Positions 1 through 64,000 of a DNA stretch of 64,000 bases are shown here, in pieces. The DNA is from an uncultured bacterium (GTDB lineage Bacteria > Patescibacteriota > Minisyncoccia > UBA6257 > 2-01-FULL-56-20). Made by a program: the position numbers and the translations under genes. Within the stretch, counting starts at the first letter, position 1. Every line of letters starts with the position of its first letter. Where the stretch lies: contig CAVOJZ010000002.1 in assembly GCA_963696395.1 (NCBI GenBank), positions 720,619 through 784,618 of the forward strand. The letters run 5' to 3'. The notes beneath the pieces are model-generated. The model had not been told where the DNA came from. It worked only from the letters and a program-made list of their open reading frames with translations, and made no database searches.

Positions 1-210
1 ACGGTCGGACAGTTGGGAGGTGGCGTCACGGGCGGCGAGGTGCTTACGTTGGGAAATCCATTTAGCGGCTGGATCTCGGATTATTATGGACAGCAGGGTA
101 AGACGGTTTATGCAAGCGCCTTCAACGGCGTCGTCTGGCCGGATGGCAAGACATACACGGCAACCGCTGTGTATCCAACAATGCCCATTAGCAAGATCCA
201 GGGCGATTAA
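1..210 (+). CDS. 3' end of an upstream gene (C-terminal fragment, hypothetical protein)
   Basis: Open frame runs in from the window edge and stops at 210. A rho-independent terminator follows at 219..248. Confidence 0.4.
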   Translation, partial: TVGQLGGGVTGGEVLTLGNPFSGWISDYYGQQGKTVYASAFNGVVWPDGKTYTATAVYPTMPISKIQGD

Positions 211-218
211 TACAATAA

Positions 219-248
219 AAAGCGGCCCCGTCCGGGGCTGTTTTTTAT
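219..248 (+). terminator. rho-independent terminator
   Basis: GCCCC/GGGGC stem with a 4-nt loop, followed by TGTTTTTT. Confidence 0.6.
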
Positions 249-342
249 TGCGCAACATTGCGAACGCTATTTTCGTATTTATAGAACATCGACGTTACTG
301 CTCGGGACGTGGTACGCTTATGAAATAATTTATTAAAAATGC

Positions 343-1323
343 ATGGCCTCAATCGTTGAGACAATAGATTTACGCAAAACCTTTCCTTCGCGCGGGAAAG
401 GGAAGAGCGCGCCTGTTGAGGCGGTGCGCGGGATAAACTTCGAGGTTTCGAAGGGCGAAATTTTCGGACTTCTTGGTCCGAATGGCGCCGGGAAAACAAC
501 GACGATGCGTATGCTCTGCACTCTGCTCGCGCCGACGAGTGGGAGTGTGAAAATTGCCGGTTATGAACTTGCGAGCCATCAGGCGGAGATCAGGAATCAA
601 ATCGGCTATGTAAGCCAGGTCGGCGGCATGCAAAGGGAAGCTACGGGAAGAGAAAATATCCTCTTACAGGCAAAGCTGTATGGCATGAGCAAGGCGGAAG
701 CGGAAACAAGAGTCGCCGAGCTGTTAGATCTTCTTCAGTTGGATACGTTCGCCGACCGCAAGACCGTCACATATTCCGGCGGCCAGCGGCGCATTTTTGA
801 TCTTGCCTCGGGCATCGTTCACCGCCCGCAGCTTTTATTCCTCGACGAACCGTCAACCGGACTCGATCCGCAAAACCGGGCACATGTTTGGGAGCAGGTG
901 AAAAAACTTTACGAGCAGGGGACGACGGTTTTTCTAACAACGCATTATCTTGATGAGGCGGACGCCCTTTGTGACAGAGTCGCTATTGTTGACCACGGAA
1001 CGATCGTTGCAATGGGGAGCCCGGACGAACTCAAGCGCCAGATTGCAGGGGACATCGTGACGCTCGGGTTCGGTGGGAATGATATCGCAACCAAAACCGT
1101 GGAAATTTTGAAAGACAGCACTTTCATCCGGGAATCGCATATAAACGAAGAAACCGTGCAGCTCTATGTTGACCGTGGCGATGAAAATCTCCCAGTCGTA
1201 ATGAAGACGCTGAATCAAAATAATATTACGATCAAAACGATCCAGCTTTCCCGTCCAACGCTCGATGATGTTTTCCTTAAATTGACCGGCAGAAGCCTTC
1301 GCGAAACCGGCGGGCCGCAATAA
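343..1323 (+). CDS. ABC transporter ATP-binding protein (ABC-2/DrrA-like)
   Basis: Walker A GPNGAGKTT, ABC signature YSGGQRR and Walker B LLFLDEPSTGLD. It is directly followed by a permease gene. Confidence 0.9.
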   Translation: MASIVETIDLRKTFPSRGKGKSAPVEAVRGINFEVSKGEIFGLLGPNGAGKTTTMRMLCTLLAPTSGSVKIAGYELASHQAEIRNQIGYVSQVGGMQREATGRENILLQAKLYGMSKAEAETRVAELLDLLQLDTFADRKTVTYSGGQRRIFDLASGIVHRPQLLFLDEPSTGLDPQNRAHVWEQVKKLYEQGTTVFLTTHYLDEADALCDRVAIVDHGTIVAMGSPDELKRQIAGDIVTLGFGGNDIATKTVEILKDSTFIRESHINEETVQLYVDRGDENLPVVMKTLNQNNITIKTIQLSRPTLDDVFLKLTGRSLRETGGPQ

Positions 1324-1331
1324 TAACGACT

Positions 1332-2099
1332 ATGAATAAATTACTTCGCGACACCTATCTCATCGGTAAAAACGAATTGCTCATCCAGGTCCGTAATCCG
1401 TTATGGCTGTTCTTTGGTCTATTTCAGCCGATTGTGTATCTTGCGCTGTTTTCACCGTTTTTGAGTGGCATCGCAAGTTCACCGGGCTTCCCAACGGGTA
1501 ATGCCATCCAATTTTTCGCTCCAGGACTTCTCATCATGAACGTGCTTTTCGGTGCGGCTTTTGCCGGTTTCGGGCTGATTGATCAGCTCCGTTCGGGATT
1601 CATCGAACGGGTGCGGGTCACTCCCGTATCACGCCTTGCGATCGTACTTGGCCTCGTCCTTCGGAGCCCCGTTGTTCTCCTCGTGCAAAGCGCCATTCTT
1701 CTTTTGGTCGCCATAATTTTTTTCGGCTTGCAGGTGAGCGTGAGCGGTATTCTCATCCTTGCCGTGCTTTTGTGTATTATCGGCATTACGATGGCATCGC
1801 TTTCCTTTACCATCGCACTGCTCACCAAAGAAGAAGGAACGCTCGCCGCCGTCACCAACTTTTTCACGTTGCCGTTGCTTTTGCTCTCGGGAGTCATGCT
1901 TCCGCTCACGTTCGCGCCGAATATTATTCGGAATATTGCCCAATATGACCCCTTCACCTACGCTGTGAATGCCTCGCGCTCACTCGTGAACGGTTTGCTT
2001 CACGACTCATCAATCGTGACGTCCTATATCGTCTTTATAATCCTTTGCATCGCCGCACTTGCGTGGTTTATAAGGTCTATGCGTGAAGCGGTGGCGTAG
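1332..2099 (+). CDS. ABC-2 type transporter permease
   Basis: 255-aa polytopic hydrophobic protein with about six TM segments, 8 nt downstream of the ABC ATPase. Confidence 0.8.
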   Translation: MNKLLRDTYLIGKNELLIQVRNPLWLFFGLFQPIVYLALFSPFLSGIASSPGFPTGNAIQFFAPGLLIMNVLFGAAFAGFGLIDQLRSGFIERVRVTPVSRLAIVLGLVLRSPVVLLVQSAILLLVAIIFFGLQVSVSGILILAVLLCIIGITMASLSFTIALLTKEEGTLAAVTNFFTLPLLLLSGVMLPLTFAPNIIRNIAQYDPFTYAVNASRSLVNGLLHDSSIVTSYIVFIILCIAALAWFIRSMREAVA

Positions 2100-2135
2100 G
2101 GTTGTTAATCCTGGCAGGAAGTATACTATGACAGT

Positions 2136-2900
2136 ATGGATTTGCTCACCTATGTCGTTATTCTCATACTTATCTACCTGCTCGCGGGGATCAAGGTGAT
2201 CAACGAATACCAACGCGCTGTGGTTTTTCGGCTTGGGCGCCTTGCTGGAAATCGCGGTCCGGGACTCATCTATGTGTTGCCCATCTTTGAACGCATGGTG
2301 CGCGTCGGTCTTCGGACGGTCACCATGAATATCCCTTCGCAGAAAATCATCACGAAGGATAACGTTTCAATTGATATCGCTGCTGTTGCTTATTACCACG
2401 TCGTTGATTCACAGCGTGCCGTTGTCGCGATCGAAAATGTGCACGATGCCGTGAATCAGATCAGTCAGACAACCGTTCGCAACGTGGTCGGGCAGTTCAT
2501 GCTTGATCAATTTCTCTCGCAGACTGTTGATATCAACGAAAAAATAAAAAATGTCATTGACGTCCACACGGAACCGTGGGGGATTCAGGTGACTGCGGTT
2601 GAAATTAAAGACGTTATTCTTCCCGACAACATGCAACGAGCGATGGCGAAAGAAGCCGAAGCCGAGCGTGAGCGGCGGGCAAAGATTGTCGCCGCACAAG
2701 GCGAGTTTCAGGCAGCGGAAAAACTGGGGCAGGCGGCCGATATCATCGCAACCCATCCGGTAGCTCTCCAGCTTCGAACGCTCCAAACCATGGCGGAAAT
2801 TGCGACGGAAAAGAATTCGACCATCATTTTCCCCGCTCAGTTTATGACGACCGTTAAAGAAGCTCTTGAAACTATTCAGCAGGACAGGAAGAGTAAATAG
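2136..2900 (+). CDS. SPFH/band-7 (stomatin/prohibitin-like) membrane protein
   Basis: N-terminal TM segment, then stomatin-like core (QRAVVFRLGR...PGLIYVLP) and a C-terminal coiled coil (EAEAERERRAKIVAAQGE). Confidence 0.85.
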   Translation: MDLLTYVVILILIYLLAGIKVINEYQRAVVFRLGRLAGNRGPGLIYVLPIFERMVRVGLRTVTMNIPSQKIITKDNVSIDIAAVAYYHVVDSQRAVVAIENVHDAVNQISQTTVRNVVGQFMLDQFLSQTVDINEKIKNVIDVHTEPWGIQVTAVEIKDVILPDNMQRAMAKEAEAERERRAKIVAAQGEFQAAEKLGQAADIIATHPVALQLRTLQTMAEIATEKNSTIIFPAQFMTTVKEALETIQQDRKSK

Positions 2901-2909
2901 ACAGAGCCT

Positions 2910-5207
2910 CTATTGCAGGGAAACGACAAACAGGTCTTCTCTCTGGCAGTTCATATTTTTAAGGCCGTTAGGGGGATTTGCGCAGCCGTTTTTTCCTGAA
3001 GCAGTTATGCTATCCAAGCAAGCCGTTGACCCATTTGTGCAACCAAGCGTAAGGTTCCAATCGGATGGGAAGATGGCAAATCTTCCATTCGGACTCACGC
3101 TGCCAATTGCGTTTTGACCGTCAAAGTTCCAGTTCGTTCCGGTGTTAAAAGTGTGTGCAAAACGATATAAGCAACCGGTCGTGTCCATTCCGTTTCCATA
3201 ATTACAGTCTGTATAGGTCGGATGCGCTATTGCGTTCTCGACCCCAACGATTTCATCGTAGAGTGGTCCCGTATATTCCGAATCGCACGGGGAACTGCCC
3301 GCACCGCTAGCTTGATCGCAAACGTTGGTTGTGAAGAAAAATACAGGCTGATCATCGTCTGTGTCAACGTTGTTGTAGCTCCCATGATTGTCGCCCGGCA
3401 TGGTTATTGTGATGAGTGCACCGAGAGGGTTCCAGGGGGCTTCATAACTAAATGCTTGGCCATAGTGACCGCGGTATCGATACACGTAGCCATCTGCTCC
3501 GTGTCCCTCCGGCAGATCCGGGCGGATGTTCGTGGTAGCGACCTCCCAGGTATAACTCTCGCAGAGACCAGTTGTCGTCTTTCCCCAGCACGAAACGTTT
3601 TCAGGGGTCGTCGTTGTGTCGGGAGATCCGGAAACGCTGGAGTAGAGAGGATCGTCATCAACCGAGGAGTCATGAATATACTGGGTATCGGGCAGCTGGG
3701 CACCCCCGGAGATGCCGATCTGAGTAATTCCAGCGCCATTGGTTACTGCTCCTGTTGCACCCCAGTCGCCCCATATGGTCATAGGTCCGATAGCGGGCTG
3801 GGATCCGTTTAGGCCATAAATCTGGCCGGGTCCGGTGTCGCTTGCGTTGCCATAGGTGTCGAGGACGCGACATCCTTTCCCCACGGTATAGTTTGCGATG
3901 ATAGTTGCGCCATATGGGTGAGCCACACCCTTTTTATCTGTTCCACGGGAGCCATTCTGCCCGTTGTCACTGAGGCCGAACTGAAAGGACTGATCACCAT
4001 CCGAAACCTGGAAGGTCCCGGCCCAATTGGGGAAGAAATCGTTGGTCGGAAGGCAGTTTGAACTGTCGGTGATAAAGTTAAACAACTTTGTCCTTGTGAG
4101 TGTCCACGTGGACGGAGCTCCGCTGTCATTCAAGGTTAGTTTGTTAATCTGGATAAATGGCTGGCCGGTTGATGTGGTTATGGTTCCATAATCTAACTCA
4201 TAAAGAATATTCGGGTACACGGTTGAAAACGCCACATGACCGCTTGCAAAAGTGGTGGCGGATCCATGAGAACTGCTACCGCCAATATCAGTTACCGTTG
4301 CGGTCATATTTGAATCATTCGAAAAAGCAAAGAGATTAAGACCGCCTCCGCCAGAACTTGCTGCCAAGAATTTTGTATCATCTGCAGACCACCAATTATT
4401 TTCTCCGTTATCACTCATACTGAACGAAAGACCCACCGTGCTTGCCATCGAATAATCGGTAAGGCGACAGATTTTCGAACCGAAATCTGGGTCGTTTATG
4501 CAATCGCCAGCTCCATAGAGACCTCCCATGCTTGGAGCGGTATCGATAGGCACATAGGAACCGTCGGAAGAGCTGGTATTTCTACCCATGAAGGAGAGAG
4601 GGGAATCCGGTTGGCCTGGAGGATTTGTGCAAGGCCGACCGCCGGGATTTGTTGACGTGCTGGTTTCGCAAAGATCGGTGCGGGCGCAAGTATATTTATA
4701 TGGTTGGGATGAGCCGTTGTACGAGCACGATCCTCCGCCCCCCCCACTCAGTTCAAATTCCTGCAATCTCCAATATCCTGCGTTGCAAGTCGTACTGCTC
4801 GGTCCCGTAAAGCATTTTTGGCCCGCGTTATACGTCCAGTCCCATTCAGCAAGATAAATATTCCCCGAAGGAAGCTCTGACAACTGGCTACCCGCGATGG
4901 TATAGGTTGCGGTACTCGTTGAATATCCTTTCTTGAATACCCCCGCAAAGGTTGAGGTTGCCCAATAACTACCGTTGTAGATATAAAAGCTTTGACTGAT
5001 GTATTGGTTTGCGCCTGGGGTTGCGGTGACCGTTATAGATCCGGATGGAGTGGTTGACGTCGGCGTTACGCTGAAAACCGGGCATGGGTTGGTGAATCCT
5101 GATGGCAAAAAAGCTGGATTGGTGCAGGCATGAGCGGTCAGGCTACCGACGGAGAAACCGGCAAAAATTAGTATGGTAAAAAATAGTAGCCTTAAGCGTA
5201 TAAGCAT
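2910..5207 (-). CDS. large secreted Cys/Ser/Thr/Gly-rich protein, function unknown
   Basis: N-terminal signal peptide MLIRLRLLFFTILIFAGFSVGSLTAHA. 765 aa with many Cys and low-complexity S/T/G segments. Divergent from 5278. Confidence 0.7.
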   Translation of the reverse strand: MLIRLRLLFFTILIFAGFSVGSLTAHACTNPAFLPSGFTNPCPVFSVTPTSTTPSGSITVTATPGANQYISQSFYIYNGSYWATSTFAGVFKKGYSTSTATYTIAGSQLSELPSGNIYLAEWDWTYNAGQKCFTGPSSTTCNAGYWRLQEFELSGGGGGSCSYNGSSQPYKYTCARTDLCETSTSTNPGGRPCTNPPGQPDSPLSFMGRNTSSSDGSYVPIDTAPSMGGLYGAGDCINDPDFGSKICRLTDYSMASTVGLSFSMSDNGENNWWSADDTKFLAASSGGGGLNLFAFSNDSNMTATVTDIGGSSSHGSATTFASGHVAFSTVYPNILYELDYGTITTSTGQPFIQINKLTLNDSGAPSTWTLTRTKLFNFITDSSNCLPTNDFFPNWAGTFQVSDGDQSFQFGLSDNGQNGSRGTDKKGVAHPYGATIIANYTVGKGCRVLDTYGNASDTGPGQIYGLNGSQPAIGPMTIWGDWGATGAVTNGAGITQIGISGGAQLPDTQYIHDSSVDDDPLYSSVSGSPDTTTTPENVSCWGKTTTGLCESYTWEVATTNIRPDLPEGHGADGYVYRYRGHYGQAFSYEAPWNPLGALITITMPGDNHGSYNNVDTDDDQPVFFFTTNVCDQASGAGSSPCDSEYTGPLYDEIVGVENAIAHPTYTDCNYGNGMDTTGCLYRFAHTFNTGTNWNFDGQNAIGSVSPNGRFAIFPSDWNLTLGCTNGSTACLDSITASGKNGCANPPNGLKNMNCQREDLFVVSLQ

Positions 5208-5277
5208 GAATTAATTATAACATTTATCACTTATCAACAGGTAGCTGGGTCTATAAATATGGCCTATAATAGATATT

Positions 5278-7878
5278 ATGAAGCGCATGCCAAAGAAGAT
5301 CGGTTTCGGAATGGCTTTCGGGGCATTAGCTTTCCTTTTCTTAGTTTCTAAATCATTTGCACAGGTTCCGCCGGGCGGTCCGCCTCCTTCGCCCGATCAA
5401 ACACCCCCAACGGCAACCACGACCTATCCGGTTAATAACCAGACGGTTTCTTCGACTATTACAATTTCAGGAACGGCGGCTGACGACGTAGCCGTTGCAT
5501 CAGTGGCAGTTTCGATTGATGGCGGGGCATATGCTAATGCATCTGGGACGACGGCTTGGACTTATGTTTGGAACACGACGAGCGTCGCGAACGGTTCTCA
5601 CACCATTGAAGCTCAAGCAATTGACACTTCGGGAAATACAGGTCTTGCGCCGGTCGTAACGGTTAATGTCAGTAATTCCGGTGGAGGCGGCACTCAACCA
5701 CCGACAGCGCCTACAAACCTTGCAGTTACGGGGACGACCACGAGTACGGTTTCTCTCGGCTGGACTGCATCCAACGCGGGAACCTATCCGATCGCAGGAT
5801 ATCAGGTGTTCCGTTGTACGGGCGTATGCACACCGAGCGTGCAGGTTGCAACTTCAACCGGTACCGGTACGATGTTCACCGACGTTGGCCTTGCAGCGTC
5901 AACGACCTATTCATATTCAATAGACGCTTACGATACTCACGGCAACGTAGGCAGTAAGTCGTCGGTGGTTCAAGGAACAACAAGAGCATCATCAGATACC
6001 CAGCCTCCCACGGTTTCAATTACATATCCAACGAGCGGCGCCACGGTGTCTTCGACGATTACGGTAACGGCTACCGCTTCGGACAATGTCGGTGTGGTGA
6101 AAGTTGAGTTTTATCTCGATGGATTTTTGCAGTTTAGTACCACCACCCCACCTTATTATTGGATCTGGGATACTACGTCAACCGCAAACGGTTCTCATAC
6201 TCTTTCCGCCAAAGCCTACGATGCCGCAGGCAATGTTGGCACGAGTGCCGATGTTCCGATTACGGTAAATAACCCCGACACTCAGCCGCCGAGCGATCCA
6301 ACAAATTTGGCAGTTACGGGCGTCACAACGTCAACGATTTCACTCAGCTGGACGGCAAGCGTTGATAATGTTGGCGTAACCGGTTATAAGATCTATCGTT
6401 GCGGAGGCGTTTGTATTCCAAGCACCCAGATCGGCACAGCGACGGCGACCGCATTCACCGACGTCGGCCTTGCAGCCTCAACAACCTACAGCTACGCTGT
6501 TTCAGCTTATGATGCCGCCGGCAATAATTCCGGTAAGTCGAACGTGGTGAGCGGTTCCACAAAGTTTTTAGATCTTCAGCCTCCAACGGTCAGCATGACC
6601 GCGCCGGCAAATAACTCAACGGTGTCGAGCACGGTCACTCTGTCGGCGACTGCGTCGGATAATGTCGGTGTCGCATCCGTTCAGTTTAAGATCGACGGAA
6701 CGCTTGTTGGGTCGCCGATTACAACATCACCATATAACTATGCTTGGGATTCTCGGACGGTTGCGAACGGTAATCACGCCATCACCGCTCTTGCGATAGA
6801 CACTTCCGGTAACCAGGCAACTTCTGCGCCGGTAAACGTAACGGTAACGAACGTGTCTTCAACCGACACACAGCCTCCGACAACGCCGACCAATCTTGTC
6901 GTCACCGGCGTTACAACTTCCACAATTTCATTGAGTTGGAACCCCAGCATGGACAATGTGGGAGTCGCCGGCTACAAAGTCTTTCGGAATGGTACGCAGG
7001 TTGGAACGCCAAGCGCGACCTCCTTCACGGATATTGGCCTCGCAGCTTCAACGACTTACACGTACACGGTGAGCGCATTCGATGCTGCCGGCAATAATTC
7101 ATCGTCTTCTGCGCCGGTCTCCGGAACGACTTTGCCAATTAACGACCTTATTCCGCCGAGCGTAACCATTACGTATCCGACAAACAATCAGACGGTAGCA
7201 GGATCTTTCACGGTCTCCGGCACCGCCTCGGACAATGTCGGCGTTTCCTCGGTTCAGATTTCAATCGATGGCGGTACATATCAGGCCGCCCAAGGGACAA
7301 CTTCATGGACGTATCAACTCGATACCACGACGCTTGGCAATGGCAATCATACGATCACTGCAGAGGCAACCGATCTCGCTGGTAACACAAATTCTACGGC
7401 GGTGCTTATTACCGTGGACAACGGCAATGGCAACGGAGGAGGTTGCGAGGAGAACTGTGGTGGCGGCAACGGCAACGGAGGAGGCAATGGTTCGGGGGGC
7501 GGTGGCGGCGCGGGTTCCGGGACCGGCAGCGGGACTGGGACGGGTTCCGGAACCGGTGGCTCTCTTTCTCAGCTTCTTCAAACCCTTCTCGCAGAACTCC
7601 AGGCTCTTATTTCCCAATTAAACACGCAGATCGTCGCAACGCTCACAAGGAATCTCACGATCGGATCTCGCGGAACCGACGTCCAGAATCTCCAGGTCTT
7701 CCTGAACGACAATGGCTATCAAATCTCCACGGCTGGTGCTGGTTCGCCGGGTTACGAATCAACTTACTTCGGTGCCAAGACAGCTGCGGCGCTTGCCAAA
7801 TGGCAAAAAGCGAATGGACTTCCTGACACCGGATTCTTTGGTCCTCTAACTCGGAAGTTTATGGAGGCTAATTGGTGA
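5278..7878 (+). CDS. secreted repeat protein with four bacterial Ig-like/FN3 pairs and a C-terminal peptidoglycan-binding domain
   Basis: Signal peptide. The unit (Ig-like ...SSTITISGTAADDVAV... followed by FN3-like PTNLAVTG..TTSTVSL.WTAS...YKVFR) recurs four times. A Gly/Asn linker (GNGNGGG...GSGTGSGTG) precedes a PG_binding_1-like tail (GSRGTDVQNLQVFLNDNGY...AALAKWQKANGLPDTGFFGPLT). Confidence 0.8.
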   Translation: MKRMPKKIGFGMAFGALAFLFLVSKSFAQVPPGGPPPSPDQTPPTATTTYPVNNQTVSSTITISGTAADDVAVASVAVSIDGGAYANASGTTAWTYVWNTTSVANGSHTIEAQAIDTSGNTGLAPVVTVNVSNSGGGGTQPPTAPTNLAVTGTTTSTVSLGWTASNAGTYPIAGYQVFRCTGVCTPSVQVATSTGTGTMFTDVGLAASTTYSYSIDAYDTHGNVGSKSSVVQGTTRASSDTQPPTVSITYPTSGATVSSTITVTATASDNVGVVKVEFYLDGFLQFSTTTPPYYWIWDTTSTANGSHTLSAKAYDAAGNVGTSADVPITVNNPDTQPPSDPTNLAVTGVTTSTISLSWTASVDNVGVTGYKIYRCGGVCIPSTQIGTATATAFTDVGLAASTTYSYAVSAYDAAGNNSGKSNVVSGSTKFLDLQPPTVSMTAPANNSTVSSTVTLSATASDNVGVASVQFKIDGTLVGSPITTSPYNYAWDSRTVANGNHAITALAIDTSGNQATSAPVNVTVTNVSSTDTQPPTTPTNLVVTGVTTSTISLSWNPSMDNVGVAGYKVFRNGTQVGTPSATSFTDIGLAASTTYTYTVSAFDAAGNNSSSSAPVSGTTLPINDLIPPSVTITYPTNNQTVAGSFTVSGTASDNVGVSSVQISIDGGTYQAAQGTTSWTYQLDTTTLGNGNHTITAEATDLAGNTNSTAVLITVDNGNGNGGGCEENCGGGNGNGGGNGSGGGGGAGSGTGSGTGTGSGTGGSLSQLLQTLLAELQALISQLNTQIVATLTRNLTIGSRGTDVQNLQVFLNDNGYQISTAGAGSPGYESTYFGAKTAAALAKWQKANGLPDTGFFGPLTRKFMEANW

Positions 7879-8858
7879 CATTGATTTCGCCAATGAAAAA
7901 ATATTTAATCGGATGTTGTGCGGCAGCCGCTCTCGCGATCCCTCTCTTTGTAAATGCCGCACAGATCTATCTCGACCCCGCAACGGGAAAATTCCCTCCG
8001 GGAGTAACGTTTGCGGTTGATGTCCGCTTAGATAACCAAAACCAATGCATAAACGCGGCGGAAGTGGATCTTTCGTATCCTCCGAGTATGCTTCAGGCGG
8101 TCGGCGCAAGCGACGGTGATTCAATTTTTTCTTTATGGGTGAAGCCGCCGACGATATACTCCGACTATGGTCTTGTATCGTTTGTTGGGGGATTACCGGG
8201 TGGTTACTGCGGCCGCGTTTCCGGAGATCCAAGCTTGAGCAATAAACTTGCAACCATCTATTTCCGTTTTCCAACGTCAAGCTCGCCGGTTGCTTCGACA
8301 ACCATTCTTCAAAGCGTCCACCTTTCTTTCATTAGCAGCACGCAAGCCGTGGTTGACGATGGCCTCGGCACATTTGCCGTTTTGAAGACGGGTGGAGCAA
8401 CCTATACGCCACAAGCGTTGAAAGGCCAGTACGTTTCGCTGAATGCTCTGAATGATGCGATCGTGGACGATACGACACCACCGGAGCCATTCACGGTGGG
8501 CATCTATCGGGATCCATCACTTTTTAGCAACCAATGGTTTGCGGTGTTTTCGACCGTAGATAAGCAAACCGGTATTGACCATTATGACGTTGCCGAAGTT
8601 CCAATTCCGCAATTAAGTCAGGATCAGAGCCAATGGAATTGGGTTCGCGCCGTCAGCCCGTACCTCATCAAAAACCAAAATCTGAACGAGGTGATCGCTG
8701 TACGCGCAGTAGACGTTGCCGGGAATACCCGGGTTGAGCAATCAACGCCACCGCCGGCGCCAAAACTTAACAACTGGCAGATGGCAATACTTCCATACCT
8801 GGCAATCATTGGAGTCGCAGGCTTCACGATCTTCCAGATCATCATTCACCTCTTCTGA
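7872..8858 (+). CDS. membrane-anchored cohesin-like domain protein
   Basis: Signal peptide. The N-terminal domain (IYLDPATGKFPPGVTFAVDVRL...SIFSLWVKPP...) is homologous to the cohesin-like domain of 23408..25186. A C-terminal TM helix is present (AILPYLAIIGVAGFTIFQIIIHLF). Confidence 0.6.
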   Translation: MVTLISPMKKYLIGCCAAAALAIPLFVNAAQIYLDPATGKFPPGVTFAVDVRLDNQNQCINAAEVDLSYPPSMLQAVGASDGDSIFSLWVKPPTIYSDYGLVSFVGGLPGGYCGRVSGDPSLSNKLATIYFRFPTSSSPVASTTILQSVHLSFISSTQAVVDDGLGTFAVLKTGGATYTPQALKGQYVSLNALNDAIVDDTTPPEPFTVGIYRDPSLFSNQWFAVFSTVDKQTGIDHYDVAEVPIPQLSQDQSQWNWVRAVSPYLIKNQNLNEVIAVRAVDVAGNTRVEQSTPPPAPKLNNWQMAILPYLAIIGVAGFTIFQIIIHLF

Positions 8859-8927
8859 AAATAACGCCCATATTATTGAGAACAAGAGTGAGCAACAAAA
8901 AAACACCGGAAAAGCGGTGTTTTTTCT

Positions 8928-9398
8928 TTAATCCATTCGAACCTCCAGCTTCCTCGATTTATTTCGGTTGGTTTTTGGCATTTTCACCGAAAGGATGCCG
9001 TTCTTAAACTTAACACTGGCTAATTCGGGGTTTACCTCCTCGGGAAGGATGATAGAACGCGTAAATTTGCCCCAATAGCATTCCTGGTGGAGATACTCGG
9101 CATCGGTGCCTTCGGTTTCCCTGCGGCGAAGCCCTTTTATTGAAATAGAATCCGGGCTGACGTTAACGTCTATGTCCTCGGGTCGCGCGCCCGCAATAGC
9201 CGATTCAACGACGATATCGTTTGGGGTGTGGTAGATGTCCACTGTAAGCTGGCCAATCGGCCCTTCTTGCTCCTCGGGAGCGGTTTTCCCGGGCTCAGGG
9301 ATTACAAGCGCCGATTTGGCAAGATCAATCTTATATTCGGGGTCTTCCACATTGGATTTTCCGGAAGCAAGCCTTCTGAAAAACGAAAGATTGTCCAT
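8928..9398 (-). CDS. Hsp20/alpha-crystallin family small heat shock protein
   Basis: Alpha-crystallin domain motifs: VDIYHT.NDIVVESAIAGARPEDIDV.V..DSISIKG ... FTRSIILPEEV.PELASVKFKNGILSVKMPK. Confidence 0.85.
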   Translation of the reverse strand: MDNLSFFRRLASGKSNVEDPEYKIDLAKSALVIPEPGKTAPEEQEGPIGQLTVDIYHTPNDIVVESAIAGARPEDIDVNVSPDSISIKGLRRRETEGTDAEYLHQECYWGKFTRSIILPEEVNPELASVKFKNGILSVKMPKTNRNKSRKLEVRMD

Positions 9399-9604
9399 AT
9401 GCAGTTAATTATAGGGTAGTGCCTGCGCAGCCGCAAGAATTAAGGTGTGGATTGCTCAAGCTCAGTTATTTGAGGCAAGGCTTCATTTTTTTGTCGATAT
9501 TATTTCTAGCAGAACAATTTATCCACAGGCAGTCAAATTTTAGCCATGTATAATGAATTCAGGTAACTCGGCAGTCGAGTTTTGGCAAATATCGCCCCTC
9601 GAGA

Positions 9605-10012
9605 TTGCCGAAAAACCTATGTTTTTTGAACATTATGCCTGAAGTTCCAAAAGAAGGAGCTCATTATATAACTTTAAAAGAAGCCGCAAAAATATCCGGT
9701 TACAGCCCGGACTATTTGGGGCAGTTAATAAGAAAGGGCAAATTGGCTGGTAAGCAGGTTTATCTTAACGTCGCATGGGTCACCACGGAAAAGGCGCTTA
9801 AGTCTTACCTTGAAGAGAATAAAGGAGGGATAAGAAAATCGGATTTTGGGGTAATTTTCCGCGGAAAAATTCGACGATGGCTCGAAGCCCATAGTTCGAG
9901 CGATCAGATCGTCCATTTTGCGAGGCGGGTTATTTATATAGTCATCGCCTTACTTTTCATATTTTGCATGTTTTTGCTCTACGCGATAGCGGTAAATGCA
10001 ATCTGGCGATGA
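9605..10012 (+). CDS. small protein with an HTH-like N-terminus and a C-terminal TM helix; first gene of the long plus-strand block
   Basis: ITLKEAAKISGYSPDYLGQLIRKGKL resembles an HTH. C-terminal hydrophobic helix. Its stop overlaps the next start (ATGA at 10009..10012). The true start may be the internal Met at 9635. Confidence 0.45.
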   Translation: MPKNLCFLNIMPEVPKEGAHYITLKEAAKISGYSPDYLGQLIRKGKLAGKQVYLNVAWVTTEKALKSYLEENKGGIRKSDFGVIFRGKIRRWLEAHSSSDQIVHFARRVIYIVIALLFIFCMFLLYAIAVNAIWR

Positions 10013-12108
10013 AAAAAACCATTATGATTTTCACTGTCATCCTTATCGTCTTTGCGGGTGCGCTCGCAGAGCGGGCTTTTGCAGGCGTTGGCGTTCCCAG
10101 GATCATCAGTTATCAGGGCCGACTCCTGGATTCAAGCGGAAACCTCTTGGGCGGGAGCGGCGCGGCTTATTGTTTTCGTTTTTCGCTTTTTAACGCTTCA
10201 TCCGGGGGTTCGCAGGTCTGGCCCGCGGCCACGGCATCTATCATGACGGCGACTGTGGCAAACGGGGTCTTTAATATCGGCATCGGGGACACAAGCGCCG
10301 GAGGGGACGCATTAACCTACGACTTCCAAAGCAACGACACGATTTATCTCAACGTTCAGGTCGCAACAAAAGTTGATCCGGTGTGTACGGGCGGCAGTGA
10401 AGTCTTCGAGACCCTCTCGCCGCGTGAGCGGGTGGTTGCCGCAGGATACGCAATCAATGCGGCAGCAGTCGATGGGTTCAATGCGGGAACTAATGCTTCC
10501 GGAACTATGATCCCGGTGATTTCATCTGATACGCTGACGCTCGCAGGAGTTAATCCTCAGATCAATGTGACCTCAACGAACACGCTGACGCTCCAAGGGG
10601 GAGCCGGCACCGGCAACATTCAATTTTTTTCGGCGACCAACTTTATTAACAATGCCGGCGCGCTAACGGTGGCGAGCACGGTGACGGGCAGTATGCTTCA
10701 GGCGACGGCGACTTCAAGCCAGTTTGTTTTTCAAGGTATCGCGGCAAGCGGAACCTTGAGCTGGACGCCGACGGTGAAAGGGACGCTCACGATACCGAAT
10801 TTCGCAACTTCAACCGACACGATTGCGCTTGTAAATTTTGCGCAGACATTGAATAACAAAACGCTTGCTTCGCCGATATTAAATTCATCAACGGAAAACA
10901 ATCCGACCCTGGTTTCGGCGACGGCGATTCTTGGCATGACGGTTTTGCAGAATGCGGCTGGCACGGGGCTCACATTGATGCAAAACGCCACGGGAACTGC
11001 GCTCGCGATCACAAACGCGCCGACGTCAACCCAGGTTTCGAGCACGGTCTCGATCACGAACGGTGTGAATGTCACGGGCGCAGCGCTTCTCGTTGCCAAT
11101 TTTGGATCGGGCAACGCCTTGCAGGTAAACGATGCATCATCAACAGTGTTTACAATCGATCAAAACGGCAACCTAAGATTTAATCCTTCAATCGATACAA
11201 GTACGGCTTTTGCAATTCAGAACGCGAGTCAAACCATAACCTTGCTTGCTGCCGATACGCTGAATAATGACATTAAAATCGGTCGGAACGGCGCAGCCGG
11301 AGCAATTCCGACGCTTTTGCGCTTGGACGAAAAAGCCGACGCCGGTGACCCTACCGGTTTCCCGGGGGCGATGTACTACAACTCAAGTACGGCAGAATTC
11401 AGGTGCTATCAGGGGACAGCTTGGTATAACTGCGTCCCGACAAACATGCAGTGGCAACCGGCATATTCGACGGCGCGCATTGGCTACTGGTCGACCTCAG
11501 GTGAAGCGGTGACGACGATGTCGAGTACCAATCTTATTGCGCCGACTATTACTGGCACTGCTGCGGCAAGCGCGCAGGCGGAAGATTACTATGTTCAATG
11601 GACGAGCGCCGCAACGAACGGGTCTGTCGGAGGATTAACACAGACGTTTACGCAGACGCAACCCCGCTATTTGCCGCGGCTTGCGACGAGAATTAGAACC
11701 GACACGGCGATTACGAGCCGGCGCATCTGGATTGCATTGAGCTCCGCGGCGCTGACGGGTTCTGATGGCACAGGCACACTCGCCACCGCCTATTTCGGAC
11801 TCCGCTATTCCACGAACGCAGGCGACACGACCTGGCAATGCGCGTCTGGTGACGGTACGACGGGCAGTGTCTTGAACACGGGAGTAACCGTCACAGTGAG
11901 CACGTACTACGACATTATTCTCGACGCATCAACGCTTGGACAGCTCACGTGTTCGATTGCAACAAATGGCGGTAGCTATGTTTCAGTGACGAAATCGACA
12001 AATATTCCGACGAGTACGACGGCGCTTGGCATCACGGACGCCGTGACGACGCTTACTACGACCGCCGACATCCACAGGGTGGCATACGTCTATCTTGAAA
12101 CTCGATGA
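10009..12108 (+). CDS. large secreted Thr/Ala/Ser-rich surface protein
   Basis: Signal peptide MKKTIMIFTVILIVFAGALAERAFA. 700 aa, beta-rich, low-complexity T/S/A composition. ATGA-overlapped with the flanking genes. Confidence 0.7.
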   Translation: MKKTIMIFTVILIVFAGALAERAFAGVGVPRIISYQGRLLDSSGNLLGGSGAAYCFRFSLFNASSGGSQVWPAATASIMTATVANGVFNIGIGDTSAGGDALTYDFQSNDTIYLNVQVATKVDPVCTGGSEVFETLSPRERVVAAGYAINAAAVDGFNAGTNASGTMIPVISSDTLTLAGVNPQINVTSTNTLTLQGGAGTGNIQFFSATNFINNAGALTVASTVTGSMLQATATSSQFVFQGIAASGTLSWTPTVKGTLTIPNFATSTDTIALVNFAQTLNNKTLASPILNSSTENNPTLVSATAILGMTVLQNAAGTGLTLMQNATGTALAITNAPTSTQVSSTVSITNGVNVTGAALLVANFGSGNALQVNDASSTVFTIDQNGNLRFNPSIDTSTAFAIQNASQTITLLAADTLNNDIKIGRNGAAGAIPTLLRLDEKADAGDPTGFPGAMYYNSSTAEFRCYQGTAWYNCVPTNMQWQPAYSTARIGYWSTSGEAVTTMSSTNLIAPTITGTAAASAQAEDYYVQWTSAATNGSVGGLTQTFTQTQPRYLPRLATRIRTDTAITSRRIWIALSSAALTGSDGTGTLATAYFGLRYSTNAGDTTWQCASGDGTTGSVLNTGVTVTVSTYYDIILDASTLGQLTCSIATNGGSYVSVTKSTNIPTSTTALGITDAVTTLTTTADIHRVAYVYLETR

Positions 12109-13235
12109 AATTACCAATGACCAGCATGAGAGTTAATACATTTCTTCTTGCGGCAACACTTGCCTTCGTTTTTGCGCCTGTGACACGTGCAGCGACGAGT
12201 GCCGTGAATTTTAACGCGGACACCGGCATGCTTTCCGTAACCGGAAGTTGTTCTGGCCGCTACGTTCTCGTGGTCATCAAAAATACTTCAAGCGGAGCTA
12301 TCTGGGGGAGCAGCAACCCGCCGTGTGCGAGCAGCACCTACAACTACACCATGGCAGTTCCGGATGACATCCGCACGGGCGGTGCGTATTCCATAAGCGC
12401 GTTCGATAACGGCGTGTCGAGTTCTTTGGGCAACGGTCCGAGTCAACCCGTTATTCTCGTGCCGTCGCCAAGCATAGGCCAGACCGCACCCGCGGTCATC
12501 GGCAGCTCTTCGATCACGCTCGATACGTCATCGCTTGCGGTTGCACCCGACGATATTTCTTTTGTGGACAGCGTACTGCAAAGCGTCTTCGGCATTGCAA
12601 CGTCGGTGGTTGATACGGTTGAATCCACGGTCGTAGCCGCGGTCCAGGTGTTTGCGAAAATGTTCACCGTTCTGCCCGGGGGATCGATCCGGGTTCCGGA
12701 GGGCCAAAACCAGATTTCAGGACAGGGCATACTCGCGGCCGGTGACTCGGATGTCTTCATTGCGAACACCTCCGTGACATCGTCCTCTGAAATCATCATC
12801 ACCCCGACATCCCCGACGGCAGTTCCGCTCGCCGTCGCACAGATTGTAGATGGCAACGGTTTCCATGTTGACGCGATAAGCCCGCAGCAGATCTCCGTGT
12901 CCTTCTCGTGGCTTATCGTTGGCACGTATGCCACCGGCGCTTCGAGCTCCGTGCAAGCGCAGATGCCGCTTCCGCAGTTGTCCGGCGCGCAAACGATTTC
13001 CCCGGTTATCGGCGCTGTTTCGTCCTCAGATTCCGCTCCGAGCGGAACAGCCAACACGAGCGGAACGGATCTCTCGGGTAGCGCGGATAATTCACCCTCG
13101 GCTTCTATGGGTATCGCAAGCACGACCGATGCAAGTGACACCGTGAATGCCGCAACGACCACCGTATCGAGCGACGATACAACTACAACTACAACTGATG
13201 AAACTTCCACCGATGCAAGTGACACCCCGCAATGA
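12105..13235 (+). CDS. secreted Ser/Thr-rich surface protein
   Basis: Signal peptide ...FLLAATLAFVFAPVTRA. The C-terminus is extremely S/T/D-rich, like an O-glycosylation stalk. Confidence 0.65.
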   Translation: MKLPMTSMRVNTFLLAATLAFVFAPVTRAATSAVNFNADTGMLSVTGSCSGRYVLVVIKNTSSGAIWGSSNPPCASSTYNYTMAVPDDIRTGGAYSISAFDNGVSSSLGNGPSQPVILVPSPSIGQTAPAVIGSSSITLDTSSLAVAPDDISFVDSVLQSVFGIATSVVDTVESTVVAAVQVFAKMFTVLPGGSIRVPEGQNQISGQGILAAGDSDVFIANTSVTSSSEIIITPTSPTAVPLAVAQIVDGNGFHVDAISPQQISVSFSWLIVGTYATGASSSVQAQMPLPQLSGAQTISPVIGAVSSSDSAPSGTANTSGTDLSGSADNSPSASMGIASTTDASDTVNAATTTVSSDDTTTTTTDETSTDASDTPQ

Positions 13236-13262
13236 AAAGGTCGCGAATAATAAATTACTGAC

Positions 13263-13691
13263 ATGCGCGAAACAATTAATTTAGCGGAACAGCACGACGT
13301 ACCACGGCCCCGTCGGGGGAGAATGCTTATCACGGTGATCGTTGTCGTTGCGGTTGTTCTACTTGGATGGTGGTACGTGAATGGCGCAACGCAATGGAAA
13401 GCGGTTTTTCTTACGAACAACCAGGTATACTTTGGACATTTTTGGGATGTTCCGTTTGCCGGGACGATTACCCTCAGGAACGTGTACTATCTCCAATTTT
13501 CAACACCGGGTCAACAACTCGACACTCAGGATCAATCGCAGCTGAAGCTGGTGAAACTTGGAAGTGAGATCCACGGTCCGACCGATGAGATGGTGATCCC
13601 TATATCGCAGGTGCTTTTCTGGGAGACACTCCGCTCCGATAGTGCGATCGTAACGACCATCAAGAATGGGCAGACTCAAACCACTCCATAA
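13263..13691 (+). CDS. small membrane-anchored hypothetical protein
   Basis: N-terminal TM segment (MLITVIVVVAVVLLGWWYV) and a 142-aa frame sitting inside the operon. Confidence 0.5.
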   Translation: MRETINLAEQHDVPRPRRGRMLITVIVVVAVVLLGWWYVNGATQWKAVFLTNNQVYFGHFWDVPFAGTITLRNVYYLQFSTPGQQLDTQDQSQLKLVKLGSEIHGPTDEMVIPISQVLFWETLRSDSAIVTTIKNGQTQTTP

Positions 13692-15015
13692 ATTAATCAT
13701 CGCGGTGCTTTCGGGGGCGTTGGTTGCGGCGCTCGCAATGCCATTGGTTCGCACATTTGCCGATACGGCTTCGAGCACCGATTTTATGATTCAGGATGGG
13801 TTTGTTGGATTTTTTGGCGGCTATGCCTCATCAACCGATTTTCAGGTTGTGAGCGGCGGTGCGCCGATCATCAATTCGAATGCAACCAGCTCGGATTTTA
13901 ATTCGAATACCGGACCTGTGAATTACGGCGATTTTTCCCCGGTATCGCAAACGTGGCGGTGGTACGGCGATCCGAACGATGAAACGCCGACCAGTTCGCT
14001 TGCCGCAGAAAATACGGCGCCGTCGAATATTGCAAACGCCCAAATAATCAAACTACGGCTCAACATAAAGGAAACAAGCGGGATCATGGGAAGCGACAAT
14101 CTCAAGTTCCGGTTGGAGTACGCCGAGTCGTCAGATTTTACGGTCGCGCCCGGTTTTGTCGCCGAGGCGACGGGTTGCGGCGCTACGTCAACCTGGTGCT
14201 ATGCCACGAGCACCGGCGGCAATGATAATCAGATTATCTCGACCGCAATTCTTTCAACAAGCAACCCGTGCAGCGGAGGTGTCGGCAATGGTTGCGGCAC
14301 CCACAACACTTCGGGCATAAGTTCGGCAACGTCAACGCAGAACGCCGGCGCGACAACGGAATATGAATTTACCATCGTCGCATCGGGCGCCGGCAGCGGC
14401 AACACGTATTTCTTCCGTCCGATAAATACCGCAGACGGAAGCGTTGTTCCGCTCGGGGCCACATCGAGTTATCCAAGCCTTGTGACGCAGGGAGCAACAC
14501 TTACCTTTAGCGTGAGCGGTTTGCCACAAAGCACGAGTACGAACGGCGTCACGACAAATGTTTCAACGACGGCAACGGGGATACCATTCGGCACGCTTGC
14601 GCTTGGCACGAGCACGATCGGAGCGCAACGGTTGTACGTTTCAACCAACGCGGCGAACGGATATGAATTGTATACCGAGCAGGATCAACCGCTCATGGAC
14701 TCGCGCGGCGACCTCGTCCCCGGAGTTTTAGGGACCAACGCCAGTCCGCTTCCGTGGGCAAACGCCTGCGCCGCAACTTCGACGGGATGTTATGGCTATC
14801 ACGCCGGCAGTTCGGTGCTTTCAGGCGGTTCAACGCGGTTCGCCGCCGCCGACAGTTACGCCGCGCTCACCTCGACGATCGCCGAAGTCGGCTATAGCGG
14901 ATTTCCTATAACGAGCAGCACGATGGACATGGTCTACCGTGTCCAGGTCGCGGGAACTCAAGTGACCGGAGCGTATCAGGACAATCTCATGTATGTCGTC
15001 GCACCATCATACTGA
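13666..15015 (+). CDS. secreted surface protein carrying the shared C-terminal module (WxL-like)
   Basis: Signal peptide. C-terminal region (GIPFGTLALGT...NGYELYTEQDQ...QDNLMYVVAPSY) aligns with the C-termini of 17150, 18417, 26980 and 33629. Confidence 0.65.
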   Translation: MGRLKPLHKLIIAVLSGALVAALAMPLVRTFADTASSTDFMIQDGFVGFFGGYASSTDFQVVSGGAPIINSNATSSDFNSNTGPVNYGDFSPVSQTWRWYGDPNDETPTSSLAAENTAPSNIANAQIIKLRLNIKETSGIMGSDNLKFRLEYAESSDFTVAPGFVAEATGCGATSTWCYATSTGGNDNQIISTAILSTSNPCSGGVGNGCGTHNTSGISSATSTQNAGATTEYEFTIVASGAGSGNTYFFRPINTADGSVVPLGATSSYPSLVTQGATLTFSVSGLPQSTSTNGVTTNVSTTATGIPFGTLALGTSTIGAQRLYVSTNAANGYELYTEQDQPLMDSRGDLVPGVLGTNASPLPWANACAATSTGCYGYHAGSSVLSGGSTRFAAADSYAALTSTIAEVGYSGFPITSSTMDMVYRVQVAGTQVTGAYQDNLMYVVAPSY

Positions 15016-16007
15016 TGAATAAAAGATTTTTTCATACTATAGCGTTCGTGATGGTTGCGATCGGCCTTGTCGTCCGCGGATTTTTTATGTCCGAGGCGTT
15101 TGCCGCGGATCTCGTGGTCTCGCCGGCGGTGATAGACGGGAACGGCGTGCCCAACGACATTTTGAATTACACCGTTACGGTTGTTAACACAACAGGACAA
15201 CAGCAAAATGTATTTGCCTCGGTCTATGAACTCACGCCAAGCGGAACGCAGCCATTTACCGACCCTTCCGATTCAAATCGGCCGGCGTTGCTCTCCGATT
15301 GGATCAGCGTCACGCGCGGCGCGTTGTTGTTTGCTCCGCACGAGTCAAAGACATTGCCGGTTACCGTACAAATCAATCCATATGCGCTCGCGGGGGATTA
15401 CCACGCCGTCATTGCCTTCGTTGAGGGGGGCACCCGTGATGATGCCGAAACGCATCTTGTTGGTGCGCCGCAAGCCATCGTCAACATGTCCGTTGCATCA
15501 AATCTGGTGGCGAGCCTGAAGATCGACGCATTCGCTACAGCAAAAGGATTTTATTCCGGATTTCCGGTGGACTTTAATTACACAATCGAAAATTCCGGCG
15601 ATGTCGCCGCAACGCCATCGGGCCAGATCATGCTCTACGACCGTCTGGGGCACGAAATCGGTTCTCTTGACGCGAATCCGAACGGGATAAGCATTGCCCC
15701 GGGAGAAAAAAAATCGTTTAGCGCGACATGGTCGAGCGGCAGCGGACTTGGACAATATAAAGCGGTCCTTGATATTTCATACGGAGCGGACAATGATAGA
15801 CTTGAAAACACGGCGATCGTCTGGGTTTTGCCGTGGAAAAAACTCGCGATTATATTCGGCTCGCTCTTCGTTGTTATGATTATTACGGCCCTATGGTTGC
15901 ACCATGAATATGCGAAGCGCCATCATCGCCGCCGCCGCGCGCTCGAAGCCTTGTTAAAAAGGAAAACCATGGAGCCAATTCTCGACCTTCGCCATCCCCA
16001 TGAATAA
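15015..16007 (+). CDS. cell-surface protein with signal peptide plus C-terminal TM anchor (DUF916/CscA-like architecture)
   Basis: Signal peptide and an approximately 250-aa beta-rich ectodomain. A C-terminal TM (LAIIFGSLFVVMIITALWL) is followed by a basic tail (HHEYAKRHHRRRRA). Paralog of 16000, 19610 and 35578. Confidence 0.65.
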   Translation: MNKRFFHTIAFVMVAIGLVVRGFFMSEAFAADLVVSPAVIDGNGVPNDILNYTVTVVNTTGQQQNVFASVYELTPSGTQPFTDPSDSNRPALLSDWISVTRGALLFAPHESKTLPVTVQINPYALAGDYHAVIAFVEGGTRDDAETHLVGAPQAIVNMSVASNLVASLKIDAFATAKGFYSGFPVDFNYTIENSGDVAATPSGQIMLYDRLGHEIGSLDANPNGISIAPGEKKSFSATWSSGSGLGQYKAVLDISYGADNDRLENTAIVWVLPWKKLAIIFGSLFVVMIITALWLHHEYAKRHHRRRRALEALLKRKTMEPILDLRHPHE

Positions 16008-17073
16008 AAAAGTTGCCATCATCTCTCTTGTCTTTGTCTGCTCAGCGCTGCTTTTGCCTGCGGTGTCGTTTGCGCAATCCGCGGATTCAACTTCACTCAC
16101 CATCACGCCGCCGTTTTTCGAATTGAATGTGAGCCCCGGTGATTCGTGGTCGAGTTCGATCAGAGTGGTAAATACCAACGCAACCGATATTCAGGTTCAC
16201 GCGATCGTCATGGGCTTCGCTGCATCCGATGCCGAAGGGCACGGAAACTTTATCCCATTGTCCAATTTGTCGGGGGATAGCGATGCGCTCGCGAACTGGG
16301 TCACCGTTTCACCCTCCCCGATCACTGTGCCCCGGGGTGGTGCAACGGACGTCCCGTTTTCGATTTCGGTTCCATCGGACGCGTCACCCGGAGGCCATTA
16401 TGGCGCGATACTTATCGGAACGGGGGCGCCGACGGTTGCTTCGGGGACGTCGCAGGTCGGCGTGAGCAGCTATATTTCTGCACTGATTTTCGTGAGCGTC
16501 GCGGGCAATATAGTTAATTCGGCGCAAATCACTCAATTTTCAACAGACAAGGGTGCTTATCAGGCGCCGGATGTTCATTTCGCGGTCCGTGTACAAAATG
16601 ACGGCAATGTTCATGTGCGACCGGTTGGGTTCATTCAAATATACAACGCGTTCGGCAAGAAACGAGGTGAAATTCCTATAAATCAGTCGGGTAGTCTCGG
16701 ATATATCCTGCCGTCGAGCACCCGTGAATTCGATGTTGAATGGCAGGGAACGCCGAGTTTGCTTGATATCGGACCTTATACTGCCGTCGTGAGCCTTGCC
16801 TATGGGGAAAACGGCATCGACAGTATCTCGGAAACCGTTGGATTTTGGATTGTGCCAATTTGGCAGATTTTGGAGGTTCTTTTTGTGGCTTTGATCATCT
16901 CACTACTCTTTATATTTATCGTTCGTCGCTCCGTCCGGAAAATGCTTGCAAATGAGATGTCGCGATACGGCGAAATTCCGCCGTCGCAGCCAGAGCAAAA
17001 GAAAGCTTCCGAAAAAAAGAATAATTTATCATCCGGCGGGCACGACTCCGGAACTATCGACTTGAGAAGATAG
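16000..17073 (+). CDS. cell-surface protein, paralog of the anchor family (DUF916-like)
   Basis: Signal peptide. Conserved motif SPGGHYGAILIGTGAP. C-terminal TM (ILEVLFVALIISLLFIFIV) plus basic tail. Confidence 0.7.
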   Translation: MNKKVAIISLVFVCSALLLPAVSFAQSADSTSLTITPPFFELNVSPGDSWSSSIRVVNTNATDIQVHAIVMGFAASDAEGHGNFIPLSNLSGDSDALANWVTVSPSPITVPRGGATDVPFSISVPSDASPGGHYGAILIGTGAPTVASGTSQVGVSSYISALIFVSVAGNIVNSAQITQFSTDKGAYQAPDVHFAVRVQNDGNVHVRPVGFIQIYNAFGKKRGEIPINQSGSLGYILPSSTREFDVEWQGTPSLLDIGPYTAVVSLAYGENGIDSISETVGFWIVPIWQILEVLFVALIISLLFIFIVRRSVRKMLANEMSRYGEIPPSQPEQKKASEKKNNLSSGGHDSGTIDLRR

Positions 17074-17149
17074 GGAGCGATAGGCGATTGTGTATAACTT
17101 GCCGGCATTTTCGCGTTATAATACCTTCAAGAGCGAAATTTTTCTTTGC

Positions 17150-18286
17150 ATGCGGATTAATCGATCAACTTTAAGAAAAGACTTGTCTGTTTCGGCGGCG
17201 CTCGGTCTTTTTATCAGCATCACCTTGTGGACTGCCGGTTTTCAATATTTACCGATTGTTCATGCGGCGAGCCTTACTTCGGTGAAAGATACAATGAGCG
17301 ACTCCCGCCCCGGATATCCGGCTAACCACACGATCGTCTTCACGAATCCGTCTTCAACAGCAGCCGGACTCACCATTTCATACACCTTCGACCCCAATAC
17401 CAGCGCATTCGGCAGTGTCACTTCAACGAGTATTGCGAACGTTACTTCCACCGGTATGACCATCGTCTCCACCTGTTCGGCCGGCACCAACAACGTGAGT
17501 ATGGCAACAACCTCATATAACGTGCTCACCTTCACGGTCTGCGCGAGTAATACGGTTGCATCCGGAACGGTGACTCTGAAGATTCTCGGCAACACCATCA
17601 CGAACCCCACGAGCACCGGATCCTACATCATCCGCATCGGCGGCACCCAGCCGAGCTCGGCTGATACGCGTGTTGCCATTGTGAACGGCGTCAATGTGAC
17701 GGCCGCGGTTGCAACCACCTTCACTTTCACGGTTTCTCCGCTTGCGACATCAACCACACTCCTGAATAATGCGACGACGACGGGTAATGACACATCAACC
17801 ACTCTGCCGTTCGGAACCATCAGCCCGAATACCCACAACGAACTCGGTCAACAGCTCAACGTCACAACGAATGCTTCAAACGGGTTCGCGGTTACCATGC
17901 ATGAAGACCAGGACATGACAAGCAACAAGGGGAATGTCATCCACGTCTTCTCAAACGGAAACGCAACTTCAACGCCGAGCCCGTGGACTTCACCGCAGAA
18001 CATCATTAACCAGTCATGGACCTACGGTCATGTCGGTATCACGAGCGACGACGTGAGCAGCAGCATCGTCGGAGGACCGAATTTCGGAACCAGCACCCCG
18101 CTCTACGCAGGAAGTTTCAATCCGACATCAACGCTCACGGTATTCCTCTGGAATGGCCCGGCCGATGGCGTCACCCAGAATGTGGGAGCCGCGAAAGTTG
18201 CGGTGCGTATCGAAATCAGCCCTCTGCAGGCAGCCGCAAACGACTACACGAACAACCTAATCTACGTAGCGACGCCGGTGTTCTAA
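17150..18286 (+). CDS. secreted Thr/Ser-rich surface protein, tandem duplicate copy A (WxL-like C-terminus)
   Basis: Signal peptide. The mature region is about 99% identical to 18417..19553. Ends ...ANDYTNNLIYVATPVF. Start taken at the Met of MRINRSTLRKDL, by analogy with copy B. Confidence 0.7.
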   Translation: MRINRSTLRKDLSVSAALGLFISITLWTAGFQYLPIVHAASLTSVKDTMSDSRPGYPANHTIVFTNPSSTAAGLTISYTFDPNTSAFGSVTSTSIANVTSTGMTIVSTCSAGTNNVSMATTSYNVLTFTVCASNTVASGTVTLKILGNTITNPTSTGSYIIRIGGTQPSSADTRVAIVNGVNVTAAVATTFTFTVSPLATSTTLLNNATTTGNDTSTTLPFGTISPNTHNELGQQLNVTTNASNGFAVTMHEDQDMTSNKGNVIHVFSNGNATSTPSPWTSPQNIINQSWTYGHVGITSDDVSSSIVGGPNFGTSTPLYAGSFNPTSTLTVFLWNGPADGVTQNVGAAKVAVRIEISPLQAAANDYTNNLIYVATPVF

Positions 18287-19556
18287 GGATTAGGGGGTGT
18301 TGACAACAATGGAAATAGGTTGTGGATAACTACCCTTGAAATGTTGACAACTTGTTATGATACAATTATTACAAATGGAAATCGGGTCGATTTCCTACAT
18401 AAAATAAAATAAAAATATGTTAGCCAACTCGCGGAAACTCAGAAAAGACTTAACGGTCGCAATCACCTTCGGACTTCTCATCAGCCTTATCACGTGGTCG
18501 GTTGGTTTTCGATATCTCCAAACTGTGCATGCGGCCAGTTTGACGTCGGTTAGCGACACTTTGAGCGACTCCCGCCCCGGATATCCGGCTAACCACACGA
18601 TCGTCTTCACGAATCCGTCTTCAACAGCAGCCGGACTCACCATTTCATACACCTTCGACCCCAATACCAGCGCATTCGGCAGTGTCACTTCAACGAGCAT
18701 CGCGAACGTTACTTCCACCGGTATGACCATCGTCTCCACCTGTTCGGCCGGCACCAACAATGTGAGTATGGCAACAACCTCGTATAACACGCTCACCTTC
18801 ACGGTCTGCGCGAGTAATACGGTTGCATCCGGAACGGTGACTCTGAAGATTCTCGGCAATACCATCACAAACCCCACGAGCACCGGATCCTACATCATCC
18901 GCATCGGCGGCACCCAGCCGAGCTCGGCCGATACACGTGTTGCCATTGTGAACGGCGTCAATGTGACGGCCGCGGTCGCAACCACCTTCACTTTCACGGT
19001 TTCTCCGCTTGCGACATCAACCACGCTCCTGAATAATGCGACGACGACGGGTAATGATACCTCAACCACCCTGCCGTTCGGAACCATCAGTCCGAATACC
19101 CACAACGAACTCGGTCAACAGCTCAACGTCACAACGAATGCCTCAAACGGGTTCGCGGTTACCATGCATGAAGACCAGGATATGACGAGCAACAAGGGGA
19201 ATATCATCCACGTCTTCTCGAACGGAAACGCAACTTCAACGCCGAGCCCGTGGACTTCACCGCAAAATATTATCAACCAGCCATGGACCTACGGCCACGT
19301 CGGTATCACGAGCGATGACGTGAGCAGTACTTTGGTGGGTGGACCAAACTTCGGAACCAGCACCCCGCTCTACGCAGGAAGTTTCAATCCGACATCAACG
19401 CTCACGGTATTCCTCTGGAATGGCCCGGCCGATGGCGTCACCCAGAATGTGGGAGCCGCGAAAGTTGCGGTGCGTATCGAAATCAGCCCTCTGCAGGCAG
19501 CCGCAAACGACTACACGAACAACCTAATCTACGTAGCGACGCCGGTGTTCTAAGGA
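17270..19556 (+). repeat. direct tandem duplication of about 1.02 kb (two gene copies, about 99% nucleotide identity) separated by a unique spacer
   Basis: The coding sequence GAGCGACTCCCGCCCCGGATATCCGGCTAACCACACGATCGTCTTCACG... through ...ATCTACGTAGCGACGCCGGTGTTCTAAGG occurs twice. Only a handful of substitutions separate the copies. Confidence 0.85.
18417..19553 (+). CDS. secreted Thr/Ser-rich surface protein, tandem duplicate copy B
   Basis: The nucleotide sequence from about 18530 to 19556 is near-identical to 17270..18290. The signal peptide and upstream region diverge. Confidence 0.7.
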   Translation: MLANSRKLRKDLTVAITFGLLISLITWSVGFRYLQTVHAASLTSVSDTLSDSRPGYPANHTIVFTNPSSTAAGLTISYTFDPNTSAFGSVTSTSIANVTSTGMTIVSTCSAGTNNVSMATTSYNTLTFTVCASNTVASGTVTLKILGNTITNPTSTGSYIIRIGGTQPSSADTRVAIVNGVNVTAAVATTFTFTVSPLATSTTLLNNATTTGNDTSTTLPFGTISPNTHNELGQQLNVTTNASNGFAVTMHEDQDMTSNKGNIIHVFSNGNATSTPSPWTSPQNIINQPWTYGHVGITSDDVSSTLVGGPNFGTSTPLYAGSFNPTSTLTVFLWNGPADGVTQNVGAAKVAVRIEISPLQAAANDYTNNLIYVATPVF

Positions 19557-19609
19557 AAAGAGGGTCTTGCAGGCGGGTTCATATATGCTAGACTCAATTC
19601 ATAACCACG

Positions 19610-20716
19610 ATGGATATATTACGATCGGTGGGCGGATGGGCGGGTCGAGTGGCAGCTGGAGCAGCAATGGTTTTTGTTGCGAGCGTCGTCTTCCCCGCAG
19701 GTGTTTCGCATGCTCAGACCGCCGTTTCAATGAAAATTCAACCGGCGCTTTTCGAGCAAACGGTTAATCCCGGCGATAAATTTTCGACATCATTAACAGT
19801 CACAAACCCGGGAACCACCGCGAAGCAATTCTCGGTCGGTGTGCAGGATATCACCGGAATCGATCAGGCAGGTGAGCCGATCTTCAGCTCATCATCCGTT
19901 CCGGAATATGGCGTAAGCTCATGGGTGCAGCTTGGCGATACGGCAATAACGATTCCCGCGGGAGGGAGCGTTACCGTGCCATTCACGATAATGGTTCCGA
20001 AGAACGCCGGCCCCGGAGGGCATTACGGTGCGATTTTCATTTCCTCCGGCGCGACCCGGCCGCAATTTAACGGAACAGGACTTGGCTATGAAGTTGGTTC
20101 GCTCATTGAGCTTCGGATCGCCGGTGACGCGACCGAACAGGCGGAGATCAAAGAATTTTCAACCGACAAATCGTTGTATCAAACCCCGAATGTGACTTTT
20201 ACCGCCTCCGTCGCAGATGAGGGCAATATTCTTCTTCAGCCGCGGGGTCCGATCGATATCGTAAATATGTTTGGGCAGAAAGTGGGAACCGTTGTCATAA
20301 ACGACCAGGGTTCATCAATCTTCCCCGGCGATCAGCGCGCCTTCAATGTGACGTGGAACGGTGGCGGATTCATGTTTGGCCAATACAGCGCCGTTATGAC
20401 CTTGAATTATGGTGACACCGTAAATAAATCCATCTCGGCGTCATTGTCATTCTGGGTTGTTCCGATTATGCCGATCGTCGCTGTTCTCGCAAGCATCATA
20501 TTCTTTGTCCTGATATTCGTCTGGTCCGTTAAGGTGTATGTCCGCAAGCGCGTCCGATCCATGACCGGTGGTCGCCAGGAACGGTCATCTTCATCCGACG
20601 AAGAAACGTTGCTTTCGGGAGGCGGATTGCCACTCTCTCGCCTTGTATTCATCGTCATTGCGACCGCCATCTTCGCAGTCATTTTCTTGATCGCCCTATT
20701 CTTCTTCTTCGGATAA
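19610..20716 (+). CDS. cell-surface protein, paralog of the anchor family (DUF916-like)
   Basis: Signal peptide. Motif GPGGHYGAIFISSGATRP. C-terminal TM (IMPIVAVLASIIFFVLIFVW), a basic/Ser-rich linker, and a second hydrophobic segment at the very C-terminus. Confidence 0.7.
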   Translation: MDILRSVGGWAGRVAAGAAMVFVASVVFPAGVSHAQTAVSMKIQPALFEQTVNPGDKFSTSLTVTNPGTTAKQFSVGVQDITGIDQAGEPIFSSSSVPEYGVSSWVQLGDTAITIPAGGSVTVPFTIMVPKNAGPGGHYGAIFISSGATRPQFNGTGLGYEVGSLIELRIAGDATEQAEIKEFSTDKSLYQTPNVTFTASVADEGNILLQPRGPIDIVNMFGQKVGTVVINDQGSSIFPGDQRAFNVTWNGGGFMFGQYSAVMTLNYGDTVNKSISASLSFWVVPIMPIVAVLASIIFFVLIFVWSVKVYVRKRVRSMTGGRQERSSSSDEETLLSGGGLPLSRLVFIVIATAIFAVIFLIALFFFFG

Positions 20717-20723
20717 TAATTTC

Positions 20724-21095
20724 ATGAGAAAGCGGACGGTTTTGCTTCTCATCATGTTGGCGGGAGTCGCTTGTGTTTTCTTTTTTGTCGCTCGTGGGCG
20801 GGTTGCTTCACTTCCCAGCCTCATGGCGCAAATCGGCATAACGGTTGGCGTGGCACCGAATCCGTACAACACTTTAAACGATCAGCTTAATCAGGAACAG
20901 AATCAGCTGAATCAGCAGGCGGCCGATCTTGCGGCTCGCGAAGCGGCGCTCGCCAGTTCAACGGCCGCCGCCGATGCAGTTTCCTACACCGACTGGTATT
21001 TGAGTGCCGGGATTGCGGCCGTTGCGATTCTTGTTTCCCTGAATTTTTATCTTGATTGGCGGCGCGCCAAGCGGGAAGAAACACCTAAAGTGTAG
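20724..21095 (+). CDS. small membrane protein with a coiled-coil loop
   Basis: Two TM helices flank the loop NDQLNQEQNQLNQQAADLAAREAALAS. Confidence 0.5.
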   Translation: MRKRTVLLLIMLAGVACVFFFVARGRVASLPSLMAQIGITVGVAPNPYNTLNDQLNQEQNQLNQQAADLAAREAALASSTAAADAVSYTDWYLSAGIAAVAILVSLNFYLDWRRAKREETPKV

Positions 21096-21118
21096 TTTTC
21101 ATCATATATAATAGAAGG

Positions 21119-22804
21119 GTGAAGCATCGACTCCAAAGATTGAGTATTCTCACGGCGGCGTGCCTCGCCATTTTTTCTTTTGCGAAAGCGCTTCCGGTCG
21201 CGCATGCTTCCCAATTGTCGTTTGTGAGCGATACCATCAACGACTCCAGATTATCATGGCCCACCAACCACCAGATCGTTTTTAAGGTCCCGAGCGGCAT
21301 ACCGGCCTCCGGCCAGATTGTTGTCGCGTTTGAAGGGGCGCCGTTTTTCATCGATCCCTCGTTCAGCTATACCGACGTGGATCTTGCCGTATCCACGGTT
21401 TCGCCAACTTCCGGCTTTGTCGAAAGACCTCTCGCGGGCATCCCCGGTTTTTTAAATGACGGCGTTGCCATAACTCCAACGACGGGTCCCATCACTATCA
21501 CATTGGCATCCAGCGTGGGTATTCCAGCGGGTGCGTATGTTCGAATTATGCTTGGCACGAATGCTCCCGGCGGTGTGTACCAGATTACCAATCCGGCAAC
21601 GACGGCGTCCTATCGCATTCTTCTTAATACTTTCGATCAACTCGGAGGCAATCTTGATTATGGTGCGGCAATGGTTGCAATTCTGCCCGCGATTGGTGTT
21701 AGCGCAAACACCGATGTGGTAAATCCACCAGTACTATCTAACGGCATGCCCTCAGGAACGATCCCTTCGAACGTTTCGGGAGTGCTCGTTTCTTTCAATA
21801 CCGATACGTACGCGACGTGTCACTATGCAACGTCGTCCGGAATTTCCTATGACGATATGACAAACGTCACGGCCGACGATGAGCTCGGCACAACGCATAC
21901 TTTTAATGTCGACGGCATCACGCAAGGGACGACCTATACGTTTTATGCCCGGTGCGAAGACTTTGCAGGAAATAAAAATCCGAGTGATTATATTATTTCT
22001 TTTACCGCCGGTGATCCAACAGGCGCTCCCGGTTCGGGAGGAGGCGGAGGGGGAGGCGGCGGCGCACCATATCCACCCGGCGCGCCAGGGCCCTCGCTCA
22101 CGTTGAGTGGTTTTACCGTGCCCAACGCAACCATCGTCGTCTTGCAGGACGGATCGAAGATCGCGCCAGCCACCACTGCGGATAATGGGGGATCATTTTC
22201 AGTGAGTATCGCATCTCTCCCGCAAGGAACTTATTCCTTTACCATTCAGGCATTGGGAACCGGCTCAACCGTGATTTCTTCGTACACGGCGACCATAACG
22301 CTCATTACCGGAACGTCGAATAGTATTACCGGAATCGTGATGCCCCCGTGGATCGGATTCGCGACAAGCTCGGTAGCCCTTAATAAATTATTTGCAATGT
22401 CGGGTTTGGCCGAGCCTTCATCAACTATCGATATTGTCGTTACGAGTCAGGCGGGAGTGCGAGGCATTTTCGAGGCAACAACTTCCGCAAATCAAAGCGG
22501 CGCATGGGCGTATTCGCTTTCGACGGCCGGATTCCCGATGGACACGTACCAGGTGAAAGCGCGAGCATTCATAACCGGGCTCGCTGCAAGCAATTTTTCC
22601 ACGATATCCTTCCTTGGCGTCGGTGAAACTCCGGTGCCGAAACTGAAAATAGGGGATTTAAACGGTGATAACAAAGTGAATCTTGTGGACTTCTCAATCA
22701 TGCTCGCCCATTGGGGGACGAGCTATGCCCCGGCCGACTTAAATGACGATGGCATCGTCGACCTTCCGGATTTAAGCATTTTACTTTTCAACTGGACGGG
22801 CTGA
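21119..22804 (+). CDS. secreted surface protein with a C-terminal dockerin module
   Basis: Signal peptide. The N-terminal domain is related to 17150/18417 (SDTINDSRLSWPTNHQIVFKVP versus SDSRPGYPANHTIVFTNP). A poly-Gly linker is present. The C-terminus carries two dockerin Ca-binding loops: DLNGDNKVNLVDFSIML...DLNDDGIVDLPDLSILLFNW. Confidence 0.75.
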   Translation: MKHRLQRLSILTAACLAIFSFAKALPVAHASQLSFVSDTINDSRLSWPTNHQIVFKVPSGIPASGQIVVAFEGAPFFIDPSFSYTDVDLAVSTVSPTSGFVERPLAGIPGFLNDGVAITPTTGPITITLASSVGIPAGAYVRIMLGTNAPGGVYQITNPATTASYRILLNTFDQLGGNLDYGAAMVAILPAIGVSANTDVVNPPVLSNGMPSGTIPSNVSGVLVSFNTDTYATCHYATSSGISYDDMTNVTADDELGTTHTFNVDGITQGTTYTFYARCEDFAGNKNPSDYIISFTAGDPTGAPGSGGGGGGGGGAPYPPGAPGPSLTLSGFTVPNATIVVLQDGSKIAPATTADNGGSFSVSIASLPQGTYSFTIQALGTGSTVISSYTATITLITGTSNSITGIVMPPWIGFATSSVALNKLFAMSGLAEPSSTIDIVVTSQAGVRGIFEATTSANQSGAWAYSLSTAGFPMDTYQVKARAFITGLAASNFSTISFLGVGETPVPKLKIGDLNGDNKVNLVDFSIMLAHWGTSYAPADLNDDGIVDLPDLSILLFNWTG

Positions 22805-22844
22805 TTTGTTATACTGTCTTATATAGAGGTGTCTATGTATTGAT

Positions 22845-23411
22845 ATGAGCTCTTTCTACGAAAAATTATCGGTGAAATTTCAGGATGGCGGGATCTCGGC
22901 ACCCGGCACCGGCACCGCGCCCGCAAAAACGGTCACTTTTAATGCGACCGGAGACCGAACTTCGCCAAAAAAAGCTGACGTCCCAGCCGCAACTCCACCG
23001 ACTGACGTGACGCCGGACGGCGCCGACCCGATTGATGTCGACCTTTTTCAATCCGAAACGCGGACCGTTGTTTTTATGCAATTGAGTGGCATTCCGGCGA
23101 ATGAACTTGCGGTGACGGTAAGCGAGGAATCAAACACGATCATTGTTGAGGCAGCGCAAAAACGTCCGGGTCTGCCTCCGTTACCCGGCGCAAAAGAAGG
23201 GGAACCGCCAGAGAAAGGAATCTATGTTAAGGCGGAGGTAAAGTGGCGCTCGCTGTACCGCAAGATCTATCTCCCGGCACCGTTTGATATCAGCGAAGCG
23301 ACCGCCACGCTCGACAAGGGCGTGCTCATTATAGTGTTGCCGGCAAAACATCCGGGCGTCGGCAAAAAAATGGTGGTTCAGGAAATCCGGCACGATGAAC
23401 AGAAAAAATGA
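22845..23411 (+). CDS. Hsp20/alpha-crystallin domain protein
   Basis: Alpha-crystallin domain motifs: IDVDLFQSETRTVVFMQLSGIPANELAVTV.EESNTIIVEA ... YRKIYLPAPFDISEATATLDKGVLIIVLPAK. The stop overlaps the start of the cohesin-like gene (ATGA). Confidence 0.7.
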   Translation: MSSFYEKLSVKFQDGGISAPGTGTAPAKTVTFNATGDRTSPKKADVPAATPPTDVTPDGADPIDVDLFQSETRTVVFMQLSGIPANELAVTVSEESNTIIVEAAQKRPGLPPLPGAKEGEPPEKGIYVKAEVKWRSLYRKIYLPAPFDISEATATLDKGVLIIVLPAKHPGVGKKMVVQEIRHDEQKK

Positions 23412-25186
23412 GGAAAGGGACATATCTTATTCTCGTCGCCCTTGGGTGGCTCATCGTTAGTCCGGGCATTTTTAATATCGCGGCGGCGCAAACGGCAGGA
23501 GGAAACGCCGCGCTCTCACTTTCACCTTCGAGCGGCTCGCACGCCGTCGGAGAAACGTTTACGGTGAGTGTCATGTTGGATTCCGGCGGCGGCGTGGGCG
23601 TAAATGCCGCCAATGGCGAATTGAGTTTTGACCCGACTCTCCTTGCGGTGCAAAGCGTTTCAAAAGACAATTCTATTTTTAATCTTTGGACGAGCAACCC
23701 TTCATTCTCGAATTCGCAGGGCACCGTTGATTATAGCGGCGGCAGCAACAATGCTTACACCGGAAATTCCGGGGATGTGGTTGATGTGACGTTTAAAGCG
23801 CTCGGTGCCGGCTCTGCGAATATAAAATTTGCATCGGCAAGCGCGCTTGCAGCCGATGGCCAGGGAACAAACGTCCTCGGCGGCACGACGGGCGCCGCCT
23901 ATACCATCGGAGGGGCGGCCGCAAAGCCGGCGGTGCCGGCATCGAATCCCGGATCCTCGCAGTCGCTCGCAAGCCCGGCGCAGGCTCCGTTCACGGTGAC
24001 GATCGCGGTCACATCTCCGACGCATCCGGATCCAAGTGCGTGGTACAACAACAACAGCCCGAATTTCACATGGGTACTCACGCCTGACGTTGCAGGCGTA
24101 AGCACTGCGCTCGATCAGAACCCGGGCACATATCCGAAGCGATCTTCTGCCGGCTTACTGTCGTCCAAGCAATATTCCGCCGTGCCGGAGGGGACATCGT
24201 ATTTCCATGTGCGTTTTGAAGATGCCCTTGGCGATTGGAGCGACCCAGTCAACTATCAGGTAAACATCGACGTGACGCCGCCGTTGCCCTTTACGGTGAG
24301 CGCTCTCACGGGTGCGGGTGTGAGCGGCAGGACCGAATTGATGTTCAATGCGACCGATACCGTTTCAGGGATCGATCATTACGTTGCAACGTTCGACGGA
24401 ACCATGTCGTCAACGATTGCATTGTCGGATGTCCAGAACGGCATATATACTGCTCCGCCGCTCCTGGCCGGCAAACATATTGTTGAAATAAGTGCATTCG
24501 ACAAGGCAGGCAATTATACGAGTGAAAATACCGAATTCACGATTTCCGGAGTTACGATGCCGGAGATCACTAATTTCCCAGCGACCGTCATCGAGAAATC
24601 TCCGATTGTTTTCGAAGGCATCGCCGACAGCGGGGCAAATGTTACGGTTGATATCAACGATGGCACCGGGAAAACGGTATCCGAGGGCAAGATGGTTGCC
24701 GATGAAACGGGCCATTGGCTGTACGCCGTCGAGAGCGGACTTTCAACCGGCAAGTATGCTCTCGGCGTTTCGATGGTTACAACGCAGGGTGCGTCCGTGA
24801 GTTCGACCGACAAATTGTTCCTCAATGTCATCATGGCCCCGTTCCTGGATCGATTCGGTTGGATCCTCATCATCCTTTTGCTGTCGTGCATCGGTGGACT
24901 TCTAACGTACGGCATGTACAAGAAGAAGATCCACGAAATGCAGCTCGCGCTTGCGAAACGGGAAAACGAAGAAGCGCGCGAAAAAACCAGGGCAGTGTTT
25001 GAAGCGCTGCGTGAGGAAATGGATGACCAGATCAGCCATATGGAAGGCGGTGCGGCGCAGGCGCAAGGTGAGGCCAAGCTTGAACCAGAGCGCGTCCTTG
25101 ATGAAGTGCGCAATGCGCTGGTGATTTCTGAGACGACCATTCAGAAGGAGATCGAGGACGTCAATAAGGCTCTCAATGAAGAATAA
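23408..25186 (+). CDS. membrane-anchored cohesin-like domain protein with a cytoplasmic coiled-coil tail
   Basis: Signal peptide. Cohesin-like N-terminal domain (SLSPSSGSHAVGETFTVSVMLDSGGGVGVNAANGELSFDP.LLAVQSV...SIFNLWTSNP...VVDVTFKALGAGSANIKF), then Ig-like domains. TM helix (FGWILIILLLSCIGGLLTYGMY), then a charged coiled coil of about 90 aa. Confidence 0.7.
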   Translation: MRKGTYLILVALGWLIVSPGIFNIAAAQTAGGNAALSLSPSSGSHAVGETFTVSVMLDSGGGVGVNAANGELSFDPTLLAVQSVSKDNSIFNLWTSNPSFSNSQGTVDYSGGSNNAYTGNSGDVVDVTFKALGAGSANIKFASASALAADGQGTNVLGGTTGAAYTIGGAAAKPAVPASNPGSSQSLASPAQAPFTVTIAVTSPTHPDPSAWYNNNSPNFTWVLTPDVAGVSTALDQNPGTYPKRSSAGLLSSKQYSAVPEGTSYFHVRFEDALGDWSDPVNYQVNIDVTPPLPFTVSALTGAGVSGRTELMFNATDTVSGIDHYVATFDGTMSSTIALSDVQNGIYTAPPLLAGKHIVEISAFDKAGNYTSENTEFTISGVTMPEITNFPATVIEKSPIVFEGIADSGANVTVDINDGTGKTVSEGKMVADETGHWLYAVESGLSTGKYALGVSMVTTQGASVSSTDKLFLNVIMAPFLDRFGWILIILLLSCIGGLLTYGMYKKKIHEMQLALAKRENEEAREKTRAVFEALREEMDDQISHMEGGAAQAQGEAKLEPERVLDEVRNALVISETTIQKEIEDVNKALNEE

Positions 25187-26930
25187 AAAAATAAGCGACT
25201 TTGGGCCGAGTTCGAAACCGCAAATAGTTATGTTGCGGGAGAGAATTTGGCGATTTGAAATCAGCCAAAGCAAAGTGAGGCGGTTTTTCCGTGACCACAA
25301 GCTGGGATCTATTATCGGACTTATCATTATCCTTTCCCTGATTGTGGTGCGGTTTGCGTTTGTCGGCTTTGCGAGCACGGCCGATTTTTATCCGTCGTCA
25401 TGTCTTGGCAACTGGGAAAATGTCCAAAACGCACTCGGAAAACCAGACCTTCCCCCTGGGGCGTCACAGGAAGCTTTTACGATGCTCAACTCGGCGTATT
25501 TCGGTACGAGCACGGCACAAATGTTCTGCGGAAATTTTACGGGCGACACGGACATTGCGGCGCTCACCGGCAAATCATTTCAGGAAGCCGACCTCATTCT
25601 CTCCTGGTCGTTTGTATTTCCGCAGGAAGCGACCACAACTCTTGCAACAACGACGGACTCAAGCACTGACGCAGGAGGGGGTGACGGCGGAGCCGATGAG
25701 ATCGCTCCTGAAGCAACATCAACGACTTCGACCGATCTTTCCTCCGCCTCATCTGACGCAAGCAGCATCTCAAGTTCAACAGATGAAAGCCTTCCGGTAG
25801 TAACTAGCACCGATGCAAGCGATTCACAGCCATTGCCACAGGATGTGAGTTCCAGTGATGCAACCGCGAGTGATGCGAGCGATGCCGCTCCTGCGGTAGC
25901 ACCGCCGGCGCCAGCGCCAACGACGACACAGGATGAATCTCCTGCGCCGGCTCCGGCTCCTGAACCTGCGTCAACGACCGATTCCGACGGGTCGGCTTCC
26001 GACAGTCAACCAACTTCGTGGTTGTGGAATTTTGTTGGCGTTGCATTTGCCGACGACTCGTCGTCGCTCGCGATCGATACGAGCACAGCAAGCTCCACCG
26101 ATTCATCAACGTCAATCGAGGCGACATCTTCGGCGGAAATCGGCGTGCCGGTGGAACCTCAGCCCGCACCGATCAGCGTGAACACTTCCCAGTTTCAAAA
26201 TATCGTTTTGCCGTCGAGTACCGCGAATGCGATTCTTGGTATCGTTTATTCGACGGACGGAGTGACATGGCAACCTGTCGTGAACATCGATGCTTCGAAC
26301 TGGCAGACCGCGCGTTATGTCATCCCCATACACTCATGGGTCGAACTCGAACATCTGCAGGTGGCTTTTGTCGGACTCGGTGCTTCCAGCTCGCCTCAGA
26401 TATTTCTCGATTCTGCGGGCGTCGAAGTGAGCTATGCCGACGCTCCACCGGATCCGAATACCGATACACAAGCAACCGATACGGTTTCGGAGGCTCCGTC
26501 TTCGACTGCCGGTCAGGTTATGCCGCCAACGCCGGTGCAACTTCCGCCAGTCCAGGCATTTAGGCAGGTTTTTTATCCTTTCGCCGGTCAGCAATGTTCC
26601 GTCATGCCTTTTTCCGAATCCATTCCGCCCGGCGGTGGCGGATCGTTTATTCTAAAACTCACTCCACCGGCCGCCGCAACGTCGTCGCTCAAAAAACCTC
26701 AGCAAAATAGCCCGCCGCTATACGACGCTTCACTTGGGGCGCTCCCCACCGGTATTTCCGCAGACATTATCCAGACGGGCCCCGGCATGGACACCGTTGG
26801 GGTGACAACAGCCCCCGATGTTCCACCGGGTTCTTATAACGCGGTCGTTGTATATAAAGAGCGACAACACGACGGAACGGTTGAGCCGAATTTTTGCCAG
26901 TTCAACATCGTGATAACGAGTCCGTCATAA
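25176..26930 (+). CDS. membrane-anchored low-complexity (Ser/Thr/Asp/Ala/Pro-rich) surface protein
   Basis: N-terminal TM anchor (LGSIIGLIIILSLIVVRFAFVGFA). Long acidic S/T/D/A/P stalk. Globular C-terminal region. Confidence 0.55.
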   Translation: MKNKKISDFGPSSKPQIVMLRERIWRFEISQSKVRRFFRDHKLGSIIGLIIILSLIVVRFAFVGFASTADFYPSSCLGNWENVQNALGKPDLPPGASQEAFTMLNSAYFGTSTAQMFCGNFTGDTDIAALTGKSFQEADLILSWSFVFPQEATTTLATTTDSSTDAGGGDGGADEIAPEATSTTSTDLSSASSDASSISSSTDESLPVVTSTDASDSQPLPQDVSSSDATASDASDAAPAVAPPAPAPTTTQDESPAPAPAPEPASTTDSDGSASDSQPTSWLWNFVGVAFADDSSSLAIDTSTASSTDSSTSIEATSSAEIGVPVEPQPAPISVNTSQFQNIVLPSSTANAILGIVYSTDGVTWQPVVNIDASNWQTARYVIPIHSWVELEHLQVAFVGLGASSSPQIFLDSAGVEVSYADAPPDPNTDTQATDTVSEAPSSTAGQVMPPTPVQLPPVQAFRQVFYPFAGQQCSVMPFSESIPPGGGGSFILKLTPPAAATSSLKKPQQNSPPLYDASLGALPTGISADIIQTGPGMDTVGVTTAPDVPPGSYNAVVVYKERQHDGTVEPNFCQFNIVITSPS

Positions 26931-26979
26931 TTGGGGGCGTTGTATACGTGGTAGAATAATTGGGTAATCATCCGGTTCT

Positions 26980-29517
26980 ATGACCCGCTATTTTTTAGTA
27001 TTTCTCATACTTGGCCTGTTTTTTTTCGTTCCACACGCCGAAGCGGCAACCTGGTATAACACGGCTTGGGGTTATCGAAATTTATTGACGATCAACGCTT
27101 CGAAGGTTTCATCGTCAAGCGTCACGACCTCAACTTACGTCAATTTTCCTGCCTTGGTGAGTTTTGCCACGAGCAGCCAGCTTGCATCGGCGGCGCAAGC
27201 GAGCGGTACCGACATTCTTTTTACCGACAGTGACGGCGCAACCTTATTGAACTTCGAAATCGAGCACTATACGAGTAGCACGGGAGAACTTGAAGCGTGG
27301 GTAAAAATACCGCTGGTTTCAACTTCCACGAATACAAATTTTTATATGTATTACGGGAATCCTTCCGCGACATCCAGTTTGCAAAACGTGACCGGAACAT
27401 GGAATAGCTATTACACATCGGTTTGGCACTTTCCGAGTATCAACGGCACCACAACCTTTTCGGCAAAAGACTCATCTGGAGACGGTAATAACGGCACCAT
27501 CGTCGGCGGTGCGACGAGTACGGTTGGGCAGATTGACGGCGCGGCAAATTTTAACGGGAAAAGCCAAGATATTACAACTCCCTATGTGCAAGTTTCGTCA
27601 ACTGCTTACACCGTTGAAGCCTGGATAAAAATTCCTTCGACTGCAACGACAACTCAAGTGATAGTAAATGACCGAGGCAGCGGCGCTGGCCACTCGCTCA
27701 CCCTCGCCCTCGACGGCAACCTTGCCTGCGGCAGCACATCCTGTGGCGGCACGCTTGGCAGCGTGGGAAGTCCGACCGGTAAGCTGATGTTCGGTGACGA
27801 CTCAAATAACATCTGGATCGGCACTGAGGCAAGCAACACAGCGATCAATGACGGTAACTGGCATTTCGTCGCCGGATCATGGACAGCGACTTCCGGCGTG
27901 GCCATTGCTCCAAGCCAGTTTAAGGTTTATGTCGACGGTGCGATACCGGTGACAGCGACATCAGGCAATACGGGAACCGACAGTTCGCCGCTGACCGGTC
28001 TTGCAAGTACTACGATCGCATACCATGCGCCATGGACCGCCTACTTCACGGGTGCGATCGACGAATTGCGCATCGCAGAAAAAAATTTGTCGGCCGCATG
28101 GATTGCGACCGAGTATAACAATCAAAAATCGCCCGCAACGTTCATCACGACCGCTCCGCAGGAGACCCCGCCGGCTTTCACGCAGTCCGATTTTCGATGG
28201 TTTGCAAACATTGCTTCGAGTTCCGTTGGATCGCCGCTTGCTGCGCAAAACACAACGACAACGGCGCAGTTGGTAACCAGCTCGACTTTTCGATTACGCA
28301 TGCTCATACGGGTGACCGGCAGTCAGCTCAATTCCAGTTCGCAAGCGTTCAATCTCCAATATGTGGATGCCGGGACCGGCAGTTGCACAGCTCCATCCGG
28401 GGGAAATCCGGCGAGTTATTCAAATATTTCAACATCAACCGGATTATTCCAGTATTTCAGCAATGCAGGCGTCACGGACGGTGGCCCTCTCGTGCCGACG
28501 AGCACCGATCCGGTTGACGGAACGAGCACAGTCGTCAACGAAACCTACGACCAATCCAATCCGTATTCGGATTCCCAGGGAGCGATACCGGCGACCGCGG
28601 ATGGAAAATGGGATTTTTCGCTTACCGACAGCGGGGCAAAAGTTGGGACAACCTATTGCTTCCGCGGGGTTACGGCGAGCGGCACTGCGTTTTCTTCTTA
28701 TGCCGTTTATCCAACGGTTGTGATTGGTAACGTCGCTCCAGCGGTTAGTGCGGTCACCTTGAATGGGAATAACAGCATTACCCTCATCGTCGCAACAACC
28801 ACTTTGATCCAGGCAACGGGGACGGTGAGTGACGGCAATGGATATACTGACATCGCGACAACCACTGCGGTAATCTATCGAACGAGCCTTGGCCAAAATT
28901 GTTCGCCTGATAATAACGACTGCTATATAACACCTGCTTGTTCTTTGAGCTCGTGCTTCGGGACGACGTGCAATGCCACGTGCGGCGCCCAGATATGGTA
29001 TTTTGCCCAACCAACCGACTCGGGAACACCGTGGTCGGGCGATTCATGGTCGGCGGCGATAAACGCAACCGATTTTTCAAATGCCACGGGGACAGCGACA
29101 AGCACCGGCGTCCAGCTTTTGTCGCTTCTCGGACTTCAGGTTGCGTCGTCAATCAGTTACGGATCTTTTATCCCCGGACAAACTATGGCTTCGCTCACGG
29201 TACCGGTCGCCATAACCTCAGTCGGTAATGTTTCCTTAAATGTCACATTGTATGGCACTAATATGACGAGCGGGGCAAACAGTGTTGCAGTTGGAAATCA
29301 ACACTACGCAACATCGGTCCTGTCTTTTGCGGCGGGCACTGCGTTGCTCGCCAATCCCGGCACGACTGTGGCGCTTGCAATACCCAAAACAACCTCGACG
29401 AATCCTGGAAGTACGCTTATAGATTGGGGAATTGCCATCCCGAGCCCCCAGGCGTCAGGGAATTTTACGGGAGTAAATACGTTTATCGGCGTGGAGAATT
29501 CGCTGCCGTGGCCATAA
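26980..29517 (+). CDS. secreted protein with DUF2341-like and LamG/concanavalin-A-like lectin domains and the shared C-terminal module
   Basis: Signal peptide. DUF2341-like N-terminus (WYNTAWGYRNLLTIN...TNFYMYYGNPSA). Laminin-G-like beta-sandwich (TVEAWIKIPS...GNWHFVAGSW...FKVYVDGA). The C-terminus aligns with 33629 (…GVNTFIGVENSLPWP). Confidence 0.7.
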   Translation: MTRYFLVFLILGLFFFVPHAEAATWYNTAWGYRNLLTINASKVSSSSVTTSTYVNFPALVSFATSSQLASAAQASGTDILFTDSDGATLLNFEIEHYTSSTGELEAWVKIPLVSTSTNTNFYMYYGNPSATSSLQNVTGTWNSYYTSVWHFPSINGTTTFSAKDSSGDGNNGTIVGGATSTVGQIDGAANFNGKSQDITTPYVQVSSTAYTVEAWIKIPSTATTTQVIVNDRGSGAGHSLTLALDGNLACGSTSCGGTLGSVGSPTGKLMFGDDSNNIWIGTEASNTAINDGNWHFVAGSWTATSGVAIAPSQFKVYVDGAIPVTATSGNTGTDSSPLTGLASTTIAYHAPWTAYFTGAIDELRIAEKNLSAAWIATEYNNQKSPATFITTAPQETPPAFTQSDFRWFANIASSSVGSPLAAQNTTTTAQLVTSSTFRLRMLIRVTGSQLNSSSQAFNLQYVDAGTGSCTAPSGGNPASYSNISTSTGLFQYFSNAGVTDGGPLVPTSTDPVDGTSTVVNETYDQSNPYSDSQGAIPATADGKWDFSLTDSGAKVGTTYCFRGVTASGTAFSSYAVYPTVVIGNVAPAVSAVTLNGNNSITLIVATTTLIQATGTVSDGNGYTDIATTTAVIYRTSLGQNCSPDNNDCYITPACSLSSCFGTTCNATCGAQIWYFAQPTDSGTPWSGDSWSAAINATDFSNATGTATSTGVQLLSLLGLQVASSISYGSFIPGQTMASLTVPVAITSVGNVSLNVTLYGTNMTSGANSVAVGNQHYATSVLSFAAGTALLANPGTTVALAIPKTTSTNPGSTLIDWGIAIPSPQASGNFTGVNTFIGVENSLPWP

Positions 29518-29542
29518 TTATGCATGGTAAAATGAAAGTATT

Positions 29543-31027
29543 ATGCGTTTGCGTTATCTGATTGCCGTGGTTATCGTGGTGTCGGCGCTCGCCGCCGCTC
29601 CGTTCGTCTTTCGACGGGTGAGCGCCGACTCTTCGCCGACGATTTCAGATGTCTCCTTGGCGAACGTCGGCGCCACGTCCACCGTGCTCACGTGGACGAG
29701 TGACGTGAAGACAGACAGTTATGTTGATGTGAGTCAGGATACCAATTACTGCGGAATCCGGAATTCCGGAGGGTTGGACACATCTCACAGTGTTGCCGTT
29801 CCAAACCTTGAACCCGATACAACCTATTTCTTCAGGATCCGCTCGACCGATGCGAATGGTAATCAGAGTTTTTCGGGCGATTACACATTCACAACAACAA
29901 GTACGGGGAATACGCCGAGCCTGAGTTCGATCGCGAATCCGCAGCAACAAAGCCTTGCCGCCAAGGCAATTTCAGCCATCCAACAGATCGCGAGCCCGCA
30001 GGCATTGAGCGCCGTACAGCAATCACTTAATGCGCAGGCAAGCCAGGTGGTTGGGCCGCCAAAAATTTTAGGAAACCCTCAAATTGACATTGGAACCGAT
30101 CAAGCGACGATATCATGGAATACGGATGAGAATGCGAATGGGGTGGTTTATATCGCTTCAGACGCGGAATACAGTCCGGGTTCCTCGAACCCTTATTCGC
30201 GCGAAGAGCAGGACACGAACGACAGCACTCAATCGCACCAGGTTGTCGTGTACGGGTTGAACCCTTCAACGCTCTACCATTACCAGGTTTCCTCGCAGGG
30301 ATCGCTTGGCGATGCCGGAACAAGCGGAGATCTCACATTCACAACGAAAGCGGTTCTGCCAAACATTTTGAATCCGCACCTCGTAAAGGTGGGCGAGCAT
30401 GATGCGACAGTGAGTTGGGGCACGCCCCTGCCTTCTGCCGGGACGGTGACTTACGAAAACCTCTCAACAAGACAATCGGCCTCCGTTGGCGACCCGTCAT
30501 TCCTCGTGACCCACATCATCCAGCTCACCAATCTCATTTTCCAAACACGATATTCATTGACGATCCAGGCGACGAATCAGGCGGGGGATATTGTCACGAG
30601 CCAGCCGCTATATTTTGTAACAACAAAAAATATTATCCCGCCGATTATCTCGCAGGTTAATAACGATTCGACGCTCTATCCGGGGCAGGATACGACGGTT
30701 CAAACGGTGATTTCCTGGCAAACCGACGAACCGGCATCATGCAATCTTTCCTACGTGACGGGCGGCGCGACTGCGGAGGCGGATGTTGTCTCGTCAACGC
30801 CGGAAGCTGCATTTCTCACGAAACATGTGGATGTGGTCACTAACTTCGAGCCGGCAACCGTTTATAAGTATTGGGTTACGTGCACGGATACCGATGGAAA
30901 TACGACAAGCTCGGAGGATTTCGTCTTGCTTACGCCGGAACAGCAAAAGAGCATCGTTGACCTTATTATCGACAACTTTAAAGGTACGTTTGGCTGGTTG
31001 AATGGTGTCGGCGGCGCAAAAAAATAA
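29543..31027 (+). CDS. secreted/anchored protein with three FN3-like (purple-acid-phosphatase-N-like) domains
   Basis: N-terminal hydrophobic segment. The motif SxxxTSTVLTWTSD...TTYFFRIRSTDANGN...YTFTT is repeated three times. The stop lies 1 nt before the ABC ATPase start. Confidence 0.65.
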   Translation: MRLRYLIAVVIVVSALAAAPFVFRRVSADSSPTISDVSLANVGATSTVLTWTSDVKTDSYVDVSQDTNYCGIRNSGGLDTSHSVAVPNLEPDTTYFFRIRSTDANGNQSFSGDYTFTTTSTGNTPSLSSIANPQQQSLAAKAISAIQQIASPQALSAVQQSLNAQASQVVGPPKILGNPQIDIGTDQATISWNTDENANGVVYIASDAEYSPGSSNPYSREEQDTNDSTQSHQVVVYGLNPSTLYHYQVSSQGSLGDAGTSGDLTFTTKAVLPNILNPHLVKVGEHDATVSWGTPLPSAGTVTYENLSTRQSASVGDPSFLVTHIIQLTNLIFQTRYSLTIQATNQAGDIVTSQPLYFVTTKNIIPPIISQVNNDSTLYPGQDTTVQTVISWQTDEPASCNLSYVTGGATAEADVVSSTPEAAFLTKHVDVVTNFEPATVYKYWVTCTDTDGNTTSSEDFVLLTPEQQKSIVDLIIDNFKGTFGWLNGVGGAKK

Positions 31028-31028
31028 T

Positions 31029-32339
31029 ATGATTGAGCCGATAATCAAAGTTAACAATATCAAGGTTATTTACAATGAGGGTAAGGCAAACGAATACGAT
31101 GCATTGCGCGGGGAGAGTTTGGAAATTTATCCGAATGAATACATTATTCTTTTCGGGCCGTCTGGCTGTGGCAAATCAACGCTTCTCTACTCTCTGCTCG
31201 GCATTCTCCCGCCGACATCCGGCGAGGTGCTCGTCAAAAATGAAAATCCGTACAAGTACAACGTTAAGCAGATGGTCCGATTCCAACGGTCCACGGTCGG
31301 AATCATTTATCAATCGTTCAACCTGATTCCATCGCTCAGTGTGCTCGACAACGTTGCGTTGCCGCTCATCTTCGCCGGCATTCCGAAGGCGGAACGCGAC
31401 CGGCGGGGGATGCAACTTTTGAAACGGTTCGGCGTTGACCAGCAAGCGCATAAACTTTCAACAAATCTTTCCGGAGGACAATCTCAGCGCGTGGCTGTCG
31501 CGCGGTCGCTCGTGAACGATCCGGAAATTCTTTTCGCTGATGAGCCCGTCGGAAACCTGGACTCGTTGTCATCCGACCAGGTTATGGGCACGCTTGAGGA
31601 GATCAATATAAAAGATCGGAAAACGGTTATTCTCGTAACCCACGATGCAAAGTTATTGCCTTATGCCCATCGCGTTTATTATCTGCGCGATGGACAGGTG
31701 GAACGCGAAGTGATCAACCCCGAGAAAAAACAAATCAAACAGACCGACCCGGGGACATCGGTGCTTTCTGAAATTGAAAAACTTGCCCGTATTTATCCGT
31801 ATGCGTCGCCTCAGGAGCTCCGCGTGAAGAGCGTTGTTAATTTTTTGACCCAGGACGTCGGCTATGACCAGATTGAGCGTCTCGAAAAATGCGTGGGAAT
31901 GTATATAGACGGCAAGTTGAACGACGCCGGATTTGTCGAACATCTCACGAAAAACATCGAAATGGGCGGCCCCGAAATTAAGAAAGATCGGGCTGATTTG
32001 TTTTTGGAAAAAATTAACATTATCCTGAAGGAAGCTCGGGAAATCAGGGTTTACCGAGATAATTTCAGTGCCCGAGTCGCTTCCCCCCGGCAGGCCGACC
32101 GGATTGCCGAAGTCCGACAGGAAATTATGCGGGAATGCGGCTTCTCCCTGTCGCCGGAACAAATTGCCCGGTTCGATGAGTTGTTGAAATTCCGCATCCG
32201 CGGATTTATTCAGCAGGAGGATATGCGCAGACGGCTTGAGGGAAAGTTTGAAGATGACGGCATCGGCCTCAATCCCGACATTGCAAGAGAATCCTCGCGT
32301 TACCTTGAAAAGTTATTGGGCCAGGGCATGTACATATAA
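31029..32339 (+). CDS. ABC transporter ATP-binding protein (MacB/LolD/FtsE-type) with a C-terminal extension of about 210 aa
   Basis: Walker A GPSGCGKSTLL, Q-loop and signature LSGGQSQRVAVARSL, Walker B ILFADEPVGNLD. Residues about 230 to 445 lie beyond the ABC domain and match no family I recognise. Confidence 0.85.
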   Translation: MIEPIIKVNNIKVIYNEGKANEYDALRGESLEIYPNEYIILFGPSGCGKSTLLYSLLGILPPTSGEVLVKNENPYKYNVKQMVRFQRSTVGIIYQSFNLIPSLSVLDNVALPLIFAGIPKAERDRRGMQLLKRFGVDQQAHKLSTNLSGGQSQRVAVARSLVNDPEILFADEPVGNLDSLSSDQVMGTLEEINIKDRKTVILVTHDAKLLPYAHRVYYLRDGQVEREVINPEKKQIKQTDPGTSVLSEIEKLARIYPYASPQELRVKSVVNFLTQDVGYDQIERLEKCVGMYIDGKLNDAGFVEHLTKNIEMGGPEIKKDRADLFLEKINIILKEAREIRVYRDNFSARVASPRQADRIAEVRQEIMRECGFSLSPEQIARFDELLKFRIRGFIQQEDMRRRLEGKFEDDGIGLNPDIARESSRYLEKLLGQGMYI

Positions 32340-32349
32340 TTTTTATATC

Positions 32350-33555
32350 ATGAGAGCAATTGATGCATTAAAACTTTCGACGAGAATGTTCAAGACGAAT
32401 CCTGCGAGGACCTGGCTTACGATTCTCGGCATGGGCGTCGGCACGTCGGCCGTTGTGATGCTCGTCGGTCTTGGTTTTGGCTTGCAAAACATTCTTCTCG
32501 AGAAAATTGTTTTCGGGGACACCTTGCTCAGCCTCACGGTGACCAATCCGCCCTCGAACGCGGTCACGCTGAACGATGCGACCCTCGCCGAATTCAAAGC
32601 GATACCAAACGTGAACGATGTTTCACCGCTCGCGGATTTTTCTTCCGTTGTGACGTTCAACGGGTTGAGCGCCAACACGGATCTTCAGGGCGTCCAGGCG
32701 TCATATTTTAAATATGCCGGCATCGCGATGGCGGCAGGGAAGTCATTCACAGACAGTCCCGGTGACGGAAACGATATTATTCTTTCGAGCGCCGCACTTC
32801 AGTTATTCGGTGTCACCGACCCGAATCAGATTTTAGGGAAACCGGTATCATTCCGTGTCATCGCGTCGGCGGTTGGAACGTCGGGCTCGGCTGACCAGGT
32901 TCCGTTAAACGGCAATTTTACCGTGACCGGCGTGACGAACGATGCAGCGGCAATTTATGCCATGATTCCGCTTGCGACGCTTTCGTCGCAAGTCGGCATC
33001 ACCTCCTATGATAAGGTTCAGGTCCGCGTATCGGCTAGCGGTTTTTTGAACGACGTGCAAACGGCAATTGTCGCGGCTGGATTCGTTGTTTCTGCACTTT
33101 CAAAGACCGTCGATCAGGCAAATCAAATTTTTAGCGGTGTCCAGGCGGTGCTTGCCGGCTTCGGTGGTATCGCTCTCGTCGTCTCCGCAATCGGTATGTT
33201 TAACACCATGACCGTTACGCTGCTTGAGCGTACAAACGAAATTGGTGTTATGCGCACGCTCGGTGCGTCTCCGCGCGACATCCAGATTCTGTTTTTGTCG
33301 GAAGCGGTTGTTGTGGGATTCCTTGGGGGAATGACTGGCATGGCTATGGGCATCGCCGGAGGTCTCATCATAAATTACCTTCTCAATCTTGTTGCTGCGC
33401 ATTATGGGGGGGCAGCAGTAGCCCTTTTTGCCTTCCCGGGAACGTTTTTGGGGTTTATCACATTCTTTTCCGCAATCGTCGGCTTTATCACAGGAATTTT
33501 CCCTGCTCGCCGCGCGTCATCAATTAGCCCACTTGAGGCCATCCGCTACAAGTAA
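32350..33555 (+). CDS. ABC transporter permease, FtsX/MacB family
   Basis: N-terminal TM, a large periplasmic loop, and a C-terminal FtsX domain with three TM segments (MRTLGASPRDIQILFLSEAVVVGFLGGMTGMAMGIAGG). Start moved to the Met at 32350, after the upstream stop. Confidence 0.8.
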   Translation: MRAIDALKLSTRMFKTNPARTWLTILGMGVGTSAVVMLVGLGFGLQNILLEKIVFGDTLLSLTVTNPPSNAVTLNDATLAEFKAIPNVNDVSPLADFSSVVTFNGLSANTDLQGVQASYFKYAGIAMAAGKSFTDSPGDGNDIILSSAALQLFGVTDPNQILGKPVSFRVIASAVGTSGSADQVPLNGNFTVTGVTNDAAAIYAMIPLATLSSQVGITSYDKVQVRVSASGFLNDVQTAIVAAGFVVSALSKTVDQANQIFSGVQAVLAGFGGIALVVSAIGMFNTMTVTLLERTNEIGVMRTLGASPRDIQILFLSEAVVVGFLGGMTGMAMGIAGGLIINYLLNLVAAHYGGAAVALFAFPGTFLGFITFFSAIVGFITGIFPARRASSISPLEAIRYK

Positions 33556-33628
33556 GCTGGGCTTTGTGGCTCACTTGTGGATAACCGGTCTTTTTCTGGG
33601 GATAGCATAGGGTATAATTATAGTAATT

Positions 33629-35458
33629 ATGAATCCTTTCGGATCACGAGGGAAAGTTGCGGTTTCAATCATTGTTTTTGCGTTTATGGTGGCCGCCGCT
33701 ATTTTGGTTACCACTTTTTGGGGGAGCGATTCGATTCGGCATGCCCGGTTTGCTTTGGCGCAAAGTACGGCAACAACAACCGTAAACATTCTGAATACGC
33801 CGCCGAACTGGACAGAAAATCCGTTTGAGAATCCAGTATCCTCAACTTCGTCGCCTACGAATGCCGGCAATCCTGTCACGTGGTACGCCATCGGCACCGA
33901 TCCTAATAGTGATGCCTATTACCTGCTTCTTTGTAAAAATAGCAGTACGCCGACCGCGGCAAACGGCGCGGCTCCGAGTTGCGCTGGCGGCGCAGGAAAT
34001 CAATGGGCGGTTTCCACTTCAACGGTGAGCGGATCCACCTCAACGGTTTCATACGTCACGTCTTCAACCGATCCTCAGATCGATCCATGGTTTGCATGGA
34101 TCTGCGATGGCAATGCGGGCGGTGCGCAATGTAATGGAACCTACCAGCAAGGCTCAGGCTCTTCCGGATCTCCGTTCGTGGTAAATCATCGGCCGAACTT
34201 TTCAAGTTTTTCAAACAATTCTCCGGCGGTTCCTGGAGCGGTAGTGACATGGTCAACGACTGCGTCCGATACCGATAACTTTACGGGAGCAACCGACACC
34301 GTTCAGCTTTTCGTATGTAAAGCAAACGATTTCACGGGAACGTCCTGCGGTGGCGGAGGAACATTCTGTTCTTCGACGGCGTCGCTGGTGAATCCAAGCT
34401 GCTCGAGTACAATTGCAATTCCTACTCAGGACAAAGGATATTCATCTTACGGCTATGTTATCGACCAGCACCAGTTTGCGGCTTTAGGTGGAGCTGAAGG
34501 AACGAACGCAACCGAAACGGTAAGCGCGGTCGCGCCAACCATCGCTTCTTCGAGTATCAACCTTTTGAATGTCGGAGGTTCAAGCACTCCGCTTACGTTA
34601 ACGAATCCCGGCGGACAAACAACCGGGTTTCAGGTGACATTCACCGCGTCGGACAATAATAGTTGCTTGAATCCGCTTGGTGGCCAGGAAGTTGCAACGG
34701 CGAGCATCGACGTTTTCCGAACCGGGGTCGGTCTTGGAAGCTGTTCGTCAACGGGAAATTATAATGCGAATAATTGTTATCCGGCCGCCGTCGGTACAAC
34801 AACATGGGCTTTTAGCTGTTCGCAGAATGTAGGTTCGTGTTCGGGATCGAGCTCTATAACATCACAATGGACATGCACGTTCCCGCTCTGGTATGTCGCT
34901 GATCCAACGGATGGAACAGCCACAAGCACTCAATACTACAACCAGGCTTGGGCGGCAGCCGTGCAGGCAACGAATTATCTTGGCACCACAAGTACGATAA
35001 CGCAGGGCGCAACCACGAATACCGTCTTGAGTTTCCTTGCGTCACAGCTGAATACGCCGGCGATTAGTTTCGGAGCTTTGCCTCCGGGTTCGACGACTCC
35101 GACGCTTGCCGCCACAACTACGATGTCCGAGCTGGGTAATCTTGGCTTAAACGAGACGTTGTACGGCGTTGATATGTGCCCGACCTATCCTGGTTGCCCG
35201 TCTTCACCGACGTCAACTATTCCGGCTGGATCGATTGCTTATGCAAGCTCGGCTGTTGCATACGCTTTGGGAAACAGCCTGGCCTATAACCCGGGCAACC
35301 TCTTTGCAATCCAGATTCCGAAATCAACCTCAACCGCGACGTCATCGCTTGGCACGACATTCTGGGGACTTTCGGTTCCGGGAACGATCCAATTATCGGG
35401 AGCCTACACCGGCCAGAACACGTTCATCGCAGTCCGCAGCGCGCCGGGCGCATGGTAG
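33629..35458 (+). CDS. secreted Thr/Ser/Gly-rich surface protein with the shared C-terminal module (WxL-like)
   Basis: N-terminal anchor/signal. The C-terminal roughly 140 aa (NTVLSFLASQLNTPAISFGALPPGST...TFWGLSVPG...NTFIAVRSAPGAW) aligns with the C-terminus of 26980. Confidence 0.65.
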   Translation: MNPFGSRGKVAVSIIVFAFMVAAAILVTTFWGSDSIRHARFALAQSTATTTVNILNTPPNWTENPFENPVSSTSSPTNAGNPVTWYAIGTDPNSDAYYLLLCKNSSTPTAANGAAPSCAGGAGNQWAVSTSTVSGSTSTVSYVTSSTDPQIDPWFAWICDGNAGGAQCNGTYQQGSGSSGSPFVVNHRPNFSSFSNNSPAVPGAVVTWSTTASDTDNFTGATDTVQLFVCKANDFTGTSCGGGGTFCSSTASLVNPSCSSTIAIPTQDKGYSSYGYVIDQHQFAALGGAEGTNATETVSAVAPTIASSSINLLNVGGSSTPLTLTNPGGQTTGFQVTFTASDNNSCLNPLGGQEVATASIDVFRTGVGLGSCSSTGNYNANNCYPAAVGTTTWAFSCSQNVGSCSGSSSITSQWTCTFPLWYVADPTDGTATSTQYYNQAWAAAVQATNYLGTTSTITQGATTNTVLSFLASQLNTPAISFGALPPGSTTPTLAATTTMSELGNLGLNETLYGVDMCPTYPGCPSSPTSTIPAGSIAYASSAVAYALGNSLAYNPGNLFAIQIPKSTSTATSSLGTTFWGLSVPGTIQLSGAYTGQNTFIAVRSAPGAW

Positions 35459-35577
35459 TCTTTTATACACGGGATTTCCCCATTACAGAAAAAGCGTGTG
35501 TTTGTGTGGTATTATTACGTGAGGAGTCGGACGGGCTTGGAAGCTGACCCGGTTTTATTTTTTTCGGCGACGTCGCG

Positions 35578-36600
35578 ATGAAAAAAAGCTTTTCTATAAT
35601 TGCAGGGGTGCTCACTGTGACAGGATTTTGGGCAGTGGCGTTGATGCCAGCCTTGCGCGCGCAGGCGGACGGGTTTGGAATTACGCCGCCATACGTGACG
35701 AATGACCAGCTCACGCAAAATTCTGAATATGATCAGACGATTATTTTGGTACGGAGCAATCCGACACAAGACCTTCAAGCGAAGGTCTCTATTAATGTAC
35801 CGGGCGCAAATAACTGGATCACGATAGATCGAGGTACGCAATTCGTGCTTCCCGCAGGGACTCAGCAGGAGCCCATGATTGTGAGCGTGAAAGTTCCGGG
35901 AGATGCAAAGCTCGGAAATTATTCGGGGAATATTCAGGTGGTTGTTTCGCCGCTTGCAGGACCAAGCAAGGGAACGGTAGGCATCACGATCGGCGCTCAG
36001 ATAGATGTGAATCTCCAGGTGATCGATAGCCACAGCGCAAAGCTCGCTGTCCGGCGGGTTATCATGCAAAATACCGAGGTGGGACACACGTGGTGGTGGA
36101 TGCATTTTCCGGGAAAAATCATTTTCTCAATGGATTTGAATAATTCCGGAAATATATCCGGAGCACCTGGTAGGGTGGTGTTCCAATATCAGGTTTATCT
36201 TACGGGGAACACGCTCGAAACCGAACAAAACACGAACGGTCTCGATTCGGTTGCGCCGTTTCAGGCAAAGACCGTAATAGCCGAAATGCCGACGTATTTG
36301 CCGCAAGGCAGTTATAGGGTTTTTTATCAGATTTATGGACCAAACAACACGGATATTATCGGCCAGGGGAATTTGGATCTCGCTGTTTTGCCGGCCGGAA
36401 CGCTTGCGGGATATATAGGATATAATTTCTGGGGACTCCGGTGGAGCGAGAAGCTCATGACCTTTGGTATCATCATCCTTATTCTGCTCGTCCTCTACGG
36501 TATCTATGCGGGCATCCGCCTGTTTATTCGAAAGACTCGGCGGGGCGGGAGAAAAGGCAGGATACCAACGCCGCCCTCACCTCCGAGCCATTATCGTTAG
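35578..36600 (+). CDS. cell-surface protein, fourth paralog of the anchor family (DUF916-like)
   Basis: Signal peptide and beta-rich ectodomain. C-terminal TM (LMTFGIIILILLVLYGIYAGI) and basic tail (RLFIRKTRRGGRKGR). Confidence 0.65.
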   Translation: MKKSFSIIAGVLTVTGFWAVALMPALRAQADGFGITPPYVTNDQLTQNSEYDQTIILVRSNPTQDLQAKVSINVPGANNWITIDRGTQFVLPAGTQQEPMIVSVKVPGDAKLGNYSGNIQVVVSPLAGPSKGTVGITIGAQIDVNLQVIDSHSAKLAVRRVIMQNTEVGHTWWWMHFPGKIIFSMDLNNSGNISGAPGRVVFQYQVYLTGNTLETEQNTNGLDSVAPFQAKTVIAEMPTYLPQGSYRVFYQIYGPNNTDIIGQGNLDLAVLPAGTLAGYIGYNFWGLRWSEKLMTFGIIILILLVLYGIYAGIRLFIRKTRRGGRKGRIPTPPSPPSHYR

Positions 36601-36629
36601 GTGCCTGTTGTAAATAAAAAAGACGAATC

Positions 36630-37760
36630 ATGTTGAGCGGCTTTAAGAAGCTTTTGGTTTTATTATGCTTTGCGGTAATTTGCACACTTTTCACTGTGCC
36701 TTTTGCACGCGCCCAGTTTACAGCTTCAACAACAGTCAATATCAGCGTCTGCGGCAACGGCATCGTGGAGCCACCGCTTGAGGTTTGTGATGATGGCGTG
36801 AACAACGGGCAATACGCAACGTCTGCGGCCGGCCGAAATTGCTTGCCCGATTGCAGCGGCTGGGGACCATACTGCGGCGACGGAATTCTGCAGCCTTTGT
36901 TCGGTGAACAGTGTGATGACGGTAATAATATTTCCGGTGACGGATGTTCTGCAACATGTCAAATTGAGTCACTCCAACAAACCGGAGGCGGCGGAGGCGG
37001 CGGGGGAGGCGGGGGAATTTCCGGCGGCACATTTACGGAACCGAACCCCACCGAAGTGATCATTAAAGGGAAGGCATATCCTGGCTCGAGCGTAAGTATT
37101 CTCGACGACGGTACAACGATCGGCGTTGTCCAGGCGGATACCAGCGCCAATTTCTATTTTTCAACGACTAACATTTCTCCGGGCGTCGCAACGTTCGGAT
37201 TTTGGGCACAGGATTCGCAAGGCCTAAAATCAATCGCCCTCACGACCACGGTGACCATAACCGCCAACGCGGCGACAACGATCTCGGGAGAGTTCTTGCC
37301 GCCGACGATTGCGATTGATAAGCGCCAAATAGCGAAAGGTAATATTCTTACAATCTCCGGGCAATCGGTGCCGTCGGCAACCGTCGAGACCTATATCCAT
37401 TCCGGAAACCAAATTATGCTTGCGACGAGCACTGATGCAAGCGGCAATTGGAAGATCCTTTTCGACACAAAGCCGCTCGATAACAACCAGCTCCATACCG
37501 TGGATGCGGATTTTGTAACCACCGACAACGGCGCCGTGGCGCGCAGCGAAATAAGCCAATCGCTGTCGTTTTTTGTCGGTTCAGGCAGTGCCGGGAAAAG
37601 CTATCTCGCCGACCTGAACGGCGACGGCAAGGTGAATCTCGCCGATTTTTCCATATTGCTCTATTATTGGGGCACAAGCACCCCGCTTGCCGACCTCAAT
37701 GGCGACGGTAAGGTGGATTTGCAAGACCTGAGCATATTGCTGTATTACTGGACCGGCTGA
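36630..37760 (+). CDS. secreted protein with Myxococcus-type Cys-rich repeats, Ig-like domains and a C-terminal tandem dockerin
   Basis: Signal peptide. Cys repeats ([20 protein letters not shown]...[29 protein letters not shown]). Poly-Gly linker. Dockerin pair [22 protein letters not shown]...[20 protein letters not shown]. Confidence 0.75.
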
Positions 37761-37844
37761 TAATCCAGACTTGAAACTTTTCGGACCGCTCGTACGTATG
37801 TACTGATGCGGCAGAGCTCGTTTTATGATTAGGGTCGATGCCGT

Positions 37845-38705
37845 ATGAAAAAAAACTATATAACTCTTATGAACAAAAATATCGCTATACTTTTGACAGC
37901 AGTGGGATTTGTTGCGAGTTTTGCGGTGGTTGCCCCGGTATTCGCGCAAACGCAGGCTCAGGGACATCTTAATATACCGAACGGTATGAATTTCCGCTTC
38001 GGGATGCATGGCGGTCTCACGAACGGATTTATGCCGGGCGTGTTTGGTACGGTGAGTGCCATTAATGGTACGACGCTTACCGTGACAAGCAAGGTGAGGC
38101 CGAATGCAACAACAACGTCACCGATGGTGTATACCATTGATGCGAGCAATGCAACGGTAATGAAGAATGGCACCAGCTCCAGCATCTCAAGCGTCGCTAC
38201 GGGGGACATGGTCATGGTGCAGGGTACGGTGAGTGGATCAAACGTCACGGCGACGATGATCCGGGACGGCGTCGGTATGACGGGCAGGGGCGGTTTCAGC
38301 TTTCCGGGAAGGGCAACTTCAACGGCAACAAACGCTACGCCACCTATCCAGGGCAACGGTGAGCCCGTAATCGGAGGCAGCGTGACCGCGATTAACGGAT
38401 CGACACTGACTGTAACGAACGCAAGTAATGTCACCTATACGATTGATGTATCAAATGCAAAGATCGTAAAGAACGGCGTGACGTCAACGGTCTCGGCTGT
38501 CGCGACTGGCGACAATGTTATCGTGCAGGGCACGGTAAACGGCACGTCTGTAGTTGCGTCGTCCGTTATTGATCAAGTCAAGACGGGTGGTAATGGAAAC
38601 GGAACGCCGAACACAGCTCTTCCAGCCAACGCCTCGCCGACCCGCATCAATTTCGGATTCTTGGGATCCATCGGGAGTTTCTTCAAGCGCATTTTCGGCT
38701 TCTAG
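37845..38705 (+). CDS. secreted protein with two internal repeats of about 75 aa (DUF5666-like)
   Basis: Signal peptide. Repeat 1 (TVSAINGTTLTVTSK...YTIDASNATVMKNG..SSISSVATGDMVMVQGTVSGSNVTA) aligns with repeat 2 (SVTAINGSTLTVTNASNVTYTIDVSNAKIVKNG.TSTVSAVATGDNVIVQGTVNGTSVVA). Confidence 0.6.
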   Translation: MKKNYITLMNKNIAILLTAVGFVASFAVVAPVFAQTQAQGHLNIPNGMNFRFGMHGGLTNGFMPGVFGTVSAINGTTLTVTSKVRPNATTTSPMVYTIDASNATVMKNGTSSSISSVATGDMVMVQGTVSGSNVTATMIRDGVGMTGRGGFSFPGRATSTATNATPPIQGNGEPVIGGSVTAINGSTLTVTNASNVTYTIDVSNAKIVKNGVTSTVSAVATGDNVIVQGTVNGTSVVASSVIDQVKTGGNGNGTPNTALPANASPTRINFGFLGSIGSFFKRIFGF

Positions 38706-38719
38706 AAACAAAATAAAAA

Positions 38720-38766
38720 CCGCCGTCCCCGCGCGTGAGGCGCCGCCGGACGGCGGTTTTTTTATT
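38720..38766 (+). terminator. rho-independent terminator ending the long plus-strand block
   Basis: Perfect 9-bp stem CCGCCGTCC...GGACGGCGG followed by TTTTTTTATTTT. Confidence 0.8.
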
Positions 38767-38814
38767 TTAAGAGAAGTGTGGGCGGGGAAATGGCAATCGA
38801 TTCCGTATAGTATA

Positions 38815-39450
38815 ATGAATGAAACAATGACATATAAAACACTGATAACCAGGGAGTGGGTGAGATCATTTCTCGTTGCCCTGATTCTCTTGGGGCTCGC
38901 GATTGTGTTCCAGTTTTATGCATCCAACTATTCGAGCCGCGTTTCGAGTAATTTTGTGCACGATATCCTTCTCGACAACCTTCCAATCGTTAATTTGAAT
39001 CTTATCATCATCGAAGGAGCGCTCGCAGCCATTGTCGTGAGCATCATCCTCTTGCTCTATAAACCCGAATATATCGTATTCACTATTAAAGCGGTTGCCA
39101 TATTTATAGCGACAAGAGCTGTCTTTGTCGCTTCGACTCATCTTGGTATTTATCCCGGACAGATTAATCCCGATACGGGTTTTTTTGATCGCATCTATAC
39201 CGGACTTGGCCTTGAGGCCGGGTTTTTCTTTTCAGGGCACACAGGATTGCCATTTCTCATGGCGCTGATTTTCTGGGACGAGAAAATATGGCGTTATTGC
39301 TACCTTGCCATCTCGATTATTTTTGGCATATCGGTGCTGTTTGCCCACGTGCATTACACGATAGACGTCCTCGCCGCCCCGTATATGACCTATTCAATTT
39401 ATAAGCTATCCCAATACTTTTTTGCCGAAGATTTTAAAGCATTGCCTTAG
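38815..39450 (+). CDS. PAP2-superfamily integral membrane protein (lipid phosphatase/phosphotransferase-like)
   Basis: Multi-TM protein with PAP2 motifs SGHTG and HVHYTIDV (H...D). Start set at MNETMTYK, which is preceded by TATAAT. The upstream part of the frame overlaps the previous gene. Confidence 0.6.
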   Translation: MNETMTYKTLITREWVRSFLVALILLGLAIVFQFYASNYSSRVSSNFVHDILLDNLPIVNLNLIIIEGALAAIVVSIILLLYKPEYIVFTIKAVAIFIATRAVFVASTHLGIYPGQINPDTGFFDRIYTGLGLEAGFFFSGHTGLPFLMALIFWDEKIWRYCYLAISIIFGISVLFAHVHYTIDVLAAPYMTYSIYKLSQYFFAEDFKALP

Positions 39451-39465
39451 GGGTTTGCTCGAGCA

Positions 39466-39499
39466 TAAAAAAACAGCCTTCATCAAAGGCTGTTTTTTT
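39466..39499. terminator. bidirectional rho-independent terminator
   Basis: Stem ACAGCCTT...AAGGCTGT flanked by an A-run and a T-run. It sits between convergent genes (38815..39450 plus, 39518..40018 minus). Confidence 0.75.
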
Positions 39500-39517
39500 A
39501 TGCCGCAGGGAAGAAGC

Positions 39518-40018
39518 TTAGAGTCCAAGCTTGGCTTTCAGGATTGAAATCAACTGCTTCATCACCTGAACTTCCGTAGCCATCAAATTAATGCGGTTCT
39601 GATCAATGGGACCGGCAACCGAAGTATTTACGATGCTCGCTCCAAGGACGGAGCCCGGAACGGTGATCGCGTATGTTTGTGTATCACCTCCGCTCACTGC
39701 GACTTTCACGGCATACGATTTTCCGCCGATCATATTGAAAGTTGAATAGGGGAGGTAGGTGTACGAGCAAGTTCCCGGAGCGATAGTCGAGCCTGATTGG
39801 CTCGGAACCGAAACGCCGTTCGCCGTAACCACTACGGAAGCCGCCGTTGTCTGCGCTGCAGTTCCGTTATTGCAAACGGAGAAGCCGAAGCTCGACGCAT
39901 CATTCGCCCGCTGACCGAGGGATCCATTCACAATTACTGCGCCTGCGGCGAATGCAATCGCCGAAACGCTTACGACCGTTATGACCGCAAAACTGAAACC
40001 GACGATTAATTTGTTCAT
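39518..40018 (-). CDS. small secreted protein, function unknown
   Basis: Internal Met gives the signal peptide MNKLIVGFSFAVITVVSVSAIAFAAG. The remainder is beta-rich. The six-frame ORF was trimmed to this start. Confidence 0.5.
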   Translation of the reverse strand: MNKLIVGFSFAVITVVSVSAIAFAAGAVIVNGSLGQRANDASSFGFSVCNNGTAAQTTAASVVVTANGVSVPSQSGSTIAPGTCSYTYLPYSTFNMIGGKSYAVKVAVSGGDTQTYAITVPGSVLGASIVNTSVAGPIDQNRINLMATEVQVMKQLISILKAKLGL

Positions 40019-40090
40019 GATAACAGTATAACACAGAGACAATAATAACGCAAGTCGGTGGAACTGCCTCGTTTGGGCTATAATTGAAGC

Positions 40091-40510
40091 ATGCCTCGGA
40101 TTGACCGCGCCATGAAAGCAATTCTTGGGATAATAGCCTTTTTGTCCATTGTCATCGTGGTGCTTGTTTTCTTTTTTGTCCGGCAATCGATTATCCTCCG
40201 CCGTGAGCAGGTATTGAGCGCGCGCGAATTGTGGATTTCAAATCTTTTAAAACAGCACGGTTCGCCGACGCAAAGCGACGTAGTATTCATTCGACCCTGG
40301 ATGACATTCGATTATGTAAACCAGCTCTTTAAGCTTCCCCCTGGTTATTTGGAAGCTCACCTTTCAATCACCGATTCCGGGTACCCCCACGTGACCTTAT
40401 CAAGTTATGCCCAGCACAATAATCTGAATACGAACGCATTCCTTTCGAGCGTCGACGACGCGATCGTCCAATATCTCACGCCTGCGGCAAGTTCGACGAC
40501 ACGGGGATAA
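40091..40510 (+). CDS. hypothetical membrane-anchored protein
   Basis: N-terminal TM (ILGIIAFLSIVIVVLVFFFV). No recognisable motif. Confidence 0.4.
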   Translation: MPRIDRAMKAILGIIAFLSIVIVVLVFFFVRQSIILRREQVLSARELWISNLLKQHGSPTQSDVVFIRPWMTFDYVNQLFKLPPGYLEAHLSITDSGYPHVTLSSYAQHNNLNTNAFLSSVDDAIVQYLTPAASSTTRG

Positions 40511-40518
40511 CGAATTCG

Positions 40519-41118
40519 ATGACCGAGATTCTAGCACCTCTGCTTTCGTACGTTTTACTCTATAAGTATGTCGCGGTCGGTTTGATTGTTTATACGAGTG
40601 CGGTGATATTGCCCCTCCCGACAAATGCCATGTTGCTCGCGGTCGGCGCATTCGCAAGTCAGGGATATTTTAACTATTGGATTTTGGTGCCGCTCGCCAT
40701 CATTGCGAATACGCTCGGCGACCTCACCGACTACGGGCTCGCGCGTTATTACGGCGACGCCGCAATCAGGCTCTTGCACCTGCATAAAATAAAATTTTAC
40801 AACGAATTAAAAGAAGAGCTCCGAACGGACGCCGCGGTAACCGTTTTTATTACGCGGTTTGCAGGCTCATTAAGCCCCGTCGCGGCGTTGCTGGCGGGCC
40901 TTGTCGAGGTTCCGTTCGGAACGTTCTTTTTTTATGATCTTTTGGGCAATATTATTGAACCTGGAGCCGCCCTAACCATTGGGTTTGCCGTGGGAAATTA
41001 TTGGAGCGATTTTTCAAGCTCATTCGATTTGTTCGCCGGGATAGCCGCCGCCGGAATCGTGCTCTTTGTTTTGATGCGCATCTACCGTAGGATGATGAAG
41101 CATCGCAATCTGGAATAA
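40519..41118 (+). CDS. DedA/VTT (SNARE-associated) family membrane protein
   Basis: Polytopic protein with a DedA-like core (VAVGLIVYTSAVILPLP...ANTLGDLTDYGLARYYG). Confidence 0.55.
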   Translation: MTEILAPLLSYVLLYKYVAVGLIVYTSAVILPLPTNAMLLAVGAFASQGYFNYWILVPLAIIANTLGDLTDYGLARYYGDAAIRLLHLHKIKFYNELKEELRTDAAVTVFITRFAGSLSPVAALLAGLVEVPFGTFFFYDLLGNIIEPGAALTIGFAVGNYWSDFSSSFDLFAGIAAAGIVLFVLMRIYRRMMKHRNLE

Positions 41119-41122
41119 AAAC

Positions 41123-41908
41123 ATGGACACTTCATGGGAAAAATCGGCCGGTTGGTATGATGCCTTGCTCGCGGGCGAGGGGACATACCAAAAGGAATTG
41201 ATATTGCCAAATATTTTGCGGCTGATGGATATCCGCGACGGGGAAACCGTGCTCGATCTTGCTTGCGGGCAGGGCTTTTTCGCCCGTGAATTTGCAAAGA
41301 AAGGGGCTATGGTAGTTGGCGTGGACGCCTCCCGCTCGCTTATTGAAATTGCCCGAAAGGCGATTCCCGCGACCGTTGATCCGGAAAAATTTTCATTCCA
41401 CGTTGCAAAAGCCGAATCCCTGCCGTTTTTAAAGAATAAAAGCGTTCAGAAGGTCGCAATCATCCTTGCTCTCCAGAACATCGAGAATGCTGCCGACGTA
41501 CTCCGCGAATGTTCGCGAATTCTTACGCCCGATGGATCGCTTCATGTCGTCGTGAACCATCCGGCTTTCCGAGTTCCGCAGGAAAGCGGTTGGGGGTGGG
41601 ATGAAAAAAAGAAAGTGCAGTTCCGGAGGATTGACCGCTATCTTTCGGAATCAAAAGTAAAAATTCAAATGCATCCTGGTGACAAACCCGGGGATTTTAC
41701 ATGGTCATTTCATCGCCCCATGCAATTTTATATAAAGGCGCTCCACAAAGCGGGATTCGCAGTCTCCGCGCTCGAAGAATGGAATTCGCATAAGAAAAGC
41801 GAGGCGGGGCCGCGCGCGAAAGCCGAGGACCTGGCGCGTAAAGAAATCCCGCTCTTTCTCTATGTGGAAGCGCGTCATTTGGAAAGACTAAGGAACGGAT
41901 CCAAATAA
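41123..41908 (+). CDS. class I SAM-dependent methyltransferase
   Basis: Motif I VLDLACGQGFFAREFAKKGAMVVGVDAS. Post-I acidic residue and motif II region LTPDGSLHVVV. Confidence 0.8.
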   Translation: MDTSWEKSAGWYDALLAGEGTYQKELILPNILRLMDIRDGETVLDLACGQGFFAREFAKKGAMVVGVDASRSLIEIARKAIPATVDPEKFSFHVAKAESLPFLKNKSVQKVAIILALQNIENAADVLRECSRILTPDGSLHVVVNHPAFRVPQESGWGWDEKKKVQFRRIDRYLSESKVKIQMHPGDKPGDFTWSFHRPMQFYIKALHKAGFAVSALEEWNSHKKSEAGPRAKAEDLARKEIPLFLYVEARHLERLRNGSK

Positions 41909-43440
41909 TCTATGGCGATTCCGCCGAAAGAACCGTCTGAATTGAACGCTCCCGCGATCGCAGCGGCTTGAGTGGCGAGTTCTGTTCGGGAGGTGCCGTT
42001 AAAGGTCACGTAGCTCGGTGATACCGGCCCCGTTTCCTGCGCGACGAGAACTTTTACGTTAGTTGCGTCGGCTTCCGTCACTTCGGTTTGAGCGAGCGAA
42101 ATCGAACCACCATCGCCGCCTGCAAAGTTTCGATACGCCATCACAATCATGCGATTGCCCGCTGATTTATTTAGAAGGGCAAAGATTAGATTATCCACAT
42201 AATTGGTGGAACCATTAACCGTGATTTCCGGCGTCCACTTCACCCCATCGTCAAAAAAGTGGGGGACGACAATGGTGAGCGGGAGGCGGCTATTCGCAGT
42301 TTGCGTAGCTAAAGTTGCAATTAGCTGGACGTAGTTTGTGAGGACGATTGGTGTGTTCGTGTTATAACCGGGGAGCAGATATGGCTCGATATCGAATTGA
42401 ACGCCGCGAAATTTTTGTGTGTGCGACTGATTGTAAGAAGCTACGAAGGACACGATTTCCGGCGCTTCATACGTATCGCCGGGTTGACCCCAGACTCGTG
42501 CGCCGGCTTCGGCGTCAACCGCAATATTTTTTTGTGCAGCGAGGCCGATAAAAGTTGCAACGTTTTGTTCGTAGGCGTTGATCGCTTGTTCTCCCTGGGT
42601 CTCAATCGAAAGATATTCATCGACGGTGATATAGATGGCGTTGAAATTATTTTCAGCCGCTTCGTTCACGATCTGCTGCATCGCCGCAGGCGACATCCCG
42701 CTTATCGGCGTCCAGACCCAGACGCCGAGTTCTTTGCCAGGCGGAACTGAGAGCACGGTCGTTGCCGTTTGGGTTTGCGGTGTGGCTTCGGCAGCCTGCG
42801 GGAGCGTTTGTCCCGTCGAAGCATTACTGCATGCGTCGGATCCGTTGCCGGCGGAAAGACAGGCTTCTATGGTTGCATCGCCAGGCGCGAGCGGCGCTGT
42901 GCGCTCGGTTGCGAGCGAAATATCTAATTCCCGCCCGGGGGCAAGGCTGCCAAGATTCCAATAATAGCCATCGGCCGTCGCTTGTGGCGCCGAAGAAACA
43001 AATGCTTCGTTTGTTGCATAGTAAACCGAAATGCTTGCTGACTGGCATATGGTGTCGCCCAGGTTTTTAGCGGAAAGCGTATAGTGCATGGCGCTCGCGG
43101 TCTGAAGATTGCCACCGGTTTGATTAAAAGCGAGCGCCAAAACACAGCCGCTCGTTGCTTCCGGTGTCGGTGAGGGTTTTGCCTGGGGGACGAGGGAAAG
43201 ATTGGTGTCAACCTGCTTTTGGGTTTGAGGTTTAATCGTCGAAAGAGGAGCCGTTCCCGACGGCACGGTCATTGCTGTTGCTATTGTTGTCGAAGTCGGT
43301 TCCGTTGACGTGGCAGCCGGCTGTTGCGCCGAAGCATCGGGAGAGATCGTTTCGTTTCGTTTGTATGACGCAATCATAATAGTGGCGATGGCGCACATAC
43401 CGGCAGCAGCCGCAAGGATGAGTCTGGTTTTTTTGTTCAT
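41875..43440 (-). CDS. secreted protein with a putative glycan-hydrolase-like (TIM-barrel, DUF4015/GH-like) C-terminal domain
   Basis: Signal peptide and an Ig/DUF11-like N-terminal domain. The catalytic-like region (NFNAIYITVDEYL...AVDAEAGARVWGQPG...KFRGVQFDIEPYLLPGY) is shared with 54653..56149 and 56379..57395. The start overlaps the GT2 stop. Confidence 0.6.
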   Translation of the reverse strand: MNKKTRLILAAAAGMCAIATIMIASYKRNETISPDASAQQPAATSTEPTSTTIATAMTVPSGTAPLSTIKPQTQKQVDTNLSLVPQAKPSPTPEATSGCVLALAFNQTGGNLQTASAMHYTLSAKNLGDTICQSASISVYYATNEAFVSSAPQATADGYYWNLGSLAPGRELDISLATERTAPLAPGDATIEACLSAGNGSDACSNASTGQTLPQAAEATPQTQTATTVLSVPPGKELGVWVWTPISGMSPAAMQQIVNEAAENNFNAIYITVDEYLSIETQGEQAINAYEQNVATFIGLAAQKNIAVDAEAGARVWGQPGDTYEAPEIVSFVASYNQSHTQKFRGVQFDIEPYLLPGYNTNTPIVLTNYVQLIATLATQTANSRLPLTIVVPHFFDDGVKWTPEITVNGSTNYVDNLIFALLNKSAGNRMIVMAYRNFAGGDGGSISLAQTEVTEADATNVKVLVAQETGPVSPSYVTFNGTSRTELATQAAAIAGAFNSDGSFGGIAIDYLDPFLSLSK

Positions 43441-44786
43441 GCGTCATTTACGCCTTTCCGTTGCCAGCGTTGCCACGTGACTTCACGGCGCGTCATAACT
43501 GTCCAGAGCGACTTTAGAAGGGCGTTATGTTCGACATAGGTTGATAGATAGAAAAGGAGCCAGCCGATGGGCGCCATGATAATGAATGACAGCTTTCGAG
43601 CTTCTTCCTTTTCATTGAATATTTGTATTGCAAACATGGATCCGACAACAATAATGCCCGATATAAAAACCGAAAAATTATTTGTCCAAAACGAATAAGC
43701 ATACAGAAATATGATAAAAAATATCTCTACGGACAGTTGCATATCGCCAAACAGCGCGAGCGGTAAAATAATCCAACTAACCAGTTTGTTGATGGGTCCT
43801 TCGGTTTCGAAAAATAGGGAGCGATATTTCCAGAAAGTCTGGACGCGTCCCTGCCTCCATCTCAGGCGTTGTTTCATGAGCCCGCGGACGTCGCTTGCGC
43901 CTTCAGTGTAGACAATGGAATCCGCAGCGTAGACAATTTTCATTCCGGCAAGCTGTATGCGCATGGTCAGCTCGATGTCTTCGGTGATAACCTCCGTTGT
44001 GTAGCCGCCGAGCTGCTCAAAAACTTCACGCCGGAACGCTCCGGCTGCACCGCCGATAATATAAACAGTATTCAGGACGGAGTCGGCTTTTTTGCAATAG
44101 AATGAAAAAAGATACTCCAGATATTGAACGGTGCCGACAAGGGTCCGGGTATTGCCAATCTTTACATTGCCCACCGCTGCCATGATCTTCGGGTCGGCAA
44201 ACCAGGCGACAAAATTTTCAACGGCATTCGGCATCACACTGCAGTCGGCGTCAATCGACATGATGATGTCGCCCGTTGAAAGCTCGATGCCGGCGTTCAA
44301 AGCGCGGGCTTTGCCGCCATTCTCTTTATAGTGGTATACGATGGATTTTCCGGGATGGAGATATTGCTCGGTTTCGTAGTCTTTTAAAAATCGGCGGATA
44401 AGAGCATCGGATTCGTCCGTTGAACCGTCGTTTACAATCACAAGCTCGATGAATTCATAAGTATTCAAAAGCACCGATTGTATCGTTCCGATAATACCCA
44501 CCTCTTCATTCCAGCATGGGATAATTACCGAAACCCGCGGACGGTATGTTGCTATGACGGAGCGAAATTTTGCATCATGCCTTGCTTTGATGATGTCGTA
44601 AATCGGCGAGAGGACCATGTAGGCAAAATACTTCGTGAGGAGAACTGATGCGAATATAACGATAATAGTTCGAAGCAGCGGGAACGTCGGGCGAATGATC
44701 GGGTGGAGAAAAAAAGTCGAAACAATCATGCCGATCGTTATCGCATAGAGACCGATATAGACCGCGATTTTAATTCCGTTTCGCAT
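43437..44786 (-). CDS. processive family-2 glycosyltransferase (membrane-embedded polysaccharide synthase type)
   Basis: GT2 motifs VIIPCWNEE, DGSTD, DADC, and the processive-synthase motif QRLRWRQG (QxxRW). TM helices flank the catalytic domain. Confidence 0.85.
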   Translation of the reverse strand: MRNGIKIAVYIGLYAITIGMIVSTFFLHPIIRPTFPLLRTIIVIFASVLLTKYFAYMVLSPIYDIIKARHDAKFRSVIATYRPRVSVIIPCWNEEVGIIGTIQSVLLNTYEFIELVIVNDGSTDESDALIRRFLKDYETEQYLHPGKSIVYHYKENGGKARALNAGIELSTGDIIMSIDADCSVMPNAVENFVAWFADPKIMAAVGNVKIGNTRTLVGTVQYLEYLFSFYCKKADSVLNTVYIIGGAAGAFRREVFEQLGGYTTEVITEDIELTMRIQLAGMKIVYAADSIVYTEGASDVRGLMKQRLRWRQGRVQTFWKYRSLFFETEGPINKLVSWIILPLALFGDMQLSVEIFFIIFLYAYSFWTNNFSVFISGIIVVGSMFAIQIFNEKEEARKLSFIIMAPIGWLLFYLSTYVEHNALLKSLWTVMTRREVTWQRWQRKGVNDA

Positions 44787-45083
44787 TTAGTGATGGATGC
44801 ACCACACCACATATTTTCCTGCGACGTTTGTCGCAAGAATCAGCATAAGAAAGAAAACGACCGCCTTATAGGAAGCATTTGAGAACATGGCGGCGAAATA
44901 CCAGATCGCTACTGCGGTTCCAATGCAAAAAAGGACGAATGCGATCGTAAAAATAACGTGGAGTGCCACGAGAAGAGCATTCGAAGCGTGGGAACGGGGG
45001 ATCGGCTGTCCTTCTTGCGAAAGCTCACGCGGAGAAGCCGGAATATATACGACACGCGTTTGATTGAGGGAGTCTGTCTTCAT
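44787..45083 (-). CDS. small integral membrane protein, co-transcribed upstream of the GT2 synthase
   Basis: 98 aa with three hydrophobic helices. Its stop abuts the GT2 start. Confidence 0.45.
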   Translation of the reverse strand: MKTDSLNQTRVVYIPASPRELSQEGQPIPRSHASNALLVALHVIFTIAFVLFCIGTAVAIWYFAAMFSNASYKAVVFFLMLILATNVAGKYVVWCIHH

Positions 45084-45150
45084 GTCGGTGCATTACGCAA
45101 TAGTACATACGGTTTATGCACCACAATTTGTTACCTTGTTTGAATGAAAC

Positions 45151-45179
45151 AAAAACCCCCGCAGATGCGGGGGTTTTTA
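45151..45179. terminator. bidirectional rho-independent terminator
   Basis: AAAAACCCCCGC-AGAT-GCGGGGGTTTTT, a perfect 7-bp GC stem flanked by an A-run and a T-run. Confidence 0.8.
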
Positions 45180-45307
45180 CCTTCTGAAGTTAAAAATGTT
45201 GTGCGATTCTGTAGAGCGCGATTGCACCGGTGACGCATCCGACGAAAAATACAATAAGGTAAGCCATGAAGTTACCATTATATCGCACTCCGTTTATTTT
45301 CCAAGGC

Positions 45308-45736
45308 TTATCCTGTGCGTTCGCTCGTGCTTCCGCCGCGCCAGGTTTTTCCTTTCCAGATATCGTAGATATGAGTTGCGGAGACTTTGAAGCGTACGGC
45401 AAGCTCCCGCGCGGTCAAATTCGGATTTTCCCGCTTTAGTTTGCGTATGGTAGCGACTTCTTCCGGGGTGAGCCGGGACGCCATGCGGCGGAAGCGCCTG
45501 CGCTCTTCGGTCGGCGCCGCGGAGGGGTCGTTATGTTCAGATCGCCACGAAAGGCCGTTGAGGATGTTTCTCATATGGCTGATCGAGACGCCAAACCGCT
45601 CCGCGAGTTCATGAGGGGAGATATCCGGGTCATCAGCCTTCATTTTGCGGATTGCAGCAACCTCGTATTCGTTGAGGCGGGAGGGCAATCGGTGATATTG
45701 CCTCCGATCTTTTTCCTTTATCGGCTGGGTGTCCAT
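45308..45736 (-). CDS. small protein with two tandem HTH-like repeats
   Basis: Repeat 1 (LPSRLNEYEVAAIRKMKADDPDISPHELAERFGVSISHMRNILNGLSWR) and repeat 2 (MASRLTPEEVATIRKLKRENPNLTARELAVRFKVSATHIYDIWKGKTWR) align. Confidence 0.5.
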   Translation of the reverse strand: MDTQPIKEKDRRQYHRLPSRLNEYEVAAIRKMKADDPDISPHELAERFGVSISHMRNILNGLSWRSEHNDPSAAPTEERRRFRRMASRLTPEEVATIRKLKRENPNLTARELAVRFKVSATHIYDIWKGKTWRGGSTSERTG

Positions 45737-45765
45737 GGTATTAATAATAATACAGCTTGGGATAG

Positions 45766-47358
45766 ATGTTTGTTACATGTCTGAATATGGTTTCCGAGGC
45801 TTGGAAAAGCTACGTATTTGGGATACTATCAAGATTCATGGAAGACCAGGAACTAATCAGATATAAAAAATACCTCAAAGAGCGACTTGCGTCGTTTAAC
45901 GGAATTTTTACAAAAGCATCCACCGGTGATTATTCCGAAGACGTTGTCATGCCGCCGGCAAACGATGAATTCGTGGAGCTTTCTGCCGGCATACAAGTGA
46001 TGATCGAAGCGATCCGCGGAAGAATCAGTGCACTCGAGTCGGAGGTCGCGGAACGCAAATATCAGGCTTCGCACGATTCACTCACCGGTTTGCCGAACCG
46101 ACATTCATTTGAGGAGCGGGCAATAAAATTAGCCGCGGAAGCGCATCGCGACGACAAGAAGATGGCGTTTTTATATTTCGACATAGACCGGTTCAAGCAG
46201 GTGAACGATGTATTCGGACATCTCGTCGGAGACGTTCTTCTCCAGGAATTTGCGCGGCGGATCACTTCATGTATGCGCGAAGATGATATTATCGGACGCC
46301 TTGGCGGCGACGAATTTGTCGTGATCCTCAAGGACATCAAAGCCCGTTACGAAGTTGTGCGGATCATGAAGAAAGTTATCAAGGCGTTGGAGTCGCCCAT
46401 ACCATTCGAGTCGCGAACCATATTCCTTTCAACGAGTATCGGCATCGCCATGTTTCCGCGCGACGGAAGAGATGTGCGGTCGCTCATTGCCAATTCCGAT
46501 GTCGCTTTGCTTAATGCAAAACAGTCGGGCAGAAACCACTATCGGTTTTATCAGGCCGCCATGAATAAGGAGGCGTCGTCACGGTTGAATGTTGTCCAAG
46601 AATTGCGGCAGGCGTTGCTTGCGCGGCAGATTGAGGTTTATTATCAACCCGTCGTTGACTCAAGCACTCGGAAGGTGATAAGCGTGGAGGCGCTGCTTCG
46701 ATGGCATCACCCGGAGCGAGGCCTCGTGTCCGCCTCCGAATTTATTTCTATTGCCGAAGATCATGGAATCATGAAGATGCTGGGAGAGGAAACGCTGAGG
46801 ACTGTTTTTGCCCAGCAGGGGAGGTGGCTGCATCAGGGCCTTCCTCAAATGAGGATTGCGGTGAATCTTTCCCCGCGGGAATTTACCGACAGTCGTTTCA
46901 TCGACAAAGTCAAAAAACTGCTTTCGGAAAATAACCTCCCGCCCTCCTTTCTCGAATTTGAAATTGTGGAAACCCTGGCCATGGAAAACATTGAACTTGC
47001 AAAAGACCGCTTCAAGATGCTCCACAAGCTTGGGGTGCATATTGCCATAGACGATTTTGGCGTCGGCTACTCTTCGCTCGGCTATCTGAAAGATTTGCCG
47101 ATCGATACGTTAAAAATCGACCAGTCGTTTATCAAGCACGGCATTAAAAATCCACACAACCAGGCAATCGTGCGATCGATCATTTCTCTTGGGCACAACT
47201 TGAACGTAAAAGTCATTGCGGAGGGCGTTGAAACGGAAGAGCAATTGCAGTTTTTGCGGGAGCTCGGGTGCGACGGGGTGCAGGGGTACTACATTGCCCG
47301 ACCGATGCAATCAGAAAAATTAGCAAATTGGGCGTCCGCCTTCGAACCGATTATTTAG
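45766..47358 (+). CDS. GGDEF-EAL domain protein (diguanylate cyclase/phosphodiesterase)
   Basis: GGDEF motifs (LTGLPNRHSFEE, RLGGDEFVVIL). EAL motifs (EALLRW, YYQP, IAIDDFGVGYSSLGYLKDLPIDTLKIDQSF). The start may be the Met at MEDQELIRY. Confidence 0.9.
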   Translation: MFVTCLNMVSEAWKSYVFGILSRFMEDQELIRYKKYLKERLASFNGIFTKASTGDYSEDVVMPPANDEFVELSAGIQVMIEAIRGRISALESEVAERKYQASHDSLTGLPNRHSFEERAIKLAAEAHRDDKKMAFLYFDIDRFKQVNDVFGHLVGDVLLQEFARRITSCMREDDIIGRLGGDEFVVILKDIKARYEVVRIMKKVIKALESPIPFESRTIFLSTSIGIAMFPRDGRDVRSLIANSDVALLNAKQSGRNHYRFYQAAMNKEASSRLNVVQELRQALLARQIEVYYQPVVDSSTRKVISVEALLRWHHPERGLVSASEFISIAEDHGIMKMLGEETLRTVFAQQGRWLHQGLPQMRIAVNLSPREFTDSRFIDKVKKLLSENNLPPSFLEFEIVETLAMENIELAKDRFKMLHKLGVHIAIDDFGVGYSSLGYLKDLPIDTLKIDQSFIKHGIKNPHNQAIVRSIISLGHNLNVKVIAEGVETEEQLQFLRELGCDGVQGYYIARPMQSEKLANWASAFEPII

Positions 47359-47376
47359 GTTTGTTATCATTAGGGT

Positions 47377-47934
47377 ATGCATCCACGTGGATTTACGCTC
47401 ATCGAAATGATGATTGTTCTTGCGATCATTGTCATAATTGGCACGACCGTAACGCTCAATCTGTTCGGCAATCGATCGCATGCCGATCTCACAAACACCG
47501 CAAAGGAAATTGCGACAACCCTAAGACAGGCTCAAAGCGATTCATTGTCAAGCGAACAGGGTGGCGCTTGGGGCGTGCATTTTGATAATACAAGCTCAAC
47601 CCAGCCATATTATTCTTTAGTTTATACGTCGTCGACCAACATTGGTGGCGGCCTTACTGGCGGGAGTAGTGGTAGTGGATTCGTGATTACTACCGTGGGT
47701 CAATATAACCTGCCTGCCGATGTTTGTTATGCGTCATCGAGCATTGCGATAGGATCATCCACGAATATTTTTTTTAGCGAGGTTTCGGGTGCGCCGTCGG
47801 CAACGGCAACTATCGTTTTGGATCTGGTATTTGGCGGCGGTTGCCCATCGGTCACCGGAGGATCTTCCTCGACCATAACCAGGAGCGAAAGCGGGGAGTT
47901 ATTTTTTGATGACTTTAATCGGACAGTTTTATGA
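47377..47934 (+). CDS. type IV pilin/pseudopilin (prepilin-type N-terminal cleavage/methylation domain)
   Basis: MHPRG|FTLIEMMIVLAIIVIIG: canonical G-FTLIE class III signal and hydrophobic helix. Confidence 0.8.
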   Translation: MHPRGFTLIEMMIVLAIIVIIGTTVTLNLFGNRSHADLTNTAKEIATTLRQAQSDSLSSEQGGAWGVHFDNTSSTQPYYSLVYTSSTNIGGGLTGGSSGSGFVITTVGQYNLPADVCYASSSIAIGSSTNIFFSEVSGAPSATATIVLDLVFGGGCPSVTGGSSSTITRSESGELFFDDFNRTVL

Positions 47935-48493
47935 TGCCACCATGGGAAACGCAAAACAAATAATCATATCAGTTCTCGTGGTGATTCTGGTTGCTGTCGT
48001 TGGGACGATGGTGTTTATATTTTCGAGGAAAGGGGGTGGCGCCGTTACGACCGTTGTTTCTGCGCCATCTTCATCTCCAGCTGGCATCTCCGAAGTCACG
48101 CTCAATAAAAGCGATTATGAGATCGCTTTAGCCGCCGCCGCCGCGTGGCAATCAGATGCGGCGCTTTCAAAGATGACATTGGTTGATGAGCCGAGCGACG
48201 CCTGGGATTTCATTTTCGTTTCGCCAAAGAAAAAGAACGCTGGGTTTGAGATTGAAGTATCCGAGCAAACGGTCGTGAGCTCAACGCCCATTACGCTTGC
48301 CGGTGGCGGAAACGCCCTGCCGGCAGATCTTATCTCTCCCGACCAGGCGATTGAGCAGGCACGCGCGGTTCCCGGGTATGGCAAGGCCGTGATCACTTCC
48401 GTTGAATTATCGTACAACGCTGCGGCGAAGCAATGGTACTGGGGAGTGCGAACGAGCGCCGGTGTCACGCTTACTATTAATGCCACGCAATAA
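47906..48493 (+). CDS. membrane-anchored hypothetical protein in the pilin locus
   Basis: N-terminal TM (IIISVLVVILVAVVGTMVFIF). No motif. Confidence 0.45.
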   Translation: MMTLIGQFYDATMGNAKQIIISVLVVILVAVVGTMVFIFSRKGGGAVTTVVSAPSSSPAGISEVTLNKSDYEIALAAAAAWQSDAALSKMTLVDEPSDAWDFIFVSPKKKNAGFEIEVSEQTVVSSTPITLAGGGNALPADLISPDQAIEQARAVPGYGKAVITSVELSYNAAAKQWYWGVRTSAGVTLTINATQ

Positions 48494-48494
48494 G

Positions 48495-51400
48495 ATGACC
48501 GCTAAAAAATATTTCATTTTTCCCGCAGCTCTTGTGATGATGTTTGCTGTTTTTGTCCCCAGGGCGCATGCTGCGATCTCATTGGATGCGTCTTCAACGT
48601 TCGGATTTTCGAGCCGCGCAACAGCCACAACAACGGCAGTCGTCCACTCGGGCAGTAATGAAATCTTGCTTATGTGTGTCGCAGCCAATGCAGTTACTAT
48701 CACTCCTCCAACGGTGAATGGAACTCCGATGACGCTTCTATCATCAAGCACCCATTCCACCAAACAAGCCGCCTTGTTTTATCTCTCAAGTGCGCCTGTT
48801 GGAACCGACAACATCTCGAGCACTTTTTCAGGGGCATCTGCGGGAGGATTTGTTATTACTTCGCTATTTGGCGTTGCCTCAACGCCGGTTGATGTCACTT
48901 CCACGAACACTGGAACGAGTGCGAATCCTTCTTCTTCAATCACGACGACGGTGGCGAATGACTGGGTTGTTGATTGCAATGCCCACCCGAATACGAGCGC
49001 CACTACGGCGCATGGAGCCGGACAAAATGTTATTGGTCAAGATATCTCTTCGTCCGCAACGGAAGCAAATTCGAGCTATGTTACGTCAACGTCTCCAACA
49101 ACGATTGTGAACAGCTGGACCTATGCGGGGTCGCAGCTGTGGGTTTCAATACAGGCAGCGCTTGTGCCAAGTGGAGCTCCTGACGCCACTTCTGTTTCTA
49201 CGACGATGGGCGGCGACGGAGGGCGAAGCGGCGACAGCATAACTGTGTCTGGAGTCAATTTTGGTACCGTTGCAACGAGCAATGCAGCAACGTGCAACGG
49301 CGGGGCGGGAACCGGATGTGTTGAATTCATTACGGGCGGGACTGACATAGTGCCGAGTTCGAGCATCACCTCTTGGAGCAGTACGTCGATTGTTTTTACT
49401 ATTCCAGCGACATTAAAATCGAATGGAGGGGCGGCGGGTCTGCAGGTGTGGGCCGCGAATGCAAGCGACACGACGCCGCTCACATTCTATATTTATCCGA
49501 GGATTTCCACGGTCCTTTCAATCCAATCGAATGCCGCGCGCATTTATAACGCAGGCGATACCGACGGCGTCATCATGCTTTCCGGAGATCACTTTGGCAC
49601 CACAACAGGAACCTCAAGCATTCTTGGTTTTCTTGCCACCTTATACAACACGACCGGCGGTTCATGTTCCGTTGCGGGCTTCGCGTCAACAACGGCCTGT
49701 TTCGAAGTGCCTACCGGCATTGCGACGAATACCTATACCGGGAATATTATTTTGACCCGGGCGTCCGACAGCAAGCAGGCGTCAACAACCGCTAACTCAT
49801 TCAGTATCCTGCCAAGGATTTTAGCCGTGAATCCCGTGAGCACCTCAACGGGGAACATTGTGCAGATTATAGGCGACCATTTATGCCAATCAGGAACGTG
49901 CCCCCTGCTCCTGAATCGCTCAACGTCGACGACGAACGTTGCTTTTGGTTCGACGATCGCCCTTAATTCAGATTTTGTTTCGCAGACCGGCGGGTCGGGT
50001 GTGTGTAATGGCAGTGGTGCAGCCTGGCAAGACGGAGAGATCTGCGTTAAAGTTCCTGTCGCGGCAGCGACCGGCTCTGCGCCTATTGTGGTCACCTCAA
50101 ATATCAACACTTCCACGGCCGCATCATTTACCGTGACGCCGCCGGCGCCACCGGGGACGACGACGGCTCCAACCTACACCTCAGTGAGTTCGAATTCGCT
50201 GACAGTGAATTGGACGGCTGCTTCCGGTATGCCGACGTATTATAAAATCCAGCGGGCAACTTCAACGCAGGTGTTTGTTCAAATAGCCACAACGACTGCA
50301 ACTTCATCGCCTGACAGCGGCTTGTCGCAAGGTACCACTTATTACTATCGAATAGTGGCGACAAACGCCGGAGGCGATGGATCGCCGAGCGCGAGTTCGA
50401 GCGTCACCACATCGGCAGGAAACTCACCGCCAAATGCCCCGACGCTGGCCGCGCCCTCGAACGGTGCGCAAGGCGTGGCAACTTCGCCTGTTTTTCAGAT
50501 GACGGCCACCGATCCGGATGGTGACGCGATTCAATACGAGGTCGTTTTATATACCGACTCGGGATGCACGGCGACGTCGTCCATATACAACGAGAGTTCC
50601 ACCCAGAGTGGTTGGTCGGGGCAGAATGCCACATCGAGTTCGCAGGGGGATTCGTACCTGTCCGGTTCGCAAGGAACATACACATTACAGTCAACGCTTC
50701 CAACCGGAACCGTCTATTATTGGGCCGCAATGGCGAAAGACCCATTGGGCACGAATAGCTGGGGAGCCTCTTCTGCTTGCTACGGCTTTACGACTACTTC
50801 AGGCAAATGGACGGTAGATTCAGGGAATTGGAACATTAGCTCTGGAAGTCTGGGGGTGAGCTCAACCGCGTCAACGGTTCAACTGCATGTTACGGGAGCA
50901 AACTATGCCGATGCCGTTGTCGAATATCTCGCGGAAAGAGGGGGGATACTAACTAATGGAAAAATCGCGACAATTACCCACGCGAGTGGTACAAATAATT
51001 ACTCGTTTAATTATTTTTCTCAAGATTTTATCTCAAAAACCGACAATAATGTATCTACAACCATCGCTTCGTCATCCTATGGTTATAGCGGTGAGACCAC
51101 GTATGATTTTCGGCAGTCAGTTTCAAGCATCGGAGGATCTCAGACGTCACTTGCATCCTGGATTAATGGCGGAACGCCTCTTTCAAAGACTGATTCAAAT
51201 ACCGATCTTTCTGGTGCAGGCAGTGTCGGTTTAACGGTGAACGGGTCAAGTCTTTTTTCTTTCTCCGACTTCGCTATTTATAAAAGCACCGTTATTTCTG
51301 TGAGCGGTCTGCAGGATGGATCCTCTTGGGCGATTCTTGATTCACAAGGCAATAAAATTCTCGGATGCCAAACAGGAAGCTCTCTCGATCTTTCCACGTA

Positions 51401-51662
51401 TTCGGGCCAGATACCTATTGATTATGCCCGCGGTGGAGGAAGTATTGTTGCGTGGCTCGGCGCTTCAAATTGTCCAACAAGCGGAAGCGGTCCTAGCAGT
51501 AGTGTTAAAATTGCATATCCGTCCTCCGGTCTCGCAACTGATATCTTTGGAGGGGATTCGTATTCGATCAACGTTAACCCCGGTGGAACGGTCGTCGGGG
51601 GAGGGACGATTCTTGCAACGTCTTCGATCACGGTAAATTCCGCCGGTTCGGTGAGCTTCTGA
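48495..51662 (+). CDS. giant secreted adhesin-like protein with Ig/IPT-like and FN3 domains
   Basis: Signal peptide MTAKKYFIFPAALVMMFAVFVPRAHA. FN3 domain (PTYTSVSSNSLTVNWTAASG...YYKIQRA...TTYYYRIVATNAGG) and Ser/Thr-rich beta regions. Start trimmed to the Met directly after the upstream stop. Confidence 0.7.
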   Translation: MTAKKYFIFPAALVMMFAVFVPRAHAAISLDASSTFGFSSRATATTTAVVHSGSNEILLMCVAANAVTITPPTVNGTPMTLLSSSTHSTKQAALFYLSSAPVGTDNISSTFSGASAGGFVITSLFGVASTPVDVTSTNTGTSANPSSSITTTVANDWVVDCNAHPNTSATTAHGAGQNVIGQDISSSATEANSSYVTSTSPTTIVNSWTYAGSQLWVSIQAALVPSGAPDATSVSTTMGGDGGRSGDSITVSGVNFGTVATSNAATCNGGAGTGCVEFITGGTDIVPSSSITSWSSTSIVFTIPATLKSNGGAAGLQVWAANASDTTPLTFYIYPRISTVLSIQSNAARIYNAGDTDGVIMLSGDHFGTTTGTSSILGFLATLYNTTGGSCSVAGFASTTACFEVPTGIATNTYTGNIILTRASDSKQASTTANSFSILPRILAVNPVSTSTGNIVQIIGDHLCQSGTCPLLLNRSTSTTNVAFGSTIALNSDFVSQTGGSGVCNGSGAAWQDGEICVKVPVAAATGSAPIVVTSNINTSTAASFTVTPPAPPGTTTAPTYTSVSSNSLTVNWTAASGMPTYYKIQRATSTQVFVQIATTTATSSPDSGLSQGTTYYYRIVATNAGGDGSPSASSSVTTSAGNSPPNAPTLAAPSNGAQGVATSPVFQMTATDPDGDAIQYEVVLYTDSGCTATSSIYNESSTQSGWSGQNATSSSQGDSYLSGSQGTYTLQSTLPTGTVYYWAAMAKDPLGTNSWGASSACYGFTTTSGKWTVDSGNWNISSGSLGVSSTASTVQLHVTGANYADAVVEYLAERGGILTNGKIATITHASGTNNYSFNYFSQDFISKTDNNVSTTIASSSYGYSGETTYDFRQSVSSIGGSQTSLASWINGGTPLSKTDSNTDLSGAGSVGLTVNGSSLFSFSDFAIYKSTVISVSGLQDGSSWAILDSQGNKILGCQTGSSLDLSTYSGQIPIDYARGGGSIVAWLGASNCPTSGSGPSSSVKIAYPSSGLATDIFGGDSYSINVNPGGTVVGGGTILATSSITVNSAGSVSF

Positions 51663-51684
51663 TTCGCTGTGGTAAACTGAACAA

Positions 51685-52338
51685 ATGGAACGGTTTGCAT
51701 CAGAAAAAGCCCAATCGCTCATCGAGGTCTTAATCGGAATTGCGCTCGGCGCACTCTTTGTTATTGGGACCGCCACCATTATCGCGCCTTCCTTGCAAAC
51801 CAATACCGGCGTTATTCAGGTACAGGTTCGTGCTCAGCTTGCAAACGAGCTTGCGGGAAACGTGAGGAGCTGGGCCGCCGGGAATTGGAACAGCGTGCTG
51901 AGTCTCGCTACGGGCACATCGAGAAACTATTATCTGGGTACTGCGACGTCATCGTTTTCCGTTGCGAGCGGAACCGAGCTAATCACCATAAATTCGCAAG
52001 CTTACAATCGTTTTTTTTACGTGAATGACGTATATCGCGATTCGAATGGGAATGTCACGACAACGATAAGCGGCAATAGCTACGATCCTTCGACAAAACT
52101 AATTTCGATTTTCGTTGCCGCCTCAAGTACGCAGCTGTCGGCATCCACGAGCATAGCCATTTACGTCACACGCAATACTGACAATATTATGAATCAAACG
52201 AGCTGGGCCGGTTCGTCGAGCCAAAATAGTGCGGTGACCATGATTGGCACGGGATTTGCAACTTCAAGCAATATTTCAATAACCGCAAGCGGATCTCTCC
52301 AGCTTGCACCGCCGCCCGGTGGCGCCTGCGTACTATGA
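51685..52338 (+). CDS. pilin-like protein (minor pseudopilin candidate)
   Basis: N-terminus KAQSLIEVLIGIALGALFVIG resembles a prepilin signal: Glu at +5 if cleaved after Ala, followed by a hydrophobic helix. Confidence 0.5.
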   Translation: MERFASEKAQSLIEVLIGIALGALFVIGTATIIAPSLQTNTGVIQVQVRAQLANELAGNVRSWAAGNWNSVLSLATGTSRNYYLGTATSSFSVASGTELITINSQAYNRFFYVNDVYRDSNGNVTTTISGNSYDPSTKLISIFVAASSTQLSASTSIAIYVTRNTDNIMNQTSWAGSSSQNSAVTMIGTGFATSSNISITASGSLQLAPPPGGACVL

Positions 52339-54599
52339 CCATAAAAAAAATAACATTTGCAATAGTGTTTTTATCGGGACTCGCGTTGTCGGGCGGAATT
52401 TCTCGCGCCGCAACTATAACGTGGACCGCAGGAGGTGCAGGCACTTGGGCGAGTTCAACGAACTGGACGCCGGCTGTCGTCCCGACGTCAACCGACGTGG
52501 TTATTTTTTCTGGTTCAAGCACGCAAAATTGTACTATTAATACGCCGGCTATCGTCACCGGAATAACCATTACTTCCGCCTATTCAGGCACTATAATTCA
52601 AGGTCCCGGGCAGGCTATCACGGTCGGCAGCTCCGGATATTCGCAGGCGTCAGGTACTTTTTCCGGAGCTTCATCGCCGATCACCATAAACGGGCCATTT
52701 ACATTGGGCGCCGGTTCGACGTTCCAGAGTACGTCAAATAAACTCACCCTTGACGCATCGTCAACGTTTTCCGGGACTTTCCAAAATAATTCGAGCACTG
52801 TTGTTTTTAATGCGACATCGTCCGGTGCGACAATCACCGGATCGTTAACTTTGTACAATCTTCAGTTTGGCGACGGAACGGGTGGTAATAATATTTTGAC
52901 CATCCCCGCCGGGACGGTACTCACGGCCCAGAATTATCTTTATATGGACACAAATTCGACTGCGATTCAGTTGCTTGGGGGAGGACAAGTAAAAGTCAAC
53001 GGCAATATCGAAGCAGGATATCTGCCGACGTACGCAACCGGCACTGTCGGTATTTTCGTAAACGGTTCGTCCAGCCAGATAATCGGGGACGATTCGGTAG
53101 CCAATCACGGCGCGGGTGATTCCTTGTTTCTTCCGAGCCTCACGGTTTCAAATAGCGGGACGGTGGCGTATGTTGAGGGGACGGTAGTTATAACGGGAAG
53201 TTCGACTATTTCACAGGGAGAATTGGGTCTCGCCACCGGTACTTCTCCGACTTCATTTGAGGTTGACGGAACGCTTACAATTGGTTTTAGCGGGGTGCTT
53301 TCGGATTATCCGGTCACAACCTCAACCATAAAACTTGGATCCTCAGTGTCGAATTCCGGCCTTGTGTGGTTTGATGGGGGAGGCCAGGGATGCCCCGTGA
53401 CAACGCCGAATTACGTTGTCATAAATTCGACAACAACCGGCCAGCAGGTTCCGTGGTCTGTGGGCGGATTGGGAAACTTTGTCATGCGGTACGTGAGCGT
53501 GAAAGACCAAACCGGCACGGCGTCGATATCGGACATCAACGGATCCTTTTCGAACGTGGGAGGCGGTTGGAATCTCATAACCGGCGCGCCGGAAATTCAG
53601 CTTGTACAGACGTCAACTGCGCAGGGTATTAATTCTCCGTTGCAGGTAAATCAATCATTCAATTTTCGTCCGCGAGCCGGCGATCTCATTCTCGTTGCAA
53701 TCTCCGGTAAAGGAATTGGCCTTGTGATCTCGGCTCCAACAGACACCTATAACAATACGTACCAACTGATTGCATCTACCACTTTCGCCGATTTATACCA
53801 TAATTTATCGCTTTATTATGCGCGGGATATTATGAGCGGCGGCGGAAATTTTATTATAGGGACGGGAGGAACGGCGACGTCGGGCAATATAAGTCTTAGC
53901 ATTGCTGTGTATGATTATACCGGGGTTGCGCCATCGTCAACGTTCGATACGTCAAGCGTGAACGACGGCACTATTACAACGAGTACGCCGACATATACAT
54001 CGCTTTCCGCGAATGGATCATCTCCAAATGAGTTGTACTTCGGCATCGCGAGTAACATCAATACGACAACACCGGTAACCTCCACGCCGGGCTGGGCCCA
54101 GGAAGCCGGTTTTTATTATCCACAAGCTGGCACCCCTCTCTATGCCGAGGATTTTTCAACCTCGACTATTATTTCGACATCAGCGCAATGGACGGCCGTA
54201 ACATCGACCCAATATGCCGCTATCATCGGTATTTTCCGTGCCCCTTATCGGGAACTGTATCAACCGAGTGGCAGTTTGGATTCGCAAACATTCGATACCG
54301 GCGTCGCTTCCGGTTCGCAGATTAACTCAATTTTATGGCAGGGGACAGCGCCGGCGAATTCAAAGGTTGAGTTTCAGTTTGCCGGCAGCTCTTCGTCAAG
54401 CGGTCCGTGGACCTATTATGGTCCCGGCGGAAGCACGGCAACCTATTATGGCCCTGCGACACCCGGAGTTTTGCAAAGTGTTGATTATAATCTGTTCAGC
54501 GGCTCTCGTTTTTTCCGCTATCGAATATACCTTTTTGCAGACACAACGTATCAATATACCCCAACCGTTAACCAGGTAACGGTAAACTGGAGCCCGTAA
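52335..54599 (+). CDS. large secreted Thr/Ser/Gly-rich protein (beta-helix/adhesin-like)
   Basis: Signal peptide MTIKKITFAIVFLSGLALSGGISRA. 754 aa of repetitive G/S/T-rich beta sequence. Confidence 0.65.
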   Translation: MTIKKITFAIVFLSGLALSGGISRAATITWTAGGAGTWASSTNWTPAVVPTSTDVVIFSGSSTQNCTINTPAIVTGITITSAYSGTIIQGPGQAITVGSSGYSQASGTFSGASSPITINGPFTLGAGSTFQSTSNKLTLDASSTFSGTFQNNSSTVVFNATSSGATITGSLTLYNLQFGDGTGGNNILTIPAGTVLTAQNYLYMDTNSTAIQLLGGGQVKVNGNIEAGYLPTYATGTVGIFVNGSSSQIIGDDSVANHGAGDSLFLPSLTVSNSGTVAYVEGTVVITGSSTISQGELGLATGTSPTSFEVDGTLTIGFSGVLSDYPVTTSTIKLGSSVSNSGLVWFDGGGQGCPVTTPNYVVINSTTTGQQVPWSVGGLGNFVMRYVSVKDQTGTASISDINGSFSNVGGGWNLITGAPEIQLVQTSTAQGINSPLQVNQSFNFRPRAGDLILVAISGKGIGLVISAPTDTYNNTYQLIASTTFADLYHNLSLYYARDIMSGGGNFIIGTGGTATSGNISLSIAVYDYTGVAPSSTFDTSSVNDGTITTSTPTYTSLSANGSSPNELYFGIASNINTTTPVTSTPGWAQEAGFYYPQAGTPLYAEDFSTSTIISTSAQWTAVTSTQYAAIIGIFRAPYRELYQPSGSLDSQTFDTGVASGSQINSILWQGTAPANSKVEFQFAGSSSSSGPWTYYGPGGSTATYYGPATPGVLQSVDYNLFSGSRFFRYRIYLFADTTYQYTPTVNQVTVNWSP

Positions 54600-54600
54600 T

Positions 54601-54633
54601 AAAAAACCGCCCGGTGGGGTGGGGCGGTTTTTA
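54601..54633. terminator. bidirectional rho-independent terminator
   Basis: AAAAAACCGCCC-GGTGGGGTG-GGGCGGTTTTTATT, between convergent genes. Confidence 0.8.
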
Positions 54634-54652
54634 TTATCATTGCAGAATCAGG

Positions 54653-56149
54653 CTATTTAAGCTGAAGATACGGTTCGAGATAATCGACAGCAATGCCGCC
54701 GAACGATTTATCTGAAGCAAATGATTGCTTGACAATGGCAACCTGCGCCGCCATCTGTTCTTTTGTCATGCCATAAAAAGTGACATAACTTGGCTGAACA
54801 TTTCCGGTTTCTTGGCCGACAATTACGTCAACGTTACTTGATCCTGCCGCCTGAATTTCAGGCGCGGCAATTTCAATCGTCCCGTCGGAGCCGCTCGCAA
54901 AGTTGCGGTAAGCCATAACGAGCAGGCGTCCATACGGAAGTTCGTTCAAAAGCCTCACGAGATGATTCAATGGATACGTTGTAATGCCGTCAACGGTAAC
55001 TTGCGGAGCATGGGCATATGCAGAATAGAAGAATGGGATATCAAAGCCGAGCGGCATACCATAATTCTTATCCTGGTTCACGAGCGATTCCGCCATCTGT
55101 ACGTAATCTGTGAGGACTCCGGCAGGATCTTGTGTGTATTGCGGCAAGCTGTAAGGTTCGATGTCAAACTGTACGCCGCGGAATTTTATCGTGTGCGTCT
55201 GATTGTAGTTCGCGACAAATGTAATGATATTCTGGGGGTTCGACCAATTACCGGGAAGAGCCCAGCTGCTGGCTCCTGCCTCGGCGTCAACCGCAATATT
55301 TTCAATCGCGGCGTCTGTGAGGAAGGTGTTCAGTGAGGCTTCGTAGTTTGAGAGTTGCGCACCGCTCAAATTAAGAGACGAATCAACCGTCAGGTAAATG
55401 ACATTGAATCCATTTGCGGCCGCATTGTTTACGATTTGTTGCGCCGTAGCCTGCGACATGCCGTATGCGGAGGTCCATTCCCATACGCCATTTTCTGCAG
55501 GAATCGAGACCGGAGGCTGTTTTACGGATTGAGACTGTTGGGGCGCTTGAGCCTGGGTTTGCGTTTGAGCGGGTGCAGCTTGGACCGCCGCCGCCTGCGT
55601 TACGATGACCGGTGCTGTTTGCGATGTTACGCCTGATGCGTCACTGCAGGCATCAGCGCCATTATCTGCGGCAAGGCATGCTTCGTCGGGTGTCTGCCCG
55701 GTGAGGAGCGGTGCGTTGCGTGAGGTTGCAAGAGAGATATCTTCAATTCCTTTCGGCGGAAGGCTGCCCAGCCGCCAATAGTAGCCATCGGCAGCTGCCG
55801 CCGGAGATGCCGAACCAAAATGTTCATTGGCTGCGTAGTAGACGGAGATGCTTGCATTGGTGCACATCTCCGTCCCCAGATTTTTGGCCGTGAGGAGATA
55901 AGTTATGGTGCCTCCTTGCGAAGTATCACCGCTTGTTTTTAGAAACTGCAGATTGAGGGAACATGATCCCGATGCGGCCGAAGCACTTGCGATCGGGGGA
56001 ATTTGCGATAGGGGAACGTGAGCGAAGAAAGAAGCTGATATACCGACGACTCCGATAAGGAGCACGGCTCCAGCCACTTTGCTGAATTTCATGAGGTTCT
56101 GGTGGATTTTGTGAGTTCGTAAGCCGGGCGCTGCGTCCTCACTCGACAA
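54653..56149 (-). CDS. secreted putative glycan-hydrolase-like protein, paralog of 41875..43440
   Basis: Same two-domain architecture. Conserved blocks NGFNVIYLTVD, AVDAEAGASSWALPG, KFRGVQFDIEPYSLPQY. Confidence 0.6.
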   Translation of the reverse strand: MSSEDAAPGLRTHKIHQNLMKFSKVAGAVLLIGVVGISASFFAHVPLSQIPPIASASAASGSCSLNLQFLKTSGDTSQGGTITYLLTAKNLGTEMCTNASISVYYAANEHFGSASPAAAADGYYWRLGSLPPKGIEDISLATSRNAPLLTGQTPDEACLAADNGADACSDASGVTSQTAPVIVTQAAAVQAAPAQTQTQAQAPQQSQSVKQPPVSIPAENGVWEWTSAYGMSQATAQQIVNNAAANGFNVIYLTVDSSLNLSGAQLSNYEASLNTFLTDAAIENIAVDAEAGASSWALPGNWSNPQNIITFVANYNQTHTIKFRGVQFDIEPYSLPQYTQDPAGVLTDYVQMAESLVNQDKNYGMPLGFDIPFFYSAYAHAPQVTVDGITTYPLNHLVRLLNELPYGRLLVMAYRNFASGSDGTIEIAAPEIQAAGSSNVDVIVGQETGNVQPSYVTFYGMTKEQMAAQVAIVKQSFASDKSFGGIAVDYLEPYLQLK

Positions 56150-56378
56150 GAGAGGCGGTTCTCTTTAAAGATCTTAAAGAGATCCAAGCGCGGGGCTGGC
56201 CAGACCGATCTTACATGGTATGTAAATTTAATTTTATATTGCGCAGGCGGTTATCACGCAAAGCAAATAACTCGACGAAAGTTAAGAAAGCGAGTTTTCA
56301 CCTGACGTTCCTTACTACAGCAGGCGACCTGTGGATATTTCAGATCTGAATTCGGCATCGCCGCAGAATGCTCTATAA

Positions 56379-57395
56379 TTGATTAAAATGCATAAAGACC
56401 GGTTTTATCTGATAGGTGCCGTCGCTTTTTTCGCGATAATGATTTTAGTTCTTATCAAGCCAGGCGCTTCTTCGCCGAAAGCTTTCACGGTTTCTCCGAA
56501 TAAGGAAATTGGCGCATGGATATGGGATCCGGTGGATCAAATGTCCACATCAACCATGGCTCAGCTCGTGGACGCGGCTGCTGCGAATCATTTTAATGCC
56601 CTATATCTTTCGATTGATGATTATTTGTCATTCGAAACCATGGCGCCCGGCGTGGAACGGCAAGCCGCTCTGCAAAACCTCTCCACCTCCATTTATAATT
56701 TTATTTCGCTCGCGCACCAAAAAAATATTTCCGTTGACGCCGAGGCGGGGGAAACGGATTGGGGCGAACCCCAAAATTACAAATACGCCGAGGATATTTT
56801 CAATTTTGTTTCATCGTTTAATGTGGCGCATGATGGCAAGTTCCGCGGGGTCCAATACGATGTTGAATCATACAGTTTGCCGCAATATGGAAGTGACCCG
56901 GTGACGGTGCTAACGCAATACGTCGGGCTTGTTTCTGACCTCGTCGCCCGCGACAATGCACTTGCTTCGCCAGCGCCAATTCCGCTCACGATGATCGTTC
57001 CGTACTTTTATACCGCCGAGAATGGCTCAACGTCACCAATCACCGTGAACGGCGTGAGCGATTACGCGTATGGACAGATCGTTCGCGCGCTGAATGCCTT
57101 GCCGCGCGGCGACGGCCGCGTGATGGTGCTCGCATACCGAAATACAGCCACCGGTTCCGATGGATCGGTCGCGCTCGCCCGTCCGGAAGTGCAAGTCGCG
57201 GGCGGAACCAATGTTTCCGTGGTGATTGCCCAGGAAACCGGCAATGTTCAGCCTGGTTCAATTACCTTCTATGGAATGCCAAAGACAAGTCTCTTTTCTT
57301 CAATTCAACAGATTGATAGCGCGTTTTCTTCCGAAACGGCCTATGGTGGCGTTGCCGTTGACTACCTGAATTCGTTTCTCGCTATGGGTGGATAA
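56379..57395 (+). CDS. membrane-anchored putative glycan-hydrolase-like protein, short paralog
   Basis: N-terminal TM anchor and the catalytic-like domain only (NHFNALYLSIDDYLS, SVDAEAGETDWGEPQ, KFRGVQYDVESYSLPQYG). Confidence 0.6.
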   Translation: MIKMHKDRFYLIGAVAFFAIMILVLIKPGASSPKAFTVSPNKEIGAWIWDPVDQMSTSTMAQLVDAAAANHFNALYLSIDDYLSFETMAPGVERQAALQNLSTSIYNFISLAHQKNISVDAEAGETDWGEPQNYKYAEDIFNFVSSFNVAHDGKFRGVQYDVESYSLPQYGSDPVTVLTQYVGLVSDLVARDNALASPAPIPLTMIVPYFYTAENGSTSPITVNGVSDYAYGQIVRALNALPRGDGRVMVLAYRNTATGSDGSVALARPEVQVAGGTNVSVVIAQETGNVQPGSITFYGMPKTSLFSSIQQIDSAFSSETAYGGVAVDYLNSFLAMGG

Positions 57396-58164
57396 TAGCG
57401 ACGAGTTTTGAAAAGCCGAGATCCGGCATGGCGGGCTTTTTGATGCCAACTTCTTTTTCCCAGAATGTTTCGTTCCGCAAAAGCTCTATGATCCAAGGGA
57501 AGTGTGCGTCCTGTGAAAAGATGATGCCGCCGGAAGAAGTGATCGGGTAAAGATAATGAAGGCAATCCCGTGTTGACTGAACGAGGTCAACATTGATGCA
57601 TGCCGCCGCGACGGGCTCGTGGAATTTTGGCATGGTATCGCTGAAGAAACCTTTGTGAAATTCTACACCCTTCAACGAGCCGAATTTTTCAACGTTGCCT
57701 CGCACTTCGTCAAGGCCAACGGCGTGGCTGCCTTTCGGGAAGTGATGTTCACGCCCGTAGATGCTCTTGCCGTGCTCTTCGGTGTTCTCCGGCATGCCTT
57801 CAAAAGAGTCGAAAACATGAAAATCCCGCTTTGCGAGTTGCGCAACCAGGCTAAGCTTTGCCGTGCTGCCTCCATGGAATGAGCCGGCCTCGGCTATTGC
57901 TCCCGGAACATGAGGGCCAAGGTCAAGAATTTTTCGGGCAATCGTGATCAGCTCGTTTTCGGTATGGGGACAATCAACATAATATGAGATGGCGTAAAAC
58001 TTTTTAACGAGGCGAAACCGTTCGCCGAATGTGGTCGTTGATTTTGTTGCGTGGAATAAAAATCCCATCGCCGCCGGAAAATCCTGCGGGAAATAATAAA
58101 TTTTCCGATACAAATAATGAAGCGGCCACGGCGTGAGTCTTTTGATGCGGCTGCGGAGGGTCAT
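57382..58164 (-). CDS. TylF/MycF-family (macrocin-O-methyltransferase-like) SAM-dependent O-methyltransferase
   Basis: Family-typical blocks: AIAEAGSFHGGST, FHVFDSFEGMPE, INVDLVQSTRDCLHYLYP. Confidence 0.6.
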   Translation of the reverse strand: MTLRSRIKRLTPWPLHYLYRKIYYFPQDFPAAMGFLFHATKSTTTFGERFRLVKKFYAISYYVDCPHTENELITIARKILDLGPHVPGAIAEAGSFHGGSTAKLSLVAQLAKRDFHVFDSFEGMPENTEEHGKSIYGREHHFPKGSHAVGLDEVRGNVEKFGSLKGVEFHKGFFSDTMPKFHEPVAAACINVDLVQSTRDCLHYLYPITSSGGIIFSQDAHFPWIIELLRNETFWEKEVGIKKPAMPDLGFSKLVAIIHP

Positions 58165-58991
58165 ATTTTTGTCCGTTTCACCTCCGTATTTCTTGGAGTC
58201 CCTTCGGGCGCGGTGCCGATTCTGCGGACAATGACAAATGGAGTCATTTTGTTTCCTTGGCCGAGCGGGTTATCGAGTAAAATTCTCCGTATGATTGCTT
58301 TATCAAGGCCGACGCCTCGACTCACGCCTAGAATCTTCACGTCAATAAAATTGGCGTCGGCAGTTACCGAAGGGATGCCGATCGTGGTCTCCACGTCGTC
58401 GCAATCGCGCTGCGGATTTGCCGGAGGAAGGACAGCCCATTCGGTGTAGGGGTACATGTCTTCCGGAATGAAACCGTCAATTTCTGAAACACGATGTCCG
58501 GCTACAACCCAAAACCATCCTCGCTGGCCGATCAATTTTCCGAATGCGCCGATCGCCATCGCGGGAATGATGCGCCACCAGCCTGCTTCTTCTATGGCAA
58601 CCTGGATCTTTTCCGGATTATTCCATGCGGTCATGGTCTTATGTTTTGTGACGCCTTTTTGGACGAGGCGGGCGAGCCACGTCACTTTCACGGTTGAAAT
58701 ATGTCGCACGCGGTTTTGGCTGATGGAAATTAATTTTTCCGACAGTGCCACCCAGTCGCCGGGCTGCCAGTGAGGCTTCACGAACTCTTTTAAGATGTTT
58801 TCAAGATTCTCGCCGAATTCAAGGAGCCGAGGAACCTTGATGGGGAAGCGTTCATAGATAATGCCGTCCACTGTGATGAGACGTCCAGGTTGGATGCCTG
58901 GCGGCGTTGAGGTATCGGGAAGATTCGAGGGAAGCATATGCGCTTTATTATAGAGGAAGACGCGCCCAATTTCCACGGCAAAATTTGACAC
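58161..58991 (-). CDS. hypothetical protein co-transcribed with the TylF-like methyltransferase
   Basis: 276-aa soluble protein whose start overlaps the methyltransferase stop. No motif I can name with confidence. Confidence 0.4.
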   Translation of the reverse strand: MSNFAVEIGRVFLYNKAHMLPSNLPDTSTPPGIQPGRLITVDGIIYERFPIKVPRLLEFGENLENILKEFVKPHWQPGDWVALSEKLISISQNRVRHISTVKVTWLARLVQKGVTKHKTMTAWNNPEKIQVAIEEAGWWRIIPAMAIGAFGKLIGQRGWFWVVAGHRVSEIDGFIPEDMYPYTEWAVLPPANPQRDCDDVETTIGIPSVTADANFIDVKILGVSRGVGLDKAIIRRILLDNPLGQGNKMTPFVIVRRIGTAPEGTPRNTEVKRTKI

Positions 58992-59058
58992 AGGCCTCCA
59001 TTTTGAGGCAGAATAGGGGCAGCAACAAGGGAATTAAATTAAAGAAAAGAGGCGAGAG

Positions 59059-60123
59059 ATGCTGATCAAATCAGTTTACAAGAACGAAGGGCTCGAACGA
59101 GTTATCAATTTTTTCGAGTGTGGTCTCCCGCCGCTGACCATGGCGAGAGCTCCATTCGACGTTCGAACGTCTGAGTGGTATAAGGATTATCATCTTGAGG
59201 GAATTGTCGAGGCAACACTGCTTGAGTTCGGCCGGATTCCTACGGGAAACGGTAAGGCGCTTTCTGCAATGCGGATATTTCTTGATAAGCAAGAACAAGG
59301 AATGTTCGATGATTATCCCGAAGTCGATCTCAGTTCCTCCGGTAACTTTGCCGCCGCTGCCGGTTTTTTACGAAAATTCTTTCCGATTCGGCGAGTCAAC
59401 GCCATTATCGACAAGAAAGTTCTTCGCGGAAAACGAAGGCAGTTGGAATTTGCGAACGTTAACATCGTTGATGCACCGGAAGGTGTTTCCCCGATACAGT
59501 ATGCCCATGAGTTGGCTCAACAACCTGGACATCTGGAAATCAACCAGTACGTCGAGAAGGGAAGTATCAACGCCCAAAAGTGGACAGCAAACCATATAAC
59601 TCGATGCTGCAGGCGGCTCGGCATAGAGCCGAGACTCTTCGGTGCAGTGACCGGTACGCGTGCCACGGTAATCGGCGGAAAGAAATTTCTGCTGAATGAT
59701 TGGCCCGACATCAAAACCTTCGGTGTTGCGTCGATGTGGACCGAAGGAGACAAAGAAGACCGGGAAAAAGTTGACGGTAGCCGTTCGCGAAAGGGGCTGA
59801 AGGAGCTCGAAGGGATCGAAGGTTTTGAATTAGAAAAAGCCCTCGATTTTGAACTCGTGACATCCGTCACTAAGAAGCGTGCTCTTCGGACGAACGTCGA
59901 GCTTGTGAGAGACTGGATTCCGGTTGGCGGAACCGGAGCTCTACTCCTTGCAGGATCTTACGACCTTATCCGCGACATTTGTTTGGGCAAATTCCCGGGT
60001 GTAACCATTGACTCAATGAAAAACGAGAAGGGAAAGATTCCTATGGTGATGCCCGTGATTGATGCCTATCAGATGTATAGTCAGGATCCCGCCTACGACG
60101 AAGCTTTGAAAGAAGCTGAGTGA
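59059..60123 (+). CDS. putative fold-type-II PLP-dependent enzyme (Trp-synthase-beta superfamily-like)
   Basis: IPTGNGKALSA resembles the PTGSxK PLP-lysine motif. SSSGNFAAAAG resembles the SGN(T)G loop. VGGTGALLLAG is Gly-rich. The assignment is tentative. Confidence 0.4.
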   Translation: MLIKSVYKNEGLERVINFFECGLPPLTMARAPFDVRTSEWYKDYHLEGIVEATLLEFGRIPTGNGKALSAMRIFLDKQEQGMFDDYPEVDLSSSGNFAAAAGFLRKFFPIRRVNAIIDKKVLRGKRRQLEFANVNIVDAPEGVSPIQYAHELAQQPGHLEINQYVEKGSINAQKWTANHITRCCRRLGIEPRLFGAVTGTRATVIGGKKFLLNDWPDIKTFGVASMWTEGDKEDREKVDGSRSRKGLKELEGIEGFELEKALDFELVTSVTKKRALRTNVELVRDWIPVGGTGALLLAGSYDLIRDICLGKFPGVTIDSMKNEKGKIPMVMPVIDAYQMYSQDPAYDEALKEAE

Positions 60124-60130
60124 TAGCAAC

Positions 60131-60172
60131 AGGCCGAATGCGCAAATAACCGCGCGTTCGGCCTCTTTTTAT
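60131..60172 (+). terminator. rho-independent terminator
   Basis: AGGCCGAA...TTCGGCCT stem followed by CTTTTTATTT. Confidence 0.65.
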
Positions 60173-60726
60173 TTCCGCACTTTTAGCTCCACAAGCAGTT
60201 CGTCTAAGTTTTTAAAAAATGCTTCTGCCGTCCCATTGTTTTCGATAACCATATCAGCCGCGGCAAGAACCTTATCCATTTCATGCGCACCGACGTCATC
60301 GCGGCGCTCCCGATCTTCTTCTTTTTTGAATTGCTCGAAGCTCGTGACATCTCCTGGCCGCTTGCGTGCAAGCGCTCGCGCGTAGCGCAATTCAACCGGG
60401 GCATCGATTGCGAGAAGCAAAAAATTACGCCCAAAATGTTTATTTAAAAAATCAACGGCCGATAAGTTGCGCAATCCGGAGACAACCGCGTTGCCAGTGA
60501 TGCGTCGTACGATTTCCTCGGCGGGGAAGCGGTTGCCGTGCAGAGCGCGCATCTCGCGGACAAACGCATGAGTTTGAGTTCGATCGGTTGGAATATTCCG
60601 CTCATGCATCAGTTCGCGGATGATGTTTCCACTGGAGACATGCTGGAACCCTTTTGCGGCAAGATAATTTGCGGCAACATCCTTTCCCGCGGAAGGATGC
60701 CCGACGATTGCAATGACCATTAACAT
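60169..60726 (-). CDS. P-loop nucleotide/nucleoside-monophosphate kinase-like protein
   Basis: Walker A IVGHPSAGKDV, then an NMP-binding-like SSGNIIRE. The six-frame ORF starts with GTG at 60729; the ATG at 60726 is used here. Confidence 0.55.
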   Translation of the reverse strand: MLMVIAIVGHPSAGKDVAANYLAAKGFQHVSSGNIIRELMHERNIPTDRTQTHAFVREMRALHGNRFPAEEIVRRITGNAVVSGLRNLSAVDFLNKHFGRNFLLLAIDAPVELRYARALARKRPGDVTSFEQFKKEEDRERRDDVGAHEMDKVLAAADMVIENNGTAEAFFKNLDELLVELKVRK

Positions 60727-60741
60727 CACTATAACGTGAAT

Positions 60742-60769
60742 TTGACAAACTGTAAAATATTGTTATAAT
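60742..60769 (+). promoter_or_regulatory. near-consensus sigma70 promoter (TTGACA, 16-nt spacer, TGTTATAAT)
   Basis: TTGACA at 60742..60747, a 16-nt spacer, then the extended -10 TGnTATAAT at 60761..60769. Confidence 0.6.
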
Positions 60770-61071
60770 TACATCAGCACCTAAAAACTTTCTCCTGCGA
60801 CAAGCGTCGCTTGCGATCTTTGTCGCAGGAGGAAGGCTCGCATAGGGCCAGCGGCTGGTCGGGCTGCCAAAACAACCCTTCCTGCCACATGCCCATGAGA
60901 CAAGCGATCGCATTTGTACTGATAATGATCGCCTTCGGCATCTTCATGCCGGAAGTTCTCCATGCGTTGAGCGTCTTCCTGCTGACGCTCTTTACCAAGA
61001 GCACTGCGTTCCTAAACGCATTGCCCGTTAGCCCTGCTATGGTGAGTCCGGCCGCGGGCCACTAGCAGAAA

Positions 61072-61108
61072 GGGCATCTACCATTTTGGTAGGTGCCCGT
61101 TTCTTTTT
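61072..61108. terminator. rho-independent terminator (bidirectional candidate)
   Basis: GGGCATCTACC-ATTTT-GGTAGGTGCCC (one G-U pair), followed by GTTTCTTTTT. Confidence 0.65.
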
Positions 61109-61121
61109 AATTGATTTTTAA

Positions 61122-61607
61122 TCACTCGCGGTTTTTCTTTCTCAGTGAAAAATGAAAGAAAGCGTCAAACCCAAGGTATTGGCCGGCCTTCGCTGCAATT
61201 AATAGCAAAAGGCAGATGATGATGACAAGCTCGTCATTAATGAATTGTGCGATGCTCGAAAGAGAGTAGTTAAGATTGAGGCCAGGCAGATAACTTGCGA
61301 GCAACAATATGATTGCGGCAAACGAAGATAAGCGCGTCAGGAAGCCGAGTATAAGAAGAGCGCCAATCACGAGGAATGCCCATTCGGCGAATGGATGCAG
61401 CCATGTCATGGAGGCCGCCGCGCTCAGATTTCCCAGCCAGTTGTAGAGACCCGGTACGGATCGTCCCTGAAGTACGAGGCCGAGTTGGGGATTAAAAAGG
61501 CTGGTAAACCCAAGATAGAAAAAACTCAGGCCGAGCGATATGCGCAGCAAGAAGATTATCATGCGCAAGGAATGGGGAATCTTGGAGTGCGGTTGGGCAC
61601 CAAACAT
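61122..61607 (-). CDS. DoxX-like polytopic membrane protein
   Basis: 161 aa with four hydrophobic helices. The N-terminal region FLLRISLGLSFFYLGFTSL is DoxX-like. Confidence 0.45.
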   Translation of the reverse strand: MFGAQPHSKIPHSLRMIIFLLRISLGLSFFYLGFTSLFNPQLGLVLQGRSVPGLYNWLGNLSAAASMTWLHPFAEWAFLVIGALLILGFLTRLSSFAAIILLLASYLPGLNLNYSLSSIAQFINDELVIIICLLLLIAAKAGQYLGFDAFFHFSLRKKNRE

Positions 61608-61621
61608 ACTATAATAATAGC

Positions 61622-62161
61622 ATGAAGGCCGAGTTCACCGGATTTGAAAACAATAAGAAGCATCGTCTTGGGCATCGGGCATTCACTCTTTTTTTGTTTC
61701 GACGGGTGAAACTCTTTTTATTTCTCGTCGCGTTGAGTTTCGCTGCGTGGTACGCCGAGCGTTGGATGCCACCCGTTTACGCCCCGTGGGGAGATTATGC
61801 CGTGAAAATGCTTGGCGTGCTGTGCGTCGCTTATTTTGTACTCATCTTTATTGAAACCTACCTGGAGTACCGCTATTACACCTATCTTTTTACGGACGAA
61901 GCATTCATGATGACGTCGGGGTATATGGTTCGGACCGAGATGGCGGCCCTCTACCATCAGATACAAAATGTGAATATTATGCGGTCGCCGCTCGACCGCC
62001 TTATTGGCGTGAGCCGGATTGTGGTTTATATGACAGGCGATAAAGCTTCTCCTCACAATCAGCTCGTTTTGCCCGGTGTCGGGAAAACAAAAGCGAAACA
62101 CGTGCAGCAGGAGCTGCTAACCCGGGCGCGAAAGCATTTTAACATGGAGGAAAGGGGCTAG
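61622..62161 (+). CDS. membrane protein with a bacterial PH (bPH_2/YdbS-like) domain
   Basis: Two N-terminal TM helices, then FTDEAFMMTSGYMVRTEMAALYHQIQNVNIMRSPLDRLIGVSRIVVYMTG, typical of DUF304/bPH_2. Confidence 0.5.
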   Translation: MKAEFTGFENNKKHRLGHRAFTLFLFRRVKLFLFLVALSFAAWYAERWMPPVYAPWGDYAVKMLGVLCVAYFVLIFIETYLEYRYYTYLFTDEAFMMTSGYMVRTEMAALYHQIQNVNIMRSPLDRLIGVSRIVVYMTGDKASPHNQLVLPGVGKTKAKHVQQELLTRARKHFNMEERG

Positions 62162-63480
62162 TTCGGGAAGTCGAAGCGGTTGATGGAGCCCTGGTTTAAC
62201 AGGTAAAGAGCATTCGATTGCGGGTCGTAGGAAGATATCGTCCCCGCCGAGATGGTTGTGACGTTGATGAGACTTGTGTCGGCGAGATCGAAGAACGCAA
62301 CGCTCGATGGATAATTCACAAAAAGATGAGTTTCATCTTTGTACCACGTGAGACTTTTTACGTCGGCCATATCCGGAAGGTTGAAACGGTAATAGTCGTT
62401 GCCTGCGAAGTCAAAAATTTCAACGCTCTCATTTTCCAATGCCGCGATCAGGTTTCCGTCAACCGTCGGATAAAATGCCTTCACATCACTCGCAAGCTGG
62501 CGAAGATTGTTTGATGAAACAGTATAAATATAGAGGGATCCGTCGCTCTGCACGATGCCAAGCTCGTCGTTCGTGATCCATGCGAGCCCCTGGGTGGCTC
62601 CCGCGACATTAATGGGGCTAACCGCGATTCTTCCCGCAAACTTGTCATAAACCGAAATTTTGGAGCTGTCGGCCGTGGTTGAAAAAGCGCTCCACGCAAG
62701 GAATGGCTGCGAGGCGGCCATGAATGGGGCAATGGTGCTCCCCGAAGACGCCGTTCCGATCGTCGACGCAATTCCCGTGCCAAGATCGATGCTCCAGACA
62801 CGTCCCGGCAGGACCGCAAGCGCTGTGGTGTCGTTGTATGGGTCAATTGTGATCAGGCTGATGGTCCTCGGGACGATATGCTGTTTCTGAAAAATGGCTC
62901 CAAGGCCAAGCGTTTTCTGTGTCGTGAAATCATACACCAAATAATTTCCTTTTGGATCCTGATAGATCATATTTTTTAAATCGGTGCTGTGGCTCATAAT
63001 GGTGCCTGTTGCAATCGCAAGATTTCGCCAGGTGATTGTTCCGTTTGCATGCTGATCGACGTGATCGTCGCCGATTTCAAAGAAGTTTACGATATTGCTT
63101 GTCGTTGCAACAGCGGTGCTGATTTGCGGTACAAGCACGGCATATTTCATTTCAACGACGAGCGACGGTTCCACGTCCGCATTTTCACGCCATACGTCGT
63201 AACCGGGCATCGATAGGCCAAGAATATAATTTTTCGGGAAGAGATTCGAGAGGAGCGTCCCGTGACTCAGGAAATTGGACTGGTTTTGCAGGGACTTTCC
63301 ATCAAGCGTTATGGACGCGCTTTGCGGGAATGCGCGGACATAGATACCGCCTACTTTTTCGGTCTGGAAATTGGAAAGATTAATGCGCCACCCTTCGGCA
63401 TAAAGGACGACGGCGCTTCCGACAAGAACAAAGAGAACAACAAGAACATAGAAGATCGTTTTTCGGGTCCGCCTTGTCAT
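62158..63480 (-). CDS. membrane-anchored protein with PEGA-like and beta-propeller-like regions
   Basis: N-terminal TM (IFYVLVVLFVLVGSAVVLYA) and a PEGA-like segment (ASITLDGKSL). The rest is beta-rich. Confidence 0.5.
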   Translation of the reverse strand: MTRRTRKTIFYVLVVLFVLVGSAVVLYAEGWRINLSNFQTEKVGGIYVRAFPQSASITLDGKSLQNQSNFLSHGTLLSNLFPKNYILGLSMPGYDVWRENADVEPSLVVEMKYAVLVPQISTAVATTSNIVNFFEIGDDHVDQHANGTITWRNLAIATGTIMSHSTDLKNMIYQDPKGNYLVYDFTTQKTLGLGAIFQKQHIVPRTISLITIDPYNDTTALAVLPGRVWSIDLGTGIASTIGTASSGSTIAPFMAASQPFLAWSAFSTTADSSKISVYDKFAGRIAVSPINVAGATQGLAWITNDELGIVQSDGSLYIYTVSSNNLRQLASDVKAFYPTVDGNLIAALENESVEIFDFAGNDYYRFNLPDMADVKSLTWYKDETHLFVNYPSSVAFFDLADTSLINVTTISAGTISSYDPQSNALYLLNQGSINRFDFPN

Positions 63481-63713
63481 TATGCTAGTTTATCATATTC
63501 GCGATGGTTGTTCGTGAAACAAAAAATCCGACGATTCGTCGGGTTCTTTGATGATCCGGCTGGAGATCTCTGGCGGTTAGCCAGGTGGGTGGGCTCAACT
63601 GCGGTCCACGGACTGCAGGGATATCGCCCTCCCTGATAAGATTGTTTGATCCGAGATCTACAGCGGGATCCAATTCATTATACCATGCGACCGGACAAAA
63701 ACTTACACACACC

Positions 63714-63941
63714 CTAAAACGTCCGATCGCCGGTATGGAAGACTTTGCCGACAACGGTGCCGAGCGTGTAGGTTGCAAGGGCTGTTCCAAGCATGAGGGC
63801 CACCGACTCGCTGATTTCACGCCAGAATTTGCGGTCAAATACTACGGCTCCAAAAAAAGTGAATGCGCCGAGCAGAATGATACCGATCGTTGTTGAAACT
63901 GCAAATGCCGTTATCATCGTTGTGATAAAAAAGTATGGCAT
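63714..63941 (-). CDS. small two-helix membrane protein
   Basis: 75-aa ORF with two hydrophobic helices, lying at the window edge. Confidence 0.35.
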   Translation of the reverse strand: MPYFFITTMITAFAVSTTIGIILLGAFTFFGAVVFDRKFWREISESVALMLGTALATYTLGTVVGKVFHTGDRTF

Positions 63942-64000
63942 TGCAAGGAAAATGACCGAAAGGAAATAGGAAGCCCATGTGGTGAGTCCGGAGATGATTG

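Follow-up and report, generated by a model that had tools for sequence, protein, structure and literature searches.

The cohesin and dockerin genes described here belong to a conserved envelope operon that probably tethers proteins non-covalently to the cell surface by cohesin-dockerin docking. Their host is a tiny-celled, uncultured Paceibacterota/Parcubacteria (CPR) bacterium, and the sequence analysed (hereafter the window) is a 64-kb stretch comprising about 7% of a 913,682-bp contig. A preliminary description of this DNA reported two cohesin and two dockerin ORFs, all four of which are present where it placed them in the ORF list and translations. Custom HMMs recovered exactly this complement, two cohesin ORFs and two dockerin ORFs, from the 64 kb. 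The four genes lie in a plus-strand operon of about 33 kb that encodes secreted and membrane-anchored Ig-like proteins (Table 1). They are best read as encoding single-cohesin membrane anchors, rather than scaffoldins, and the Ig-stalked, adhesin-like heads that these anchors are predicted to tether by binding.

Table 1. Features of the cohesin-dockerin operon and its surroundings; positions are those of the window.
Feature	Position	Strand	Length	Basis	Layout and remarks
Short cohesin anchor (cohesin B)	7893..8858	+	321 aa	Pfam Cohesin, AF2/Foldseek, hydropathy	Signal peptide; cohesin domain ~7959-8411; Ig-like domain ~8475-8762; C-terminal TM helix ~8775-8852
HSP20-family gene	8928..9398	-		Pfam HSP20, 60.3 bits	No signal peptide; convergent with the short cohesin gene
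Ig-like surface protein	16000..17073	+		Paralogy, hydropathy	C-terminal TM anchor
Two tandem near-identical paralogs, secreted, Thr/Ser-rich	17090-18286, 18417-19553	+		BLASTP, DNA repeat	
Dockerin protein A	21119..22804	+	561 aa	Pfam Dockerin_1 (PF00404)	Signal peptide; Ig-like head 21203-21733; fn3-like domain with conserved Cys pair; poly-Gly linker; two Ig domains (Big_13/Big_6); C-terminal dockerin 22652-22801
HSP20-family gene	22845..23411	+		Pfam HSP20, 33.8 bits	No signal peptide
Long cohesin anchor (cohesin A)	23408..25186	+	592 aa	Pfam Cohesin and Big_13, clade profile A5	Signal peptide; cohesin ~23495-23917; Pro/Ala/Ser linker; three Ig-like domains; TM helix 24854-24910 (aa 483-501); tail 24911-25183
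Secreted DUF2341/LamG-lectin-like protein	26980-29517	+		Pfam	Conserved operon member by synteny
Secreted fn3-repeat protein	29543-31027	+		Pfam	Conserved operon member by synteny
MacB-type ABC transporter, ATPase	31002-32339	+		Pfam ABC_tran, 108 bits	
MacB-type ABC transporter, MacB_PCD/FtsX permease	32236-33555	+		Pfam MacB_PCD, 68 bits; FtsX, 55 bits	
Dockerin protein B	36630..37760	+	376 aa	Pfam Dockerin_1, DUF4215 and Big_6; TIGR02232	Signal peptide; Cys-rich DUF4215/myxo_disulf repeats ~36747-36971; poly-Gly linker; two Big_6 Ig domains; dockerin 37608-37757

Cohesin and dockerin modules

Sequence, profile and fold all identify the modules as genuine cohesins and dockerins. The N-terminal cohesin domain that the preliminary description saw in both anchors includes a shared motif (DSIFSLW, NSIFNLW), the Ser and Trp of which vary little or not at all in alignments A1, A2 and A5. 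Both proteins reach the gathering threshold of Pfam Cohesin (PF00963; 24.1 bits). Cohesin B scores exactly 24.1 bits (aa 39-162 of the ORF 7872-8858), while cohesin A scores 39.8 bits (E 6.7e-10, aa 43-153) and also matches Big_13. The mechanical ORF of cohesin B opens at a TTG (7872), and the ATG at 7893 is instead the most likely start, giving the 321-aa call also found in L014. Its Ig-like domain carries the motif DTTPPEPF...TGIDHY...D.AGN. The AF2 model of cohesin B (pLDDT 88.2) folds like solved cohesins, which make up all of its top 33 Foldseek matches in the PDB (E down to 7.8e-9). These 33 matches have target TM-scores of 0.54-0.77, and identity to solved cohesins is just 12-17%. The fold was modelled for cohesin B, and cohesin A is tied to it by homology (BLASTP E 3e-12; cross-HMM E 1e-20 to 5e-22) and by the domain-only clade profile A5, which along the whole domain matches the solved type I cohesins 1g1k, 4ums and 2vn5 (E about 2e-5). 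Against PDB sequences, profiles A1 and A2, built from whole proteins and dominated by the Ig domains, gave marginal cohesin matches (E 0.15 and 0.06), an effect cured by the domain-only profile. The NCBI product name of such proteins is "cohesin domain-containing protein".

Both cohesin proteins are membrane-anchored, as had been proposed. The further claim that both end in a transmembrane (TM) helix holds for cohesin B, in which the modelled helix 295-320 corresponds to the TM segment and agrees with hydropathy, but not for cohesin A, in which the helix is followed by some 90 aa that form a conserved coiled-coil tail in the cytoplasm. Each protein carries one cohesin, and the two are therefore anchors, not the scaffolds of the preliminary description.

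The tandem dockerins are canonical, with two Ca loops in each protein and Dockerin_1 scores at or above the gathering score of 22.9 bits (23.6 bits for dockerin protein A, aa 512-555; 34.7 bits for dockerin protein B). A six-frame regex scan of the window returned three strict Ca-loop matches, all of them C-terminal in the two dockerin ORFs, and the fourth loop, DLNGDNKVNLVD, is evident from the translation itself. All four 12-residue, EF-hand-like loops (D1, N3, D5, D/N9, D12) are followed by a helix of the form (F/L)SI(L/M)L..W. In a set of 40 orthologs, the Ca-ligand positions are invariant and the helix residues strongly conserved; the second loop is degenerate in some orthologs. The dockerin is always found at the extreme C-terminus, with WTG as the final residues. 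A profile of these dockerins matches solved type I dockerins at about 1e-5, and in the profile alignment its inter-repeat linker is about 5-6 residues shorter than theirs.

All four proteins begin with a signal peptide, and a TM anchor is found in the cohesin proteins only. Dockerin proteins A and B share a polyGly-Ig-Ig-dockerin cassette (35% identity over 240 aa, E 1e-31), and their dockerins are very alike, which counts against assigning pair specificity. Their heads differ. In protein A, the head has a BslA/pilin-like Ig fold that resembles Ig-type surface and adhesin domains in fold comparison, while that of protein B is Cys-rich (DUF4215 45.4 bits, TIGR02232 62.7 bits) and precedes the Ig domains (Big_6 32.5 bits). 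No catalytic domain was found in either protein by Pfam, NCBIfam or fold comparison, in keeping with the non-enzymatic cargo proposed earlier.

Operon context and gene order in relatives

The stop codon of the plus-strand HSP20-family gene and the start codon of the long cohesin gene share nucleotides (ATGA, 23408-23411). The other HSP20-family gene is convergent with the short cohesin gene, an arrangement repeated in a relative at 70% identity (L012). The N-terminal domain of the two tandem paralogs (17090 and 18417) is homologous to the head of dockerin protein A (BLASTP, 31% identity, E 2e-9), and their C-terminal domain is shared with the ORF at 13666-15015 (E 4e-10). A DNA repeat of 300 nt at 89% identity lies within 17090..19553. 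The TM-anchored Ig-like protein at 16000..17073 has paralogs at 19610-20716 (38% identity) and, more distantly, at 35578-36600. Proteins of this kind show a weak likeness to WxL-interacting proteins (DUF916), with WxLIP_PGBD matches in five of six TM-anchored paralogs and orthologs, the highest at 24.2 bits and another at 19.6 bits, every one below the gathering score of 27.3. No WxL domain was matched even at E values up to 5. Classification as a WxL/Csc locus was rejected on account of these sub-threshold scores and the missing WxL domain, and the likeness is kept as a lead only.

The preliminary description held the locus to be free of cellulosomal enzymes, and none of the major ORFs in the 64-kb window matched a glycoside hydrolase, PL, CE or CBM family. 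Scans of the window for tRNAs and Rfam families gave zero matches, and NCBIfam gave none for ten unannotated operon proteins. Extension of the window with Logan contigs added about 3.5 kb and no further modules.

Among relatives, L003, L005 and L006 all have dockerin A, HSP20 and cohesin A in this order, which persists at identities of 67% and 41%. In L009, L010 and L011 (44%, 40% and 62% identity, respectively), the short cohesin gene directly follows that for dockerin B. In L007 (31% identity), the neighbourhood is different and a dockerin gene, the short cohesin gene and the long cohesin gene are still consecutive; the dockerin ortholog there scores 36.7 bits against Dockerin_1. Tight dockerin/cohesin adjacency is thus found in at least five divergent genomes, and its conservation across them argues, at the level of gene order, that the partners work together. 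In the window itself, the short cohesin gene is 29 kb away from the dockerin B gene, and pairing of the two B proteins therefore rests on other genomes. About 16 same-contig cohesin-dockerin pairs are available, mostly more than 60% identical. The conserved operon of relatives carries dockerins on the two non-enzymatic proteins only, and its ABC/MacB gene pair is retained.

The cohesin clade is very large, with 5,623 cluster representatives at 50% identity. Its best library match, P0278, contains nine cohesins of the clade and one dockerin, and adjoins a GH44 enzyme with a C-terminal dockerin (locus L013). The clade is therefore used for dockerin docking elsewhere. One relative carries a cohesin and a dockerin in a single polypeptide.

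Proposed tether and alternative explanations

Module identity, topology, the conserved gene pairing and the use of the clade in a scaffoldin/enzyme locus elsewhere are established. In the proposed tether, two type-I membrane proteins each present an N-terminal cohesin on an Ig stalk above a C-terminal TM anchor. Two Sec-secreted, non-catalytic proteins carry, on the shared polyGly-Ig-Ig stalk, a two-loop Ca2+-binding dockerin and the differing heads (BslA/pilin-like Ig plus fn3-like in protein A, Cys-rich DUF4215 repeats in protein B). Once exported, each dockerin would plug into a membrane-anchored cohesin, and the heads would thereby be displayed at the cell surface. Judged by gene adjacency, A probably pairs with A, and B with B. 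From their domain types, the most likely role of the heads is adhesion, whether to a host cell, a polymer or a particle. That the modules bind each other, that they do so with Ca2+ and in specific pairs, and that the heads are adhesive is our inference.

The folds could also be real and yet belong to non-partners, each binding a different target (host glycans, peptidoglycan or further proteins, for instance) and merely co-occurring in the operon. This is unlikely, but it is the strongest of the alternatives. For many non-cellulosomal dockerins and cohesins no partner has been identified (Peer et al., 2009, summarised in PMC9012536), the dockerin protein of Saccharibacteria has been read as glycan-targeting (PMC10633639), and identity to proven cohesins is low (12-17%). 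Independent binding sits poorly, however, with dockerin/cohesin adjacency that persists even in an otherwise different neighbourhood, with two cohesins matching two dockerins in number within the window, with the nine-cohesin scaffoldin of the clade beside a dockerin-tagged GH44, and with the strong conservation of dockerin Ca ligands and helix residues. A co-assembly of dockerin protein A with the tandem paralogs at 17090 and 18417 into a putative polymeric surface fibre or layer, fastened at its base via cohesin A, is somewhat less probable again. By analogy with Gram-positive WxL/Csc loci, the TM-anchored DUF916-like proteins and the MacB-type ABC transporter might then help assembly. The homology between the N-domains, the BslA/pilin-like fold, the tandem duplication of a putative major subunit (the probably abundant 17090/18417 proteins), the recurrent WxLIP_PGBD matches and the conserved ABC/MacB pair would all suit such a structure. 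The Ig fold is generic, though, the WxLIP_PGBD scores are all below gathering without a WxL-domain match, and a fibre accounts for dockerin protein A but not for the Cys-rich dockerin protein B.

There is only a small chance that the locus is the anchoring end of a true polysaccharide-degrading, cellulosome-like system, with its dockerin-bearing enzymes encoded at other sites of the 914-kb genome, and with the local dockerin proteins as accessory binding subunits. The view taken here covers 64 kb of the 913,682-bp contig, L013 combines the same cohesin clade with a dockerin-bearing GH44, the operon includes a LamG/DUF2341 lectin-like protein, and earlier CPR genome papers took dockerin and anchoring proteins for carbon-degradation genes (PMC3812714). 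Against this, the major ORFs of the window contain no GH, PL, CE or CBM family, no multi-cohesin scaffoldin is found in the window, and in relatives the dockerins of the conserved operon are confined to two non-enzymatic proteins. The tether reading could also be extended, in a form that we consider a long shot. Throughout the Paceibacterota lineage, docking would hang exchangeable adhesin heads on the membrane in place of sortase or SLH attachment, and cohesin A would additionally act as a transmembrane coupler. The HSP20-like protein translationally coupled to cohesin A would attach to the coiled-coil tail in the cytoplasm, and engagement of the dockerin-adhesin with a host would thereby be linked to the cytoplasm, either mechanically or by signalling.

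Comparison with known systems and implications

Cellulosomal type I pairs (C. cellulolyticum 2vn5, C. acetobutylicum 6kgf, A. cellulolyticus 5nrm) have the same cohesin beta-sandwich, with best Foldseek target TM-scores of 0.7-0.77, and the same dockerin plan, in which two 12-residue Ca loops, each with a helix, are C-terminal on a secreted protein. The locus differs from them in its CPR host, in having no tandem-cohesin scaffoldin, CBM or enzyme cargo, and in its clade-specific SIF(S/N)LW and DG.GT motifs, low identity to solved cohesins, shorter dockerin repeat linker and invariant ...WTG C-terminus. Within the window, multi-cohesin scaffoldins and CAZyme-borne dockerins are absent. No SLH, LPXTG or CBM match, as expected of SLH or sortase attachment and CBM targeting, was obtained for the four proteins, and anchoring is via TM helices. 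A closer likeness is found in the single-cohesin anchors OlpC/SdbA of C. thermocellum (4dh2) and ScaE of R. flavefaciens (2zf9), both among the fold matches of the cohesin B model, in which one cohesin per cell-bound anchor also holds a dockerin-bearing partner at the surface. ScaE also holds the non-enzymatic adhesin CttA, a partner that is a non-catalytic binding protein. Known single-cohesin anchors are fixed by SLH domains or sortase, whereas here a C-terminal TM helix is used, with the cytoplasmic coiled-coil tail in addition in cohesin A. Gram-positive WxL/Csc loci (DUF916/WxLIP plus WxL proteins) likewise combine several secreted and TM-anchored Ig-like proteins in an operon and share the weak WxLIP_PGBD similarity, but lack cohesins and dockerins; here the scores are sub-threshold and no WxL domain was found.

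The preliminary description regarded this as a poorly described use of the modules. Descriptions or proposals of cohesin-dockerin systems outside cellulosomes go back to 1999/2009, and the locus is therefore not a new principle. Non-cellulosomal modules are the subject of Peer et al. (2009), as cited in PMC9012536, PMC6461901 and PMC10066038, and other examples come from ANME archaea (PMC9012536), the "planctosome" (PMC6461901) and giant proteins of Omnitrophota (PMC10066038). In Saccharibacteria, a dockerin protein is essential (PMC10633639). The Archaeoglobus fulgidus cohesin 2xdh is another non-cellulosomal example. Such modules likewise occur in organisms without cellulose degradation, with proposed roles in adhesion, cell-cell contact or the assembly of other complexes. 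Unlike them, the Paceibacterota modules are encoded side by side, as conserved pairs of genes within a single operon, and the architectures of anchor and cargo are defined. Our literature search found no paper joining "cohesin domain" to Parcubacteria or Patescibacteria.

To our knowledge, little is understood, beyond the type IV pili of Saccharibacteria, of the ways in which CPR/Patescibacteria construct their surface and cling to hosts or particles. The locus offers a concrete hypothesis for Paceibacterota, namely Ca2+-dependent plug-and-socket tethering of adhesin-like proteins. Should the coupler form of it be true, it would amount to an episymbiont attachment device built from cellulosome parts. 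If the predicted binding is true, it may provide new orthogonal cohesin-dockerin pairs for protein engineering and, because the clade is so large, would give an annotation to thousands of "hypothetical" surface proteins.

Identity and anatomy of the cohesin and dockerin proteins

All four ORFs named in the preliminary description are present, and their modules belong to the cohesin and dockerin families as it had proposed, each reaching the Pfam gathering score. Searches with HMMs built from ortholog alignments recovered exactly two cohesin and two dockerin ORFs in the 64-kb window. Since most of the 55 sequences in alignment A1, which covers the short cohesins, lack a precomputed Pfam cohesin annotation, the structure of cohesin B was modelled with AlphaFold2 (mean pLDDT 88.2). 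The best 33 Foldseek matches of the model in the PDB are all cohesins (E as low as 7.8e-9, target TM-score up to 0.77, identity 12–17%), in agreement with the fold proposed earlier. They include the type I cohesins of C. cellulolyticum (2vn5, 1g1k), C. acetobutylicum (6kgf) and A. cellulolyticus (5nrm), as well as OlpC (4dh2) and R. flavefaciens cohesins, with ScaE (2zf9) slightly lower. Homology between cohesins A and B is evident from BLASTP (E 3e-12) and cross-HMM comparison (E ~1e-20), and they have a second Ig-like domain in common. Profile A5, built from the cohesin domains alone of 12 clade members, matched the type I cohesin structures 1g1k, 4ums and 2vn5 over the full domain (E ~2e-5), and its weaker matches are again cohesins, nearly without exception.

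The dockerin profile (A3, 40 orthologs), in which the Ca-ligand positions are invariant, matched the solved type I dockerins 2y3n_B (1.2e-5), 1daq (6.7e-5) and 2mte (7.2e-5). In a six-frame scan of the window, matches to the Ca-loop motif were confined to the two dockerin ORFs, at their C-termini, and the fourth Ca loop can be read directly in translation. The clade consensus, DLNxDGKVNLxDFSILLxxWG and DLNxDGxVNLxDFSILLxNWTG separated by 5–6 residues, always lies at the extreme C-terminus and has a shorter inter-repeat linker than classical dockerins. The second Ca loop is degenerate in the dockerin A orthologs P0226, P0231, P0232, P0235, P0237 and P0240 (AEFDG...VDL replacing DLNxDG...), which suggests single-site binding in these lineages.

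All four proteins carry signal peptides, and among them hydropathy places TM anchors in the cohesin proteins only. Cohesin A comprises a signal peptide, the cohesin, a P/A/S linker, three Ig-like domains, a TM helix (aa 483–501) and a conserved cytoplasmic coiled-coil tail of ~90 aa, so that the TM helix described as C-terminal does not end this protein. Cohesin B consists of a signal peptide, the cohesin, one Ig-like domain and a TM helix; its most likely start is not that of the described ORF but ATG 7893, giving 321 aa as in the call on contig L014. Because each anchor carries a single cohesin, neither is a scaffoldin, and the term "scaffold" was too strong. A polyGly-Ig-Ig-dockerin cassette is common to dockerin proteins A and B, which align at 35% identity over 240 aa (E 1e-31); their heads are unlike, that of B consisting of Cys-rich DUF4215/TIGR02232 repeats. 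No catalytic domain was found in either. At the level of modules, the earlier interpretation was largely right.

Features of the window and of compared contigs
Feature	Position	Strand	Details
Cohesin B (short anchor)	7872-8858	+	Pfam Cohesin 24.1 bits (gathering score 24.1), residues 39-162; cohesin domain ~7959-8411
Cohesin A (long anchor)	23408-25186	+	Pfam Cohesin 39.8 bits, E 6.7e-10 (gathering score 24.1), residues 43-153; cohesin domain ~23495-23917; cytoplasmic tail 24911-25183
Dockerin protein A	21119-22804	+	Pfam Dockerin_1 23.6 bits (gathering score 22.9), residues 512-555; dockerin 22652-22801
Dockerin protein B	36630-37760	+	Pfam Dockerin_1 34.7 bits (gathering score 22.9), residues 327-370; dockerin 37608-37757
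HSP20-family gene beside cohesin A	22845-23411	+	
HSP20-family gene beside cohesin B	8928-9398	-	
PG_binding_1 protein	5278-7878		866 aa
HTH_17-TM protein	9605-10012		
Tandem Thr/Ser-rich paralogs	17090-18286, 18417-19553		
Protein related to tandem paralogs	13666-15015		
LamG/DUF2341 protein	26980-29517		
LamG/DUF2341-related protein	33629-35458		609 aa
GT2/GGDEF-EAL region	41875-47358, 54653-57395		
Type IV pilin-like cluster	47377-54599		
Prepilin in pilin-like cluster	47377-47934		N_methyl motif
Others in pilin-like cluster	within 47377-54599		1,086-aa fn3 protein; 217-aa protein with pilin-like N-terminus; 754-aa secreted protein
L010 cohesin-dockerin protein	11907-12680	-	257 aa
L010 HTH_17-TM protein	13611-14009		
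L014 HTH_17-TM protein	12787-13164		
P0278, on L013	4650-11480		2,276 aa
Neighbours of P0278 on L013	1830-2414, 2785-4569, 12332-13270		

Gene linkage and breadth of the clade

The main new evidence comes from gene linkage in relatives. The cohesin A orthologs of loci L003 (67% identity), L005 and L006 (both 41%) lie in a kept order of genes for a TM-anchored Ig protein, paralogous secreted proteins, a small TM protein, dockerin A, HSP20 and cohesin A, followed by X, LamG, fn3, ABC, MacB and a ~610-aa protein. For cohesin B, in the orthologous loci L011 (62%), L009 (44%) and L010 (40%), the same operon closes with the DUF4215-dockerin B gene and, 24–54 bp downstream, the short cohesin gene. 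The window and L012 (70%) differ in that the short cohesin has relocated to the cluster head, where it adjoins a convergent HSP20 gene. In L007 (31% identity, different neighbourhood), genes for an fn3-Big_6-dockerin protein (Pfam dockerin 36.7 bits), a short cohesin and a long cohesin are consecutive. Across this divergence, the recurrent placement of a dockerin beside a cohesin is the pattern that would be expected of a functional pair.

L010 contains an additional cohesin gene. A protein encoded at that locus begins with a TM or signal segment, carries one cohesin and ends in one dockerin, all in a single chain, and could serve as an adaptor or polymerise head to tail. An HSP20-family gene without a signal peptide adjoins each cohesin gene in the window; the one beside cohesin A overlaps its start at ATGA, and down to 41% identity the genes keep the order dockerin, HSP20, cohesin. 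Since cohesin A has a conserved tail in the cytoplasm, its partner there may be the HSP20-like protein.

Run with phmmer against the full library, the cohesin A domain returned 5,623 cluster representatives at E ≤1e-3 and 2,585 at E ≤1e-10. The majority are of 200–620 aa with a single N-terminal cohesin, and some have 2–9 cohesins. The best match, P0278, combines nine clade cohesins with a C-terminal dockerin; on its metagenomic contig (L013, GC 43.5%) its neighbours are four ORFs with one cohesin each and a GH44 enzyme that ends in a dockerin. L013 encodes a true scaffoldin/enzyme system whose cohesins are kin to those of the window. This classical arrangement of clade cohesins supports dockerin binding as the function of the clade, of which the window version is an enzyme-free, single-cohesin form.

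Content of the surrounding locus

Between ~5.3 and 38.7 kb, almost all genes lie on the plus strand and encode products with signal peptides, several also with C-terminal TM anchors by hydropathy. The domains include Ig-like Big_7, Big_13 and Big_6, fn3, LamG/DUF2341 and PG_binding_1, alongside a MacB-type ABC transporter and two HSP20 genes. As stated in the preliminary description, cellulosomal enzymes are missing: no glycoside hydrolase was found in any major ORF of this cluster or of the remainder of the window.

Immediately upstream of cohesin B, a secreted protein with Big_7, fn3 and Big_13 repeats ends in PG_binding_1 and provides the locus with another way of attaching to the surface, here through peptidoglycan; its gene overlaps the mechanical TTG ORF of cohesin B by its final 7 bases, and not the likely ATG start. 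A large secreted protein is immediately preceded by a small one that combines the DNA-binding domain HTH_17 at its N-terminus with a TM helix at its C-terminus; tethered to the membrane, the small protein may regulate the surface operon. The same arrangement is found in L010; the copy on L014, a same-sample assembly, is the window's own gene. A Cys-containing C-terminal domain of ~300 aa without a Pfam family is common to the LamG/DUF2341 protein and the 609-aa protein (34% identity, E 1e-28).

The tandem Thr/Ser-rich paralogs are secreted and near-identical, with identical C-termini (...NLIYVATPVF) and a single reported DNA repeat of 300 nt (89% identity) between them, and have a C-terminal domain in common with the related protein at 13666. 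Their motif Y..NL.Y....P is loosely reminiscent of the WxL motif, a likeness that is unconfirmed. Elsewhere in the window, three secreted paralogs whose C-termini end in ...GG(I/V)A(I/V)DYL... have a cellulose/chitin-synthase-like GT2 gene and a GGDEF-EAL gene nearby, and the group may form a c-di-GMP-linked exopolysaccharide module. A further cluster resembles type IV pilins.

A proposed surface tether and its alternatives

We infer a tether in which Sec would export dockerin proteins A and B, their C-terminal dockerins would, with Ca2+ bound, plug into the cohesins anchored in the membrane, and their heads would be displayed at the cell surface on Ig stalks, putatively in an adhesive role. 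Gene adjacency points to A-A and B-B as the likely pairs. Module identity, protein topology, the kept gene pairing and the use of the clade in a scaffoldin locus are established by the analysis, whereas binding, its Ca2+ dependence and specificity, and adhesion belong to the model. Overall, this model is reasonably probable. The modules could potentially bind other ligands and not each other, as identity to proven cohesins is low and non-cellulosomal modules often occur as orphans; the conserved dockerin-cohesin adjacency and the L013 scaffoldin make this unlikely.

By analogy with WxL/Csc loci, cohesin might instead anchor a fibre or layer of the tandem paralogs, the N-domain of which is a homologue of the dockerin protein A head. 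With all WxLIP_PGBD matches sub-threshold and no WxL domain found when looked for, such an assembly is distinctly unlikely. The locus could also be the anchoring end of a system with enzymes encoded elsewhere in the genome, as the window covers 7% of its contig (913,682 bp), but the dockerin carriers in the conserved operon are exclusively non-enzymatic, and this is very unlikely.

The tether is proposed to work like the cellulosomal anchoring cohesins OlpC, SdbA and ScaE, the last of which also binds the non-catalytic adhesin CttA. Unlike a cellulosome, the window system has no multi-cohesin scaffoldin, enzyme cargo, or CBM, SLH or sortase anchoring; none of the cellulosome-defining features tested was found in it. 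Such use had been called poorly described, which is overstated: non-cellulosomal systems have been established or suggested for Archaeoglobus, ANME archaea (PMC9012536), Planctomycetes (PMC6461901) and Omnitrophota (PMC10066038). An essential protein of a Saccharibacterium contains a dockerin (PMC10633639), and an early CPR paper interpreted such genes as carbon degradation (PMC3812714). A database entry on the 913,682-bp contig has the exact sequence of cohesin A, and relatives of cohesin A from Candidatus Paceibacterota, Minisyncoccia, the Parcubacteria group and the Patescibacteria group are named "cohesin domain-containing protein" at NCBI; the window accordingly belongs to a CPR bacterium. 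In the literature searched, no paper connected "cohesin domain" with Parcubacteria or Patescibacteria, and on this basis the paired-gene architecture conserved in Paceibacterota seems not to have been described before, though the proteins are auto-annotated. Rather than a new principle, the locus offers a cheap and direct experimental handle on CPR surface biology.

Follow-up and report, generated by a model that had tools for sequence, protein, structure and literature searches.

Is the long co-directional array of surface-protein genes in this uncultured Paceibacteria (CPR/Patescibacteria) bacterium, whose genome is about 0.9 Mb, a real gene cluster, and how is it organised and transcribed? 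The window that we analysed spans 64,000 nt, and the block in question runs from 9605 to 39450. As the original prediction had claimed, every long ORF in it that behaves as a gene lies on the plus strand; these genes number 24 (g01-g24; Table 1), not about 28. Outside the block the strand switches at 13 of the 25 junctions of the window, so that 23 consecutive non-switches (0.48^23, about 5e-8) place the co-directional run far beyond chance. The claim that nearly all products are exported stands for the 20 of 24 with an N-terminal hydrophobic segment (signal or anchor); the exceptions are g13 (HSP20), g18 (ABC ATPase), g01 (HTH protein, with its only anchor at the C-terminus) and the multipass proteins. 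The true beginning of the surface-protein region lies 5' of the block, at 5278, with u1 and the cohesin gene u2, also on the plus strand and separated from the block by a minus-strand HSP20 gene. Gene u1 lies outside the block, yet is part of the same surface-protein neighbourhood.

Table 1. Genes and predicted transcription signals of the surface-protein region (window positions)
Feature	Position	Strand	Remarks
u1, large secreted protein	5278..7878	+	Pfam Big_7 x4, fn3 x3, Big_13, PG_binding_1; N-terminal hydrophobic segment
u2, cohesin protein, signal peptide, C-terminal TM anchor	7872..8858	+	Cohesin 24.1 bits, equal to cutoff
HSP20 gene	8928..9398	-	HSP20 60.3 bits; upstream limit of co-directional run; L002 counterpart 78%
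TATAAT, candidate promoter of first unit	9549..9554	+	236-nt gap 5' of g01
g01, small HTH_17 protein, C-terminal TM helix	9635..10012	+	L002 ortholog 65%
g02, 699-aa secreted protein, no known domain	10009..12108	+	
g03, 376-aa Ser/Thr-rich secreted protein	12105..13235	+	
g04, small, N-terminally anchored; opens module 1	13263..13691	+	L002 71%
g05, secreted protein of family B, diverged from its paralogs g08/g09	13666..15015	+	Orthologs in L002, L005, L006
g06, WxLIP-like: signal peptide, two Ig-like domains, C-terminal TM	15015..16007	+	
g07, WxLIP-like	16000..17073	+	PF06030 24.2 bits
TATAAT	17117..17122	+	27 nt 5' of g08 start
g08, family-B protein, tandem copy 1	17150..18286	+	Paralogy with g09
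Extended -10 box TGATACAAT	18358..18366	+	130-nt g08-g09 gap
g09, family-B protein, tandem copy 2	18417..19553	+	N-terminal helix, then two beta-sandwich domains
Extended -10-like box TGCTAGACT	19586..19594	+	5' of g10; conserved in L002
g10, WxLIP-like, C-terminal TM segment(s)	19610..20716	+	PF06030, fn3_5 matches weak
g11, 123 aa, signal peptide, C-terminal TM and charged tail	20724..21095	+	Conserved in L002, L005, L006
TATAAT	21107..21112	+	6 nt 5' of g12 GTG; conserved in L002
g12, secreted; family-B-like N-terminal segment, Big domains, C-terminal dockerin; closes module 1	21119..22804	+	GTG start
Extended -10-like box TGTTATACT	22807..22815	+	5' of g13; conserved in L002, L005
g13, cytoplasmic HSP20-family protein	22845..23411	+	HSP20 33.8 bits; no hydrophobic segment; conserved in L002, L005
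g14, membrane-anchored cohesin scaffold	23408..25186	+	Cohesin 39.8 bits; conserved in 6 loci
g15, N-terminally anchored, low-complexity, Ser/Thr/Pro-rich	25176..26930	+	
Extended -10 box TGGTAGAAT	26949..26957	+	5' of g16; conserved in L008
g16, lectin-type secreted protein of 845 aa	26980..29517	+	DUF2341, Laminin_G_3
Extended -10 box TGGTAAAAT	29525..29533	+	9 nt 5' of g17 ATG
g17, secreted or anchored, repeated fn3-type domains	29543..31027	+	Pfam domain match
g18, ABC ATPase, C-terminal extension of ~200 aa	31029..32339	+	ABC_tran 108 bits, residues 37-183 of 445-aa ORF
g19, MacB-type permease, multiple TM segments	32350..33555	+	MacB_PCD 68.1 bits, FtsX 54.9 bits
TATAAT	33613..33618	+	10 nt 5' of g20 ATG
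g20, 609-aa Cys-rich secreted protein, no known domain	33629..35458	+	C-terminal domain common to g16
g20-g21 gap: TGGTATTAT box, then hairpin and U-run	35459..35577	+	Both features also in relative L008
g21, fourth and most divergent WxLIP-like paralog, C-terminal TM	35578..36600	+	Member of A2
g22, secreted dockerin protein with DUF4215 and Big_6; 3'-most conserved gene of module 2	36630..37760	+	Dockerin_1 34.7 bits
g23, secreted DUF5666-repeat protein	37845..38705	+	Pfam domain match
Strong bidirectional intrinsic terminator	38720..38766	.	10-bp G+C stem, A-run and T-run flanks, -31.9 kcal/mol
g24, multipass PAP2_C-family membrane protein	38827..39450	+	Downstream of terminator; own TATAAT at 38811

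Comparison with relatives resolves the block into two conserved modules, g04-g12 (module 1) and g13/g14-g22 (module 2). Homologs all come from CPR bacteria (Minisyncoccia, Paceibacterota and Saccharimonadia). Module 1 recurs at loci L002, L005 and L006 (68-39% identity) and module 2 at L008-L012 (77-38%), the two being adjacent in the genome that carries L002 and L008 and also in L005. Composition differs little from the surroundings: GC is 0.524 in the block and 0.505 in the flanks, and the tetranucleotide correlation between block and flanks (0.938) is close to that between the two flank halves (0.947). Given this match in composition and a gene order that relatives retain at identities as low as 38%, we reject an accessory island; the 30-kb run is real and has been kept through evolution.

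We interpret module 1 as a CPR counterpart of the WxL/Csc system by which Gram-positive bacteria display surface proteins. It interleaves three membrane-anchored WxLIP homologs, each composed of a signal peptide, a pair of Ig-like domains and a C-terminal TM helix, with three secreted proteins of a family that we call B, and also encodes a dockerin protein and two small proteins with anchors. An analogy to csc clusters, with DUF916 anchors and WxL proteins, had been proposed from the outset, and the anchor half of it holds: profile and structure comparisons identify g06, g07, g10 and, within module 2, g21 as genuine, though remote, homologs of the DUF916-type WxLIP anchors of Firmicutes. Paralogy among them is supported by BLASTP (g10 versus g07, 2.8e-63; g06 versus g07 and g10, about 1e-25; g21 versus g06, 4e-5) and by profile alignment; on both counts the paralog families are real. 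PF06030 matches 32 of 49 members of the WxLIP-like family (best E 1.9e-10), and PF11797, the second WxLIP domain, has no HMM match in it. In the AF2 model of g07 (pLDDT 89), a signal helix is followed by two beta-sandwich domains and, at 287-322, a TM helix; in Foldseek the top three PDB hits of this model are Enterococcus faecium WxLIP1 (9i25_C, 9i1y; E 4e-11 to 2e-10), which is also the best PDB sequence match of the family profile, over both domains (E 9e-4).

The other half of the analogy, the supposed WxL proteins, is not supported. None of the WxL models searched (Pfam PF13731, NCBIfam, PDB sequences) matches the family of g05, g08 and g09, and its profile similarity to real WxL proteins is collinear but sub-significant, so that we base the designation of WxL-like partner on position, architecture and this weak profile signal. 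In module 1, family B has the positional role that WxL proteins have in WxL/Csc. Family B, whose proteins have two beta-sandwich domains, is very large and unannotated, with 2,098 representative clusters (E<=1e-3). Its member g09 is strongly conserved, at 81-82% to the L002 copies versus 68% for g07, and hhalign of g05 against A1 gives 98.6% (E 1e-15). In long variants the family-B module is C-terminal and the N-terminus carries LamG, LVIVD, Listeria-Bacteroides-repeat or Y_Y_Y domains, and in protein P0253 a WxLIP-like part is fused to a family-B part. At a Saccharimonadia locus two family-B genes adjoin one DUF916-like gene, the same rule of one WxLIP with two partners that defines WxL clusters (PMC10599100). 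Among the smaller genes, g04 has equivalents of 146 aa in L006 and 153 aa in L002, and g11 resembles CscD in size and position, although it lacks LPXTG. The closing gene, g12, has a dockerin with two Ca loops (Dockerin_1, 23.6 bits).

Domain matches confirmed the cohesin, dockerin and MacB assignments. The scaffold g14 consists of a signal peptide, cohesin, DUF7743, Big_13, a TM segment and a cytoplasmic coiled-coil tail; u2 is its paralog (BLASTP 6.5e-13), with an ortholog directly 3' of g22 in other Paceibacteria (L009-L012). The dockerin protein g22 is a paralog of g12. The lectin-type g16 and Cys-rich g20 have 270 C-terminal aa of g16 in common (BLASTP 1e-21), and module 2 further encodes the fn3 protein g17, the WxLIP-like g21 and an ABC transporter of MacB type, g18/g19, of which g18 is conserved over its full length at 47-87% and g19 is the most conserved gene of the module. 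The HSP20 protein g13 has no obvious role within a surface complex.

Flanking the modules, the first ORF, g01, does encode a small protein of HTH type (HTH_17 at 26.7 bits, cutoff 27), which is a candidate membrane-tethered regulator. The counterpart of g02 and g03 in L002 is a single 925-aa gene. Neither g23, at its position, nor g24, alongside the block, is conserved in the relatives compared, and g24 is outside the surface module.

Pervasive start/stop overlaps had suggested transcription into a single very long polycistronic mRNA or a few such mRNAs. The five junctions named are real, namely 10009, 12105 and 23408 (ATGA; g01-g02, g02-g03, g13-g14), 15015 (TGATG, g05-g06) and 16000 (8 nt, g06-g07), and further overlaps occur at 25176 (11 nt, g14-g15) and, with the g05 start at 13666, between g04 and g05 (26 nt). 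This makes six overlaps, or seven with the latter, and three more junctions have gaps of at most 10 nt. Only 9 of 23 junctions are thus within 10 nt, and since the other 14 have gaps of 23-130 nt, "pervasive" is an overstatement. Predicted extended -10 boxes occur in at least nine intergenic gaps; the intergenic 3.7% of the block holds 5 of the 6 TGNTANA[AC]T and 5 of the 9 TATAAT matches. In the g08-g09 gap there is also an 8-bp hairpin, along with two copies of the repeat TGTTGACAAC.

Such hexamers could arise by chance, which is made more likely by the AT-richness of the gaps (only 40% GC). Nevertheless, boxes are kept in relatives 5' of g10, g12, g13, g16 and g17, where the TGnTAnAAT pattern recurs in L008, L009 and L010, and their concentration in gaps together with this conservation argues for many internal promoters and contradicts very long mRNAs. 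We therefore read the block as probably comprising some 10-12 short units, every one of them with a predicted extended -10 promoter to itself and with little or no leader; the g12 message is predicted to be leaderless or nearly so. Translational coupling would operate inside units (g01-g03, g04-g07, g10-g11, g13-g15 and g17-g19). Inside the block, terminator-like sites are about as frequent as chance predicts (23 versus 20.3; 20 versus 20.1). The predicted closing terminator exists (AAAAACCGCCGTCC...GGACGGCGGTTTTTTT), but it does not close the block: it sits between g23 and g24, 684 nt short of the block end, and forms the actual 3' boundary of the co-transcribable run. As it precedes the last gene, the unit that it closes ends at 38705. 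Read-through between units is possible, this being the sole strong terminator besides a weaker candidate after g20, where the hairpin and U-run form a candidate internal terminator or attenuator.

On balance, and with moderate confidence, we regard the locus as a conserved chromosomal surface-ome supercluster that joins two class-wide conserved modules, with multi-unit transcription and a role in surface display. Following Sec export, family-B proteins would be bound non-covalently by the WxLIP-like anchors and so be retained at the cell surface; in some genomes the anchors may also capture larger proteins with a C-terminal family-B module. Module 2 would provide a second, independent docking system, in which the TM-anchored cohesins g14 and u2 would be available to bind the dockerin proteins g12 and g22. 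The g18/g19 transporter would most likely supply ATP-driven mechanical work or export for assembly; the pair could instead have a function unrelated to surface assembly and share no more than synteny with the surface genes. CPR bacteria have an epibiotic lifestyle. In keeping with that lifestyle, we infer that the surface proteins as a whole likely mediate adhesion to host cells or to particles.

The four anchor proteins of the block (family A; block genes are numbered g01 to g24 in order) are remote homologs of the WxLIP proteins of Bacillota and not canonical members of that family. On the window proteins themselves, the PF06030 profile (DUF916, WxLIP_PGBD) scores below its cutoff of 27.3 (24.2 bits for g07, 19.6 for g10); among 49 aligned family-A members it matches 32 at E ≤ 0.01, with a best value of 1.9e-10. 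In the AF2 model of g07 (pLDDT 89), a signal helix precedes two beta-sandwich domains, and the C terminus forms a long TM helix (residues 287-322); C-terminal hydrophobic segments are present in all four anchors. The best PDB fold matches of this model in Foldseek are the recently released structures of Enterococcus faecium WxLIP1, 9i25_C (described as "bound to long WxL") and 9i1y, with E-values of 4e-11 to 2e-10. At the sequence level, too, EfmWxLIP1 is the best PDB match of the family-A profile (E = 9e-4), with both domains covered (43-266 versus 22-245). PF11797 (DUF3324, WxLIP_HBD) gave no HMM match in any of the 49 members; the prediction for g07 has another Ig-like domain at residues 175-284, and the Foldseek alignment to EfmWxLIP1 (270 columns) spans both domains. 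The automatic UniRef name of one homolog from Saccharimonadia begins "DUF9...". In the literature, we found no paper tying WxL or WxLIP to CPR, Saccharibacteria included.

Features of the block and its surroundings, in window coordinates
Feature	Position (strand)	Assignment	Method or remark
Block, g01-g24	9605-39450 (+)	24 genes	
g01		HTH_17	Pfam
g02 and g03	10009-13235 (+)	ATGA-joined genes	
Family A (g06, g07, g10, g21)		WxLIP-like anchors	BLASTP, hhalign
g07, g10		weak WxLIP_PGBD (DUF916)	Pfam
Family B (g05, g08, g09)		unannotated secreted partners	BLASTP, hhalign
g08	17150-18286 (+)	family B	duplicated DNA 17296-18290
g08-g09 gap	18287-18416	possible regulatory site	repeats, hairpin
g09	18417-19553 (+)	family B	duplicated DNA 18563-19557
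g12, g22		dockerin	Pfam
g12, g22		dockerin pair family	BLASTP, hhalign
g13	22845-23411 (+)	HSP20	Pfam
g14; u2 (upstream of block)	23408-25186 (+); 7872-8858	cohesin	Pfam
g14, u2		cohesin pair family	BLASTP, hhalign
HSP20 gene beside u2	8928-9398 (-)	HSP20	
g16		DUF2341 + Laminin_G_3	Pfam
g17		fn3 repeats	Pfam
g18	31029-32339 (+)	ABC ATPase	Pfam
g19		MacB_PCD + FtsX	Pfam
g23		DUF5666	Pfam
g24		PAP2_C multipass membrane protein	Pfam
Overlapping junctions	10009, 12105, 23408	ATGA	
Overlapping junction	15015	TGATG	
Overlapping junction	16000	8-nt overlap	
Overlapping junction	25176	11-nt overlap	
Overlapping junction	13666	26-nt overlap	probable
-10 or extended -10 boxes 5' of g01, g08, g09, g10, g12, g13, g16, g17, g20, g24		candidate promoters	often 6-12 nt from start codon
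TATAAT/TGnTAnAAT boxes of g12, g17, g20, g24	21107, 29525, 33613, 38811	candidate promoters	only 6-12 nt before starts; that of g24 is TATAAT
g20-g21 gap	35459-35577	box, hairpin, U-run	
Terminator	38720-38766	intrinsic terminator	between g23 and g24
GGDEF+EAL protein	45766-47358	c-di-GMP turnover	6 kb downstream of block
Further large secreted proteins	48402-54599		

The proposed secreted partners of these anchors, family B, are wholly unannotated and conserved above their neighbors (81-82% versus 68%). A word-indexed search returned more than 923 matches, and an exhaustive search 2,098 clusters at 50% identity. Neither the family-B profile nor g05 has any NCBIfam or informative PDB sequence match. 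In the AF2 model of g09 (pLDDT 84), an N-terminal helix is followed by two beta-sandwich domains; its Foldseek matches are confined to generic two-Ig-domain adhesins and BslA, and the top 50 do not include the WxL chain of 9i25. Domain 1 of g08 and g09 has a counterpart of similar sequence in the first 50 residues of g12. In Pfam searches run with family B at E-values up to 10, PF13731 (the WxL domain, with its dual Trp-x-Leu motif) matched none of 39 members at E ≤ 1, and domain-only queries did not bring it up even at E ≤ 10. The controls were WxL clusters of Enterococcus, Bacillus, Lactiplantibacillus, and Lactococcus plasmids, located by searching with WxLIP1, and 120 further Firmicute WxL proteins, every one of which contains PF13731. 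Full-length hhalign of family B against these real WxL proteins gave nothing. With the domain alone, we obtained a score of 22.1 (P = 0.018, probability 2.5%), with both motif regions collinear; none of 200 column shuffles reached this score (mean 10.7, s.d. 1.9, maximum 16.7), and the reversed control gave 13.3. Deeper profiles lowered the score to 19.1 (P = 0.08) and left the register unchanged. The domain-only alignment places family-B 'l.FG ... VtTNA.NGF.VTV.edQ' onto WxL 'l.FG ... VtD.RG..GW.L.V.q..qf', and a relaxed threshold adds the C-terminal family-B 'dYtn.L.YVATP' onto WxL 'Y.ttLtW.L..tP'. These alignments are only suggestive of a remote homology between family B and the WxL domain. 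Family B corresponds to WxL in position but is not demonstrably WxL, and the contextual evidence is stronger than the alignment.

Among the 150 best of the 2,098 representatives, the family-B module is C-terminal in nearly all full-length proteins, and long proteins (457-1022 aa) carry N-terminal LamG, LVIVD, Listeria-Bacteroides-repeat (Flg_new), or Y_Y_Y domains. At a Saccharimonadia locus, two family-B genes (hhalign 96% and 92%) adjoin one DUF916-like gene. This arrangement corresponds to the rule of one WxLIP plus two partners in PMC10599100, where a WxL cluster is defined by at least one WxLIP and at least two WxL proteins within four genes. A metagenomic protein of 666 aa (P0253) joins a complete WxLIP-like protein (PF06030 above cutoff) to a complete family-B protein via the family-B signal peptide; either the two are fused in nature or neighboring genes were read through. 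On plasmid pCI-XO1 of B. cereus bv. anthracis, the small "WxL domain-containing protein" at 4154-4759 of the locus has LTYSI instead of LTWxL as its second motif, which shows that even Bacillota do not always keep the second Trp. We also considered whether g16 and g20, which have in common a C-terminal domain of ~270 aa, are related to family B or WxL; despite a suggestive C-terminal 'IP..I..sG.YTGqNTFigv' motif, this was not significant.

Within the block, g08 and g09 form a tandem duplicate whose mature parts are ~97% identical in DNA, whereas the signal-peptide regions have only 58% protein identity and the upstream DNA has diverged. The closest relative (L002) also has two family-B copies, and since these are closer to each other (91%) than to the window copies (83-85%), the pair appears to undergo concerted evolution; the pattern points to gene conversion limited to the mature part. 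In the gap between the two genes, TGTTGACAAC and AATGGAAAT[AC]GG each occur twice, and an 8-bp hairpin (GGAAATCG/CGATTTCC) lies directly before an A-rich leader; the gap may be a regulatory site.

WxL/Csc clusters of Bacillota (PMC1534035, PMC9772566, PMC10599100; PDB entries 9i25 and 9i1y) comprise a WxLIP (DUF916, DUF3324, and a TM helix), small and large WxL proteins, and often an LPXTG protein. Their adhesins are displayed noncovalently on the wall, the WxLIP being thought to bind and stabilize WxL (PMC9772566, PMC10599100), and a WxL protein of L. plantarum mediates aggregation and fibronectin binding (PMC13522541). The block is like these clusters in its homologous anchors of the same architecture (signal peptide, two Ig-like domains, C-terminal TM), which adjoin at least two secreted partners with a conserved C-terminal module; in having partners both in "small" forms and in "large" ones with N-terminal adhesin or lectin domains; in the small anchored proteins within the cluster; in the common direction of all genes; and in the faint collinearity of the partner motifs. 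It is unlike them in that family B fails PF13731 and the other WxL tests, with F-x-V and Y-V-A in place of Trp-x-Leu, and in that the partners have an extra N-terminal beta-sandwich domain. The block also lacks an LPXTG protein or sortase (the CscD type is frequent but not essential in WxL/Csc), has four WxLIP paralogs in one locus with PF11797 undetected, and is joined to cohesin-dockerin and MacB modules. Moreover, its host belongs to the CPR, while Firmicutes account for more than 91% of the WxL proteins known. The analogy with csc clusters drawn in the original prediction can thus be raised to homology for the DUF916-type anchors, while for the supposed WxL partners it is unproven. Most of the domain calls made there were confirmed by Pfam, and the paralog families that it invoked are real, four being defined by BLASTP and hhalign.

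Ten of the 24 block products have no match in Pfam or NCBIfam. An N-terminal hydrophobic segment is found in 20; g13 and g18 are cytoplasmic, g01 has a C-terminal TM segment only, and g19 and g24 are multipass. No product carries a C-terminal LPXTG signal, the small proteins g04 and g11 being TM-anchored instead. The HTH protein g01 was considered as a parallel of RwpL, an HTH protein that regulates the WxL genes of L. plantarum, and this was rejected: RwpL is of MarR type and acts genome-wide.

Cohesin scores (Pfam cutoff 24.1) are 39.8 bits for g14 and 24.1, exactly at the cutoff, for u2, a surface-protein gene upstream of the block, with one cohesin per scaffold protein; dockerin scores (cutoff 22.9) are 23.6 bits for g12 and 34.7 for g22, each with two Ca-binding loops of the form D.N.D[GN].[VI]...D. 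Cohesin-dockerin pairs outside cellulosomes are common. The pairs found here resemble them in their type-I-like dockerins with two such loops, in the membrane anchoring of the cohesins, and in matched numbers (two cohesins and two dockerins). They differ from cohesin-dockerin systems in the absence of enzyme cargo, since the dockerin proteins have only Ig-like or DUF4215 domains, and in scaffolds that are single-cohesin TM proteins rather than multi-cohesin scaffoldins. Our literature search found nothing relevant on Parcubacteria and dockerin. An HSP20 gene adjoins each cohesin gene; g13 and g14 are coupled by an ATGA overlap, and both HSP20-cohesin pairings are kept in L002, that of g13 and g14 also in L005.

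The transporter genes encode a MacB-type pair, with 68.1 and 54.9 bits for MacB_PCD and FtsX in g19 and 108 bits for ABC_tran in the separate g18. Like other MacB-type (type VII) ABC transporters (MacAB-TolC, LolCDE, FtsEX), they have ATPase and permease as separate proteins, and in the permease a MacB periplasmic core domain is joined to TM segments of the FtsX type. Domain searches of the block and flanks found no MacA/HlyD adaptor or outer-membrane channel, unlike in MacAB-TolC. A further difference is the conserved C-terminal extension of the ATPase: in g18 (~436 aa), ABC_tran covers only residues 37-183 of the 445-aa ORF scanned, and the C-terminal ~200 aa are helical, charged, and free of domain matches, the protein being conserved over its full length in relatives (47-87%). 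The pair is not FtsEX, because L006 encodes an ABC ATPase and an FtsX_ECD permease as a separate pair, downstream of the first module. Farther downstream in the window lie a GGDEF+EAL protein and several large secreted proteins.

All homologs of the block are from CPR/Patescibacteria: Minisyncoccia and Paceibacterota and, more distantly, Saccharimonadia and Levyibacteriota. The entire order from u2 through g22 is kept in L002 and L008 (one 881,652-bp chromosome; 68-89% identity). At ~55% identity, L005 keeps g05-g15, and a gene the size of g16 appears to begin where the locus ends; at ~39%, L006 keeps only g04-g12, followed by unrelated genes. Four further loci (L009-L012; 63-38%, a Nomurabacteria MAG among them) keep g14/g16-g22, followed by a u2-like cohesin. 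Since relatives keep them in this way, the block is best described as two conserved modules side by side, g04-g12 and g13/g14-g22; the variable parts are g01-g03 at the 5' end and g23 and g24 at the 3' end. The ATGA-joined g02 and g03 correspond to one 925-aa gene in L002 (4392-7169), with a highly variable middle part.

Sequence signals of transcription were examined in the same DNA, with start codons refined by signal-peptide position and upstream context. The co-directional run announced by the original prediction is real: all its genes lie on the plus strand, and because strand changes occur at 13 of the 25 window junctions outside the block, such a run is not due to chance (0.48^23, ~5e-8). 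It contains 24 genes, however, not the ~28 claimed. All five named junctions exist, and one further overlap and a probable second were found, yet the extent of overlap was overstated: genes overlap at 6-7 junctions and lie ≤10 nt apart at three, but the other 14 have gaps of 23-130 nt. The terminator is likewise real and strong (a 10-bp G+C stem, an A-run on one side and a T-run on the other, -31.9 kcal/mol), but it does not end the block: it precedes g24, which has a TATAAT of its own and is not conserved with the block, so that the co-transcribable run stops at 38705. In short, the observation holds and was overstated in gene count, overlap extent, and terminator position.

Promoter-like sequences are concentrated in the 1,106 nt of intergenic DNA within the 30-kb block, which hold 3/3 matches to TGNTANAAT, 5/6 to TGNTANA[AC]T, and 5/9 to TATAAT; in total, -10 boxes are seen in at least nine gaps. 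Those 5' of g10, g12, g13, g16, and g17 keep their position in relatives at 50-80% protein identity, where the surrounding gap sequence has diverged. A simple sigma-70 two-hexamer scan detected no promoter excess (19 versus 12.9; 12 versus 14.4), and the signal emerges only with -10 or extended -10 patterns. No Shine-Dalgarno sequence is visible 5' of most block starts. The closeness of several boxes to their start codons suggests that leaderless or very short-leader mRNAs may occur in this CPR genome. In the g20-g21 gap, a TGGTATTAT box is followed within ~15 nt by a hairpin and U-run, as also in L008 (11804-11921); the structure may terminate g20 or serve g21 as a leader/attenuator. Rfam detected no RNA family anywhere in the window, this gap included. 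From these patterns, we infer ~10-12 transcription units, with read-through between units possible and translational coupling likely within them (g01-03, g04-07, g10-11, g13-15, g17-19).

The original prediction had instead envisaged one or a few very long polycistronic mRNAs. Spelled out, one 29-kb transcript (or very few) would start at a promoter 5' of the HTH gene, end at the single terminator, and place all genes under a common, csc-like control. Uniform direction, the overlapping and close junctions, and the finding of only one strong intrinsic terminator, with terminator-like sites inside the block at chance level, agree with such a transcript. The 14 wider gaps, the intergenic placement of the boxes and the conservation of five of them, the hairpin and U-run after g20, and the separate occurrence of the modules in other genomes (e.g., L006, L012) count against it; we consider it unlikely, and the single-operon inference probably wrong. 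Whether the block is an accessory or horizontally acquired island had also been raised. Its GC content is slightly above that of the flanks (0.524 versus 0.505), and g23 and g24 are not conserved, but its tetranucleotide profile is indistinguishable from theirs (block-flank correlation 0.938, versus 0.947 between flank halves). No integrase or boundary repeats were found for the block and no tRNAs in the window, and the gene order recurs in six or more other genomes of Paceibacteria, at identities as low as 38%. Synteny and composition together essentially refute an island, and the block is syntenic core DNA.

Two further readings concern function. The WxLIP-like proteins might be membrane-tethered chaperones of the chaperone-usher type that stabilize family-B subunits and pass them on by strand complementation, with family B polymerizing into a fiber, sheath, or S-layer-like coat instead of being displayed as single proteins. 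After WxLIP, g07 is closest in fold to chaperones of pili, namely CsuC, CfaA, and Caf1M (E = 1e-9 to 1e-7, TM 0.5-0.6 on target), with which it shares the two-Ig-domain fold, and in a published AF2 study a beta-hairpin of WxLIP is predicted to insert into WxL (PMC10599100). Family B itself, with its high conservation, its duplication with concerted evolution, and its own promoter-like boxes, behaves as an abundant structural subunit might; its mature N terminus is a highly conserved strand, and its fold is like that of two-domain adhesins and BslA. However, the likeness to chaperones may reflect a generic two-Ig-domain shape (TM on query 0.33-0.39), g07 is membrane-anchored and has no sequence similarity to them, the host is probably monoderm, and the block has no usher-like pore or polymerase. 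In Firmicutes, WxLIP is regarded as a stable anchor rather than a transient chaperone, and this reading seems quite improbable. We give still less credence to a polysaccharide-utilization complex, cellulosome-like or of the kind first proposed for Csc in L. plantarum, in which the cohesin-dockerin scaffold and the lectin domains would gather and break down extracellular glycans. Cohesin and dockerin modules are present, g16 has a Laminin_G_3 domain (concanavalin-like lectin/glucanase superfamily) beside DUF2341, and carbohydrate utilization was the first role proposed for Csc (PMC1534035). But Pfam and NCBIfam detected no GH, PL, CE, CBM, or sugar transporter domain in the 24 products, and the dockerin proteins bear only Ig-like domains. 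A cellulosome was rejected on the absence of any enzyme domain and the single cohesin per scaffold; since no carbohydrate-active enzyme is present, a cellulosome-like role is unlikely.

We tentatively favor a display system. By anchor homology and parallel partner architecture, the first module would do the same job in the CPR cell as WxL display does in Firmicutes, and the second would add cohesin-dockerin docking, lectin and fn3 proteins, and a MacB-type motor. It is possible, although far from assured, that WxL/WxLIP display is an ancient system shared by Bacillota and CPR (Paceibacteria and Saccharimonadia). WxLIP would have been kept and its ligand have diverged beyond recognition into an unannotated C-terminal module (~2,100 clusters at 50% identity), with Trp-x-Leu turned into F-x-V and Y-V-A. 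Paceibacteria would have added cohesin-dockerin pairs and the MacB motor, giving a 30-kb locus for the main host-attachment surface of an epibiont, possibly with strand insertion related to that of chaperone-usher systems. This is no new kind of biology, and we infer all of its functional steps.

To our knowledge, how CPR/Patescibacteria recognize and hold their hosts is poorly understood, and only type IV pili have been tied experimentally to attachment, in Saccharibacteria. The locus provides concrete candidates for attachment proteins, a set that is widely conserved and tied by homology to WxLIP/WxL, a Gram-positive system with solved structures and adhesion phenotypes. More than 2,000 clusters of "hypothetical proteins" thereby gain a context and therefore a testable role, and the WxLIP family would extend well outside Bacillota. 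The promoter pattern, extended -10 boxes a few nucleotides before starts without visible Shine-Dalgarno sequences, may be useful for annotating CPR genomes. The main value of the locus is as a testable candidate for host attachment in a poorly understood phylum.

Follow-up and report, generated by a model that had tools for sequence, protein, structure and literature searches.

WxLIP-like membrane anchors and secreted proteins with a common C-terminal module in a conserved operon of Patescibacteria

How the ultra-small CPR bacteria (Patescibacteria) build their envelope and attach to their hosts is largely unknown, and most of their surface proteins are still annotated as ‘hypothetical’. The 64-kb stretch of DNA analysed here in its entirety (the window) stems from a Patescibacterium—not from a Firmicute—with nearest named relatives in Minisyncoccia, Candidatus Paceibacterota, Kaiserbacteria, Adlerbacteria and other Patescibacteria. 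A first-pass annotation had likened four of its ORFs to the CscA-type anchors (DUF916/DUF3324) of Firmicute cell-surface-complex clusters, interleaved with large secreted proteins having a C-terminal module in common. The locus raises the question of whether these proteins are such anchors and, if so, what they would hold. Among the papers listed by a full-text literature search, none of those mentioning CPR taxa mentions DUF916 too.

Four paralogous anchors and their relation to WxLIP

The four ORFs of shared design are present on the plus strand (A to D; Table 1) and, as had been proposed, are paralogues, judging from pairwise BLASTP for A–B and B–C, the family HMM and, for D, HHalign. Anchors B and C share 38% identity (E 7e-65) and A and B 27% (E 7e-27; both BLASTP), while the divergent D is 21% identical to B over its full length (E 6e-5) and matches the anchor family profile with an HHalign probability of 95.7% (E 9.3e-9). 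When all six frames of the window were scanned with the family HMM, A, B, C and D were returned and nothing else. The genes of A and B overlap by 8 nt.

Table 1 Features of the two anchor-containing clusters in the window.
Position	Strand	Feature	Evidence
13263..13691	+	Small 142-aa protein, one N-terminal TM, head of cluster 1	Hydropathy; relatives in 21/80 loci
13666..15015	+	‘w’ protein, secreted, 449 aa	C-module HMM, residues 277-449, E 4e-22; Pfam none
15015..16007	+	Anchor type A, WxLIP-like, 330 aa	Family HMM E 6e-76; TM residues 271-297; 14 K/R/H in tail
16000..17073	+	Anchor type B, WxLIP-like, 357 aa, PGGHYGAI	PF06030 E 3.6e-5 (below cut-off); Foldseek first = 9i25_C
17090..18286	+	Secreted two-domain protein (N-module + C-module)	N- and C-module HMM matches
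18417..19553	+	Secreted two-domain 378-aa protein: N-module 38-186, C-module 185-378	Homologue search, AlphaFold2
19610..20716	+	Anchor type C, WxLIP-like, 368 aa, PGGHYGAI	PF06030 E 1e-3; hydrophobic segments 274-313, 337-368
20724..21095	+	123-aa protein: hydrophobic N-terminus, Q/A-rich middle, C-terminal TM, basic tail	Hydropathy; relatives in 39/80 loci
21119..22804	+	‘n’ protein, secreted, 561 aa: N-module, Ig-like domains, C-terminal dockerin	N-module HMM E 1e-15; Pfam Big_13, Big_6, Dockerin_1
26980..29517	+	Secreted 845-aa protein, DUF2341 + LamG	Pfam; ~270-aa C-terminal region as in 33629-35458
33629..35458	+	Secreted 609-aa protein, variant C-terminal module, directly upstream of D	BLASTP; HHalign
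35578..36600	+	Anchor type D, WxLIP-like, divergent, 340 aa	Family HMM E 7.4e-8; TM 287-318; 8 K/R/H in tail
36630..37760	+	Secreted 376-aa dockerin protein directly downstream of D	Pfam DUF4215, Big_6, Dockerin_1

In a hydropathy scan, all four anchors have an N-terminal hydrophobic segment, a C-terminal transmembrane (TM) segment and a tail rich in K/R/H. The signal peptide and C-terminal TM helix characteristic of WxLIP are accordingly present by hydropathy and in the AlphaFold2 helix of B, the N-terminus being signal-like. AlphaFold2 modelled B (pLDDT 89.6) with two beta-sandwich domains across residues 33-284, the second of them at residues 175-284, and a helix after them at residues 287-324. 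The sole low-confidence stretch of the ectodomain (pLDDT 75-82) is the loop 141-157, which follows the PGGHYGAI strand. The motif PGGHYGAI[LF]I, previously noticed in two copies, reads PGGHYGAILI in B and PGGHYGAIFI in C, with degenerate versions in A (AGDYHAVIAF) and D (LGNYSGNIQV). A single C-terminal TM helix per copy, also part of the original description, holds for A, B and D but not for C, where residues 337-368 form a second hydrophobic helix; a second terminal hydrophobic segment recurs in 40 of 42 C-type orthologues.

In the Pfam scans, PF06030 (WxLIP_PGBD, formerly DUF916) scored 24.2 bits on B and 19.6 on C, below the cut-off of 27.3, and gave no match in A or D, whereas at the level of the family it was detected in 43 of 70 members at E ≤ 0.01 (best 1.9e-10). 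DUF3324 was matched neither in the window proteins nor in the 70 family members. In a profile–profile comparison, HHalign gave a probability of 98.9% (E 1.2e-17) for the family against seven Firmicute proteins annotated as ‘DUF916 and DUF3324 domain-containing’, along 245 collinear columns covering both domains (template columns 14-280 of 351). An N-terminal DUF916 domain, as in WxLIP, is supported by the family-level PF06030 matches together with this comparison. Against PDB sequences, the family profile retrieved EfmWxLIP1 (9i25_C, 9i1y_A; E 2.6e-6; query 44-279 on chain 22-255). Despite lacking a Pfam DUF3324 match, the second domain of the anchors is covered by both profile alignments and corresponds to the second beta-sandwich of B. 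Structure prediction agreed with the assignment: Foldseek placed 9i25_C, ‘WxLIP ... bound to long WxL’, first for the B model (E 6.4e-11), making the Enterococcus faecium WxLIP (9i25/9i1y) the best PDB match by sequence and by fold alike. We place the four paralogues in a Patescibacteria branch of the WxLIP family (DUF916 + DUF3324 + TM helix), as distant relatives of the proteins with which lactic-acid bacteria retain secreted proteins at their surface.

A conserved operon and the C-terminal module of its secreted proteins

To describe gene order, we sampled 80 loci from Patescibacteria species-representative genomes and denoted as ‘w’ a secreted protein ending in a ~190-aa C-terminal module (the C-module) and as ‘n’ an N-module protein of the 21119-22804 type. 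The order w-A-B-w-C-n recurs across related loci. Two to three anchor paralogues are found in 79 of the 80 loci and at least one module gene in 74, or in 39 of 39 when only loci with full flanks are counted. Module genes lie on the strand of the nearest anchor gene without exception (116/116), with a median of 15 bp between the two. The A-type orthologue has a fixed operon position, and the 21119-22804 type gene a constant place at the operon end. The w gene at 13666-15015, the stop codon of which shares 1 nt with the start of A, has a counterpart at the equivalent position in locus L010. Pfam returned no match for the product of 13263-13691.

The sharing of a C-terminal module among the large secreted proteins proved real, but it involves two modules, not the one initially described. 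The C-module is common to 13666-15015, 17090-18286 and 18417-19553, the last two being tandem paralogues with 93% identity over 378 aa (BLASTP); the N-module of 18417-19553 is the same as that of 21119-22804. The 378-aa product of 18417-19553 has at least 923 relatives, among which no Pfam domains were found, is highly conserved in Paceibacterota and was modelled by AlphaFold2 as two beta domains (pLDDT 90.6). Proteins with a C-module span 154 to 1767 aa, and the C-module profile retrieves 924 clusters at 50% identity. In 146 of 147 and 116 of 116 cases the module is the extreme C-terminal domain, with the conserved ending ...LQEAGDYxNTLTYVATPxF-COOH. It is a large, putative docking-type module that is described in neither Pfam nor NCBIfam.

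The second, variant module is common to 26980-29517 and 33629-35458 (32% identity over 315 aa, E 1e-21, BLASTP) and shows marginal similarity to the C-module (HHalign P 0.03-0.05). The adjacency of 33629-35458 and D is kept in loci L093 and L095, and the synteny of 36630-37760 with D is conserved as well; the product of 36630-37760 is 34% identical to the C-terminal half of that of 21119-22804. The window is rich in further surface proteins with cohesin, dockerin, fn3 and LamG domains, and two of its proteins combine cohesin with TM segments (23408-25186 and 7872-8858).

With respect to the WxL domain, the Pfam model (PF13731) found no match in the C-module even at E ≤ 10; Pfam does not recognise the secreted proteins beside the anchors as WxL proteins, and the C-module had no match among PDB sequences. 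The WxL HMM did align weakly and in register, its best score (13.7 bits; E 3.4e-4 among 148 sequences) exceeding those of all 4440 shuffled decoys (maximum 9.0 bits). HHalign comparison of C-module and WxL gave P 0.035-0.05 and a probability of 1-1.5%. The WxL chain of 9i25 was not in the best 50 Foldseek matches of the partner model, the query being the whole two-domain model. Because the profile similarity is marginal, homology between C-module and WxL is not established.

A WxL cluster has been defined by at least one WxLIP and at least two WxL proteins within four genes (PMC10599100). Here, PF13731 gave no match at E ≤ 1 to 10, and three adjacent proteins carry the weakly WxL-like C-module. 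The dual Trp-x-Leu signature is absent: the C-module reads G[FY]xV and LTY[VI]A, with tryptophan missing at both sites. The small LPXTG (CscD-type) protein—a frequent but not obligatory constituent of Csc clusters—was not found in the window, and the LPXTG sorting signal is absent from every genuine ORF, including 20724-21095, which occupies the slot of that protein in Firmicute clusters. More than 91% of WxL sequences come from Firmicutes/Bacilli (PMC9772566), and the Patescibacterium studied here lies outside this range. Hence, the assignment as DUF916/DUF3324 CscA-type anchors stands, on the strength of profile, PDB and fold homology; the locus does not qualify as a canonical Csc/WxL cluster.

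A docking model and its alternatives

By analogy with the enterococcal proteins, we consider it rather probable that the anchors are membrane-tethered docking proteins which display module-bearing secreted proteins non-covalently. Each anchor would be exported by Sec and kept in the cell’s own membrane through its C-terminal helix, with a cytoplasmic basic tail and an extracellular pair of Ig-like domains, a topology suggested by the signal-like N-terminus and the positive-inside rule. A, B and C alternate with the secreted C-module proteins, and D, in a second small cluster, has the variant-module protein beside it. The first Ig domain of the anchor would most likely bind the neighbour’s C-module through beta-strand insertion, the likely binding element being the flexible loop after the PGGHYGAI strand. 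This mechanism is modelled on the E. faecium ‘WxLIP bound to long WxL’ complex and on published AlphaFold predictions; in WxLIP, a disordered hairpin becomes ordered when WxL binds (PMC10599100). Small, medium and very large passengers could in this way be held non-covalently on the cell surface, where they would probably constitute the main surface-coat or host-attachment proteins of an episymbiotic, monoderm-like CPR cell. The operon and its C-module thereby provide a concrete, testable model for holding passengers of 150-1700 residues on the cell, and the locus connects an operon conserved throughout the phylum with the structurally solved E. faecium pair of WxLIP and WxL.

Alternatively, the anchors might be membrane-tethered assembly chaperones that complement the abundant 378-aa subunit with a donor strand, capping its C-terminal strand, and pass it on for fibre or lattice polymerisation, as opposed to retaining it permanently. 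We regard this as unlikely, even though the next Foldseek matches after WxLIP are the pilus chaperones CsuC, CfaA and Caf1M (E 1e-9 to 1e-7) and the partner model weakly matches the TasA fibre (8aur) and BslA. The 378-aa protein would also suit the part of a subunit, being very conserved, present in tandem copies and endowed with a conserved mature N-terminal segment that is found in 21119-22804 too, and the partner proteins stop precisely at a conserved aromatic C-terminus, as do the pilus subunits that chaperones of the chaperone–usher pathway bind. However, the closest sequence relative of the anchors is WxLIP and not a pilus chaperone, TM-scores to the latter are modest (0.3-0.4 on query), and the partner monomer model is confident throughout (pLDDT 90.6), with no hint of a missing strand. 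Nor was there an usher-like match among the cluster proteins scanned with Pfam, or any other polymerisation component identified.

A role as stand-alone adhesins, with Ig-like ectodomains that bind host-cell or polysaccharide ligands and a linkage to module proteins that reflects co-regulation instead of docking, appears more doubtful still. In Pfam, single family members weakly match general Ig-like or carbohydrate-associated domains (DUF11, CARDB, fn3_5 and NPCBM_assoc), host-cell binding has been proposed for the second WxLIP domain (PMC10599100), and the density of other surface proteins in the window would be in keeping with such a function. Yet fixed order, gaps of ~15 bp and a single strand in 116 of 116 cases are tighter than co-regulation alone needs; the closest solved relative was crystallised in complex with its neighbouring WxL protein, and the module is strictly C-terminal, as a docking tag would be. 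That the anchors are unrelated Ig-fold membrane proteins, with no tie to WxLIP and a likeness to DUF916/DUF3324 born of convergence between common beta-sandwich folds, is highly improbable: sub-threshold PF06030 scores of the window proteins, the unmatched DUF3324 and hundreds of Ig-like Foldseek matches at E ≤ 1e-3 are outweighed by the profile–profile match (E 1.2e-17 over 245 collinear columns), the sequence-only profile match to EfmWxLIP1 across both domains, the 43 of 70 members matching PF06030 and the agreement of WxLIP and anchors in domain order, TM helix and gene context.

Comparison with known systems

Considered as docking proteins, the anchors invite comparison with several display and assembly systems. 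They have the L-shaped two-Ig-domain fold of the pilus chaperones (PapD, Caf1M, CsuC, CfaA), and both chaperone–usher and anchor systems are thought to complete the partner’s beta-sheet with a donated strand. In contrast to pilus chaperones, which are soluble, periplasmic proteins of diderms and act with an outer-membrane usher, the CPR anchors are TM-tethered, belong to a monoderm-like lineage and have no usher-like match in the clusters scanned; the resemblance is confined to the fold, and no sequence similarity of the anchors to pilus chaperones was detected. Cohesin–dockerin display, represented in the same window by the two cohesin proteins and by the dockerins of 21119-22804 and 36630-37760, is likewise a non-covalent, membrane-anchored scaffold, but its folds and partners are unrelated to the anchor/C-module pair. 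It is a co-located and possibly cooperating system.

WxL proteins (CscB/CscC, SwpA/LwpA, ElrA; PF13731) and C-module proteins alike carry the respective domain always last, in small domain-only as well as in very large multi-domain proteins, and their genes flank an anchor gene. Three collinear motifs of the C-module resemble WxL: L-x-FG; TNA-x-x-G[FY]-x-V, compared with RG-x-x-x-GW-x-L; and Y-x-x-T-L-T-Y-V-A-T-P, compared with Y-T-T-T-L-T-W-x-L-x-x-x-P. Both WxL tryptophans are Tyr or Phe in the C-module which, unlike WxL, runs to the very last residue of the protein, an aromatic one. Confirmed homology of the C-module to WxL would show that the tryptophans after which the domain is named are dispensable.

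With WxLIP (Enterococcus, Lactiplantibacillus, Listeria, Bacillus; CscA, DufA; PF06030 + WxLIP_HBD/DUF3324), finally, the CPR anchors share collinear two-domain profile homology and their best fold match. Common to both are a signal peptide, two tandem Ig-like beta-sandwiches, a C-terminal TM helix, a short charged tail and a length of ~330-370 aa; the N-terminal strand motif FFELN of WxLIP has its counterpart in the conserved YFDLK of the CPR anchor family, and the genes of both adjoin those of secreted proteins bearing a C-terminal-only domain. For the Firmicute proteins, binding to peptidoglycan has been proposed. They differ in identity (~15% between CPR anchors and EfmWxLIP1), in lineage (Patescibacteria versus Bacilli), in the second hydrophobic helix of the CPR C type and many B-type orthologues, which WxLIP lacks, and in operon make-up, with two to three anchor paralogue types in set order where a WxL cluster typically has one WxLIP (PMC10599100). 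A system considered essentially restricted to Bacilli now reaches a very distant lineage. Tentatively, and with slightly less than even confidence, we suggest that CPR hold an ancient, tryptophan-less counterpart of Firmicute WxL/WxLIP, a fixed three-anchor operon together with ~900 clusters of C-terminal-docking-module proteins, as the episymbionts’ main route to surface-coat and host-attachment display; if so, WxL domain and anchor would predate the CPR/Bacillota split.

Anchor paralogues and their kinship with WxLIP

The anchor region consists of plus-strand genes arranged in series, with intergenic space reduced to nearly nil. Pairwise comparison linked anchor B to C (E 7e-65, 38% identity), A to B (E 7e-27, 27% identity) and, over the full length, D to B (E 6e-5, 21% identity), and D also aligned with the family profile (HHalign probability 95.7%, E 9.3e-9). 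Judged by these sequence comparisons, A, B, C and D are true paralogues; when the 64-kb window was scanned in six frames, the family HMM matched all four and no fifth ORF. The stop of the upstream partner gene P1 overlaps the start of A by 1 nt, and the overlap between A and B is 8 nt. These overlapping start and stop codons (at 15015 and 16000-16007) suggest translational coupling within the operon. In the gene calls of a Logan contig (L001), A begins 12 codons further downstream, yielding 318 aa.

Features of the window discussed in the text
Feature	Position	Strand	Length (aa)
Cohesin protein 1	7872-8858
Hsp20-like protein 1	8928-9398	-
Partner P1	13666-15015
Anchor A	15015-16007	+	330
Anchor B	16000-17073	+	357
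Partner P2	17090-18286
Partner P3	18417-19553		378
Anchor C	19610-20716	+	368
Dockerin protein 1	21119-22804
Hsp20-like protein 2	22845-23411	+
Cohesin protein 2	23408-25186
DUF2341/LamG protein	26980-29517		845
fn3 protein	29543-31027
ABC ATPase and permease	31002-33555
Relative of the LamG protein	33629-35458
Anchor D	35578-36600	+	340
Dockerin protein 2	36630-37760
Secreted/membrane paralogue 1	41875-43440	-
Prepilin-like and large secreted proteins	47377-54599
Secreted/membrane paralogue 2	54653-56149	-
Secreted/membrane paralogue 3	56379-57395	+

Hydropathy scanning revealed an N-terminal hydrophobic segment, a C-terminal transmembrane (TM) segment and a tail rich in Lys, Arg and His in every copy. 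The common design described in the first-pass annotation is thereby borne out, except for its single TM helix, since C possesses an extra hydrophobic helix at the extreme C-terminus (residues 337-368), with a loop of ~25 residues between its two helices. A second C-terminal helix recurs in 40 of 42 C-type and 53 of 81 B-type orthologues, suggesting that many family members probably cross the membrane twice at this end. The motif PGGHYGAI, previously noticed in two copies, is indeed intact in B and C and is degenerate in A and D. In an AlphaFold2 model of B (70-sequence alignment; mean pLDDT 89.6), two beta-sandwich domains span residues 33-284 and a long helix comes next (287-324); the sole weak stretch of the ectodomain is a loop (141-157) directly after the PGGHYGAI strand.

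On architectural grounds, the anchors had been assigned to the CscA type, also termed WxLIP (DUF916 and DUF3324 followed by a TM segment). Pfam agreed in part: 43 of 70 family members matched DUF916 (PF06030) at E ≤ 0.01 (best 1.9e-10), whereas the window proteins stayed below the cut-off of 27.3 bits (B, 24.2; C, 19.6) and DUF3324 was absent from the scans of window proteins and the 70 members alike. Anchor A gave DUF11/CARDB matches, D nothing at E ≤ 0.01, and NCBIfam returned no match above cut-off for anchors or partner proteins. From sequence alone, the family profile retrieved EfmWxLIP1 (PDB 9i25_C, 9i1y_A; E 2.6e-6), with both domains aligned (query 44-279, chain 22-255). HHalign comparison with seven annotated ‘DUF916 and DUF3324 domain-containing proteins’ (from Enterococcus, Bacillus, Lactiplantibacillus, Melissococcus and Levilactobacillus plasmids) gave a probability of 98.9% (E 1.2e-17) over 245 collinear columns. 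Structure prediction concurred, with 9i25_C (‘WxLIP from Enterococcus faecium locus A bound to long WxL’) as the first Foldseek match of the B model (E 6.4e-11). Together, these results support the DUF916/DUF3324 assignment by homology, beyond architecture: the anchors belong to the WxLIP superfamily, in a divergent branch that falls under current Pfam thresholds.

The genome itself lies outside the Firmicutes of the original comparison. Named relatives of B belong to Minisyncoccia, Candidatus Paceibacterota, Microsaccharimonas and Levyibacteriota. Scanning one genome per GTDB species for the pattern AxPGGHY[AG][AG]I, which is specific to the B/C subfamily and renders the survey uninformative on other phyla, returned 276 relatives. 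The best 80 of these are almost all Patescibacteria, including Paceibacterota, Kaiser-, Adler-, Jorgensen-, Lloyd- and Doudnabacteria and MAGs labelled Saccharibacteria. The window genome is a CPR genome, not that of a Firmicute.

Secreted neighbours and operon linkage

All-against-all comparison of the secreted neighbours revealed two kinds of shared module. A C-terminal module of ~190 aa (C-module) is common to P1, P2 and P3, and an N-terminal module of ~150 aa to P2, P3 and dockerin protein 1. P2 and P3, whose proteins are 93% identical, are tandem copies of a secreted protein of 378 aa; as listed, P2 has a GTG start and a 20-residue N-terminal extension, probably not the true start. Pfam and NCBIfam contained no match for the module in any of these neighbours. 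With 1.84 billion cluster representatives scored, the C-module profile found 924 clusters at E ≤ 1e-3 and 453 at E ≤ 1e-10. In all, 146 of the 147 proteins retrieved (154-1767 aa) carry the module at their very C-terminal end; its consensus ending is LQEAGDYxNTLTYVATPxF-COOH. We dismissed the TPxF-COOH ending as an outer-membrane-protein-style C-terminal signal because the modelled proteins are soluble beta-sandwiches from a monoderm-like lineage. The earlier claim of a shared C-terminal module is accurate for the three partners, but the LamG protein and its relative carry a different common region, whose likeness to the C-module is marginal (P 0.03-0.05). In the secreted LamG protein (DUF2341 plus concanavalin-like LamG), which is without an adjacent anchor gene, this region makes up the C-terminal ~270 aa.

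Linkage was assessed in 80 species-representative loci, the best 80 of the 276 relatives, with each anchor assigned to whichever of A, B or C it matched best. All loci but one (79/80) contained two or three anchor paralogues, and at least one module-bearing gene lay within 6 kb in 74/80, including all 39 loci with complete flanks. Module genes shared the strand of the nearest anchor gene in 116/116 cases, at a median gap of 15 bp (≤200 bp in 105). The order w-A-B-w-C-n, w denoting a secreted protein that ends in the C-module and n a secreted N-module protein, occurred 27 times, the remainder being mostly truncations (e.g. wAB). Cluster 1 of the window, w-A-B-w-w-C-(small TM protein)-n, is this recurrent operon, and its arrangement is repeated gene for gene in a related locus (L010). 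Conservation of three anchor types in a set order suggests either specialised pairings or a hetero-complex. Loci from two more distant lineages, L009 (Saccharimonadia) and L011 (Levyibacteriota), encode two anchors each, bordered by proteins that end in ...GSYATQLTYIATTNF, ...GAYTSNLTYVATANY and ...TDYSDTLTIIASATF, all of which align with the C-module. A small protein of the window (123 aa; TM segment and basic tail at the C-terminus), present in 39/80 loci, occupies a slot comparable to that of an LPXTG protein; an LPXTG motif search of the window found no genuine sorting signal. The D cluster, (variant-module protein)-D-(dockerin protein), in which the variant-module protein is the relative of the LamG protein, is conserved in two close relatives, both metagenome contigs.

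Interleaved with the anchor clusters is a cohesin-dockerin pair system. Both cohesin-domain proteins have C-terminal TM segments, and the two secreted dockerin proteins, each encoded just downstream of an anchor cluster, end in a type I dockerin. Among related loci, L012 has a cohesin gene after the cluster, and the operon of L010 is closed by a dockerin protein. Two small proteins are Hsp20/alpha-crystallin-like by eye, one sitting between a dockerin and a cohesin gene. An ABC ATPase and an FtsX/MacB-type permease (the latter by eye) lie between the fn3 protein and the D cluster, an order kept in two related contigs (L093 and L095). Further downstream, translations point to a type IV prepilin-like N-terminus (MHPRGFTLIEMMIVL...) followed by large secreted proteins of 1086, 217 and 754 aa, and to three paralogous secreted/membrane proteins sharing a C-terminal region of ~300 aa (…FRGVQFDIEPY…MAYRN…).

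Likeness of the C-module to WxL domains

WxL domains are C-terminal, occur in small to very large proteins and flank the anchor gene (PMC9772566, PMC10599100). The C-module behaves likewise, being always C-terminal, in proteins small to very large, next to an anchor gene. Three collinear motifs could be matched by eye: L-x-FG, TNA-x-x-G[FY]-x-V (WxL: RG-x-x-x-GW-x-L) and Y-x-x-T-L-T-Y-V-A-T-P (WxL: Y-T-T-T-L-T-W-x-L-x-x-x-P). In one annotated B. cereus WxL protein, the sequence is ...LTYSIVTGP. Both name-giving tryptophans are missing from the C-module.

A WxL HMM derived from 19 Firmicute proteins and applied without filtering to 148 module sequences gave a best score of 13.7 bits (E 3.4e-4), in register at both domain ends. 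None of 4440 shuffled decoys exceeded 9.0 bits; the share of sequences reaching at least 5 bits was 10% for the real set, 1.1% after shuffling and 2% after reversal. When a shallow partner profile was compared with 10 WxL sequences by HHalign, the probability was 0.2%, rising only to 1-1.5% (P 0.035-0.05) with deeper profiles. Pfam WxL (PF13731) matched nothing among the partner proteins and 58 homologues up to E ≤ 10, partner-protein profiles hit only a chance lectin among PDB sequences, and a WxL chain was absent from the top 50 Foldseek matches of the whole two-domain partner model. A homologue search from a small L. plantarum WxL protein returned close relatives only, adding little depth. 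We regard homology of the C-module to WxL as moderately likely, though not established.

A proposed display mechanism and its standing among known systems

After WxLIP, the best Foldseek matches of B were chaperone-usher pilus chaperones. Such chaperones act by strand donation, in principle equal to the predicted WxLIP-WxL binding. The closest characterised relative, an E. faecium WxLIP, was solved in complex with the neighbouring long WxL protein (9i25), and in published AlphaFold predictions a disordered hairpin of the WxLIP DUF916 domain completes the WxL beta-sandwich by turning into a strand (PMC10599100). This complex, the published hairpin predictions and the pilus-chaperone fold matches led us to propose a display mechanism that goes beyond the observed homology, architecture and operon of the anchors. 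A, B, C and D would be type-I proteins of the cell’s own membrane whose basic tail faces inwards; through its first Ig domain, each may capture the C-module of its neighbour by beta-strand complementation, and the passenger proteins would thereby be displayed non-covalently on the surface. As the main rival, the anchors could be transient tethered assembly chaperones, with the conserved 378-aa protein forming a fibre or lattice. Foldseek matches listed for the whole model of this protein (P3; pLDDT 90.6) were generic two-domain MSCRAMM-type adhesins, integrins, BslA and a TasA fibre.

Database annotation has already touched the anchor family, as the UniRef name of one CPR homologue begins ‘DUF9’. 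Among the papers listed by full-text literature searching, none with CPR taxa also mentions DUF916, and the searches found nothing specific on DUF916/WxL with CPR taxa or on CPR S-layer or adhesin structures. The CPR system falls outside the published definition of a WxL cluster (at least one WxLIP and at least two WxL proteins within four genes; PMC10599100) because a recognisable WxL domain is absent. WxL systems are chiefly found in Bacilli (>91% in Firmicutes, of which 99% Bacilli; PMC9772566). In contrast, the CPR system, without the WxL tryptophans and without an LPXTG partner, resides in a phylum far from Bacilli and carries two or three anchors per cluster where a WxL cluster typically has one.
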